The translations under genes and the position numbers were made by a program. This document shows positions 1-64,000 of a DNA stretch of 64,000 nucleotides, in pieces. Origin of the DNA: Eledone cirrhosa (taxonomy: Eukaryota); assembly GCA_964016885.1 (NCBI GenBank), contig OZ024744.1, forward strand, positions 132,432,001 through 132,496,000. Reading direction: 5' to 3'. Positions within the stretch are counted from its first letter, which is position 1. Each line of letters starts with the position of its first letter. The notes beneath the pieces are model-generated. The model was not told the DNA's origin. It ran no database searches and worked only from the letters and a program-made list of their open reading frames with translations.

Positions 1-3000
1 TTGGGGTTAAGTTAAATTGGGGTTAAGTTAAGTTGGGGTTAATTTAAGTTGGGATTAAGTTCAGTTGGGGTTAAATTAAGTTGGGGTTAAGTTAAGCTGG
101 GGTTAAATTAAGTTGGGGTTAAGTTAAGTTGGGGTTAAGTTAAGTTGGGGTTAAGTTAAGCTAGGGTTAATTTAAGTTGGGGTTATGTTAAGTTGGGGTT
201 AAGTTAAGTTGGGGTTAAGTCGAGTTGGGGTTAAGTTAAGTTGGGGTTAGTTAAGTTGAGTTTAAGTTAAGTTGGGGTTAATTTAAGTTGGGGTTAAGTT
301 AAGTTGGGGTTCAGTTAAGTTGGGGTTAAGTTAAGTTGGGGTTAAGTTAAGTTGGTTTAAGTTAAGTTGGGGTTAGGTTAAGTTGGGGATAAGTTAAGTT
401 GGGGATAAGCTAAGTTGGGGTTAAGTTAAGTTGGGTTTAAGTTAAGTTGGGGTTAAGTTAAGTTAGGCTTAACTTAAGTTGGGGTTAAGTTAAGTTGGGG
501 GTAAATTAAGTTGGGGGTAAGTTAAGTTGGGGTTAAGTTAAGTTGGGGTTAAGTTAAGTGGTGGTTATGTTAAGTTGGGGTTAAGTTAAGTTGGGGTTAA
601 ATTAAGTTGGGGTTAAGTTATGTTGGGTGTAAGTTAAGTTGGGGTTGAGTGAAGTTGGGGTTAAGTTAAGTTGGGGTTAAGTTAAGTTAGGGTTAATTTA
701 AGTTGGGGTTATGTTAAGTTGGGGTTAAGTTAAGTTGGGGTTAAGTAGAGTTGGGGTTAAGTTAAGTTGGGGTTAAGTTAAGTTGGTGTTAAGTTGGGGT
801 TAAGTTAAGTTGGGGTTAAGTTAAGTCGGGGTTAAGTTAAGTTGGGGTTGAGTTAAGTTGGGGTTAATTTAAGTTGAGGTTATGTTAAGTTGGGGTTAAT
901 TTAAGTTGGGGTTAATTTAAGTTGGGGTTAAGTTAAGTTGGGGTTAAGTTGAGGTTAAGTTAAGTTGTGGTTAAGTTAAGTTGGGGCTAATTTAAGTTGG
1001 GGCTAAGTTAAGTTGGGGCTAAGTTAAGTTGGGGTTAATTTAAGTTGGGGTTAAGTTAAGTTGGGTTTAATTTAAGTTGGGGTCAACTTAAGTTGGGGTT
1101 AATTTGAGTTGGGGTTAAATTAAGTTGGGGTTAATTTAAGTTGGGGCTAAGTTAAGTTGGGGCTGAGTTAAGTTGGGGTTAAGTTAAGTTGGGGTTAAGT
1201 TAAGTTGGGGTTAAGTTAATTTTGGGTTAAGTTAAGTTGTGGTTCAGTTAAGTTGGGGTTAAGTTAAGTTTGGGTTAATTTGGGTTTAAATTAAGTTGGG
1301 GTTAAGTTAAGTTGGGGTTAAGTTAAGTTGGGGTTAAGTTAAGTTGGGGTTAATTTAAGTTGGGGTTAAGTTAAGTCGGGGTTAAGTTAAGTCGGTGTTA
1401 AGTTAAGTTAGGGTTAAGTTAAGTTGGGGTTAAGTTAAGTTGGCTTTAAGTTAAGCTGGGGTTAAGTTAAGTTGGGGTTAAATTAAGTTTTGGTTAAGTT
1501 AAGTTGGGGTTAGGTTAAGTTTGGGTTAGGTTATATGGGGTTAAATTAAGTTGGGGTTAAGTTAAGTTGGGGTTAAGTTAAGTTGGGGTTAGGTTAAGTT
1601 GGGGATAAGTTAAGTTGGGGATAATTTAAGTTGGGGTTAAGTTAAGTTGGGTTTAAGTTAAGCTGGGGTTAAGTTAAGTTGGGGTTAAATTAAGTTGGGG
1701 TTAAGTTAAGTTGGGGTTAAGTTAAGTTTGGGTTAGGTTAAGTTGGGGATTAGTTAAGTTGGGGATAAGTTAAGTTGGGGTTAAGTTAAGTTGGGTTTAA
1801 GTTAAGTTGTGGTTAAGTTAAGTTGGGGTTAAGTTAAGTTGGGGGTTAAGTTAAGTTGGGGTTAGTTAAGTTTAGTTTAAGTTAAGTTGGGGTTAATTTA
1901 AGTTGGGGTTAAGTTAAGTTGGGGTTCAGTTAAGTTGGGGATAAGTCAAGTTGGGGTTAAGTTAAGTTGGGGTTAAGTTAAGTTGGGGTTAGGTTAAGTT
2001 GGGGATAAGTTAAGTTGGGGATAAGCTAAGTTGGGGTTAAGTTAAGTTGGGTTTAAGTTAAGTTGGGGTTAAGTTAAGTTGGGGTTAAATTAAGTTGGAG
2101 ATAAGTTAAGCTGGGGTTAAATTAAGTTGGGGTTAAGTTAAGTTGGGGTTAGGTTAAGTTGGGGTTAACCCCAACTTAACTTAACCCCAACTTAACTTAG
2201 CCCCAACTTCACTCAACCCCAACTTAACTTAACCCCAACTTAAGTTAACCCCAACTTAACTTAACCCTAACTTAACTTAACCCCGACTTAACTTAACCCC
2301 GACTTAACTTAACCCCAACTTAACTTAACCCCAACTTAACTTAACCCCAACTTAACTTAATCCCAACTTGACTTAACCCCAACTTAACTCACACCCAACT
2401 TAACTTACTCCCAACTTAACTTAACCCCAAAATCGGAGTTACGTTAAGTTGGGGTTAAGTTAAGTTAGGCTTAACTTAAGTTGGGCTTAAGTTAAGTTGG
2501 GGGTAAGTTAAGTTGGGGGTAAGTTAAGTTGGGGTTAATTTAAGTTGGGGTTAAGTTAAGTGGTGGTTATGTTAAGTTGGGGTTAAGTTAAGTTGGGGTT
2601 AAATTAAGTTGGGGTTAAGTTAAGTTGGGTGTAAGTTAAGTTGGGGTTGAGTGAAGTTGGGGTTAAGTTAAGTTGGGGTTAAGTAGAGTTGGGGTTAAGT
2701 TAATTGGGGTTAAGTTAAGTTGGTGTTAAGTTGGGGTTAAGTTAAGTTGGGGTTAAGTTGGGGTTAAGTTAAGTGGTGGTTATGTTAAGTTGGGGTTAAC
2801 TTAAGTTGGGGTTAATTTAAATTGGGGTTAAGTTAACTTTGTGGTTAAGTTAAGTTGGGGTTAAGTTAAGTTGGGGTTAAGTTAAGTTGGGGTTGAGGGA
2901 AGTTGGGGTTAAGTTAAGTTGGGGTTAACTTAAGTTGGGTTTAAGTTAAGTTGCGGTTAAGTTAAGTTGGGGTTAAGTTAAGTTGGGGTTAAGTTAAGTC

Positions 3001-6000
3001 GGGGTTAAGTTAAGTTGGGGTTGAGTTAAGTTGGGGTTAATTTAAGTTGAGGTTATGTTAAGTTGGGGTTAATTTAAGTTGGGGTTAAGTTAAGTTGGGG
3101 TTAAGTTAAGTTGGGGTTAATTTAAGTTGGGGTTAAGTTCAGTTGGGGTTAATTTAAGTTGGGGTTAAGTTAAGTTGGGTTTAAGTTAAGTTGGGGTTAA
3201 ATTAAGTTGGGGTTAAATTAAGTTGGGGTTAAGTTAAGTTGGGGTTAGGTTAAGTTGGGGATAAGTTAAGTTGGGGATAAGCTAAGTTGGGGTTAAGTTA
3301 AGTTGGGTTTAAGTTAAGTTGGGGTTAAGTTAAGTCGGGGTTATGTTAAGTCGGTGTTAAGTTAAGTTAGGGTTAAGTTAAGTTGGGGTTAAGTTAAGTT
3401 GGGGTTGAGTTAAGTTGGGGTTGAGTTAAATTGGGGTTGAGTTAATTTGGGGTTAAGTTAAGTTGGGGTTAAGTTAAGTTGGGGTTGAGTTAAGTTGGGG
3501 TTACCTCAAGTTGGGGCTAAGTTAAGTTGGGGCTGAGTTAAGTTGGGTGTACGTTAAGTTGGGGTTGACTGAAGTTGGGGTTAAGTTAAGTTGGGGTTAA
3601 GTTAAGTTAGGGTTAATTTAAGTTGGGGTTATGTTAAGTTGGGGTTAAGTTAAGTTGGGGTTAAGTAGAGTTGGGGTTAATTTAAGTTGGGGTTAAGTTA
3701 AGTTGGTGTTAAGTTGGGGTTAATTTAAGTGGTGGTTATGTTAAGTTGGGGTTAAGTTAAGTTGGGGTTAATTTAAATTGGGGTTAAGTTAACTTTGTGG
3801 TTAAGTTAAGTTGGAGTTAAGTTAAGTTGGAGTTAAGTTAAGTTGGGGTTGAGTGAAGTTGGGGTTAAGTTAAGTTGGGGTTAACTTAAGTTGGGTTTGA
3901 GTTAAGTTGGGGTTAAGTTAAGTTGGGGTTGACTTAAGTTGGGCTTAAGTTAAGTTGGGGTTAAGTTAAGATGTGGTTAAGTTAAGTTGGGGTTAAGTTA
4001 AATTGGGGTTAAATTAAGTTGGGGTTAAGTTAAGTTGGGGGTAAGGTAAGTTGGTGGTAAGTTAAGTTGGGGGTAATTTAAGATGGGGCTAAGTTAAGTT
4101 GGGGTTAAGTTAATTTGGGGTTAAGTTAAGTTTGGGTTAAGTTAAGTTGGGGTTGACTTAAGTTGGGGTTAAGTTAAGTTGGGGTTATGTTAAGTTGGGT
4201 TTAAGTTAAGTTGGGGTTAAGTTAAGTTGGGGTTAAGTTAAGTTGCGGTTAAGTTAAGTTGGGGTTAAGTTAAGTTGGGGTTAAGTTAAGTTGGGGTTAA
4301 GTTAAGTTGGGGTTAAGTTAAGTTGGGGTTAATTTAAGTTGGGGTTAAATTAAGTTGGGGTTAATTTAAGTTGGGGGTTAAGATAAGTTGGGGTTAAGTT
4401 AAGTTGGGGTTAAATTAAGTTGGGGTTAAGTTAAGTTGGGGTTAATTTAAGTTGGGGTTAAGTTAAGTTGGGGTTGAGTTAAGTTGGGGGTAAGTTAAGT
4501 TAGGGGTAAGTTAAGTTGGGTGTAAGTTAAGATGGGGTTAAGTTAAGTTGGGGTTAAGTTATTTTGGGGTTAAGTTAAGTTGGGGGTAAGTTAAGTTGGT
4601 GATAAGTTAAGTTGGGGGTAAGTTAAGTTGGGGTTAAGTTAAGTTGGGTTAAGTTGGGGTTAAGTTAAGTTAGGGTTAAGTTAAGTTGGGGTTGAGTTAA
4701 GTTGGGGTTAAGTTAAGAGGTGGTTATGTTCAGTTGGGGTTAAGTTAAGTTGGGGTTAAGTTAAGTTGGGGTTAATTTCAGTTGGGGTTAAGATAAGTTG
4801 GGGTTAAGTTAAGTTGGGGTTGAGTTAAGTTGGGGTTGAGTTAATTTGGGGTTAAGTTAAGTTGGGGTTAACTTAATTTGGGTTTAATTTAAGTTGGGGT
4901 TAAGTTAAGTTGGGGTTAAATTAAGTTGGGATTAAGTTAAGTTGGGTGTACGTTAAGTTGGGGTTGACTGAAGTTGGGGTTAAGTTAAGTTGGGGTTAAG
5001 TAGAGTTGGGGTTAATTTAAGTTGGGGTTAAGTTAAGTTGGTGTTAAGTTGGGGTTAAGTTAAGTTGGGGTTAAGTTGGGGTTAAGTTAAGTGGTGGTTA
5101 TGTTAAGTTGGGGTTAAGTTAAGTTGGGGTTAATTTAAATTGGGGTTAAGTTAACTTTGTGGTTAAGTTAAGTTGGAGTTAAGTTAAGTTGGGGTTAAGT
5201 TAAGTTGGGGTTGAGTGAAGTTGGGGTTAATTTAAGTTGGGGTTCAGTTAAGTTGGGGTTAAGTTAAGTTGGGGTTGAGTTAAGTTGGGGTTAATTTAAG
5301 TTGAGGTTATTTTAAGTTGGGGTTAAGTTAAGTTGGGGTTAAGTTAAGTTGGGGTTAAGTTAAGTTGGGGTTAAGTTAAGTTGGGGTTAAGTTAAGTTGG
5401 GTTTAAGTTAAGTTGGGGTTAAATTAAGTTGGGGTTAAATTAAAGTGGGGTTAAGTTAAGTTGGGGGTAAGTTAAGTTGGGGGCAAGTTAAGTTGGTGTT
5501 AAGTTAAGTTGGGGTTAAGTTAAGTTGGGGTTAAGTTAAGTTGGGTTTAAGTTAAGTTGGGACTAAGTTAAGTTAGGGCTAAGTTCAGTTGGGGTAAAGT
5601 TAAGTTGGGGCTAAGTTAAGTTGGGTATAAGTTGAGTTGGGGTTAAGTTAAGTTGGGGTTAAGTTAAGTTGGGGTTAAATTAAGTTGGGGTTAATTAAGT
5701 TGGGGTTAAGTTAAGTTGGGGTTAAGTTAAGTTGGGGTTAATTTAAGTTGGGGTTGTGTTAATTTGGGGTTAAGTTAAGTTGGGGTTATATTAAGTTGGG
5801 GTTAAGTTAACTTGGGTTTAAGTTAAGTTGGGGTTAAGTTAAGTTGGGGTTAAGTTGAGTTAGGGTTAATTTAAGTTGGGGTTATGTTAAGTTGGGGTTA
5901 AGTTAAGTTGGGGTTAAGTAGAGTTGGGGTTAATTTAAGTTGGGGTTAAGTTAAGTTGGTGTTAAGTTGGGGTTAAGTTAAGTTGGGGTTAAGTTGGGGT

Positions 6001-7270
6001 TAAGTTGAGTGGTGGTTATGTTAAGTTGGGGTTAAGTTAAGTTGGGGTTAATTTAAATTGGGGTTAAGTTAACTTTGTGGTTAAGTTAAGTTGGAGTTAA
6101 GTTAAGTTGGGGTTAAGTTAAGTTGGGGTTGAGTTAAGTTGGGGTTAAATTAAGTTGGGGTTAAATTAAGGTGGGGTTAAGTTAAGTTGGGGGTAAGTTA
6201 AGTTGGGGGCAAGTTAAGTTGGTGTTAAGTTAAGTTGGGGTTAAGTTAAGTTGGGGTTAAGTTAAGTTGGGTTTAAGTTAAGTTGGGACTAAGTTAAGTT
6301 AGGGCTAAGTTAAGTTGGGGTTAATTAAGTTGGGGCTAAGTTAAGTTGGGTCTAAGTTGAGTTGGGGTTAAGTTAAGTTGGGGTTAAGTTAAGTTGGGGT
6401 TAAATTAAGTTGGGGTTAATTAAGTTGGGGTTAAGTTAAGTTGGGGTTAAGTTAAGTTGGGGTTAATTTAAGTTGGGGGTAAGTTAAGTTGGTGGTAAGT
6501 TAAGTTGGGGTTAAGTTAAGTTGGGGTTAATTTAAATTGGGGTTAATTTAACTTTGTGGTTAAGTTAAGTTGGGGTTTATTTAAGTTGGGTTTAAGTTAA
6601 GTTGGGGTTGAGTTAAGTTGGGGTTGAGTGAAGTTGGGGTTAAGTTAAGTCGGGGTTAATTTAAGTTGGGGTTGAGTTAAGTCGGGGTTAATTCAAGTTG
6701 GGGCTAAGTTAATTTGTGGTTAAGTTAAGTTGGGGTTAAGTTAAGTTGGGGTTAAGTTAAGTTGGGGGTAAGTTAAGTTGGGGGCAAGTTAAGTTGGGGT
6801 TAAGTTAAGTTGCGGTTAATTTAAGTTGGGGTTAAGTTAAGTTGGGTTTAAGTTAAGTTGGGGTTCAGTTAAGTTGGGGTTTAGTTAAGTTGGGGTTAAG
6901 TTAAGTTGGGGTTGAGTTAAGTTGGGGTTTAATTAAGTTGGGGTTGAGTTAAGTTGGGGTTTAGTTAAGTGGGGGTTGAGTTAAGTTGGGGTTAAGCTAA
7001 GTTGGGGTTAAGTTAAATTGAGGTTAAGTTAACTTGGGTTTGAGTTAAGTTGGGGTTAAGTTAAGTTGGTGTTAAGTTCAGTTCAGGTTAAGTTAACTTG
7101 GGGTTAAGTTAAGTTGGGGTTGAGTTAAGTTGGGGTTGAGTTAAGTTGGGGTTAAGTTAAGTTGGGGTTAACTTAAGTTGGGGTTAAGTTAAGTTGGGGT
7201 TAATTTAAGTTGGGGTTCAGTTAAATTGAGGTTAAGATAACTTGGGTTTGCGTTAAGATGGGGTTAAGTT
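1..7270 (+). repeat. Satellite A block 1 (16-bp TTAAGTTAAGTTGGGG tandem array, open at window start)
   Basis: Continuous tandem 16-mer with scattered point variants and occasional 11-mer (TTAAGTTGGGG) units. The + strand is nearly devoid of C. Ends at ...gatggggttaagtt|aggtttgtcgaaaacc. Confidence 0.97.
2167..2430 (-). repeat. Inverted satellite A cassette (C-rich on + strand)
   Basis: Starts at the palindrome GGGGTT|AACCCC (2161-2172), reads (AACCCCAACTTAACTT)n and ends at ccccaa-aatcggag, where G-strand repeats resume. Confidence 0.93.
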
Positions 7271-8069
7271 AGGTTTGTCGAAAACCTTATATAATCATTT
7301 TTATTTAGGTTCTTCGAAACACCTTATATAATCAATTTTTTTAGGTTTTTCGAAAAACCTTATATAATCAATTTTTTAATACTTTTAGAAATATTTATAT
7401 CTGATTTCAAATATTGATTTTATTAGGTTTTTGGAATAATCAATTTTTTTTACGTTTTTCGAAAAATGTTATATAATCAATTTTTTTTAGGTTTTTCGAA
7501 TCAATTCAATTTTTATAATCAAATATTTTTAGGTTTTTAGAAAAACCTTATATAATCAAATTTTTTTAGGTTTTTCGAAAAACCTTATATAATTAATTTT
7601 TTTATACTTTTAGAAATATTTATATCTGATTTCAAATATTGGATTTTTTAGGTTTTTCGATAATCAATTTTTTTTAGATTTTTCGAAAAATCTTATATAA
7701 TCAATTTTTTTACGTTTTTAGAAAGACCTTATATAATCAATTTTTTTATACTTTTAGAAATATTTATATCTGATTTCAAATATTGATTTTTTTTTTAGGT
7801 TTTTCGAAATACCTTATATAATCAATTTTTTTTAGGTTTTTCAAATTACTTTATATAATCAATTTTTTTTATCTGATTTCAAATATTGATTTTTTTAGCT
7901 TTTTCGACAAAATCTTATATAATCAATTTTTTTTAGGTTTTTCGAAAAAGAATGAATTTGAGTTCATAGTCGAAATATATACTTCTGCATTAATCTTTTT
8001 ACGTTTTTTTGATTTTTTTTAAAAAAACGTAAAAAATTAATGCTTTTACAAATCTTTTGAAATATTCAC

Positions 8070-8121
8070 AATCTGCAAAATTTGAAACTAGAAAGTGTTC
8101 TAGTTTCAAATTTTGCAGATT
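8070..8121. repeat. Perfect 24-bp inverted repeat with 4-nt loop (further copies at 9742-9793 and 58359-58410)
   Basis: AATCTGCAAAATTTGAAACTAGAA-agtg-TTCTAGTTTCAAATTTTGCAGATT; the arms are exact reverse complements. Confidence 0.92.
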
Positions 8122-10945
8122 AAATTTTTCTCGAAAAACCTAAAAAATCAGTTGTCGAAATCAGAAGTTAATATTTCGTAAAACGCAATTTGAAAAACTC
8201 ATTAATTTTTTTTCGAAAACTTATTATATAATCAATTTTTTTATACTTTTAGAAATATTTATATCTGATTTCAAATATTGATTTTTTTAGGTTTTTCGAA
8301 AACCCTATATAATCAATTTTTTTGTACTTTTAGAAATATCTATATCTGATTTCATGTATTGATTTTTTTATATTTTTCGAAAAAGCTTAGATAATCAATT
8401 TTTTTAGGTCTTTCGAAAACATTATATAATCAATTTTTTTTTAGGTTTTTCGAAAAAACCTTATATAATCAATTTTTTTTAGGTTTTTCAAATATTGATT
8501 TTTTTAGCTTTTTCGACAAAATCTTATATAATCAATTTTTTTTAGGTTTTTCGAAAAAGAATGAATTTGAGTTCATAGTCGAAATATATACTTCTGCATT
8601 AATCTTTTTACGTTTTTTTGATTTTTTTAAAAAAACGTAAAAAATTAATGCTTTTACAAATCTTTTGAAATATTTACTTTCTAGTTTCAAATTTTGCAGA
8701 TTAAATTTTTCTCGAAAAACCTAAAAAATCAGTTGTCGAAATCAGAAGTTAATATTTCGAAAAACGCAATTTGAAAAACTCATATTAATTTTTTTTCGAA
8801 AACATTATATAATCAATTTTTTAGAAATATTTATATCTGATTTCAAATATTGATTTTTTTAGGTTTTTCGAAAACCCTATATAATCAATTTTTTTGTACT
8901 TTTAGAAATATCTATATCTGATTTCATGTATTGATTTTTTTATATTTTTCGAAAAATCTTATATAATCAATTTTTTTACGTTTTTAGAAAAACCTTATAT
9001 AATCAATTTTTTTTAGGTTTTTCGAAAAACCTTATATAATCAATTTTTTAATACTTTTAGAAATATTTATATCTGATTTCAAATATTGATTTTATTAGGT
9101 TTTTGGAATAATCAATTTTTTTTACGTTTTTCGAAAAATGTTATATAATCAATTTTTTTTAGGTTTTTCGAATCAATTCAATTTTTATAATCAAATATTT
9201 TTAGGTTTTTAGAAAAACCTTATATAATCAAATTTTTTTAGGTTTTTCGAAAAACCTTATATAATTAATTTTTTTATACTTTTAGAAATATTTATATCTG
9301 ATTTCAAATATTGGATTTTTTAGGTTTTTCGATAATCAATTTTTTTTAGATTTTTCGAAAAATCTTATATAATCAATTTTTTTACGTTTTTAGAAAGACC
9401 TTATATAATCAATTTTTTTATACTTTTAGAAATATTTATATCTGATTTCAAATATTGATTTTTTTTTTAGGTTTTTCGAAATACCTTATATAATCAATTT
9501 TTTTTAGGTTTTTCAAATTACTTTATATAATCAATTTTTTTTATCTGATTTCAAATATTGATTTTTTTAGCTTTTTCGACAAAATCTTATATAATCAATT
9601 TTTTTTAGGTTTTTCGAAAAAGAATGAATTTGAGTTCATAGTCGAAATATATACTTCTGCATTAATCTTTTTACGTTTTTTTGATTTTTTTTAAAAAAAC
9701 GTAAAAAATTAATGCTTTTACAAATCTTTTGAAATATTCACAATCTGCAAAATTTGAAACTAGAAAGTGTTCTAGTTTCAAATTTTGCAGATTAAATTTT
9801 TCTCGAAAAACCTAAAAAATCAGTTGTCGAAATCAGAAGTTAATATTTCGTAAAACGCAATTTGAAAAACTCATTAATTTTTTTTCGAAAACTTATTATA
9901 TAATCAATTTTTTTATACTTTTAGAAATATTTATATCTGATTTCAAATATTGATTTTTTTAGGTTTTTCGAAAACCCTATATAATCAATTTTTTTGTACT
10001 TTTAGAAATATCTATATCTGATTTCATGTATTGATTTTTTTATATTTTTCGAAAAAGCTTAGATAATCAATTTTTTTAGGTCTTTCGAAAACATTATATA
10101 ATCAATTTTTTTTTAGGTTTTTCGAAAAAACCTTATATAATCAATTTTTTTTAGGTTTTTCAAATATTGATTTTTTTAGCTTTTTCGACAAAATCTTATA
10201 TAATCAATTTTTTTTAGGTTTTTCGAAAAAGAATGAATTTGAGTTCATAGTCGAAATATATACTTCTGCATTAATCTTTTTACGTTTTTTTGATTTTTTT
10301 AAAAAAACGTAAAAAATTAATGCTTTTACAAATCTTTTGAAATATTTACTTTCTAGTTTCAAATTTTGCAGATTAAATTTTTCTCGAAAAACCTAAAAAA
10401 TCAGTTGTCGAAATCAGAAGTTAATATTTCGAAAAACGCAATTTGAAAAACTCATATTAATTTTTTTTCGAAAACATTATATAATCAATTTTTTAGAAAT
10501 ATTTATATCTGATTTCAAATATTAATCAATATTTTTAGGTTTTTCGAAAACCCTATATAATCAATTTTTTTGTACTTTTAGAAATATCTATATCTGATTT
10601 CATGTATTGATTTTTTTATATTTTTCGAAAAAGCTTAGATAATCAATTTTTTTAGATCTTTCGAAAACATTATATAATCAATTTTTTTTTAGGTTTTTCG
10701 AAAAAACCTTATATAATCAATTATTTTTAGGTTTTTTCGAAAAATCTTATATAATCAATTTTTTTACGTTTTTAGAAAAACCTTATATAATCAATTTTTT
10801 TTAGATTTTTCAAAAAACCTTATATAATCAATTTTTTTTGTTTTTTTGAAAAATCTTATATAATCAATTTTTTTACGTTTTTAGAAATATTTATATCTGA
10901 TTTCAAATATTGATTTTTTTTAGGTTTTTCGAATTACCTTATATA

Positions 10946-11009
10946 ATCAATTTTTTTTAGGTTTTTCAAATTACCATAAGGTAATTTGAAAAACCTAAAA
11001 AAAATTGAT
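10946..11009. repeat. Perfect 30-bp inverted repeat with 4-nt loop (further copies at 15334-15397, 17524-17587 and 60884-60947)
   Basis: ATCAATTTTTTTTAGGTTTTTCAAATTACC-ataa-GGTAATTTGAAAAACCTAAAAAAAATTGAT. Confidence 0.92.
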
Positions 11010-12176
11010 CTGATTTCAAACATTGATTTTTTTTAGCTTTTTCGACAAAATCTTATATAATCAATTTTCTTTAGGTTTTTCGAAAAAGAATGAATTTGAG
11101 TTCATAGTCGAAATATATACTTCTGCATTAATCTTTTTACGTTTTTTTGAAAAAATTAATGCTTTTACAAATCTTTTGAAATATTTACTTTCTAGTTTCA
11201 AATTTTGCAGATTAAATTTTTCTCGAAAAACCTAAAAAATCAGTTGTCGAAATCAGAAGTTAATATTTCGTAAAACGCAATTTGAAAAACTCATTAATTT
11301 TTTTTCGAAAACTTATTATATAATCAATTTTTTTATACTTTTAGAAATATTTATATCTGATTTCAAATATTGATTTTTTTAGGTTTTTCGAAAACCCTAT
11401 ATAATCAATTTTTTTGTACTTTTAGAAATATCTATATCTGATTTCATGTATTGATTTTTTTATATTTTTCGAAAAAGCTTAGATAATCAATTTTTTTAGG
11501 TCTTTCGAAAACATTATATAATCAATTTTTTTTTAGGTTTTTCGAAAAAACCTTATATAATCAATTTTTTTTAGGTTTTTCAAATATTGATTTTTTTAGC
11601 TTTTTCGACAAAATCTTATATAATCAATTTTTTTTAGGTTTTTCGAAAAAGAATGAATTTGAGTTCATAGTCGAAATATATACTTCTGCATTAATCTTTT
11701 TACGTTTTTTTGATTTTTTTAAAAAAACGTAAAAAATTAATGCTTTTACAAATCTTTTGAAATATTTACTTTCTAGTTTCAAATTTTGCAGATTAAATTT
11801 TTCTCGAAAAACCTAAAAAATCAGTTGTCGAAATCAGAAGTTAATATTTCGAAAAACGCAATTTGAAAAACTCATATTAATTTTTTTTCGAAAACATTAT
11901 ATAATCAATTTTTTAGAAATATTTATATCTGATTTCAAATATTGATTTTTTTAGGTTTTTCGAAAACCCTATATAATCAATTTTTTTGTACTTTTAGAAA
12001 TATCTATATCTGATTTCATGTATTGATTTTTTTATATTTTTCGAAAAATCTTATATAATCAATTTTTTTACGTTTTTAGAAAAACCTTATATAATCAATT
12101 TTTTTTAGGTTTTTCGAAAAACCTTATATAATCAATTTTTTTATGTTTTTTCGAAAAATCTTATATAATCAATTTT

Positions 12177-12396
12177 CTCCACCGTGAGTTTCAGCGATCT
12201 GAGGTCTGTTCTCACCACCTCCGCCCATGTTTTTTGTGATCTACCTCTACCCATCGGTCATCCTCCATGTACATCACATGTGCATACCACCTCTCCCATA
12301 CACTACATTCTATCCCCCTCACATATTGACATTGTACACCCAACGGAGCATGCTTGCCTCATTTCTCTCCAGCCGTCTAATATCCTCTGCAGTTAC
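12177..12396 (-). mobile_element. Degenerate fragment of an RTE-clade non-LTR retrotransposon (region C-terminal to the RT domain), internally deleted and frameshifted
   Basis: Manual minus-strand translation gives three consecutive pieces in different frames: VTAEDIRRLERNEASMLRWVYNVN / RGIECSVWERWYAHVMYMEDDRW / GRGRSQKTWAEVVRTDLRSLKLTVE. These match, in order, the RTE post-RT motifs 'E..MLR(W)', 'RW.GHV.RM' and 'RGRP..TW...V..D'. GC content is much higher than in the flanking satellite. Confidence 0.85.
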
Positions 12397-15300
12397 TTAT
12401 ATCTGATTTCAAATATTGATTTTTTTTAGATTTTTCGAAATACCTTATATAATCAATTTTTTTTAGGTTTTTCAAATTACCTTATATAATCAATTTTTTT
12501 TATCAGATTTCAAATATTGATTTTTTTTAGCTTTTTCGACAAAATCTTATATAATCAATTTTTTTTAGGTTTTTCGAAAAAGAATGAATTTGAGTTCATA
12601 GTCGAAATATATACTTCTGCATTAATCTTTTTACGTTTTTTTGATTTTTTTTAAAAAAACGTAAAAAATTAATGCTTTTACAAATCTTTTGAAATATTTA
12701 CTTTCTAGTTTCAAATTTTGCAGATTAAATTTTTCTCGAAAAACCTAAAAAATCAGTTGTCGAAATCAGAAGTTAATATTTCGAAAAACGCAATTTGAAA
12801 AACTCATATTAATTTTTTTTCGAAAACATTATATAATCAATTTTTTAGAAATATTTATATCTGATTTCAAATATTGATTTTTTTAGGTTTTTCGAAAACC
12901 CTATATAATCAATTTTTTTGTACTTTTAGAAATATCTATATCTGATTTCATGTATTGATTTTTTTATATTTTTCGAAAAAGCTTAGATAATCAATTTTTT
13001 TAGGTCTTTCGAAAACATTATATAATCAATTTTTTTTTAGGTTTTTCGAAAAAACCTTATATAATCAATTTTTTTTAGGTTTTTCAAATATTGATTTTTT
13101 TAGCTTTTTCGACAAAATCTTATATAATCAATTTTTTTTAGGTTTTTCGAAAAAGAATGAATTTGAGTTCATAGTCGAAATATATACTTCTGCATTAATC
13201 TTTTTACGTTTTTTTGATTTTTTTAAAAAAACGTAAAAAATTAATGCTTTTACAAATCTTTTGAAATATTTACTTTCTAGTTTCAAATTTTGCAGATTAA
13301 ATTTTTCTCGAAAAACCTAAAAAATCAGTTGTCGAAATCAGAAGTTAATATTTCGAAAAACGCAATTTGAAAAACTCATATTAATTTTTTTTCGAAAACA
13401 TTATATAATCAATTTTTTAGAAATATTTATATCTGATTTCAAATATTGATTTTTTTAGGTTTTTCGAAAACCCTATATAATCAATTTTTTTGTACTTTTA
13501 GAAATATCTATATCTGATTTCATGTATTGATTTTTTTATATTTTTCGAAAAATCTTATATAATCAATTTTTTTACGTTTTTAGAAAAACCTTATATAATC
13601 AATTTTTTTTAGGTTTTTCGAAAAACCTTATATAATCAATTTTTTTATGTTTTTTCGAAAAATCTTATATAATCAATTTTTTTACGTTTTTAGAAATATT
13701 TATATCTGATTTCAAATATTGATTTTTTTTAGATTTTTCGAAATACCTTATATAATCAATGTTTTTTAGGTTTTTCAAATTACCTTATATAATCAATTTT
13801 TTTTATCAGATTTCAAATATTGATTTTTTTTAGCTTTTTCGACAAAATCTTATATAATCAATTTTTTTTAGGTTTTTCGAAAAAGAATGAATTTGAGTTC
13901 ATAGTCGAAATATATACTTCTGCATTAATCTTTTTACGTTTTTTTGATTTTTTTTAAAAAAACGTAAAAAATTAATGCTTTTACAAATCTTTTGAAATAT
14001 TTACTTTCTAGTTTCAAATTTTGCAGATTAAATTTTTCTCGAAAAACCTAAAAAATCAGTTGTCGAAATCAGAAGTTAATATTTCGAAAAACGCAATTTG
14101 AAAAACTCATATTAATTTTTTTTCGAAAACATTATATAATCAATTTTTTAGAAATATTTATATCTGATTTCAAATATTAATCAATATTTTTAGGTTTTTC
14201 GAAAACCCTATATAATCAATTTTTTTGTACTTTTAGAAATATCTATATCTGATTTCATGTATTGATTTTTTTATATTTTTCGAAAAATCTTATATAATCA
14301 ATTTTTTTACGTTTTTAGAAAAACCTTATATAATCAATTTTTTTTAGGTTTTTCGAAAAACCTTATATAATCAATTTTTTTATGTTTTTTCGAAAAATCT
14401 TATATAATCAATTTTTTTACGTTTTTAGAAATATTTATATCTGATTTCAAATATTGATTTTTTTTAGATTTTTCGAAATACCTTATATAATCAATGTTTT
14501 TTAGGTTTTTCAAATTACCTTATATAATCAATTTTTTTTATCAGATTTCAAATATTGATTTTTTTTAGCTTTTTCGACAAAATCTTATATAATCAATTTT
14601 TTTTAGGTTTTTCGAAAAAGAATGAATTTGAGTTCATAGTCGAAATATATACTTCTGCATTAATCTTTTTACGTTTTTTTGATTTTTTTTAAAAAAACGT
14701 AAAAAATTAATGCTTTTACAAATCTTTTGAAATATTTACTTTCTAGTTTCAAATTTTGCAGATTAAATTTTTCTCGAAAAACCTAAAAAATCAGTTGTCG
14801 AAATCAGAAGTTAATATTTCGAAAAACGCAATTTGAAAAACTCATATTAATTTTTTTTCGAAAACATTATATAATCAATTTTTTAGAAATATTTATATCT
14901 GATTTCAAATATTAATCAATATTTTTAGGTTTTTCGAAAACCCTATATAATCAATTTTTTTGTACTTTTAGAAATATCTATATCTGATTTCATGTATTGA
15001 TTTTTTTATATTTTTCGAAAAAGCTTAGATAATCAATTTTTTTAGATCTTTCGAAAACATTATATAATCAATTTTTTTTTAGGTTTTTCGAAAAAACCTT
15101 ATATAATCAATTCTTTTTAGGTTTTTTCGAAAAATCTTATATAATCAATTTTTTTACGTTTTTAGAAAAACCTTATATAATCAATTTTTTTTAGATTTTT
15201 CAAAAAACCATATAATCAATTTTTTTTGTTTTTTTGAAAAATCTTATATAATCAATTTTTTTACGTTTTTAGAAATATTTATATCTGATTTCAAATATTG

Positions 15301-18300
15301 ATTTTTTTTAGGTTTTTCGAATTACCTTATATAATCAATTTTTTTTAGGTTTTTCAAATTACCATAAGGTAATTTGAAAAACCTAAAAAAAATTGATCTG
15401 ATTTCAAACATTGATTTTTTTAGCTTTTTCGACAAAATCTTATATAATCAATTTTCTTTAGGTTTTTCGAAAAAGAATGAATTTGAGTTCATAGTCGAAA
15501 TATATACTTCTGCATTAATCTTTTTACGTTTTTTTGAAAAAATTAATGCTTTTACAAATCTTTTGAAATATTTACTTTCTAGTTTCAAATTTTGCAGATT
15601 AAATTTTTCTCGAAAAACCTAAAAAATCAGTTGTCGAAATCAGAAGTTAATATTTCGTAAAACGCAATTTGAAAAACTCATTAATTTTTTTTCGAAAACT
15701 TATTATATAATCAATTTTTTTATACTTTTAGAAATATTTATATCTGATTTCAAATATTGATTTTTTTAGGTTTTTCGAAAACCCTATATAATCAATTTTT
15801 TTGTACTTTTAGAAATATCTATATCTGATTTCATGTATTGATTTTTTTATATTTTTCGAAAAAGCTTAGATAATCAATTTTTTTAGGTCTTTCGAAAACA
15901 TTATATAATCAATTTTTTTTTAGGTTTTTCGAAAAAACCTTATATAATCAATGTTTTTTAGGTTTTTCAAATTACCTTATATAATCAATTTTTTTTATCA
16001 GATTTCAAATATTGATTTTTTTTAGCTTTTTCGACAAAATCTTATATAATCAATTTTTTTTAGGTTTTTCGAAAAAGAATGAATTTGAGTTCATAGTCGA
16101 AACTAATACTTCTGCATTAATCTTTTTACGTTTTTTTGATTTTTTTTAAAAAAACGTAAAAAATTAATGCTTTTACAAATCTTTTGAAATATTTACTTTC
16201 TAGTTTCAAATTTTGCAGATTAAATTTTTCTCGAAAAACCTAAAAAATCAGTTGTCGAAATCAGAAGTTAATATTTCGAAAAACGCAATTTGAAAAACTC
16301 ATATTAATTTTTTTTCGAAAACATTATATAATCAATTTTTTAGAAATATTTATATCTGATTTCAAATATTGATTTTTTTAGGTTTTTCGAAAACCCTATA
16401 TAATCAATTTTTTTGTACTTTTAGAAATATCTATATCTGATTTCATGTATTGATTTTTTTATATTTTTCGAAAAATTTTATATAATCAATTTTTTTACGT
16501 TTTTAGAAAAACCTTATATAATCAATTTTTTTTAGGTTTTTCGAAAAACCTTATATAATCAATTTTTTTATGTTTTTTCGAAAAATCTTATATAATCAAT
16601 TTTTTTACGTTTTTAGAAATATTTATATCTGATTTCAAATATTGATTTTTTTTAGATTTTTCGAAATACCTTATATAATCAATGTTTTTTAGGTTTTTCA
16701 AATTACCTTATATAATCAATTTTTTTTATCAGATTTCAAATATTGATTTTTTTTAGCTTTTTCGACAAAATCTTATATAATCAATTTTTTTTAGGTTTTT
16801 CGAAAAAGAATGAATTTGAGTTCATAGTCGAAATATATACTTCTGCATTAATCTTTTTACGTTTTTTTGATTTTTTTTAAAAAAACGTAAAAAATTAATG
16901 CTTTTACAAATCTTTTGAAATATTTACTTTCTAGTTTCAAATTTTGCAGATTAAATTTTTCTCGAAAAACCTAAAAAATCAGTTGTCGAAATCAGAAGTT
17001 AATATTTCGAAAAACGCAATTTGAAAAACTCATATTAATTTTTTTTCGAAAACATTATATAATCAATTTTTTAGAAATATTTATATCTGATTTCAAATAT
17101 TAATCAATATTTTTAGGTTTTTCGAAAACCCTATATAATCAATTTTTTTGTACTTTTAGAAATATCTATATCTGATTTCATGTATTGATTTTTTTATATT
17201 TTTCGAAAAAGCTTAGATAATCAATTTTTTTAGATCTTTCGAAAACATTATATAATCAATTTTTTTTTAGGTTTTTCGAAAAAACCTTATATAATCAATT
17301 CTTTTTAGGTTTTTTCGAAAAATCTTATATAATCAATTTTTTTACGTTTTTAGAAAAACCTTATATAATCAATTTTTTTTAGATTTTTCAAAAAACCTTA
17401 TATAATCAATTTTTTTTGTTTTTTTGAAAAATCTTATATAATCAATTTTTTTACGTTTTTAGAAATATTTATATCTGATTTCAAATATTGATTTTTTTTA
17501 GGTTTTTCGAATTACCTTATATAATCAATTTTTTTTAGGTTTTTCAAATTACCATAAGGTAATTTGAAAAACCTAAAAAAAATTGATCTGATTTCAAACA
17601 TTGATTTTTTTAGCTTTTTCGACAAAATCTTATATAATCAATTTTCTTTAGGTTTTTCGAAAAAGAATGAATTTGAGTTCATAGTCGAAATATATACTTC
17701 TGCATTAATCTTTTTACGTTTTTTTGAAAAAATTAATGCTTTTACAAATCTTTTGAAATATTTACTTTCTAGTTTCAAATTTTGCAGATTAAATTTTTCT
17801 CGAAAAACCTAAAAAATCAGTTGTCGAAATCAGAAGTTAATATTTCGTAAAACGCAATTTGAAAAACTCATTAATTTTTTTTCGAAAACTTATTATATAA
17901 TCAATTTTTTTATACTTTTAGAAATATTTATATCTGATTTCAAATATTGATTTTTTTAGGTTTTTCGAAAACCCTATATAATCAATTTTTTTGTACTTTT
18001 AGAAATATCTATATCTGATTTCATGTATTGATTTTTTTATATTTTTCGAAAAAGCTTAGATAATCAATTTTTTTAGGTCTTTCGAAAACATTATATAATC
18101 AATTTTTTTTTAGGTTTTTCGAAAAAACCTTATATAATCAATGTTTTTTAGGTTTTTCAAATTACCTTATATAATCAATTTTTTTTATCAGATTTCAAAT
18201 ATTGATTTTTTTTAGCTTTTTCGACAAAATCTTATATAATCAATTTTTTTTAGGTTTTTCGAAAAAGAATGAATTTGAGTTCATAGTCGAAACTAATACT

Positions 18301-21300
18301 TCTGCATTAATCTTTTTACGTTTTTTTGATTTTTTTTAAAAAAACGTAAAAAATTAATGCTTTTACAAATCTTTTGAAATATTTACTTTCTAGTTTCAAA
18401 TTTTGCAGATTAAATTTTTCTCGAAAAACCTAAAAAATCAGTTGTCGAAATCAGAAGTTAATATTTCGAAAAACGCAATTTGAAAAACTCATATTAATTT
18501 TTTTTCGAAAACATTATATAATCAATTTTTTAGAAATATTTATATCTGATTTCAAATATTGATTTTTTTAGGTTTTTCGAAAACCCTATATAATCAATTT
18601 TTTTGTACTTTTAGAAATATCTATATCTGATTTCATGTATTGATTTTTTTATATTTTTCGAAAAATTTTATATAATCAATTTTTTTACGTTTTTAGAAAA
18701 ACCTTATATAATCAATTTTTTTTAGGTTTTTCGAAAAACCTTATATAATCAATTTTTTTATGTTTTTTCGAAAAATCTTATATAATCAATTTTTTTACGT
18801 TTTTAGAAATATTTATATCTGATTTCAAATATTGATTTTTTTTAGATTTTTCGAAATACCTTATATAATCAATGTTTTTTAGGTTTTTCAAATTACCTTA
18901 TATAATCAATTTTTTTTATCAGATTTCAAATATTGATTTTTTTTAGCTTTTTCGACAAAATCTTATATAATCAATTTTTTTTAGGTTTTTCGAAAAAGAA
19001 TGAATTTGAGTTCATAGTCGAAATATATACTTCTGCATTAATCTTTTTACGTTTTTTTGATTTTTTTTAAAAAAACGTAAAAAATTAATGCTTTTACAAA
19101 TCTTTTGAAATATTTACTTTCTAGTTTCAAATTTTGCAGATTAAATTTTTCTCGAAAAACCTAAAAAATCAGTTGTCGAAATCAGAAGTTAATATTTCGA
19201 AAAACGCAATTTGAAAAACTCATATTAATTTTTTTTCGAAAACATTATATAATCAATTTTTTAGAAATATTTATATCTGATTTCAAATATTGATTTTTTT
19301 AGGTTTTTCGAAAACCCTATATAATCAATTTTTTTGTACTTTTAGAAATATCTATATCTGATTTCATGTATTGATTTTTTTATATTTTTCGAAAAAGCTT
19401 AGATAATCAATTTTTTTAGGTCTTTCGAAAACATTATATAATCAATTTTTTTACGTTTTTAGAAAAACCTTATATAATCAATTTTTTTTAGGTTTTTCGA
19501 AAAACCTTATATAATCAATTTTTTTATGTTTTTTCGAAAAATCTTATATAATCAATTTTTATACGTTTTTAGAAATATTTATATCTGATTTCAAATATTG
19601 ATTTTTTTTAGATATTTCGAAATACCTTATATAATAAATTTTTTTTAGGTTTTTCAAATTACCTTATATAATCAATTATTTTTATCAGATTTCAAATATT
19701 GATTTTTTTTAGCTTTTTCGACAAAATCTTATATAATCAATTTTTTTTAGGTTTTTCGAAAAAGAATGAATTTGAGTTCATAGTCGAAATATATACTTCT
19801 GCATTAATCTTTTTACGTTTTTTTGATTTTTTTTAAAAAAACGTAAAAAATTAATGCTTTTACAAATCTTTTGAAATATTTACTTTCTAGTTTCAAATTT
19901 TGCAGATTAAATTTTTCTCGAAAAACCTAAAAAATCAGTTGTCGAAATCAGAAGTTAATATTTCGAAAAACGCAATTTGAAAAACTCATATTAATTTTTT
20001 TTCGAAAACATTATATAATCAATTTTTTAGAAATATTTATATCTGATTTCAAATATTGATTTTTTTAGGTTTTTCGAAAACCCTATATAATCAATTTTTT
20101 TGTACTTTTAGAAATATCTATATCTGATTTCATGTATTGATTTTTTTATATTTTTCGAAAAAGCTTAGATAATCAATTTTTTTAGGTCTTTCGAAAACAT
20201 TATATAATCAATTTTTTTACGTTTTTAGAAAAACCTTATATAATCAATTTTTTTTAGGTTTTTCGAAAAACCTTATATAATCAATTTTTTTATGTTTTTT
20301 CGAAAAATCTTATATAATCAATTTTTTTACGTTTTTAGAAATATTTATATCTGATTTCAAATATTGATTTTTTTTAGATATTTCGAAATACCTTATATAA
20401 TCAATTTTTTTTTAGGTTTTTCAAACTACCTTATATAATCAATTTTTTTTATCAGATTTCAAATATTGATTTTTTTTAGCTTTTTCGACAAAATCTTATA
20501 TAATCAATTTTTTTTAGGTTTTTCGAAAAAGAATGAATTTGAGTTCATAGTCGAAATATATACTTCTGCATTAATCTTTTTACGTTTTTTTGATTTTTTT
20601 TAAAAAAACGTAAAAAATTAATGCTTTTACAAATCTTTTGAAATATTTACTTTCTAGTTTCAAATTTTGCAGATTAAATTTTTCTCGAAAAACCTAAAAA
20701 ATCAGTTGTCGAAATCAGAAGTTAATATTTCGAAAAACGCAATTTGAAAAACTCATATTAATTTTTTTTCGAAAACATTATATAATCAATTTTTTAGAAA
20801 TATTTATATCTGATTTCAAATATTGATTTTTTTGTACTTTTAGAAATATCTATATCTGATTTCATGTATTGATTTTTTTATATTTTTCGAAAAATCTTAT
20901 ATAATCAATTTTTTTACGTTTTTAGAAAAACCTTATATAATCAATTTTTTTTAGGTTTTTCGAAAAACCTTATATAATCAATTTTTTTATGTTTTTTCGA
21001 AAAATCTTATATAATCAATTTTTTTACGTTTTTAGAAATATTTATATCTGATTTCAAATATTGATTTTTTTTAGATTTTTCGAAATACCTTATATAATCA
21101 ATTTTTTTTAGGTTTTTCAAATCACCTTATATAATCAATTTTTTTTATCTGATTTCAAATATTGATTTTTTTAGCTTTTTCGACAAAATCTTATATAATC
21201 AATTTTTTTTAGGTTTTTCGAAAAAGAATGAATTTGAGTTCATAGTCGAAATATATACTTCTGCATTAATCTTTTTACGTTTTTTTGAAAAAATTAATGC

Positions 21301-21836
21301 TTTTACAAATCTTTTGAAATATTTACTTTCTAGTTTCAAATTTTGCAGATTAAATTTTTCTCGAAAAACCTAAAAAATCAGTTGTCGAAATCAGAAGTTA
21401 ATATTTCGTAAAACGCAATTTGAAAAACTCATATTAATTTTTTTTCGAAAACTTATTATATAATCAATTTTTTTATACTTTTAGAAATATTTATATCTGA
21501 TTTCAAATATTGATTTTTTTAGGTTTTTCGAAAACCCTATATAATCAATTTTTTTGTACTTTTAGAAATATCTATATCTGATTTCATGTATTGATTTTTT
21601 TATATTTTTCGAAAAAGCTTAGATAATCAATTTTTTTAGGTCTTTCGAAAACCTTATATAATCAATTTTTTTTTAGGTTTTTCGAAAAAACCTTATATAA
21701 TCAATTTTTTTTAGGTTTTTTCGAAAAATCTTACATAATCAATTTTTTTACGTTTTTAGAAATATTTATATCTGATTTCAAATATTGATTTTTTTTAGAT
21801 TTTTCGAAATACCTTATTTTTAGGTTTTTCAAATTA

Positions 21837-22018
21837 CCCCGACTTAACTTAACCCCAACTTAACTTAACCCCAACTTAACTTAACCCCAACTTAACTTAA
21901 CCCCAACTTGACTTAACCCCAACATAACTCACACCCAACTTAACTTACCCCCAACTTAACTTAACCCCAACTTGACTTAACCCCAACTTAACTTAACCCC
22001 AACTTAACTTAACGCCAA
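21837..22018 (-). repeat. Inverted satellite A cassette, truncated by the B>A junction
   Basis: ccccgacttaacttaaccccaac... ending aacgccaa-agtcggag. Confidence 0.9.
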
Positions 22019-22407
22019 AGTCGGAGTTAAGTTAAGTTGGGGTTAAGCTAAGTTGGGGGTAAGTTAAGTTGGGGGTAAGTTAAATTGGGGTTAAGTTAAG
22101 TTGGGGTTAAGTTAGGGTTAAGTTAAGTTGGGTATAAGTTAAGTTGGGGTTGAGTGAAGTTGGGGTTAAGTTAAGTTGGGGTTAAGTTAAGTTAGGGTTA
22201 ATTTAAGTTGGGGTTAAGTTAAGTTGGGGTTAACTTAAGTTGGGGTTAAGTTAAGTTGGGGTTAATTTAGGTTGGGGTTAAGTTAAGTTGGGGTTAAGAT
22301 AAGTTGGGGTTAAGTTAAATTGAGATTAAGTTAACTTGGGTTTGAGTTAAGTTGGGGATAAGTTAAGTGGTGGTTATGTTAAGTTGGGGTTAAGTTAAGT
22401 TGGGGTT

Positions 22408-22752
22408 AACCCCAACTTAACTTAACCCCAACTTAACTTAACCCCAACTTCACTCAACCCCAACTTAAATTAACCCCAACTTCACTCAACCCCAACTTAA
22501 CTCAACCCCAACTTAAATTAACCCCAACTTAACTTAACCCTGACTTAACTTAACCCCGACTTAACTTCACCCCGACTTAACTTAACCCCAACTTAACTTA
22601 AACCCCAACTTAACTTAACCCCAACTTAACTTAACCCCAACTTGACTTAACCCCAACTTAACTCACACCCAACTTAACTTACCCCCAACTTAACTTAACC
22701 ACAACTTGACGTAAACCCAACTTAACTTAACCCCAACTTAACTTAACCCCAA
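22408..22752 (-). repeat. Inverted satellite A cassette
   Basis: GGGGTT|AACCCC start; ccccaa-agtcggag end. Confidence 0.92.
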
Positions 22753-23379
22753 AGTCGGAGTTCAGTTAAGTTGGGGTTCAGTTAAGTTAGGCTTAACTTA
22801 AGTTGGGGTTAAGTTAAGTTGGGGGTAAGTTAAGTTGGGGGTAAGTTAAGTTGGGGTTAAGTTAAGTTGGGGTTAAGTTGGGGTTAAGTTAAGTTAGGGT
22901 TAAGTTAAGTTGGGGTTGAGTTAAGTTGGGGTTAAGTTAAGTGGTGGTTATGTTAAGTTGGGGTTAAGTTAAGTTGGGGTTAAATTAAGTGGGGTTAACT
23001 TAAGTTGGGTGTAAGTTAAGTTGGGGTTGAGTGAAGTTGGGGTTAAGTTAAGTTGGGGTTAAGTTAAGTTAGGGTTAATTTAAGTTGGGGTTATGTTAAG
23101 TTGGTGTTAAGTTAAGTTGGGGTTAAGTCGAGTTGGGGTTAAGTTAAGTTGGGGTTAAGTTAAATTGGTGTTAAGTTAAGTTGGGGTTAAGTTAAGTTGG
23201 GGTTAGTTAAGTTGAGTTTAAGTTAAGTTGGGGTTAATTTAAGTTGGGGTTAAGTTAAGTTGGGGTTGAGTTAAGTTGTGGTTAAGTTAAGTTGGGGTTA
23301 GGTTAAGTTGGGGTTAAGTTAAGCTGGGGTTAAATTAAGTTGGGGTTAAGTTAAGTTGGGGTTAGGTTAAGTTGGGGTT

Positions 23380-23649
23380 AACCCCAACTTCACTCAACCC
23401 CAACTTAACTTAACCCCAACTTCACTCAACCCCAACTTAACTCAACCCCAACTTAACTTAACCCCAACTTAACTTAACCCTAACTTAACTTAACCCCGAC
23501 TTAAACTTAACCCCGACTTAACTTAACCCCAACTTAACTTAACCCCAACTTAATTTAACCCCAACTTAACTTAATCCCAACTTGACTTAACCCCAACTTA
23601 ACTCACACCCAACTTAACTTACCCCCAACTTAACTTAACTTAACCCCAA
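23380..23649 (-). repeat. Inverted satellite A cassette
   Basis: GGGGTT|AACCCC start; ccccaa-agtcggag end. Confidence 0.92.
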
Positions 23650-26600
23650 AGTCGGAGTTAAGTTAAGTTGGGGTTAAGTTAAGTTAGGCTTAACTTAAGT
23701 TGGGGTTAAGTTAAGTTGGGGGTAAGTTAAGTTGGGGGTAAGTTAAGTTGGGGTTAAGTTAAGTTGGGGTTAAGATAAGTGGTGGTTATGTTAAGTTGAG
23801 GTTAAGTTAAGTTAGGGTTAAATTAAGTTGGGGTTAAGTTAAGTTGGGTGTAAGTTAAGTTGGGGTTGAGTGAAGTTGGGGTTAAGTTAAGTTGGGGTTA
23901 AGTAGAGTTGGGGTTAAGTTAAGTTGGGGTTAAGTTAAGTTGGTGTTAAGTTGGGGTTAAGTTAAGTTGGGGTTAAGTTGGGGTTAAGTTAAGTGGTGGT
24001 TATGTTAAGTTGAGGTTAAGTTAAGTTAGGGTTAAATTAAGTTGGGGTTAAGTTAAGTTGGGTGTAAGTTAAGTTGGGGTTGAGTGAAGTTGGGGTTAAG
24101 TTAAGTTGGGGTTAAGTAGAGTTGGGGTTAAGTTAAGTTGGGGTTAAGTTAAGTTGGTGTTAAGTTGGGGTTAAGTTAAGTTGGGGTTAAGTTGGGGTTA
24201 AGTTAAGTGGTGGTTATGTTAAGTTGGGGTTAACTTAAGTTGGGGTTAATTTAAATTGGGGTTAAGTTAACTTTGTGGTTAAGTTAAGTTGGGGTTAAGT
24301 TAAGTTGGGGTTAAATTAAGTTGGGGTTGAGTGAAGTTGGGGTTAAGTTAAGTTGGGGTTAAGTTAAGTTGGGGTTAACTTAAGTTGGGTTTAAGTTAAG
24401 TTGCGGTTAAGTTAAGTTGGGGTTAAGTTAAGTTGGGGTTAATTTAAGTCGGGGTTAATTTAAGTTGGGGTTGAGTTAAGTTGGGGTTAATTTAAGTTGA
24501 GGTTATGTTAAGTTGGGGTTAATTTAAGTTGGGGTTAAGTTAAGTTGGGGTTAAGTTAAGTTGGGGTTAATTTAAGTTGGGATTAAGTTCAGTTGGGGTT
24601 AAATTAAGTTGGGGTTAAGTTAAGCTGGGGTTAAATTAAGTTGGGGTTAAGTTAAGTTGGGGTTAAGTTAAGTTGGGGTTAAGTTAAGTTAGGGTTAATT
24701 TAAGTTGGGGTTATGTTAAGTTGGGGTTAAGTTAAGTTGGGGTTAAGTCGAGTTGGGGTTAAGTTAAGTTGGGGTTAGTTAAGTTGAGTTTAAGTTAAGT
24801 TGGGGTTAATTTAAGTTGGGGTTAAGTTAAGTTGGGGTTCAGTTAAGTTGGGGTTAAGTTAAGTTGGTTTAAGTTAAGTTGGGGTTAGGTTAAGTTGGGG
24901 ATAAGTTAAGTTGGGGATAAGGTAAGTTGGGGTTAAGTTAAGTTGGGTTTAAGTTAAGTTGGGGTTAAGTTAAGTTAGGCTTAACTTAAGTTGGGGTTAA
25001 GTTAAGTTGGGGGTAAATTAAGTTGGGGGTTAGTTAAGTTGGGGTTAAGTTAAGTTGGGGTTAAGTTAAGTGGTGGTTATGTTAAGTTGGGGTTAAGTTA
25101 AGTTGGGGTTAAATTAAGTTGGGGTTAAGTTATGTTGGGTGTAAGTTAAGTTGGGGTTGAGTGAAGTTGGGGTTAAGTTAAGTTGGGGTTAAGTTAAGTT
25201 AGGGTTAATTTAAGTTGGGGTTATGTTAAGTTGGGGTTAATTTAAGTTGAGGTTATGTTAAGATGGGGTTAATTTAAGTTGGGGTTAATTTAAGTTGGGG
25301 TTAAGTTAAGTTGGGGTTAAGTTAAGTTGGGGTTAAGTTAAGTTGGTGTTAAGTTGGGGTTAAGTTAAGTTGGGGTTAAGTTAAGTCGGAGTTAAGTTAA
25401 GTTGGGGTTGAGTTAAGTTGGGGTTAATTTAAGTTGAGGTTATGTTAAGTTGGGGTTAATTTAAGTTGGGGTTAATTTAAGTTGGGGTTAAGTTAAGTTG
25501 GGGTTAAGTTGAGGTTAAGTTAAGTTGTGGTTAAGTTAAGTTGGGGCTAAGTTAAGTTGGGGCTAAGTTAAGTTGGGGCTAAGTTAAGTTGGGGTTAAGT
25601 TAAGTTGGGGTTAAGTTAAGTTGGGTTTAATTTAAGTTGGGGTCAACTTAAGTTGGGGTTAAGTTGAGTTGGGGTTAAATTAAGTTGGGGTTAATTTAAG
25701 TTGGGGCTAAGTTAAGTTGGGGCTGAGTTAAGTTGGGGTTAAGTTAAGTTGGGGTTAAGTTAAGTTGGGGTTAAGTTAATTTTGGGTTAAGTTAAGTTGT
25801 GTTTCAGTTAAGTTGGGGTTAAGTTAAGTTTGGGTTAATTTGGGGTTAAATTAAGTTGGGGTTAAGTTAAGTTGGGGTTAAGTTAAGTTGGGGTTAAGTT
25901 AAGTTGGGGTTAATTTAAGTTGGGGTTAAGTTAAGTCGGGGTTAAGTTAAGTCGGTGTTAAGTTAAGTTAGGGTTAAGTTAAGTTGGGGTTAAGTTAAGT
26001 TGGCTTTAAGTTAAGCTGGGGTTAAGTTAAGTTGGGGTTAAATTAAGTTGGGGTTAAGTTAAGTTGGGGTTAGGTTAAGTTTGGGTTAGGTTAAGTTGGG
26101 GTTAAATTAAGTTGGGGTTAAGTTAAGTTGGGGTTAAGTTAAGTTGGGGTTAGGTTAAGTTGGGGATAAGTTAAGTTGGGGATAATTTAAGTTGGGGTTA
26201 AGTTAAGTTGGGTTTAAGTTAAGCTGGGGTTAAGTTAAGTTGGGGTTAAATTAAGTTGGGGTTAAGTTAAGTTGGGGTTAAGTTAAATTTGGGTTAGGTT
26301 AAGTTGGGGATTAGTTAAGTTGGGGATAAGTTAAGTTGGGGTTAAGTTAAGTTGGGTTTAAGTTAAGTTGTGGTTAAGTTAAGTTGGGGTTAAGTTAAGT
26401 TGGGGGTTAAGTTAAGTTGGGGTTAGGTTAAGTTGGGGATAAGTTAAGTTGGGGATAATTTAAGTTGGGGTTAAGTTAAGTTGGGTTTAAGTTAAGCTGG
26501 GGTTAAGTTAAGTTGGGGTTAAATTAAGTTGGGTTTAAGTTAAGTTGGGGTTAAGTTAAGTCGGGGTTAAGTTAAGTTGGGGTTGAGTTAAGTTGGGGTT

Positions 26601-27630
26601 ATTTTAAGTTGAGGTTATGTTAAGTTGGGGTTAATTTAAGTTGGGGTTAAGTTAAGTTGGGGTTAATTTAAGTTGGGGTTAAGTTCAGTTGGGGTTAATT
26701 TAAGTTGGGGTTAAGTTAAGTTGGGTTTAAGTTAAGTTGGGGTTAAGTTAAGTTGGGGTTAAGTTAAGTTGGGTTTAAGTTAAGTTGGGGCTAAGTTAAG
26801 TTGGGTCTAATTTGAGTTGGGGTTAAGTTAAGTTGGGGTTAAGTTAAGTTGAGGTTAAATTAAGTTGGGGTTAATTAAGTTGGGGTTAAGTTAAGTTGGG
26901 GTTAAGTTAAGTTGAGGTTAAGTTAACTTGGGGTTAAGTTAAGTTTGGGTTAAGTTAAGTTGGGGTTGAGGTAAGTTGGGGTTGAGTTAAGTTGGGGTTA
27001 AGTTAAGTTGGGGTTAAGTTAAGTTGGGGTTAAGTTAAGTTGGGGTTAATTTAAGTTCGGGTTAAGTTAAGTTCGGGGTAAGCTAAGTTGGGGTTAAGTT
27101 AAATCGGGTCTAAGTTAAGTGGGAGGTTAAGTTAAGTTGGGGTTGAGTTAAGTTGTGGTTAAGTTAACTTGGGGTTAAGTTAAGTTAAGTTTGAGTTAAG
27201 TTGGGGTTAAGTTGGGGTTAAGTTAAGTTGGGGTTAAGTTACGTTGGGGTTAAGTTAAGTTGGGGTTAAGTTGAGGTTAAGTTAAGTTGTGGTTAAGTTA
27301 AGTTGGGGCTAAGTTAAGTTGGGGCTAAGTTAAGTTGGGGTTAAGTTAAGTTGGGGTTAATTTAAGTTGGGGTTAGGTTAAGTTGGGGATAAGTTAAGTT
27401 GGGGATAAGTTAAGTTGGGGTTAAGTTAAGTTGGGTTTACGTTAAGCTGGGGTTAAGTTAAGTTGGGGTTAAATTAAGTTGGGGTTAAGTTAAGTTTGGG
27501 TTAGGTTAAGTTGGGGATAAGTTAAGTTGGGGATAAGTTAAGTTGGGGTTAAGTTAAGTTGGGTTTAAGTTAAGTTGGGGTTAAGTTAAGTTGGGGTTAA
27601 GTTAAGTTGGGGTTAGGTTAAGTTGGGGTT

Positions 27631-27767
27631 AACCCCAACTTAACTTAACCCCAACTTAACTTAACCCCAACTTAACTTAACCCTAACTTAACTTAACCCC
27701 GACTTAACGTAAGCCCGACTTAACTTAACCCCATCTTAACTTACCCCCAAACTTAACTTAACCCCAA
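27631..27767 (-). repeat. Inverted satellite A cassette (short)
   Basis: GGGGTT|AACCCC start; ccccaa-agtcggag end. Confidence 0.9.
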
Positions 27768-29044
27768 AGTCGGAGTTAAGTTGGGGTTAAGTTAAGTTGG
27801 GGTTAAGTTAAGTGGTGGTTATGTTAAGTTGGGGTTAAGTTAAGTTGGGGTTAAATTAAGTTGGGGTTAAGTTAAGTTGGGTGTAAGTTAAGTTGGGGTT
27901 GAGTGAAGTTGGGGTTAAGTTAAGTTGGGGTTAAGTAGAGTTGGGGTTAAGTTAAGTTGGGGTTAAGTTAAGTTGGTGTTAAGTTGGGGTTAAGTTAAGT
28001 TGGGGTTAAGTTAAGTTGGGGTTGAGTGAAGTTGGGGTTAAGTTAAGTTGGGGTTAAATTAATTTGGGGTTAACTTAAGTTGGGTTTAAGTTAAGTTGCG
28101 GTTAAGTTAAGTTGGGGTTAAGTTAAGTTGGGGTTAAGTTAAGTCGGGGTTAAGTTAAGTTGGGGTTGAGTTAAGTTGGGGTTATTTTAAGTTGAGGTTA
28201 TATTAAGTTGGGGTTAATTTAAGTTGGGGTTAAGTTAAGTTGGGGTTAATTTAAGTTGGGGTTAAGTTCAGTTGGGGTTAATTTAAGTTGGGGTTAAGTT
28301 AAGTTGGGTTTAAGTTAAGTTGGGGTTAAGTTAAGTTGGGGTTAAGTTAAGTTGGGTTTAAGTTAAGTTGGGGCTAAGTTAAGTTGGGTCTAATTTGAGT
28401 TGGGGTTAAGTTAAGTTGGGGTTAAGTTAAGTTGAGGTTAAATTAAGTTGGGGTTAATTAAGTTGGGGTTAAGTTAAGTTGGGGTTAAGTTAAGTTGAGG
28501 TTAAGTTAACTTGGGGTTAAGTTAAGTTGGGGTTAAGTTAAGTTGGGGTTGAGTTAAGTTGGGGTTGAGTTAAGTTGGGGTTAAGTTAAGTTGGGGTTAG
28601 GTTAAGTTGGGGATAAGTTAAGTTGGGGATAAGTTAAGTTGGGGTTAAGTTAAGTTGGGTTTAAGTTAAGTTGGGGTTAAGTTAAGTTGGGGTTAAGTTA
28701 AGTTGGGGTTAAGTTAAGTTGCGGTTAGTTAAGTTGAGTTTAAGTTAAGTTGGGGTTAATTTAAGTTGGGGTTAAGTTAAGTTGGGGTTCAGTTAAGTTG
28801 GGGTTAAGTCAAGTTGGGGTTAAGTTAAGTTGGGGTTAAGTTAAGTTGGGGTTAGGTTAAGTTGGGGATAATTTAAGTTGGGGATAAGCTAAGTTGGGGT
28901 TAAGTTAAGTTGGGTTTAAGTTAAGTTGGGGTTAAGTTAAGTTGGGGTTAAATTAAGTTGGGGTTAAGTTAAGCTGGGGTTAAATTAAGTTGGGGTTATG
29001 TTAAGTTGGGGTTAAGTTAAGTTGGGGTTAGTTTAAGTGGGGTT

Positions 29045-29389
29045 AACCCCAACTTAACTTAACCCCAACTTAACTTAACCCCAACTTCACTCAACCCCAA
29101 CTTAAATTAACCCCAACTTCACTCAACCCCAACTTAACTCAACCCCAACTTAAATTAACCCCAACTTAACTTAACCCTGACTTAACTTAACCCCGACTTA
29201 ACTTAACCCCGACTTAACTTAACCCCAACTTAACTTAAACCCCAACTTAACTTAACCCCAACTTAACTTAACCCCAACTTGACTTAACCCCAACTTAACT
29301 CACACCCAACTTAACTTACCCCCAACTTAACTTAACCACAACTTGACGTAAACCCAACTTAACTTAACCCCAACTTAACTTAACCCCAA
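29045..29389 (-). repeat. Inverted satellite A cassette
   Basis: Same borders; shares the cctgac and ccacaacttgacgtaaaccc variants with 22408-22752. Confidence 0.92.
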
Positions 29390-30048
29390 AGTCGGAGTTC
29401 AGTTAAGTTGGGGTTCAGTTGAGTTAGGCTTAACTTAAGTTGGGGTTAAGTTAAGTTGGGGGTAAGTTAAGTTGGGGGTAAGTTAAGTTGGGGTTAAGTT
29501 AAGTTGGGGTTAAGTTGGGGTTAAGTTAAGTTAGGGTTAAGTTAAGTTGGGGTTGAGTTAAGTTGGGGTTAAGTTAAGTGGTGTTTATGTTAAGTTGGGG
29601 TTAAGTTAAGTTGGGGTTAAATTAAGTGGGGTTAACTTAAGTTGGGTGTAAGTTAAGGTGGGGTTGAGTGAAGTTGGGGTTAAGTTAAGTTGGGGTTAAG
29701 TTAAGTTAGGGTTAATTTAAGTTGGGGTTATGTTAAGTTGGTGTTAAGTTAAGTTGGGTTTAAGTCGAGTTGGGGTTAAGTTAAGTTGGGGTTAAGTTAA
29801 ATTGGTGTTAAGTTAAGTTGGGGTTAAGTTAAGTTGGGGTTAGTTAAGTTGAGTTTAAGTTAAGTTGGGGTTAATTTAAGTTGGGGTTAAGTTAAGTTGG
29901 GGTTCAGTTAAGTTGGGGTTAAGTTAAGTTGGGGTTGAGTTAAGTTGTGGTTAAGTTAAGTTGGGGTTAGGTTAAGTTGGGGTTAAGTTAAGCTGGGGTT
30001 AAATTAAGTTGGGGTTAAGTTAAGTTGGGGTTAGGTTAAGTTGGGGTT

Positions 30049-30345
30049 AACCCCAACTTAACTTAACCCAAACTTAACTTAACCCCAACTTCACTCAACC
30101 CCAACTTAACTTAACCCCAACTTCACTCAACCCCAACTTAACTCAACCCCAACTTAACTTAACCCCAACTTAACTTAACCCTAACTTAACTTAACCCCGA
30201 CTTAAACTTAACCCCGACTTAACTTAACCCCAACTTAACTTAACCCCAACTTAACTTAACCCCAACTTAACTTAATCCCAACTTGACTTAACCCCAACTT
30301 AACTCACACCCAACTTAACTTACCCCCAACTTAACTTAACCCCAA
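30049..30345 (-). repeat. Inverted satellite A cassette
   Basis: Same borders; shares the gacttaaacttaa variant with 23380-23649. Confidence 0.92.
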
Positions 30346-33081
30346 AGTCGGAGTTAAGTTAAGTTGGGGTTAAGTTAAGTTAGGCTTAACTTAAGTTGGG
30401 GTTAAGTTAAGTTGGGGGTAAGTTAAGTTGGGGGTAAGTTAAGTTGGTGTTAAGTTAAGTTGGGGTTAAGATAAGTGGTGGTTATGTTAAGTTGAGGTTA
30501 AGTTAAGTTAGGGTTAAATTAAGTTGGGGTTAAGTTAAGTTGGGTGTAAGTTAAGTTGGGGTTGAGTGAAGTTGGGGTTAAGTTAAGTTGGGGTTAAGTA
30601 GAGTTGGGGTTAAGTAAAGTTGGGGTTAAGTTAAGTTGGTGTTAAGTTGGGGTTAAGTTGGGGTTAAGTTAAGTGGTGGTTATGTTAAGTTGGGGTTAAA
30701 TTAAGTTGGGGTTAATTTAAATTGGGGTTAAGTTAACTTTGTGGTTAAGTTAAGTTGGGGTTAAGTTAAGTTGGGGTTAAATTAAGTTGGGGTTGAGTGA
30801 AGTTGGGGTTAAGTTAAGTTGGGGTTAACTTAAGTTGGGTTTAAGTTAAGTTGCGGTTAAGTTAAGTTGGGGTTAAGTTAAGTTGGGGTTAAGTTAAGTC
30901 GGGGTTAATTTAAGTTGGGGTTGAGTTAAGTTGAGGTTAATTTAAGTTGAGGTTATGTTAAGTTGGGGTTAATTTAAGTTGGGGTTAAGTTAAATTGGGG
31001 TTAAGTTAAGTTGGGGTTAATTTAAGTTGGGATTAAGTTCAGTTGGGGTTAAATTAAGTTGGGGTTAAGTTAAGCTGGGGTTAAATTAAGTTGGGGTTAA
31101 GTTAAGTTGGGGTTAAGTTAAGTTGGGGTTAAGTTAAGCTAGGGTTAATTTAAGTTGGGGTTATGTTAAGTTGGGGTTAAGTTAAGTTGGGGTTAAGTCG
31201 AGTTGGGGTTAAGTTAAGTTGGGGTTAGTTAAGTTGAGTTTAAGTTAAGTTGGGGTTAATTTAAGTTGGGGTTAAGTTAAGTTGGGGTTCAGTTAAGTTG
31301 GGGTTAAGTTAAGTTGGGGTTAAGTTAAGTTGGTTTAAGTTAAGTTGGGGTTAGGTTAAGTTGGGGATAAGTTAAGTTGGGGATAAGCTAAGTTGGGGTT
31401 AAGTTAAGTTGGGTTTAAGTTAAGTTGGGGTTAAGTTAAGTTAGGCTTAACTTAAGTTGGGGTTAAGTTAAGTTGGGGGTAAATTAAGTTGGGGGTAAGT
31501 TAAGTTGGGGTTAAGTTAAGTTGGGGTTAAGTTAAGTGGTGGTTATGTTAAGTTGGGGTTAAGTTAAGTTGGGGTTAAATTAAGTTGGGGTTAAGTTATG
31601 TTGGGTGTAAGTTAAGTTGGGGTTGAGTGAAGTTGGGGTTAAGTTAAGTTGGGGTTAAGTTAAGTTAGGGTTAATTTAAGTTGGGGTTATGTTAAGTTGG
31701 GGTTAAGTTAAGTTGGGGTTAAGTAGAGTTGGGGTTAAGTTAAGTTGGGGTTAAGTTAAGTTGGTGTTAAGTTGGGGTTAAGTTAAGTTGGGGTTAAGTT
31801 AAGTCGGGGTTAAGTTAAGTTGGGGTTGAGTTAAGTTGGGGTTAATTTAAGTTGAGGTTATGTTAAGTTGGGGTTAATTTAAGTTGGGGTTAATTTAAGT
31901 TGGGGTTAAGTTAAGTTGGGGTTAAGTTGAGGTTAAGTTAAGTTGTGGTTAAGTTAAGTTGGGGCTAATTTAAGTTGGGGCTAAGTTAAGTTGGGGCTAA
32001 GTTAAGTTGGGGTTAATTTAAGTTGGGGTTAAGTTAAGTTGGGTTTAATTTAAGTTGGGGTCAACTTAAGTTGGGGTTAATTTGAGTTGGGGTTAAATTA
32101 AGTTGGGGTTAATTTAAATTGGGGCTAAGTTAAGTTGGGGCTGAGTTAAGTTGGGGTTAAGTTAAGTTGGGGTTAAGTTAAGTTGGGGTTAAGTTAATTT
32201 TGGGTTAAGTTAAGTTGTGGTTCAGTTAAGTTGGGGTTAAGTTAAGTTTGGGTTAATTTGGGGTTAAATTAAGTTGGGGTTAAGTTAAGTTGGGGTTAAG
32301 TTAAGTTGGGGTTAAGTTAAGTTGGGGTTAATTTAAGTTGGGGTTAAGTTAAGTCGGGGTTAAGTTAAGTCGGTGTTAAGTTAAGTTAGGGTTAAGTTAA
32401 GTTGGGGTTAAGTTAAGTTGGCTTTAAGTTAAGCTGGGGTTAAGTTAAGTTGGGGTTAAATTAAGTTGGGGTTAAGTTAAGTTGGGGTTAAGTTAAGTTG
32501 GGGTTAGGTTAAGTTGGGGATAAGTTAAGTTGGGGATAATTTAAGTTGGGGTTAAGTTAAGTTGGGTTTAAGTTAAGCTGGGGTTAAGTTAAGTTGGGGT
32601 TAAATTAAGTTGGGGTTAAGTTAAGTTGGGGTTAAGTTAAGTTTGGGTTAGGTTAAGTTGGGGATTAGTTAAGTTGGGGATAAGTTAAGTTGGGGTTAAG
32701 TTAAGTTGGGTTTAAGTTAAGTTGTGGTTAAGTTAAGTTGGGGTTAAGTTAAGTTGGGGGTTAAGTTAAGTTGGGGTTAGTTAAGTTTAGTTTAAGTTAA
32801 GTTGGGGTTAATTTAAGTTGGGGTTAAGTTAAGTTGGGGTTCAGTTAAGTTGGGGATAAGTCAAGTTGGGGTTAAGTTAAGTTGGGGTTAAGTTAAGTTG
32901 GGGTTAGGTTAAGTTGGGGATAAGTTAAGTTGGGGATAAGCTAAGTTGGGGTTAAGTTAAGTTGGGTTTAAGTTAAGTTGGGGTTAAGTTAAGTTGGGGT
33001 TAAATTAAGTTGGAGATAAGTTAAGCTGGGGTTAAATTAAGTTGGGGTTAAGTTAAGTTGGGGTTAGGTTAAGTTGGGGTT

Positions 33082-33346
33082 AACCCCAACTTAACTTAAC
33101 CCCAACTTAACTTAGCCCCAACTTCACTCAACCCCAACTTAACTTAACCCCAACTTAAGTTAACCCCAACTTAACTTAACCCTAACTTAACTTAACCCCG
33201 ACTTAACTTAACCCCGACTTAACTTAACCCCAACTTAACTTAACCCCAACTTAACTTAACCCCAACTTAACTTAATCCCAACTTGACTTAACCCCAACTT
33301 AACTCACACCCAACTTAACTTACTCCCAACTTAACTTAACCCCCAA
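33082..33346 (-). repeat. Inverted satellite A cassette
   Basis: Same borders; shares the cttagcccc, tactccc and atcggagttacg variants with 2167-2430. Confidence 0.92.
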
Positions 33347-36300
33347 ATCGGAGTTACGTTAAGTTGGGGTTAAGTTAAGTTAGGCTTAACTTAAGTTGGG
33401 CTTAAGTTAAGTTGGGGGTAAGTTAAGTTGGGGGTAAGTTAAGTTGGGGTTAATTGAAGTTGGGGTTAAGTTAAGTGGTGGTTATGTTAAGTTGGGGTTA
33501 AGTTAAGTTGGGGTTAAATTAAGTTGGGGTTAAGTTAAGTTGGGTGTAAGTTAAGTTGGGGTTGAGTGAAGTTGGGGTTAAGTTAAGTTGGGGTTAAGTA
33601 GAGTTGGGGTTAAGTTAATTGGGGTTAAGTTAAGTTGGTGTTAAGTTGGGGTTAAGTTAAGTTGGGGTTAAGTTGGGGTTAAGTTAAGTGGTGGTTATGT
33701 TAAGTTGGGGTTAACTTAAGTTGGGGTTAATTTAAATTGGGGTTAAGTTAACTTTGTGGTTAAGTTAAGTTGGGGTTAAGTTAAGTTGGGGTTAAGTTAA
33801 GTTGGGGTTGAGGGAAGTTGGGGTTAAGTTAAGTTGGGGTTAACTTAAGTTGGGTTTAAGTTAAGTTGCGGTTAAGTTAAGTTGGGGTTAAGTTAAGTTG
33901 GGGTTAAGTTAAGTCGGGGTTAAGTTAAGTTGGGGTTGAGTTAAGTTGGGGTTAATTTAAGTTGAGGTTATGTTAAGTTGGGGTTAATTTAAGTTGGGGT
34001 TAAGTTAAGTTGGGGTTAAGTTAAGTTGGGGTTAATTTAAGTTGGGGTTAAGTTCAGTTGGGGTTAATTTAAGTTGGGGTTAAGTTAAGTTGGGTTTAAG
34101 TTAAGTTGGGGTTAAATTAAGTTGGGGTTAAATTAAGTTGGGGTTAAGTTAAGTTGGGGTTAGGTTAAGTTGGGGATAAGTTAAGTTGGGGATAAGCTAA
34201 GTTGGGGTTAAGTTAAGTTGGGTTTAAGTTAAGTTGGGGTTAAGTTAAGTCGGGGTTATGTTAAGTCGGTGTTAAGTTAAGTTAGGGTTAAGTTAAGTTG
34301 GGGTTAAGTTAAGTTGGGGTTGAGTTAAGTTGGGGTTGATTTAAATTGGGGTTGAGTTAATTTGGGGTTAAGTTAAGTTGGGGTTAAGTTAAGTTGGGGT
34401 TGAGTTAAGTTGGGGTTACCTCAAGTTGGGGCTAAGTTAAGTTGGGGCTGAGTTAAGTTGGGTGTACGTTAAGTTGGGGTTGACTGAAGTTGGGGTTAAG
34501 TTAAGTTGGGGTTAAGTTAAGTTAGGGTTAATTTAAGTTGGGGTTATGTTAAGTTGGGGTTAAGTTAAGTTGGGGTTAAGTAGAGTTGGGGTTAATTTAA
34601 GTTGGGGTTAAGTTAAGTTGGTGTTAAGTTGGGGTTAATTTAAGTGGTGGTTATGTTAAGTTGGGGTTAAGTTAAGTTGGGGTTAATTTAAATTGGGGTT
34701 AAGTTAACTTTGTGGTTAAGTTAAGTTGGAGTTAAGTTAAGTTGGAGTTAAGTTAAGTTGGGGTTGAGTGAAGTTGGGGTTAAGTTAAGTTGGGGTTAAC
34801 TTAAGTTGGGTTTGAGTTAAGTTGGGGTTAAGTTAAGTTGGGGTTTAATTAAGTTGGGGTTGAGTTAAGTTGGGGTTGACTTAAGTTGGGCTTAAGTTAA
34901 GTTGGGGTTAAGTTAAGATGTGGTTAAGTTAAGTTGGGGTTAAGTTAAATTGGGGTTAAATTAAGTTGGGGTTAAGTTAAGTTGGGGGTAAGGTAAGTTG
35001 GTGGTAAGTTAAGTTGGGGGTAAGTTAAGATGGGGCTAAGTTAAGTTGGGGTTAAGTTAATTTGGGGTTAAGTTAAGTTTGGGTTAAGTTAAGTTGGGGT
35101 TGACTTAAGTTGGGGTTAAGTTAAGTTGGGGTTATGTTAAGTTGGGTTTAAGTTAAGTTGGGGTTAAGTTAAGTTGGGGTTAAGTTAAGTTGCGGTTAAA
35201 TTAAGTTGGGGTTAAGTTAAGTTGGGGTTAAGTTAAGTTGGGGTTAAGTTAAGTTGGGGTTAATTTAAGTTGGGGTTAAATTAAGTTGGGGTTAATTTAA
35301 GTTGGGGGTTAAGATAAGTTGGGGTTAAGTTAAGTTGGGGTTAAATTAAGTTGGGGTTAAGTTAAGTTGGGGTTAATTTAAGTTGGGGTTAAGTTAAGTT
35401 GGGGTTGAGTTAAGTTGGGGGTAAGTTAAGTTAGGGGTAAGTTAAGTTGGGTGTAAGTTAAGATGGGGTTAAGTTAAGTTGGGGTTAAGTTATTTTGGGG
35501 TTAAGTTAAGTTGGGGGTAAGTTAAGTTGGTGATAAGTTAAGTTGGGGGTAAGTTAAGTTGGGGTTAAGTTAAGTTGGGTTAAGTTGGGGTTAAGTTAAG
35601 TTAGGGTTAAGTTAAGTTGGGGTTGAGTTAAGTTGGGGTTAAGTTAAGAGGTGGTTATGTTCAGTTGGGGTTAAGTTAAGTTGGGGTTAAGTTAAGTTGG
35701 GGTTAAGTTAAGTTGGGGTTAAGATAAGTTGGGGTTAAGTTAAGTTGGGGTTGAGTTAAGTTGGGGTTGAGTTAATTTGGGGTTAAGTTAAGTTGGGGTT
35801 AACTTAATTTGGGTTTAATTTAAGTTGGGGTTAAGTTAAGTTGGGGTTAAATTAAGTTGGGATTAAGTTAAGTTGGGTGTACGTTAAGTTGGGGTTGACT
35901 GAAGTTGGGGTTAAGTTAAGTTGGGGTTAAGTAGAGTTGGGGTTAATTTAAGTTGGGGTTAAGTTAAGTTGGTGTTAAGTTGGGGTTAAGTTAAGTTGGG
36001 GTTAAGTTGGGGTTAAGTTAAGTGGTGGTTATGTTAAGTTGGGGTTAAGTTAAGTTGGGGTTAATTTAAATTGGGGTTAAGTTAACTTTGTGGTTAAGTT
36101 AAGTTGGAGTTAAGTTAAGTTGGGGTTAAGTTAAGTTGGGGTTGAGTGAAGTTGGGGTTAATTTAAGTTGGGGTTCAGTTAAGTTGGGGTTAAGTTAAGT
36201 TGGGGTTGAGTTAAGTTGGGGTTAATTTAAGTTGAGGTTATTTTAAGTTGGGGTTAAGTTAAGTTGGGGTTAAGTTAAGTTGGGGTTAAGTTAAGTTGGG

Positions 36301-38158
36301 GTTAAGTTAAGTTGGGGTTAAGTTAAGTTGGGTTTAAGTTAAGTTGGGGTTAAATTAAGTTGGGGTTAAATTAAAGTGGGGTTAAGTTAAGTTGGGGGTA
36401 AGTTAAGTTGGGGGCAAGTTAAGTTGGTGTTAAGTTAAGTTGGGGTTAAGTTAAGTTGGGGTTAAGTTAAGTTGGGTTTAAGTTAAGTTGGGACTAAGTT
36501 AAGTTAGGGCTAAGTTCAGTTGGGGTAAAGTTAAGTTGGGGCTAAGTTAAGTTGGGTATAAGTTGAGTTGGGGTTAAGTTAAGTTGGGGTTAAGTTAAGT
36601 TGGGGTTAAATTAAGTTGGGGTTAATTAAGTTGGGGTTAAGTTAAGTTGGGGTTAAGTTAAGTTGGGGTTAATTTAAGTTGGGGTTGTGTTAATTTGGGG
36701 TTAAGTTAAGTTGGGGTTATATTAAGTTGGGGTTAAGTTAAGTTGGGTTTAAGTTAAGTTGGGGTTAAGTTAAGTTGGGGTTAAGTTGAGTTAGGGTTAA
36801 TTTAAGTTGGGGTTATGTTAAGTTGGGGTTAAGTTAAGTTGGGGTTAAGTAGAGTTGGGGTTAATTTAAGTTGGGGTTAAGTTGGGGTTAAGTTGAGTGG
36901 TGGTTATGTTAAGTTGGGGTTAAGTTAAGTTGGGGTTAATTTAAATTGGGGTTAAGTTAACTTTGTGGTTAAGTTAAGTTGGAGTTAAGTTAAGTTGGGG
37001 TTAAGTTAAGTTGGGGTTGAGTTAAGTTGGGGTTAAATTAAGTTGGGGTTAAATTAAGGTGGGGTTAAGTTAAGTTGGGGGTAAGTTAAGTTGGGGGCAA
37101 GTTAAGTTGGTGTTAAGTTAAGTTGGGGTTAAGTTAAGTTGGGGTTAAGTTAAGTTGGGTTTAAGTTAAGTTGGGACTAAGTTAAGTTAGGGCTAAGTTA
37201 AGTTGGGGTTAATTAAGTTGGGGCTAAGTTAAGTTGGGTCTAAGTTGAGTTGGGGTTAAGTTAAGTTGGGGTTAAGTTAAGTTGGGGTTAAATTAAGTTG
37301 GGGTTAATTAAGTTGGGGTTAAGTTAAGTTGGGGTTAAGTTAAGTTGGGGTTAATTTAAGTTGGGGGTAAGTTAAGTTGGTGGTAAGTTAAGTTGGGGTT
37401 AAGTTAAGTTGGGGTTAATTTAAATTGGGGTTAATTTAACTTTGTGGTTAAGTTAAGTTGGGGTTTATTTAAGTTGGGTTTAAGTTAAGTTGGGGTTGAG
37501 TTAAGTTGGGGTTGAGTGAAGTTGGGGTTAAGTTAAGTCGGGGTTAATTTAAGTTGGGGTTGAGTTAAGTCGGGGTTAATTCAAGTTGGGGCTAAGTTAA
37601 TTTGTGGTTAAGTTAAGTTGGGGTTAAGTTAAGTTGGGGTTAAGTTAAGTTGGGGGTAAGTTAAGTTGGGGGCAAGTTAAGTTGGGGTTAAGTTAAGTTG
37701 CGGTTAATTTAAGTTGGGGTTAAGTTAAGTTGGGTTTAAGTTAAGTTGGGGTTCAGTTAAGTTGGGGTTTAGTTAAGTTGGGGTTAAGTTAAGTTGGGGT
37801 TGAGTTAAGTTGGGGTTTAATTAAGTTGGGGTTGAGTTAAGTTGGGGTTTAGTTAAGTGGGGGTTGAGTTAAGTTGGGGTTAAGCTAAGTTGGGGTTAAG
37901 TTAAATTGAGGTTAAGTTAACTTGGGTTTGAGTTAAGTTGGGGTTAAGTTAAGTTGGTGTTAAGTTCAGTTCAGGTTAAGTTAACTTGGGGTTAAGTTAA
38001 GTTGGGGTTGAGTTAAGTTGGGGTTGAGTTAAGTTGGGGTTAAGTTAAGTTGGGGTTAACTTAAGTTGGGGTTAAGTTAAGTTGGGGTTAATTTAAGTTG
38101 GGGTTCAGTTAAATTGAGGTTAAGATAACTTGGGTTTGCGTTAAGATGGGGTTAAGTT

Positions 38159-41100
38159 AGGTTTGTCGAAAACCTTATATAATCATTTTTATTTAGGTTC
38201 TTCGAAACACCTTATATAATCAATTTTTTTAGGTTTTTCGAAAAACCTTATATAATCAATTTTTTAATACTTTTAGAAATATTTATATCTGATTTCAAAT
38301 ATTGATTTTATTAGGTTTTTGGAATAATCAATTTTTTTTACGTTTTTCGAAAAATGTTATATAATCAATTTTTTTTAGGTTTTTCGAATCAATTCAATTT
38401 TTATAATCAAATATTTTTAGGTTTTTAGAAAAACCTTATATAATCAAATTTTTTTAGGTTTTTCGAAAAACCTTATATAATTAATTTTTTTATACTTTTA
38501 GAAATATTTATATCTGATTTCAAATATTGGATTTTTTAGGTTTTTCGATAATCAATTTTTTTTAGATTTTTCGAAAAATCTTATATAATCAATTTTTTTA
38601 CGTTTTTAGAAAGACCTTATATAATCAATTTTTTTATACTTTTAGAAATATTTATATCTGATTTCAAATATTGATTTTTTTTTTAGGTTTTTCGAAATAC
38701 CTTATATAATCAATTTTTTTTAGGTTTTTCAAATTACTTTATATAATCAATTTTTTTTATCTGATTTCAAATATTGATTTTTTTAGCTTTTTCGACAAAA
38801 TCTTATATAATCAATTTTTTTTAGGTTTTTCGAAAAAGAATGAATTTGAGTTCATAGTCGAAATATATACTTCTGCATTAATCTTTTTACGTTTTTTTTA
38901 TTTTTTTAAAAAAACGTAAAAAATTAATGCTTTTACAAATCTTTTGAAATATTTACTTTCTAGTTTCAAATTTTGCAGATTAAATTTTTCTCGAAAAACC
39001 TAAAAAATCAGTTGTCGAAATCAGAAGTTAATATTTCGAAAAACGCAATTTGAAAAACTCATATTAATTTTTTTTCGAAAACATTATATAATCAATTTTT
39101 TAGAAATATTTATATCTGATTTCAAATATTGATTTTTTTAGGTTTTTCGAAAACCCTATATAATCAATTTTTTTGTACTTTTAGAAATATCTATATCTGA
39201 TTTCATGTATTGATTTTTTTATATTTTTCGAAAAATCTTATATAATCAATTTTTTTACGTTTTTAGAAAAACCTTATATAATCAATTTTTTTTAGGTTTT
39301 TCGAAAATCCTTATATAATCAATTTTTTTATGTTTTTTCGAAAAATCTTATATAATCAATTTTTTTACGTTTTTAGAAATATTTATATCTGATTTCAAAT
39401 ATTGATTTTTTTTAGATTTTTCGAAATACCTTATATAATCAATTTTTTTTAGGTTTTTCAAATTACCTTATATAATCAATTTTTTTTATCAGATTTCAAA
39501 TATTGATTTTTTTTAGCTTTTTCGACAAAATCTTATATAATCAATTTTTTTTAGGTTTTTCGAAAAAGAATGAATTTGAGTTCATAGTCGAAATATATAC
39601 TTCTCCATTAATCTTTTTACGTTTTTTTGATTTTTTTTAAAAAAACGTAAAAAATTAATGCTTTTACAAATCTTTTGAAATATTTACTTTCTAGTTTCAA
39701 ATTTTGCAGATTAAATTTTTCTCGAAAAACCTAAAAAATCAGTTGTCGAAATCAGAAGTTAATATTTCGAAAAACGCAATTTGAAAAACTCATATTAATT
39801 TTTTTTCGAAAACATTATATAATCAATTTTTTAGAAATATTTATATCTGATTTCAAATATTGATTTTTTTAGGTTTTTCGAAAACCCTATATAATCAATT
39901 TTTTTGTACTTTTAGAAATATCTATATCTGATTTCATGTATTGATTTTTTTATATTTTTCGAAAAAGCTTAGATAATCAATTTTTTTAGGTCTTTCGAAA
40001 ACATTATATAATCAATTTTTTTTTAGGTTTTTCGAAAAAACCTTATATAATCAATTTTTTTTAGGTTTTTCAAATATTGATTTTTTTAGCTTTTTCGACA
40101 AAATCTTATATAATCAATTTTTTTTAGGTTTTTCGAAAAAGAATGAATTTGAGTTCATAGTCGAAATATATACTTCTGCATTAATCTTTTTACGTTTTTT
40201 TGATTTTTTTAAAAAAACGTAAAAAATTAATGCTTTTACAAATCTTTTGAAATATTTACTTTCTAGTTTCAAATTTTGCAGATTAAATTTTTCTCGAAAA
40301 ACCTAAAAAATCAGTTGTCGAAATCAGAAGTTAATATTTCGAAAAACGCAATTTGAAAAACTCATATTAATTTTTTTTCGAAAACATTATATAATCAATT
40401 TTTTAGAAATATTTATATCTGATTTCAAATATTGATTTTTTTAGGTTTTTCGAAAACCCTATATAATCAATTTTTTTGTACTTTTAGAAATATCTATATC
40501 TGATTTCATGTATTGATTTTTTTATATTTTTCGAAAAATCTTATATAATCAATTTTTTTACGTTTTTAGAAAAACCTTATATAATCAATTTTTTTTAGGT
40601 TTTTCGAAAAACCTTATATAATCAATTTTTTTATGTTTTTTCGAAAAATCTTATATAATCAATTTTTTTACGTTTTTAGAAATATTTATATCTGATTTCA
40701 AATATTGATTTTTTTTAGATTTTTCGAAATACCTTATATAATCAATGTTTTTTAGGTTTTTCAAATTACCTTATATAATCAATTTTTTTTATCAGATTTC
40801 AAATATTGATTTTTTTTAGCTTTTTCGACAAAATCTTATATAATCAATTTTTTTTAGGTTTTTCGAAAAAGAATGAATTTGAGTTCATAGTCGAAATATA
40901 TACTTCTGCATTAATCTTTTTACGTTTTTTTGATTTTTTTTAAAAAAACGTAAAAAATTAATGCTTTTACAAATCTTTTGAAATATTTACTTTCTAGTTT
41001 CAAATTTTGCAGATTAAATTTTTCTCGAAAAACCTAAAAAATCAGTTGTCGAAATCAGAAGTTAATATTTCGAAAAACGCAATTTGAAAAACTCATATTA

Positions 41101-42260
41101 ATTTTTTTTCGAAAACATTATATAATCAATTTTTTAGAAATATTTATATCTGATTTCAAATATTGATTTTTTTAGGTTTTTCGAAAACCCTATATAATCA
41201 ATTTTTTTGTACTTTTAGAAATATCTATATCTGATTTCATGTATTGATTTTTTTATATTTTTCGAAAAAGCTTAGATAATCAATTTTTTTAGGTCTTTCG
41301 AAAACATTATATAATCAATTTTTTTACGTTTTTAGAAAAACCTTATATAATCAATTTTTTTTAGGTTTTTCGAAAAACCTTATATAATCAATTTTTTTAT
41401 GTTTTTTCGAAAAATCTTATATAATCAATTTTTTTACGTTTTTAGAAATATTTATATCTGATTTCAAATATTGATTTTTTTTAGATATTTCGAAATACCT
41501 TATATAATCAATTTTTTTTAGGTTTTTCAAATTACCTTATATAATCAATTTTTTTTATCAGATTTCAAATATTGATTTTTTTTAGCTTTTTCGACAAAAT
41601 CTTATATAATCAATTTTTTTTAGGTTTTTCGAAAAAGAATGAATTTGAGTTCATAGTCGAAATATATACTTCTGCATTTTTACGTTTTTTTGATTTTTTT
41701 TAAAAAAACGTAAAAAATTAATGCTTTTACAAATCTTTTGAAATATTTACTTTCTAGTTTCAAATTTTGCAGATTAAATTTTTCTCGAAAAACCTAAAAA
41801 ATCAGTTGTCGAAATCAGAAGTTAATATTTCGAAAAACGCAATTTGAAAAACTCATATTAATTTTTTTTCGAAAACTTATTATATAATCAATTTTTTTAT
41901 ACTTTTAGAAATATTTATATCTGATTTCAAATATTGATTTTTTTAGGTTTTTCGAAAACCCTATATAATCAATTTTTTTGTACTTTTAGAAATATCTATA
42001 TCTGATTTCATGTATTGATTTTTTTATATTTTTCGAAAAAGCTTAGATAATCAATTTTTTTAGGTCTTTCGAAAACCTTATATAATCAATTTTTTTTTAG
42101 GTTTTTCGAAAAAACCTTATATAATCAATTTTTTTTAGGTTTTTTCGAAAAATCTTACATAATCAATTTTTTTACGTTTTTAGAAATATTTATATCTGAT
42201 TTCAAATATTGATTTTTTTTAGATTTTTCGAAATACCTTATTTTTAGGTTTTTCAAATTA
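38159..42260 (+). repeat. Satellite B block 2
   Basis: Same first and last several hundred bp as block B1, with five monomer markers. Confidence 0.96.
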
Positions 42261-45200
42261 CCCCGACTTAACTTAACCCCAACTTAACTTAACCCCAACT
42301 TAACTTAACCCCAACTTAACTTAACCCCAACTTGACTTAACCCCAACATAACTCACACCCAACTTAACTTACCCCCAACTTAACTTAACCCCAACTTGAC
42401 TTAACCCCAACTTAACTTAACCCCAACTTAACTTAACGCCAAAGTCGGAGTTAAGTTAAGTTGGGGTTAAGCTAAGTTGGGGGTAAGTTAAGTTGGGGGT
42501 AAGTTAAATTGGGGTTAAGTTAAGTTGGGGTTAAGTTAGGGTTAAGTTAAGTTGGGTATAAGTTAAGTTGGGGTTGAGTGAAGTTGGGGTTAAGTTAAGT
42601 TGGGGTTAAGTTAAGTTAGGGTTAATTTAAGTTGGGGTTAAGTTAAGTTGGGGTTAACTTAAGTTGGGGTTAAGTTAAGTTGGGGTTAATTTAGGTTGGG
42701 GTTAAGTTAAGTTGGGGTTAAGATAAGTTGGGGTTAAGTTAAATTGAGATTAAGTTAACTTGGGTTTGAGTTAAGTTGGGGATAAGTTAAGTGGTGGTTA
42801 TGTTAAGTTGGGGTTAAGTTAAGTTGGGGTTAACCCCAACTTAACTTAACCCCAACTTAACTTAACCCCAACTTCACTCAACCCCAACTTAAATTAACCC
42901 CAACTTCACTCAACCCCAACTTAACTCAACCCCAACTTAAATTAACCCCAACTTAACTTAACCCTGACTTAACTTAACCCCGACTTAACTTCACCCCGAC
43001 TTAACTTAACCCCAACTTAACTTAAACCCCAACTTAACTTAACCCCAACTTAACTTAACCCCAACTTGACTTAACCCCAACTTAACTCACACCCAACTTA
43101 ACTTACCCCCAACTTAACTTAACCACAACTTGACGTAAACCCAACTTAACTTAACCCCAACTTAACTTAACCCCAAAGTCGGAGTTCAGTTAAGTTGGGG
43201 TTCAGTTAAGTTAGGCTTAACTTAAGTTGGGGTTAAGTTAAGTTGGGGGTAAGTTAAGTTGGGGGTAAGTTAAGTTTGGGTTAAGTTAAGTTGGGGTTGA
43301 CTTAAGTTGGGGTTAAGTTAAGTTGGGGTTATGTTAAGTTGGGTTTAAGTTAAGTTGGGGTTAAGTTAAGTTGGGGTTAAGTTAAGTTGCGGTTAAGTTA
43401 AGTTGGGGTTAAGTTAAGTTGGGGTTAAGTTAAGTTGGGGTTAAGTTAAGTTGGGGTTAATTTAAGTTGGGGTTAAATTAAGTTGGGGTTAATTTAAGTT
43501 GGGGGTTAAGATAAGTTGGGGTTAAGTTAAGTTGGGGTTAAATTAAGTTGGGGTTAAGTTAAGTTGGGGTTAATTTAAGTTGGGGTTAAGTTAAGTTGGG
43601 GTTGAGTTAAGTTGGGGGTAAGTTAAGTTAGGGGTAAGTTAAGTTGGGTGTAAGTTAAGATGGGGTTAAGTTAAGTTGGGGTTAAGTTATTTTGGGGTTA
43701 AGTTAAGTTGGGGGTAAGTTAAGTTGGTGATAAGTTAAGTTGGGGGTAAGTTAAGTTGGGGTTAAGTTAAGTTGGGTTAAGTTGGGGTTAAGTTAAGTTA
43801 GGGTTAAGTTAAGTTGGGGTTGAGTTAAGTTGGGGTTAAGTTAAGAGGTGGTTATGTTCAGTTGGGGTTAAGTTAAGTTGGGGTTAAGTTAAGTTGGGGT
43901 TAAGTTAAGTTGGGGTTAAGATAAGTTGGGGTTAAGTTAAGTTGGGGTTGAGTTAAGTTGGGGTTGAGTTAATTTGGGGTTAAGTTAAGTTGGGGTTAAC
44001 TTAATTTGGGTTTAATTTAAGTTGGGGTTAAGTTAAGTTGGGGTTAAATTAAGTTGGGATTAAGTTAAGTTGGGTGTACGTTAAGTTGGGGTTGACTGAA
44101 GTTGGGGTTAAGTTAAGTTGGGGTTAAGTAGAGTTGGGGTTAATTTAAGTTGGGGTTAAGTTAAGTTGGTGTTAAGTTGGGGTTAAGTTAAGTTGGGGTT
44201 AAGTTGGGGTTAAGTTAAGTGGTGGTTATGTTAAGTTGGGGTTAAGTTAAGTTGGGGTTAATTTAAATTGGGGTTAAGTTAACTTTGTGGTTAAGTTAAG
44301 TTGGAGTTAAGTTAAGTTGGGGTTAAGTTAAGTTGGGGTTGAGTGAAGTTGGGGTTAATTTAAGTTGGGGTTCAGTTAAGTTGGGGTTAAGTTAAGTTGG
44401 GGTTGAGTTAAGTTGGGGTTAATTTAAGTTGAGGTTATTTTAAGTTGGGGTTAAGTTAAGTTGGGGTTAAGTTAAGTTGGGGTTAAGTTAAGTTGGGGTT
44501 AAGTTAAGTTGGGGTTAAGTTAAGTTGGGTTTAAGTTAAGTTGGGGTTAAATTAAGTTGGGGTTAAATTAAAGTGGGGTTAAGTTAAGTTGGGGGTAAGT
44601 TAAGTTGGGGGCAAGTTAAGTTGGTGTTAAGTTAAGTTGGGGTTAAGTTAAGTTGGGGTTAAGTTAAGTTGGGTTTAAGTTAAGTTGGGACTAAGTTAAG
44701 TTAGGGCTAAGTTCAGTTGGGGTAAAGTTAAGTTGGGGCTAAGTTAAGTTGGGTATAAGTTGAGTTGGGGTTAAGTTAAGTTGGGGTTAAGTTAAGTTGG
44801 GGTTAAATTAAGTTGGGGTTAATTAAGTTGGGGTTAAGTTAAGTTGGGGTTAAGTTAAGTTGGGGTTAATTTAAGTTGGGGTTGTGTTAATTTGGGGTTA
44901 AGTTAAGTTGGGGTTATATTAAGTTGGGGTTAAGTTAAGTTGGGTTTAAGTTAAGTTGGGGTTAAGTTAAGTTGGGGTTAAGTTGAGTTAGGGTTAATTT
45001 AAGTTGGGGTTATGTTAAGTTGGGGTTAAGTTAAGTTGGGGTTAAGTAGAGTTGGGGTTAATTTAAGTTGGGGTTAAGTTAAGTTGGTGTTAAGTTGGGG
45101 TTAAGTTAAGTTGGGGTTAAGTTGGGGTTAAGTTGAGTGGTGGTTATGTTAAGTTGGGGTTAAGTTAAGTTGGGGTTAATTTAAATTGGGGTTAAGTTAA

Positions 45201-46398
45201 CTTTGTGGTTAAGTTAAGTTGGAGTTAAGTTAAGTTGGGGTTAAGTTAAGTTGGGGTTGAGTTAAGTTGGGGTTAAATTAAGTTGGGGTTAAATTAAGGT
45301 GGGGTTAAGTTAAGTTGGGGGTAAGTTAAGTTGGGGGCAAGTTAAGTTGGTGTTAAGTTAAGTTGGGGTTAAGTTAAGTTGGGGTTAAGTTAAGTTGGGT
45401 TTAAGTTAAGTTGGGACTAAGTTAAGTTAGGGCTAAGTTAAGTTGGGGTTAATTAAGTTGGGGCTAAGTTAAGTTGGGTCTAAGTTGAGTTGGGGTTAAG
45501 TTAAGTTGGGGTTAAGTTAAGTTGGGGTTAAATTAAGTTGGGGTTAATTAAGTTGGGGTTAAGTTAAGTTGGGGTTAAGTTAAGTTGGGGTTAATTTAAG
45601 TTGGGGGTAAGTTAAGTTGGTGGTAAGTTAAGTTGGGGTTAAGTTAAGTTGGGGTTAATTTAAATTGGGGTTAATTTAACTTTGTGGTTAAGTTAAGTTG
45701 GGGTTTATTTAAGTTGGGTTTAAGTTAAGTTGGGGTTGAGTTAAGTTGGGGTTGAGTGAAGTTGGGGTTAAGTTAAGTCGGGGTTAATTTAAGTTGGGGT
45801 TGAGTTAAGTCGGGGTTAATTCAAGTTGGGGCTAAGTTAATTTGTGGTTAAGTTAAGTTGGGGTTAAGTTAAGTTGGGGTTAAGTTAAGTTGGGGGTAAG
45901 TTAAGTTGGGGGCAAGTTAAGTTGGGGTTAAGTTAAGTTGCGGTTAATTTAAGTTGGGGTTAAGTTAAGTTGGGTTTAAGTTAAGTTGGGGTTCAGTTAA
46001 GTTGGGGTTTAGTTAAGTTGGGGTTAAGTTAAGTTGGGGTTGAGTTAAGTTGGGGTTTAATTAAGTTGGGGTTGAGTTAAGTTGGGGTTTAGTTAAGTGG
46101 GGGTTGAGTTAAGTTGGGGTTAAGCTAAGTTGGGGTTAAGTTAAATTGAGGTTAAGTTAACTTGGGTTTGAGTTAAGTTGGGGTTAAGTTAAGTTGGTGT
46201 TAAGTTCAGTTCAGGTTAAGTTAACTTGGGGTTAAGTTAAGTTGGGGTTGAGTTAAGTTGGGGTTGAGTTAAGTTGGGGTTAAGTTAAGTTGGGGTTAAC
46301 TTAAGTTGGGGTTAAGTTAAGTTGGGGTTAATTTAAGTTGGGGTTCAGTTAAATTGAGGTTAAGATAACTTGGGTTTGCGTTAAGATGGGGTTAAGTT
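42261..46398 (+). repeat. Satellite A block 3 (inverted cassettes at 42261-42442 and 42832-43176)
   Basis: The first ~1 kb matches the start of A2 and the last ~3.1 kb matches the end of A1/A2. Confidence 0.96.
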
Positions 46399-49300
46399 AG
46401 GTTTGTCGAAAACCTTATATAATCATTTTTATTTAGGTTCTTCGAAACACCTTATATAATCAATTTTTTTAGGTTTTTCGAAAAACCTTATATAATCAAT
46501 TTTTTAATACTTTTAGAAATATTTATATCTGATTTCAAATATTGATTTTATTAGGTTTTTGGAATAATCAATTTTTTTTACGTTTTTCGAAAAATGTTAT
46601 ATAATCAATTTTTTTTAGGTTTTTCGAATCAATTCAATTTTTATAATCAAATATTTTTAGGTTTTTAGAAAAACCTTATATAATCAAATTTTTTTAGGTT
46701 TTTCGAAAAACCTTATATAATTAATTTTTTTATACTTTTAGAAATATTTATATCTGATTTCAAATATTGGATTTTTTAGGTTTTTCGATAATCAATTTTT
46801 TTTAGATTTTTCGAAAAATCTTATATAATCAATTTTTTTACGTTTTTAGAAAGACCTTATATAATCAATTTTTTTATACTTTTAGAAATATTTATATCTG
46901 ATTTCAAATATTGATTTTTTTTTTAGGTTTTTCGAAATACCTTATATAATCAATTTTTTTTAGGTTTTTCAAATTACTTTATATAATCAATTTTTTTTAT
47001 CTGATTTCAAATATTGATTTTTTTAGCTTTTTCGACAAAATCTTATATAATCAATTTTTTTTAGGTTTTTCGAAAAAGAATGAATTTGAGTTCATAGTCG
47101 AAATATATACTTCTGCATTAATCTTTTTACGTTTTTTTTATTTTTTTAAAAAAACGTAAAAAATTAATGCTTTTACAAATCTTTTGAAATATTTACTTTC
47201 TAGTTTCAAATTTTGCAGATTAAATTTTTCTCGAAAAACCTAAAAAATCAGTTGTCGAAATCAGAAGTTAATATTTCGAAAAACGCAATTTGAAAAACTC
47301 ATATTAATTTTTTTTCGAAAACATTATATAATCAATTTTTTAGAAATATTTATATCTGATTTCAAATATTGATTTTTTTAGGTTTTTCGAAAACCCTATA
47401 TAATCAATTTTTTTGTACTTTTAGAAATATCTATATCTGATTTCATGTATTGATTTTTTTATATTTTTCGAAAAATCTTATATAATCAATTTTTTTACGT
47501 TTTTAGAAAAACCTTATATAATCAATTTTTTTTAGGTTTTTCGAAAATCCTTATATAATCAATTTTTTTATGTTTTTTCGAAAAATCTTATATAATCAAT
47601 TTTTTTACGTTTTTAGAAATATTTATATCTGATTTCAAATATTGATTTTTTTTAGATTTTTCGAAATACCTTATATAATCAATTTTTTTTAGGTTTTTCA
47701 AATTACCTTATATAATCAATTTTTTTTATCAGATTTCAAATATTGATTTTTTTTAGCTTTTTCGACAAAATCTTATATAATCAATTTTTTTTAGGTTTTT
47801 CGAAAAAGAATGAATTTGAGTTCATAGTCGAAATATATACTTCTGCATTAATCTTTTTACGTTTTTTTGATTTTTTTTAAAAAAACGTAAAAAATTAATG
47901 CTTTTACAAATCTTTTGAAATATTTACTTTCTAGTTTCAAATTTTGCAGATTAAATTTTTCTCGAAAAACCTAAAAAATCAGTTGTCGAAATCAGAAGTT
48001 AATATTTCGAAAAACGCAATTTGAAAAACTCATATTAATTTTTTTTCGAAAACATTATATAATCAATTTTTTAGAAATATTTATATCTGATTTCAAATAT
48101 TGATTTTTTTAGGTTTTTCGAAAACCCTATATAATCAATTTTTTTGTACTTTTAGAAATATCTATATCTGATTTCATGTATTGATTTTTTTATATTTTTC
48201 GAAAAAGCTTAGATAATCAATTTTTTTAGGTCTTTCGAAAACATTATATAATCAATTTTTTTTTAGGTTTTTCGAAAAAACCTTATATAATCAATTTTTT
48301 TTAGGTTTTTCAAATATTGATTTTTTTAGCTTTTTCGACAAAATCTTATATAATCAATTTTTTTTAGGTTTTTCGAAAAAGAATGAATTTGAGTTCATAG
48401 TCGAAATATATACTTCTGCATTAATCTTTTTACGTTTTTTTGATTTTTTTAAAAAAACGTAAAAAATTAATGCTTTTACAAATCTTTTGAAATATTTACT
48501 TTCTAGTTTCAAATTTTGCAGATTAAATTTTTCTCGAAAAACCTAAAAAATCAGTTGTCGAAATCAGAAGTTAATATTTCGAAAAACGCAATTTGAAAAA
48601 CTCATATTAATTTTTTTTCGAAAACATTATATAATCAATTTTTTAGAAATATTTATATCTGATTTCAAATATTGATTTTTTTAGGTTTTTCGAAAACCCT
48701 ATATAATCAATTTTTTTGTACTTTTAGAAATATCTATATCTGATTTCATGTATTGATTTTTTTATATTTTTCGAAAAATCTTATATAATCAATTTTTTTA
48801 CGTTTTTAGAAAAACCTTATATAATCAATTTTTTTTAGGTTTTTCGAAAAACCTTATATAATCAATTTTTTTATGTTTTTTCGAAAAATCTTATATAATC
48901 AATTTTTTTACGTTTTTAGAAATATTTATATCTGATTTCAAATATTGATTTTTTTTAGATTTTTCGAAATACCTTATATAATCAATGTTTTTTAGGTTTT
49001 TCAAATTACCTTATATAATCAATTTTTTTTATCAGATTTCAAATATTGATTTTTTTTAGCTTTTTCGACAAAATCTTATATAATCAATTTTTTTTAGGTT
49101 TTTCGAAAAAGAATGAATTTGAGTTCATAGTCGAAATATATACTTCTGCATTAATCTTTTTACGTTTTTTTGATTTTTTTTAAAAAAACGTAAAAAATTA
49201 ATGCTTTTACAAATCTTTTGAAATATTTACTTTCTAGTTTCAAATTTTGCAGATTAAATTTTTCTCGAAAAACCTAAAAAATCAGTTGTCGAAATCAGAA

Positions 49301-51211
49301 GTTAATATTTCGAAAAACGCAATTTGAAAAACTCATATTAATTTTTTTTCGAAAACATTATATAATCAATTTTTTAGAAATATTTATATCTGATTTCAAA
49401 TATTGATTTTTTTAGGTTTTTCGAAAACCCTATATAATCAATTTTTTTGTACTTTTAGAAATATCTATATCTGATTTCATGTATTGATTTTTTTATATTT
49501 TTCGAAAAAGCTTAGATAATCAATTTTTTTAGGTCTTTCGAAAACATTATATAATCAATTTTTTTACGTTTTTAGAAAAACCTTATATAATCAATTTTTT
49601 TTAGGTTTTTCGAAAAACCTTATATAATCAATTTTTTTATGTTTTTTCGAAAAATCTTATATAATCAATTTTTTTACGTTTTTAGAAATATTTATATCTG
49701 ATTTCAAATATTGATTTTTTTTAGATATTTCGAAATACCTTATATAATCAATTTTTTTTAGGTTTTTCAAATTACCTTATATAATCAATTTTTTTTATCA
49801 GATTTCAAATATTGATTTTTTTTAGCTTTTTCGACAAAATCTTATATAATCAATTTTTTTTAGGTTTTTCGAAAAAGAATGAATTTGAGTTCATAGTCGA
49901 AATATATACTTCTGCATTTTTACGTTTTTTTGATTTTTTTTAAAAAAACGTAAAAAATTAATGCTTTTACAAATCTTTTGAAATATTTACTTTCTAGTTT
50001 CAAATTTTGCAGATTAAATTTTTCTCGAAAAACCTAAAAAATCAGTTGTCGAAATCAGAAGTTAATATTTCGAAAAACGCAATTTGAAAAACTCATATTA
50101 ATTTTTTTTCGAAAACATTATATAATCAATTTTTTAGAAATATTTATATCTGATTTCAAATATTGATTTTTTTAGGTTTTTCGAAAACCCTATATAATCA
50201 ATTTTTTTGTACTTTTAGAAATATCTATATCTGATTTCATGTATTGATTTTTTTATATTTTTCGAAAAATCTTATATAATCAATTTTTTTACGTTTTTAG
50301 AAAAACCTTATATAATCAATTTTTTTTAGGTTTTTCGAAAAACCTTATATAATCAATTTTTTTATGTTTTTTCGAAAAATCTTATATAATCAATTTTTTT
50401 ACGTTTTTAGAAATATTTATATCTGATTTCAAATATTGATTTTTTTTAGATTTTTCGAAATACCTTATATAATCAATTTTTTTTAGGTTTTTCAAATCAC
50501 CTTATATAATCAATTTTTTTTATCTGATTTCAAATATTGATTTTTTTAGCTTTTTCGACAAAATCTTATATAATCAATTTTTTTTAGGTTTTTCGAAAAA
50601 GAATGAATTTGAGTTCATAGTCGAAATATATACTTCTGCATTAATCTTTTTACGTTTTTTTGAAAAAATTAATGCTTTTACAAATCTTTTGAAATATTTA
50701 CTTTCTAGTTTCAAATTTTGCAGATTAAATTTTTCTCGAAAAACCTAAAAAATCAGTTGTCGAAATCAGAAGTTAATATTTCGTAAAACGCAATTTGAAA
50801 AACTCATATTAATTTTTTTTCGAAAACTTATTATATAATCAATTTTTTTATACTTTTAGAAATATTTATATCTGATTTCAAATATTGATTTTTTTAGGTT
50901 TTTCGAAAACCCTATATAATCAATTTTTTTGTACTTTTAGAAATATCTATATCTGATTTCATGTATTGATTTTTTTATATTTTTCGAAAAAGCTTAGATA
51001 ATCAATTTTTTTAGGTCTTTCGAAAACCTTATATAATCAATTTTTTTTTAGGTTTTTCGAAAAAACCTTATATAATCAATTTTTTTTAGGTTTTTTCGAA
51101 AAATCTTACATAATCAATTTTTTTACGTTTTTAGAAATATTTATATCTGATTTCAAATATTGATTTTTTTTAGATTTTTCGAAATACCTTATTTTTAGGT
51201 TTTTCAAATTA
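46399..51211 (+). repeat. Satellite B block 3
   Basis: Near-identical to B2 at offset 8240, plus one extra ~0.7-kb monomer. Confidence 0.96.
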
Positions 51212-54200
51212 CCCCGACTTAACTTAACCCCAACTTAACTTAACCCCAACTTAACTTAACCCCAACTTAACTTAACCCCAACTTGACTTAACCCCAACAT
51301 AACTCACACCCAACTTAACTTACCCCCAACTTAACTTAACCCCAACTTGACTTAACCCCAACTTAACTTAACCCCAACTTAACTTAACGCCAAAGTCGGA
51401 GTTAAGTTACGTTGGGGTTAAGCTAAGTTGGGGGTAAGTTAAGTTGGGGGTAAGTTAAATTGGGGTTAAGTTAAGTTGGGGTTAAGTTAGGGTTAAGTTA
51501 AGTTGGGTATAAGTTAAGTTGGGGTTGAGTGAAGTTGGGGTTAAGTTAAGTTGGGGTTAAGTTAAGTTAGGGTTAATTTAAGTTGGGGTTAAGTTAAGTT
51601 GGGGTTAACTTAAGTTGGGGTTAAGTTAAGTTGGGGTTAATTTAGGTTGGGGTTAAGTTAAGTTGGGGTTAAGATAAGTTGGGGTTAAGTTAAATTGAGA
51701 TTAAGTTAACTTGGGTTTGAGTTAAGTTGGGGATAAGTTAAGTGGTGGTTATGTTAAGTTGGGGTTAAGTTAAGTTGGGGTTAACCCCAACTTAACTTAA
51801 CCCCAACTTAACTTAACCCCAACTTCACTCAACCCCAACTTAAATTAACCCCAACTTCACTCAACCCCAACTTAACTCAACCCCAACTTAAATTAACCCC
51901 AACTTAACTTAACCCTGACTTAACTTAACCCCGACTTAACTTCACCCCGACTTAACTTAACCCCAACTTAACTTAAACCCCAACTTAACTTAACCCCAAC
52001 TTAACTTAACCCCAACTTGACTTAACCCCAACTTAACTCACACCCAACTTAACTTACCCCCAACTTAACTTAACCACAACTTGACGTAAACCCAACTTAA
52101 CTTAACCCCAACTTAACTTAACCCCAAAGTCGGAGTTCAGTTAAGTTGGGGTTCAGTTAAGTTAGGCTTAACTTAAGTTGGGGTTAAGTTAAGTTGGGGG
52201 TAAGTTAAGTTGGGGGTAAGTTAAGTTGGGGTTAAGTTAAGTTGGGGTTAAGTTGGGGTTAAGTTAAGTTAGGGTTAAGTTAAGTTGGGGTTGAGTTAAG
52301 TTGGGGTTAAGTTAAGTGGTGGTTATGTTAAGTTGGGGTTAAGTTAAGTTGGGGTTAAATTAAGTGGGGTTAACTTAAGTTGGGTGTAAGTTAAGTTGGG
52401 GTTGAGTGAAGTTGGGGTTAAGTTAAGTTGGGGTTAAGTTAAGTTAGGGTTAATTTAAGTTGGGGTTATGTTAAGTTGGTGTTAAGTTAAGTTGGGGTTA
52501 AGTCGAGTTGGGGTTAAGTTAAGTTGGGGTTAAGTTAAATTGGTGTTAAGTTAAGTTGGGGTTAAGTTAAGTTGGGGTTAGTTAAGTTGAGTTTAAGTTA
52601 AGTTGGGGTTAATTTAAGTTGGGGTTAAGTTAAGTTGGGGTTGAGTTAAGTTGTGGTTAAGTTAAGTTGGGGTTAGGTTAAGTTGGGGTTAAGTTAAGCT
52701 GGGGTTAAATTAAGTTTGGGTTAAGTTAAGTTGGGGTTAGGTTAAGTTGGGGTTAACCCCAACTTCACTCAACCCCAACTTAACTTAACCCCAACTTCAC
52801 TCAACCCCAACTTAACTCAACCCCAACTTAACTTAACCCCAACTTAACTTAACCCTAACTTAACTTAACCCCGACTTAAACTTAACCCCGACTTAACTTA
52901 ACCCCAACTTAACTTAACCCCAACTTAATTTAACCCCAACTTAACTTAATCCCAACTTGACTTAACCCCAACTTAACTCACACCCAACTTAACTTACCCC
53001 CAACTTAACTTAACTTAACCCCAAAGTCGGAGTTAAGTTAAGTTGGGGTTAAGTTAAGTTAGGCTTAACTTAAGTTGGGGTTAAGTTAAGTTGGGGGTAA
53101 GTTAAGTTGGGGGTAAGTTAAGTTGGGGTTAAGTTAAGTTGGGGTTAAGATAAGTGGTGGTTATGTTAAGTTGAGGTTAAGTTAAGTTAGGGTTAAATTA
53201 AGTTGGGGTTAAGTTAAGTTGGGTGTAAGTTAAGTTGGGGTTGAGTGAAGTTGGGGTTAAGTTAAGTTGGGGTTAAGTAGAGTTGGGGTTAAGTTAAGTT
53301 GGGGTTAAGTTAAGTTGGTGTTAAGTTGGGGTTAAGTTAAGTTGGGGTTAAGTTGGGGTTAAGTTAAGTGGTGGTTATGTTAAGTTGAGGTTAAGTTAAG
53401 TTAGGGTTAAATTAAGTTGGGGTTAAGTTAAGTTGGGTGTAAGTTAAGTTGGGGTTGAGTGAAGTTGGGGTTAAGTTAAGTTGGGGTTAAGTAGAGTTGG
53501 GGTTAAGTTAAGTTGGGGTTAAGTTAAGTTGGTGTTAAGTTGGGGTTAAGTTAAGTTGGGGTTAAGTTGGGGTTAAGTTAAGTGGTGGTTATGTTAAGTT
53601 GGGGTTAACTTAAGTTGGGGTTAATTTAAATTGGGGTTAAGTTAACTTTGTGGTTAAGTTAAGTTGGGGTTAAGTTAAGTTGGGGTTAAATTAAGTTGGG
53701 GTTGAGTGAAGTTGGGGTTAAGTTAAGTTGGGGTTAAGTTAAGTTGGGGTTAACTTAAGTTGGGTTTAAGTTAAGTTGCGGTTAAGTTAAGTTGGGGTTA
53801 AGTTAAGTTGGGGTTAATTTAAGTCGGGGTTAATTTAAGTTGGGGTTGAGTTAAGTTGGGGTTAATTTAAGTTGAGGTTATGTTAAGTTGGGGTTAATTT
53901 AAGTTGGGGTTAAGTTAAGTTGGGGTTAAGTTAAGTTGGGGTTAATTTAAGTTGGGATTAAGTTCAGTTGGGGTTAAATTAAGTTGGGGTTAAGTTAAGC
54001 TGGGGTTAAATTAAGTTGGGGTTAAGTTAAGTTGGGGTTAAGTTAAGTTGGGGTTAAGTTAAGTTAGGGTTAATTTAAGTTGGGGTTATGTTAAGTTGGG
54101 GTTAAGTTAAGTTGGGGTTAAGTCGAGTTGGGGTTAAGTTAAGTTGGGGTTAGTTAAGTTGAGTTTAAGTTAAGTTGGGGTTAATTTAAGTTGGGGTTAA

Positions 54201-57200
54201 GTTAAGTTGGGGTTCAGTTAAGTTGGGGTTAAGTTTAGTTGGGGTTAAGTTAAGTTGGTTTAAGTTAAGTTGGGGTTAGGTTAAGTTGGGGATAAGTTAA
54301 GTTGGGGATAAGGTAAGTTGGGGTTAAGTTAAGTTGGGTTTAAGTTAAGTTGGGGTTAAGTTAAGTTAGGCTTAACTTAAGTTGGGGTTAAGTTAAGTTG
54401 GGGGTAAATTAAGTTGGGGGTTAGTTAAGTTGGGGTTAAGTTAAGTTGGGGTTAAGTTAAGTGGTGGTTATGTTAAGTTGGGGTTAAGTTAAGTTGGGGT
54501 TAAATTAAGTTGGGGTTAAGTTATGTTGGGTGTAAGTTAAGTTGGGGTTGAGTGAAGTTGGGGTTAAGTTAAGTTGGGGTTAAGTTAAGTTAGGGTTAAT
54601 TTAAGTTGGGGTTATGTTAAGTTGGGGTTAAGTTAAGTTGGGGTTAAGTAGAGTTGGGGTTAAGTTAAGTTGGGGTTAAGTTAAGTTGGTGTTAAGTTGG
54701 GGTTAAGTTAAGTTGGGGTTAAGTTAAGTCGGAGTTAAGTTAAGTTGGGGTTGAGTTAAGTTGGGGTTAATTTAAGTTGAGGTTATGTTAAGTTGGGGTT
54801 AATTTAAGTTGGGGTTAAGTTAAGTTGGGGTTAAGTTGAGGTTAAGTTAAGTTGTGGTTAAGTTAAGTTGGGGCTAAGTTAAGTTGGGGCTAAGTTAAGT
54901 TGGGGCTAAGTTAAGTTGGGGTTAAGTTAAGTTGGGGTTAAGTTAAGTTGGGTTTAATTTAAGTTGGGGTCAACTTAAGTTGGGGTTAAGTTGAGTTGGG
55001 GTTAAATTAAGTTGGGGTTAATTTAAGTTGGGGCTAAGTTAAGTTGGGGCTGAGTTAAGTTGGGGTTAAGTTAAGTTGGGGTTAAGTTAAGTTGGGGTTA
55101 AGTTAATTTTGGGTTAAGTTAAGTTGTGTTTCAGTTAAGTTGGGGTTAAGTTAAGTTTGGGTTAATTTGGGGTTAAATTAAGTTGGGGTTAAGTTAAGTT
55201 GGGGTTAAGTTAAGTTGGGGTTAAGTTAAGTTGGGGTTAATTTAAGTTGGGGTTAAGTTAAGTCGGGGTTAAGTTAAGTCGGTGTTAAGTTAAGTTAGGG
55301 TTAAGTTAAGTTGGGGTTAAGTTAAGTTGGCTTTAAGTTAAGCTGGGGTTAAGTTAAGTTGGTGTTAAGTTGGGGTTAAGTTAAGTTGGGGTTAAGTTGG
55401 GGTTAAGTTAAGTGGTGGTTATGTTAAGTTGGGGTTAAGTTAAGTTGGGGTTAATTTAAATTGGGGTTAAGTTAACTTTGTGGTTAAGTTAAGTTGGAGT
55501 TAAGTTAAGTTGGGGTTAAGTTAAGTTGGGGTTGAGTGAAGTTGGGGTTAATTTAAGTTGGGGTTCAGTTAAGTTGGGGTTAAGTTAAGTTGGGGTTGAG
55601 TGAAGTTGGGGTTAATTTAAGTTGGGGTTAAGTTAAGTTGGGGTTAAGTTAAGTTGGGGTTAAGTTAAGTTGGGGTTAAGTTAAGTTGGGTTTAAGTTAA
55701 GTTGGGGTTAAATTAAGTTGGGGTTAAATTAAAGTGGGGTTAAGTTAAGTTGGGGGTAAGTTAAGTTGGGGGCAAGTTAAGTTGGTGTTAAGTTAAGTTG
55801 GGGTTAAGTTAAGTTGGGGTTAAGTTAAGTTGGGTTTAAGTTAAGTTGGGACTAAGTTAAGTTAGGGCTAAGTTCAGTTGGGGTAAAGTTAAGTTGGGGC
55901 TAAGTTAAGTTGGGTATAAGTTGAGTTGGGGTTAAGTTAAGTTGGGGTTAAGTTAAGTTGGGGTTAAATTAAGTTGGGGTTAATTAAGTTGGGGTTAAGT
56001 TAAGTTGGGGTTAAGTTAAGTTGGGGTTAATTTAAGTTGGGGTTGTGTTAATTTGGGGTTAAGTTAAGTTGGGGTTATATTAAGTTGGGGTTAAGTTAAG
56101 TTGGGTTTAAGTTAAGTTGGGGTTAAGTTAAGTTGGGGTTAAGTTGAGTTAGGGTTAATTTAAGTTGGGGTTATGTTAAGTTGGGGTTAAGTTAAGTTGG
56201 GGTTAAGTAGAGTTGGGGTTAATTTAAGTTGGGGTTAAGTTAAGTTGGTGTTAAGTTGGGGTTAAGTTAAGTTGGGGTTAAGTTGGGGTTAAGTTGAGTG
56301 GTGGTTATGTTAAGTTGGGGTTAAGTTAAGTTGGGGTTAATTTAAATTGGGGTTAAGTTAACTTTGTGGTTAAGTTAAGTTGGAGTTAAGTTAAGTTGGG
56401 GTTAAGTTAAGTTGGGGTTGAGTTAAGTTGGGGTTAAATTAAGTTGGGGTTAAATTAAGGTGGGGTTAAGTTAAGTTGGGGGTAAGTTAAGTTGGGGGCA
56501 AGTTAAGTTGGTGTTAAGTTAAGTTGGGGTTAAGTTAAGTTGGGGTTAAGTTAAGTTGGGTTTAAGTTAAGTTGGGACTAAGTTAAGTTAGGGCTAAGTT
56601 AAGTTGGGGTTAATTAAGTTGGGGCTAAGTTAAGTTGGGTCTAAGTTGAGTTGGGGTTAAGTTAAGTTGGGGTTAAGTTAAGTTGGGGTTAAATTAAGTT
56701 GGGGTTAATTAAGTTGGGGTTAAGTTAAGTTGGGGTTAAGTTAAGTTGGGGTTAATTTAAGTTGGGGGTAAGTTAAGTTGGTGGTAAGTTAAGTTGGGGT
56801 TAAGTTAAGTTGGGGTTAATTTAAATTGGGGTTAATTTAACTTTGTGGTTAAGTTAAGTTGGGGTTTATTTAAGTTGGGTTTAAGTTAAGTTGGGGTTGA
56901 GTTAAGTTGGGGTTGAGTGAAGTTGGGGTTAAGTTAAGTCGGGGTTAATTTAAGTTGGGGTTGAGTTAAGTCGGGGTTAATTCAAGTTGGGGCTAAGTTA
57001 ATTTGTGGTTAAGTTAAGTTGGGGTTAAGTTAAGTTGGGGTTAAGTTAAGTTGGGGGTAAGTTAAGTTGGGGGCAAGTTAAGTTGGGGTTAAGTTAAGTT
57101 GCGGTTAATTTAAGTTGGGGTTAAGTTAAGTTGGGTTTAAGTTAAGTTGGGGTTCAGTTAAGTTGGGGTTTAGTTAAGTTGGGGTTAAGTTAAGTTGGGG

Positions 57201-57559
57201 TTGAGTTAAGTTGGGGTTTAATTAAGTTGGGGTTGAGTTAAGTTGGGGTTTAGTTAAGTGGGGGTTGAGTTAAGTTGGGGTTAAGCTAAGTTGGGGTTAA
57301 GTTAAATTGAGGTTAAGTTAACTTGGGTTTGAGTTAAGTTGGGGTTAAGTTAAGTTGGTGTTAAGTTCAGTTCAGGTTAAGTTAACTTGGGGTTAAGTTA
57401 AGTTGGGGTTGAGTTAAGTTGGGGTTGAGTTAAGTTGGGGTTAAGTTAAGTTGGGGTTAACTTAAGTTGGGGTTAAGTTAAGTTGGGGTTAATTTAAGTT
57501 GGGGTTCAGTTAAATTGAGGTTAAGATAACTTGGGTTTGCGTTAAGATGGGGTTAAGTT
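51212..57559 (+). repeat. Satellite A block 4 (inverted cassettes at 51212-51393, 51783-52127 and 52755-53024)
   Basis: The first ~4.1 kb matches the start of A2 and the last ~2.2 kb matches the end of A1/A2. Confidence 0.96.
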
Positions 57560-60500
57560 AGGTTTGTCGAAAACCTTATATAATCATTTTTATTTAGGTT
57601 CTTCGAAACACCTTATATAATCAATTTTTTTAGGTTTTTCGAAAAACCTTATATAATCAATTTTTTAATACTTTTAGAAATATTTATATCTGATTTCAAA
57701 TATTGATTTTATTAGGTTTTTGGAATAATCAATTTTTTTTACGTTTTTCGAAAAATGTTATATAATCAATCTTTTTTAGGTTTTTCGAATCAATTCAATT
57801 TTTATAATCAAATATTTTTAGGTTTTTAGAAAAACCTTATATAATCAAATTTTTTTAGGTTTTTCGAAAAACCTTATATAATTAATTTTTTTATACTTTT
57901 AGAAATATTTATATCTGATTTCAAATATTGGATTTTTTAGGTTTTTCGATAATCAATTTTTTTTAGATTTTTCGAAAAATCTTATATAATCAATTTTTTT
58001 ACGTTTTTAGAAAGACCTTATATAATCAATTTTTTTATACTTTTAGAAATATTTATATCTGATTTCAAATATTGATTTTTTTTTTAGGTTTTTCGAAATA
58101 CCTTATATAATCAATTTTTTTTAGGTTTTTCAAATTACTTTATATAATCAATTTTTTTTATCTGATTTCAAATATTGATTTTTTTAGCTTTTTCGACAAA
58201 ATCTTATATAATCAATTTTTTTTAGGTTTTTCGAAAAAGAATGAATTTGAGTTCATAGTCGAAATATATACTTCTGCATTAATCTTTTTACGTTTTTTTG
58301 ATTTTTTTTAAAAAAACGTAAAAAATTAATGCTTTTACAAATCTTTTGAAATATTCACAATCTGCAAAATTTGAAACTAGAAAGTGTTCTAGTTTCAAAT
58401 TTTGCAGATTAAATTTTTCTCGAAAAACCTAAAAAATCAGTTGTCGAAATCAGAAGTTAATATTTCGTAAAACGCAATTTGAAAAACTCATTAATTTTTT
58501 TTCGAAAACTTATTATATAATCAATTTTTTTATACTTTTAGAAATATTTATATCTGATTTCAAATATTGATTTTTTTAGGTTTTTCGAAAACCCTATATA
58601 ATCAATTTTTTTGTACTTTTAGAAATATCTATATCTGATTTCATGTATTGATTTTTTTATATTTTTCGAAAAAGCTTAGATAATCAATTTTTTTAGGTCT
58701 TTCGAAAACATTATATAATCAATTTTTTTTTAGGTTTTTCGAAAAAACCTTATATAATCAATTTTTTTTAGGTTTTTCAAATATTGATTTTTTTAGCTTT
58801 TTCGACAAAATCTTATATAATCAATTTTTTTTAGGTTTTTCGAAAAAGAATGAATTTGAGTTCATAGTCGAAATATATACTTCTGCATTATTTTTGAAAA
58901 AATTAATGCTTTTACAAATCTTTTGAAATATTTACTTTCTAGTTTCAAATTTTGCAGATTAAATTTTTCTCGAAAAACCTAAAAAATCAGTTGTCGAAAT
59001 CAGAAGTTAATATTTCGTAAAACGCAATTTGAAAAACTCATTAATTTTTTTTCGAAAACTTATTATATAATCAATTTTTTTATACTTTTAGAAATATTTA
59101 TATCTGATTTCAAATATTGATTTTTTTAGGTTTTTCGAAAACCCTATATAATCAATTTTTTTGTACTTTTAGAAATATCTATATCTGATTTCATGTATTG
59201 ATTTTTTTATATTTTTCGAAAAAGCTTAGATAATCAATTTTTTTAGGTCTTTCGAAAACATTATATAATCAATTTTTTTTTAGGTTTTTCGAAAAAACCT
59301 TATATAATCAATGTTTTTTAGGTTTTTCAAATTACCTTATATAATCAATTTTTTTTATCAGATTTCAAATATTGATTTTTTTTAGCTTTTTCGACAAAAT
59401 CTTATATAATCAATTTTTTTTAGGTTTTTCGAAAAAGAATGAATTTGAGTTCATAGTCGAAACCAATACTTCTGCATTAATCTTTTTACGTTTTTTTGAT
59501 TTTTTTTAAAAAAACGTAAAAAATTAATGCTTTTACAAATCTTTTGAAATATTTACTTTCTAGTTTCAAATTTTGCAGATTAAATTTTTCTCGAAAAACC
59601 TAAAAAATCAGTTGTCGAAATCAGAAGTTAATATTTCGAAAAACGCAATTTGAAAAACTCATATTAATTTTTTTTCGAAAACATTATATAATCAATTTTT
59701 TAGAAATATTTATATCTGATTTCAAATATTGATTTTTTTAGGTTTTTCGAAAACCCTATATAATCAATTTTTTTGTACTTTTAGAAATATCTATATCTGA
59801 TTTCATGTATTGATTTTTTTATATTTTTCGAAAAATTTTATATAATCAATTTTTTTACGTTTTTAGAAAAACCTTATATAATCAATTTTTTTTAGGTTTT
59901 TCGAAAAACCTTATATAATCAATTTTTTTATGTTTTTTCGAAAAATCTTATATAATCAATTTTTTTACGTTTTTAGAAATATTTATATCTGATTTCAAAT
60001 ATTGATTTTTTTTAGATTTTTCGAAATACCTTATATAATCAATGTTTTTTAGGTTTTTCAAATTACCTTATATAATCAATTTTTTTTATCAGATTTCAAA
60101 TATTGATTTTTTTTAGCTTTTTCGACAAAATCTTATATAATCAATTTTTTTTAGGTTTTTCGAAAAAGAATGAATTTGAGTTCATAGTCGAAATATATAC
60201 TTCTGCATTAATCTTTTTACGTTTTTTTGATTTTTTTTAAAAAAACGTAAAAAATTAATGCTTTTACAAATCTTTTGAAATATTTACTTTCTAGTTTCAA
60301 ATTTTGCAGATTAAATTTTTCTCGAAAAACCTAAAAAATCAGTTGTCGAAATCAGAAGTTAATATTTCGAAAAACGCAATTTGAAAAACTCATATTAATT
60401 TTTTTTCGAAAACATTATATAATCAATTTTTTAGAAATATTTATATCTGATTTCAAATATTAATCAATATTTTTAGGTTTTTCGAAAACCCTATATAATC

Positions 60501-63500
60501 AATTTTTTTGTACTTTTAGAAATATCTATATCTGATTTCATGTATTGATTTTTTTATATTTTTCGAAAAAGCTTAGATAATCAATTTTTTTAGATCTTTC
60601 GAAAACATTATATAATCAATTTTTTTTTAGGTTTTTCGAAAAAACCTTATATAATCAATTCTTTTTAGGTTTTTTCGAAAAATCTTATATAATCAATTTT
60701 TTTACGTTTTTAGAAAAACCTTATATAATCAATTTTTTTTAGATTTTTCAAAAAACCTTATATAATCAATTTTTTTTGTTTTTTTGAAAAATCTTATATA
60801 ATCAATTTTTTTACGTTTTTAGAAATATTTATATCTGATTTCAAATATTGATTTTTTTTAGGTTTTTCGAATTACCTTATATAATCAATTTTTTTTAGGT
60901 TTTTCAAATTACCATAAGGTAATTTGAAAAACCTAAAAAAAATTGATCTGATTTCAAACATTGATTTTTTTAGCTTTTTCGACAAAATCTTATATAATCA
61001 ATTTTCTTTAGGTTTTTCGAAAAAGAATGAATTTGAGTTCATAGTCGAAATATATACTTCTGCATTAATCTTTTTACGTTTTTTTGAAAAAATTAATGCT
61101 TTTACAAATCTTTTGAAATATTTACTTTCTAGTTTCAAATTTTGCAGATTAAATTTTTCTCGAAAAACCTAAAAAATCAGTTGTCGAAATCAGAAGTTAA
61201 TATTTCGTAAAACGCAATTTGAAAAACTCATTAATTTTTTTTCGAAAACTTATTATATAATCAATTTTTTTATACTTTTAGAAATATTTATATCTGATTT
61301 CAAATATTGATTTTTTTAGGTTTTTCGAAAACCCTATATAATCAATTTTTTTGTACTTTTAGAAATATCTATATCTGATTTCATGTATTGATTTTTTTAT
61401 ATTTTTCGAAAAAGCTTAGATAATCAATTTTTTTAGGTCTTTCGAAAACATTATATAATCAATTTTTTTTTAGGTTTTTCGAAAAAACCTTATATAATCA
61501 ATGTTTTTTAGGTTTTTCGAAAAACCTTATATAATCAATTTTTTTATGTTTTTTCGAAAAATCTTATATAATCAATTTTTTTATGTTTTTTCGAAAAATC
61601 TTATATAATCAATTTTTTTACGTTTTTAGAAATATTTATATCTGATTTCAAATATTGATTTTTTTTAGATTTTTCGAAATACCTTATATAATCAATGTTT
61701 TTTAGGTTTTTCAAATTACCTTATATAATCAATTTTTTTTATCAGATTTCAAATATTGATTTTTTTTAGCTTTTTCGACAAAATCTTATATAATCAATTT
61801 TTTTTAGGTTTTTCGAAAAAGAATGAATTTGAGTTCATAGTCGAAATATATACTTCTGCATTAATCTTTTTACGTTTTTTTGATTTTTTTTAAAAAAACG
61901 TAAAAAATTAATGCTTTTACAAATCTTTTGAAATATTTACTTTCTAGTTTCAAATTTTGCAGATTAAATTTTTCTCGAAAAACCTAAAAAATCAGTTGTC
62001 GAAATCAGAAGTTAATATTTCGAAAAACGCAATTTGAAAAACTCATATTAATTTTTTTTCGAAAACATTATATAATCAATTTTTTAGAAATATTTATATC
62101 TGATTTCAAATATTGATTTTTTTAGGTTTTTCGAAAACCCTATATAATCAATTTTTTTGTACTTTTAGAAATATCTATATCTGATTTCATGTATTGATTT
62201 TTTTATATTTTTCGAAAAAGCTTAGATAATCAATTTTTTTAGGTCTTTCGAAAACATTATATAATCAATTTTTTTACGTTTTTAGAAAAACCTTATATAA
62301 TCAATTTTTTTTAGGTTTTTCGAAAAACCTTATATAATCAATTTTTTTATGTTTTTTCGAAAAATCTTATATAATCAATTTTTTTACGTTTTTAGAAATA
62401 TTTATATCTGATTTCAAATATTGATTTTTTTTAGATATTTCGAAATACCTTATATAATAAATTTTTTTTAGGTTTTTCAAATTACCTTATATAATCAATT
62501 ATTTTTATCAGATTTCAAATATTGATTTTTTTTAGCTTTTTCGACAAAATCTTATATAATCAATTTTTTTTAGGTTTTTCGAAAAAGAATGAATTTGAGT
62601 TCATAGTCGAAATATATACTTCTGCATTAATCTTTTTACGTTTTTTTGATTTTTTTTAAAAAAACGTAAAAAATTAATGCTTTTACAAATCTTTTGAAAT
62701 ATTTACTTTCTAGTTTCAAATTTTGCAGATTAAATTTTTCTCGAAAAACCTAAAAAATCAGTTGTCGAAATCAGAAGTTAATATTTCGAAAAACGCAATT
62801 TGAAAAACTCATTAATTTTTTTTCGAAAACATTATATAATCAATTTTTTAGAAATATTTATATCTGATTTCAAATATTGATTTTTTTAGGTTTTTCGAAA
62901 ACCCTATATAATCAATTTTTTTGTACTTTTAGAAATATCTATATCTGATTTCATGTATTGATTTTTTTATATTTTTCGAAAAAGCTTAGATAATCAATTT
63001 TTTTAGGTCTTTCGAAAACATTATATAATCAATTTTTTTACGTTTTTAGAAAAACCTTATATAATCAATTTTTTTTAGGTTTTTCGAAAAACCTTATATA
63101 ATCAATTTTTTTATGTTTTTTCGAAAAATCTTATATAATCAATTTTTTTACGTTTTTAGAAATATTTATATCTAATTTCAAATATTGATTTTTTTTAGAT
63201 ATTTCGAAATACCTTATATAATCAATTTTTTTTAGGTTTTTCAAACTACCTTATATAATCAATTTTTTTTATCAGATTTCAAATATTGATTTTTTTTAGC
63301 TTTTTCGACAAAATCTTATATAATCAATTTTTTTTAGGTTTTTCGAAAAAGAATGAATTTGAGTTCATAGTCGAAATATATACTTCTGCATTAATCTTTT
63401 TACGTTTTTTTGATTTTTTTTAAAAAAACGTAAAAAATTAATGCTTTTACAAATCTTTTGAAATATTTACTTTCTAGTTTCAAATTTTGCAGATTAAATT

Positions 63501-64000
63501 TTTCTCGAAAAACCTAAAAAATCAGTTGTCGAAATCAGAAGTTAATATTTCGAAAAACGCAATTTGAAAAACTCATATTAATTTTTTTTCGAAAACATTA
63601 TATAATCAATTTTTTAGAAATATTTATATCTGATTTCAAATATTGATTTTTTTAGGTTTTTCGAAAACCCTATATAATCAATTTTTTTGTACTTTTAGAA
63701 ATATCTATATCTGATTTCATGTATTGATTTTTTTATATTTTTCGAAAAAGCTTAGATAATCAATTTTTTTACGTTTTTAGAAAAACCTTATATAATCAAT
63801 TTTTTTTAGGTTTTTCGAAAAACCTTATATAATCAATTTTTTTATGTTTTTTCGAAAAATCTTATATAATCAATTTTTTTACGTTTTTAGAAATATTTAT
63901 ATCTGATTTCAAATATTGATTTTTTTTAGATTTTTCGAAATACCTTATATAATCAATGTTTTTTAGGTTTTTCAAATTACCTTATATAATCAATTTTTTT
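57560..64000 (+). repeat. Satellite B block 4 (open at window end)
   Basis: Same start as B1, including the 24-bp hairpin variant; monomer marker recurs to the window end. Confidence 0.96.

Follow-up and report, generated by a model that had tools for sequence, protein, structure and literature searches.

We found that the window, a 64-kb stretch of the genome of Eledone cirrhosa (identified by COX1) lying ~4 Mb short of the end of a 136.5-Mb scaffold (C28), belongs to a compound satellite mosaic on what is probably the Z sex chromosome, in which blocks of a G-rich, telomere-like repeat (A) alternate with blocks of an AT-rich repeat (B). In the reading that we favor, with a probability of roughly one half, a piece of B was captured once into A and then multiplied by unequal exchange breaking inside the arrays, in pericentromeric heterochromatin.

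All satellite blocks and junctions of the window lie on the forward strand. It opens with an A block (1–7270) of 16-bp units (TTGGGGTTAAGTTAAG, ~87% matches) carrying an inverted patch at ~2170–2426. An A>B junction of the G variant (7236–7305, first B base 7271) leads into a 14,565-bp B block (7271–21835) of 37- and 45-bp subrepeats around a ~250-bp core, with a higher-order period of 563–1063 bp and a GC content of 18%. Inside this block are a single-copy, 220-bp LINE fragment inserted on the minus strand (12178–12397), which we take to be RTE-like, and a fold-back hairpin with arms of ~35 bp (10936–11012) that uses the same B site as the type 2 B>A join described below; further copies of the hairpin lie at 15354, 17544, and 60904, and there are 27 in a 700-kb region. 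The first B>A junction (21806–21848, first A base 21836), a type 2 form with a 15-bp deletion, joins B to an inverted A patch and begins a 16,323-bp A block (21836–38158) with inverted patches of 130–340 bp at ~21836, 22411, 23383, 27634, 29048, 30052, and 33085. There follow a 4,101-bp B block (38159–42259; entered by an A>B join at 38159 and left by a B>A join at 42260), a 4,139-bp A block with two inverted patches at its start (42260–46398), a 4,812-bp B block (46399–51210; joins at 46399 and 51211), a 6,349-bp A block containing three inverted patches (51211–57559), and a B block truncated by the window end (57560–64000; 12,244 bp at full genomic length). The successive B-plus-A units measure 30,888, 8,240, and 11,161 bp, as the initial annotation had stated. 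An Rfam scan of the whole window returned no matches.

Beyond the window, A forms an array of ~8.4 Mb near one end of the scaffold, and its strand pointing toward that end is the G-rich one, resembling degenerate TTAGGG. Satellite B, with a higher-order unit of ~570–770 bp, occurs within this array as ~90 islands of 0.8–41 kb each and makes up ~0.2 Mb of a 700-kb region. Comparison of 4-kb samples turned up no 11-mer common to A and B, in agreement with the proposal that the two are unrelated. The A array is itself punctuated by inverted patches of 0.1–0.5 kb, with ~148 entries by fold-back, which use one motif, and ~171 exits, which likewise use one motif. The description of B as dyad-rich held only in part: long dyads with arms of at least 8 bases were in excess both on the Z (13, against a mean of 4.0 and a maximum of 8 in 20 shuffles) and in a B variant on chromosome C1, but there was no excess for arms of at least 6 on the Z, nor in the B array of C18. 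We disregarded the folding z-scores obtained for A and B (−7.6 to −12.2), since any palindrome within a repeat is multiplied along a tandem array.

The two kinds of junction differ in their histories. A 51-base A>B probe matched the window at 7236, 38124, 46364, and 57525 (first B bases 7271, 38159, 46399, and 57560), and the same join was present in all 46 blocks read between 132.01 and 132.68 Mb. It recurs at the same join point, 8.4% diverged, in nine blocks of an older cluster (128.56–129.60 Mb), and two inverted copies of it lie at 124.64 Mb. The join carries a G/T variant outside the window (25:21 among the 46 blocks) and a 5-base overlap, TTAGG, common to A and B. The A>B join is thus one ancestral event, and the idea that two satellites were fused once is borne out here, the join point being identical in 46 of 46 blocks. 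By contrast, the B>A junction is invariant only locally: a 43-base probe matched the window identically at 21806, 42230, and 51181 (first A bases 21836, 42260, and 51211), while at least four forms exist in all. Among the 46 blocks we counted 23 of type 1, 14 of type 2, eight of type 2 with the deletion (the form seen in the window), and one other, and a fourth form runs throughout the older cluster. The B>A joins show 2–3 bases of overlap. The inverted-patch counts (171 exits vs. 148 entries plus 23 joins of B to inverted A) fit a deletion origin of the type 2 join. When the junctions were counted and mapped across the 3.0-Gb genome, as had been suggested, 25 exact copies of the A>B probe and seven of the B>A probe were recovered, all on one scaffold, interstitial and away from scaffold ends; reversed-pattern controls for both probes gave no matches, so the copies are not due to chance.

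How these junctions multiplied is suggested by a k-mer diagonal scan for duplications. Duplications of 1–12 kb run across junctions and terminate inside arrays: 38 of the 109 that reach at least 3 kb cross a junction, and none of their 218 ends comes as close as 50 bp to a junction (chance would give 2.9), bearing in mind that where a same-diagonal match stops there may be a small indel instead of an exchange point. The claim that the chimera was amplified as a unit is not supported by these ends or by the units themselves, none of the 45 compared having an identical partner, while the expansion and contraction of both halves is supported (blocks of 0.8–40.9 kb for B). The G/T variant and the two main B>A types occur in all four combinations (G-1, 15; T-1, 8; G-2, 10; T-2, 12), for which recurrent mutation could be an alternative source, and the variants are regionally ordered. 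Duplication ends inside the arrays, together with the four combinations, indicate that the junctions were likely carried along passively by ordinary unequal exchange. Nor are the junctions more conserved than the interior of B: their diversity is 0.6–0.7% vs. 0.25–2.0% in the B core, and between clusters they diverge by 8.4% vs. 6.5% (we excluded the diversity measured in the A flank, 5.1%, and at the inversion junction, 9.8%, owing to repeat-phase misalignment). A mobile cassette or transposon with fixed ends was rejected, given the lack of duplication ends at junctions and the confinement of copies to 124.6–132.8 Mb of C28.

We therefore picture the origin of the mosaic as follows, combining these observations with steps that we infer. 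An AT-rich B piece, whose donor would be related to a free 220-kb B array on C18, may have been captured once by the telomere-like A array (~8 Mb), itself putatively descended from TTAGGG-type repeats, through repair guided by the microhomology seen at both joins. Exchange would then have been restricted to like sequences, A with A and B with B, so that block lengths change and joins stay intact, and new B>A joins would have arisen through rare deletions running from the B interior into A. The junction itself would have no function, and the block would act as bulk, presumably pericentromeric, heterochromatin.

The chromosomal setting rests on scaffold positions and gene content. Exons of Amnionless, which is Z-linked in two Octopus species, were found on C28; a domain search for a second Z marker, SPAG9 (PF16471), found no match in the genome, and the likely assignment of C28 to the Z is based on the one marker gene and scaffold order. 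Octopod chromosomes are described as having localized centromeres (PMC5646656). Arrays of the A and B families lie at 57% of the length of C1, 50% of C2, 49% of C3, 23–30% of C18, and 91–99% of C28, with both families together on C2 and C18, A on C3, and B on C1. Another A array, a small one, lies at 4.8 Mb on C18. On C3, A adjoins a degenerate CCCTAA array, and a 270-bp element is surrounded by CCCTAA repeats in its C3 copy and by A repeats in its C2 copy. Placement midway along three giant chromosomes, and also on C18, suggests pericentromeric heterochromatin, and by this chromosomal position the mosaic likely marks candidate centromere-flanking DNA, although the midpoints could instead be scars of chromosome fusion. 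Among the matches listed, an 80-base exact probe for A found none on C1 or C4–C17 and a 19-base exact probe for the B core found none on C1–C17, so that these exact probes do not support either as a repeat common to all centromeres of the assembly. A Z-specific satellite was rejected, since A occurs on C2, C3, and C18 too.

The foremost alternative, though an unlikely one, is that the sex chromosome carries a neutral block of heterochromatin that has nothing to do with the centromere and drifts by the same unequal exchange, much as in human Yq12, whose arrays lie away from the centromere. By our estimate, ~70% of the genome's A matches fall in the C28 array (5.1 per kb over ~8.2 Mb, of 59,678), other satellites are abundant along the chromosome (samples at 100, 115, 122, 124.4, 126.0, 135.5, and 136.3 Mb), the junctions carry no extra conservation, and Yq12 likewise consists of alternating arrays of variable length, as described in 10.1101/2022.12.01.518658. 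What weighs against such a block is that the same families recur at the centromere-like autosomal positions given above, and that the Z, unlike the Y, is paired in ZZ males.

Next, and doubtful in our view, is the possibility that the Z is telocentric and has its active centromere in the young, B-rich cluster at 132.0–132.8 Mb, with putative CENP-A on B and A in the flanks, and that B-family repeats mark the centromeres of C1, C2, and C18 as well; the mechanism of formation would be the same as in our preferred account. Centromeres can grow in layers, a young core being flanked by older, more diverged copies. It is in the young cluster that B blocks reach their greatest size (40.9 kb) and that copies are nearly identical (99.2–99.6%), with an older, more diverged cluster flanking it. 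The low GC content of B and its long dyads on the Z and in the C1 variant, the single B-family array on each of C1, C2, and C18, the link reported between dyads and centromeres (PMC5889037), and the centromeric role proposed for Tribolium madens cassettes (PMC13081366) all point the same way. Against this, the B core is unmatched on C1–C17 among the matches listed, three loci hold 1183 of the 1354 matches of a C1/C2 B-variant probe, dyads are not in excess in the C18 array or at the shorter arm length on the Z, B fills only ~0.2 Mb of 700 kb, and the telomere-centromere mosaics of Arabidopsis exclude CENH3, as reported in 10.64898/2026.05.10.723265. A wider and similarly tentative version would have the young mosaic as the putative working Z centromere, telomere-derived A and B as marks of several Eledone centromeres, and AT-rich islands as repeated captures at chromosome-fusion sites.

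It is very improbable that the alternation of A and B is an assembly artefact. The scaffold does contain a gap at 132.79 Mb, where the strand flips and the sequence is of low quality, and no read or contig in any of four runs spanned the B>A form of the window, a low-power result from reduced-representation reads on a form with eight copies. But in two other samples the A>B join was crossed by ~7 raw reads apiece, with both variants represented, so that the spanning reads called for earlier exist for one join (a run under a different organism label, share 0.20, gave no record on the junction); moreover, 700 kb of the region is free of any N, its variants are regionally ordered, and its units are never identical. 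Least credible of all is a chromosome-end structure that caps or maintains the Z by recombination, as TALT or the complex repeats of chironomids do: the G-rich strand of A points toward the near end, telomere-like repeats flank B, and the Z scaffold stops short of a telomere, yet A gives way at 135.32–135.40 Mb to other DNA, which continues for 1.1 Mb, the mosaic stops 3.7 Mb short of the end of the scaffold, the junction is limited to one scaffold, and of 24 scaffold ends four carry pure TTAGGG in correct polarity and none carries A or B. The end role raised by the initial annotation is accordingly abandoned, as is membership among TALT-like end repeats.

Comparison with known systems shows that the architecture is not undescribed, as had been supposed. 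Non-homologous satellites are interspersed, with junctions, in pBuM/DBC-150 of Drosophila buzzatii; in chironomids, long complex repeats replace the telomere, which the Eledone mosaic does not. The closest parallel is T. madens, where TmSat1/TmSat2 cassettes consist of a minor satellite lying within a multi-megabase, putatively (peri)centromeric major satellite; their transition zones and inversion sites are conserved, whereas the number of repeats inside varies (PMC13081366). Correspondingly, 46 B blocks over 700 kb, plus further clusters, sit inside the A array; the A>B join is constant in 46 of 46 and two main B>A forms cover 45 of 46, around B interiors of 0.8–40.9 kb; and the ~148 entries and ~171 exits each use one motif. 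The differences are that the two T. madens satellites have a common 110-bp origin whereas A and B are unrelated, that one of the two Eledone joins (B>A) was remade several times, and that in T. madens the satellites cover all chromosomes and the dyads measure from several kb to tens of kb (PMC13081366), while in Eledone the inverted patches are 0.1–0.35 (at most 0.5) kb and the junction is on one scaffold; the design is therefore similar without being the Tribolium system itself. Human Yq12 (DYZ1/DYZ2) also alternates simple-repeat-based and AT-rich arrays in sex-chromosome heterochromatin, with 34–86 arrays of widely variable length; its blocks span 11 kb–3.6 Mb at a 1:1 unit ratio over 18–37 Mb (10.1101/2022.12.01.518658), whereas Eledone blocks span 0.5–41 kb, B being the minor component embedded in A. 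Caenorhabditis elegans TALT resembles the mosaic in its tandem-copied internal DNA with telomere-like repeats on both sides, but is copied to all chromosome ends upon telomerase loss (PMC4595603), whereas the Eledone mosaic is interstitial and confined to a single chromosome, and its genome retains TTAGGG at chromosome ends. The mosaics of Arabidopsis similarly mix megabase telomere-like arrays with another satellite, amplified in place near centromeres; there, the telomere motifs arise from the centromeric repeat (10.64898/2026.05.10.723265), whereas A and B share no 11-mer and B is the inserted part.

Fixed joins with elastic interiors are thus a known design, and here they are likely the outcome of ordinary repeat turnover. 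The Eledone mosaic offers a clean case in which junction conservation reflects ancestry rather than constraint, a question that the work on Tribolium cassettes had not settled. In the literature searched, we found no description of a cephalopod centromere or satellite sequence; what is new is a cephalopod case of a two-satellite mosaic and a candidate centromere-region sequence, and A, B, and their junction are accordingly ready FISH and CUT&RUN targets for locating octopus centromeres. As a multi-megabase, Z-enriched repeat, A is also usable for cytological marking of the Z, and if the working-centromere reading is true, the mosaic would be the first centromere DNA of any cephalopod.

Two repeats compose the window: a 16-bp G-rich satellite, A (TTGGGGTTAAGTTAAG; 86-87% matches), and an AT-rich satellite, B, with subrepeats of 37 and 45 bp, which forms islands inside A. 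On the host scaffold, C28 (136,499,333 bp; window at 132,432,001-132,496,000), A was found in 28 of 28 spot samples (2-3 kb each) between 127.0 and 135.32 Mb and not in those at 126.9 and 135.4 Mb, and the A array is therefore 8.3-8.5 Mb long. Read contiguously, 700 kb of this array (131.99-132.69 Mb, no N) holds 46 blocks of B whose lengths run from 819 to 40,864 bp and add up to 207 kb, with A spacers of 494-33,100 bp between them. The blocks go on as far as 132.79 Mb, where the scaffold has a gap beyond which the A strand flips; the ~1.3 kb of degraded C-rich sequence that follows this gap (L140:3541-5080) is likely read-end noise, making the orientation of 132.8-133.3 Mb uncertain. Genome-wide, a B marker has 366 copies—252 in the contiguous 700 kb, 80 in an older cluster at C28 128.56-129.60 Mb (about 37 blocks, counted from the match list), two in an inverted pair at C28 124.64 Mb, two on C18, and a remainder of 30, including 12 in 40 kb sampled from C28 132.69-132.79 Mb.

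Mitochondrial COX1 shows full identity to the Eledone cirrhosa sequence; among the matches listed, nuclear copies of this gene occur only on C2 (115.2, 163.8, 206.2, and 345.1 Mb). Scaffolds C1-C27 are ordered by size (C27, 22.4 Mb) and followed by C28 and then small scaffolds (C29, 49 kb), and C28 carries exons of Amnionless (56.35-56.39 Mb), which the available text of 10.1101/2024.12.09.627507 gives as Z-linked in O. vulgaris and O. sinensis. Scaffold order and Amnionless together make C28 likely, not certainly, the Z chromosome; a genome search for the SPAG9 domain, another Z marker named in PMC10925132, gave no match.

The junctions lie where the initial annotation placed them, with the A>B probe at ~7271, 38159, 46399, and 57560 and the B>A probe at ~21836, 42260, and 51211, and its unit lengths of 30,888, 8,240, and 11,161 bp are confirmed. 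Across the 3.0-Gb genome, the exact A>B probe has 25 copies and the B>A probe seven, all on C28, and reversed control probes for both have none. An identical A>B join starts all 46 blocks of the 700 kb, with one variable site (G in 25, T in 21); in the older cluster, nine blocks taken from as many stretches keep this join point at 8.4% divergence, and the inverted pair has it too. Three secondary A>B joins start inside B (L128, L132, L120/L139). The B>A join, also said to be invariant, takes several forms: direct A follows in 23 of the 46 blocks (type 1), inverted A in 14 (type 2), and inverted A with a 15-bp deletion, the window form, in eight, with another form in one block and, in the older cluster, yet another. 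Read from the sequence, five bases are common to both partners at A>B and 2-3 at B>A; parent contexts of these overlaps were counted. Fold-back hairpins in B (window 10936-11012, 15354, 17544, and 60904) share their break site with the type-2 join, which suggests a fragile spot in B. Raw reads bear out the A>B join in two samples of one study (about seven spanning reads per sample, 2-3 start places, both G and T variants); the window form of B>A is spanned in none of four runs. At A>B, contigs of run X1 cover the B side only, and run X4, labeled as another organism, has nothing.

Amplification of the fused pair as whole units would leave duplications ending at junctions and markers linked, and we observed neither. 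Among 109 same-diagonal duplications of at least 3 kb, 38 cross a junction, and none of the 218 ends lies 50 bp or less from a junction, where 2.9 would be expected. No exact copies exist among 45 units; in the window, 36866-41876 and 45106-50116 are the same but for one mismatch, over a stretch that opens in A and closes in B. All four combinations of the G/T site and B>A type are present (15, 8, 10, and 12 blocks; one other). Junction divergence is 0.6-0.7% versus 0.25-2.0% for the B core within the young cluster, and 8.4% versus 6.5% between them; junction conservation is not above that of the B core in either comparison. We infer instead that a single capture joined B to A at the outset, that homology-driven exchange confined to A or to B would lengthen or shorten blocks with the joins carried along, and that new joins would arise by rare deletions. 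The same logic would account for short inverted A patches, with ~148 entries at one fold-back motif and ~171 exits at one motif; the surplus of exits agrees with the 23 B blocks that continue into inverted A. The exchange may have taken the form of unequal crossover, gene conversion, or break-induced replication. Scaled roughly to the dS of 0.091 over 13-34 Myr reported in PMC10925132, the young cluster (132.0-132.8 Mb) may be 1-3 Myr old and may have split from the older one 10-30 Myr ago.

Arrays of the A and B families cluster on three giant chromosomes (at 57% of C1, 50% of C2, and 49% of C3), and also at 23-30% of C18 and 91-99% of C28. The octopod group is described as having localized centromeres (PMC5646656), and, by its position, the mosaic is likely pericentromeric; that CENP-A sits on the B islands we consider unlikely. 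The midpoint clusters may equally be fusion scars, for which interstitial TTAGGG on C1 (208.6 and 217.8 Mb) and the rearranged karyotype reported for Eledone (PMC12682272) speak. The TTAGGG-containing arrays near mid-C1, at 208.56 and 217.83 Mb, are large and are themselves possible fusion scars. A chromosome-end role, raised initially as a possibility, and telomere identity are largely ruled out by 1.1 Mb of other DNA distal to A and by the 24 scaffold ends examined, which have neither A nor B. Four of these ends carry pure TTAGGG in the expected polarity, the sole experimentally determined cephalopod telomere motif according to PMC13218726; on C28, the telomere is reached at neither end. G-quadruplex propensity of A is moderate (G4Hunter-style score 0.99 versus 1.5 for TTAGGG), and the dyad excess in B is inconsistent between loci.

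Arrays of A lie at C3 184.77-185.38 Mb (of 378.9) and at C18 4.80 and 9.9-10.45+ Mb (of 43.9), that at 4.80 Mb stopping abruptly at tandem sequence with the appearance of C2H2 zinc fingers (L136:6880-7200); the exact A 80-mer has no match on C4-C17 among those listed. C2 carries another compound satellite, 0.65 Mb or more in length (209.20-209.85+ Mb of 416.3). Its ~500-bp unit combines A-variant repeats with a non-repeat element of 270 bp, and at the chromosome midpoint it adjoins an array of a shorter B variant (209.17-209.20 Mb). On C3, the A array is joined directly to a degenerate CCCTAA array in interstitial position (184.70-184.77 Mb, 65 kb or more), which holds tandem copies of the 270-bp element between telomere repeats, 77-92% identical to that of the C2 unit; this arrangement hints at, but does not prove, a descent of A from telomere repeats. 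A 220-kb free B array of ~370-bp units (C18 12.85-13.07 Mb), whose core is about 94% identical to B on C28, has on either side, within 12.84-13.10 Mb, an older and A-like G-rich repeat composed of six-base units, which lies in opposite orientations on the two flanks. The shorter B variant also forms an 87-kb array at C1 251.10-251.19 Mb (of 442.9), with a 45/91-bp period, internal strand switches, and LINE pieces on its flanks; past a gap lies a different C-rich satellite (251.19-251.5+ Mb). A probe common to B variants has 1,354 matches, 1,183 of them in the sampled parts of C1, C2, and C28, and a B-core 19-mer has none on C1-C17 among the matches listed. Within B, the window holds a single-copy 220-bp LINE fragment (12178-12397); an 80-bp satellite (L032, C28 136.30 Mb) matches part of this fragment at 75-80% identity and thus seems LINE-derived.

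The comparison with TALT made initially fails on location (PMC4595603), and the C3 layout of CCCTAA and 270-bp elements is nearer to TALT than that of the window. Nor is the architecture undescribed: the design is already known from T. madens, where, as described in PMC13081366, a minor satellite lies as a cassette inside a major one; its transition zones and inversion sites are conserved, and the number of repeats inside varies. On human Yq12, likewise a sex chromosome, two satellites alternate in variable blocks (10.1101/2022.12.01.518658). The available parts of PMC5615363, PMC13122204, and PMC12210499 held nothing decisive for the mosaic, and we found no description of cephalopod centromere or satellite DNA in a literature with few subscription journals and without motif strings or preprint supplements. 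Treating the compound A/B mosaic of Eledone cirrhosa as a by-product of satellite turnover explains it well.
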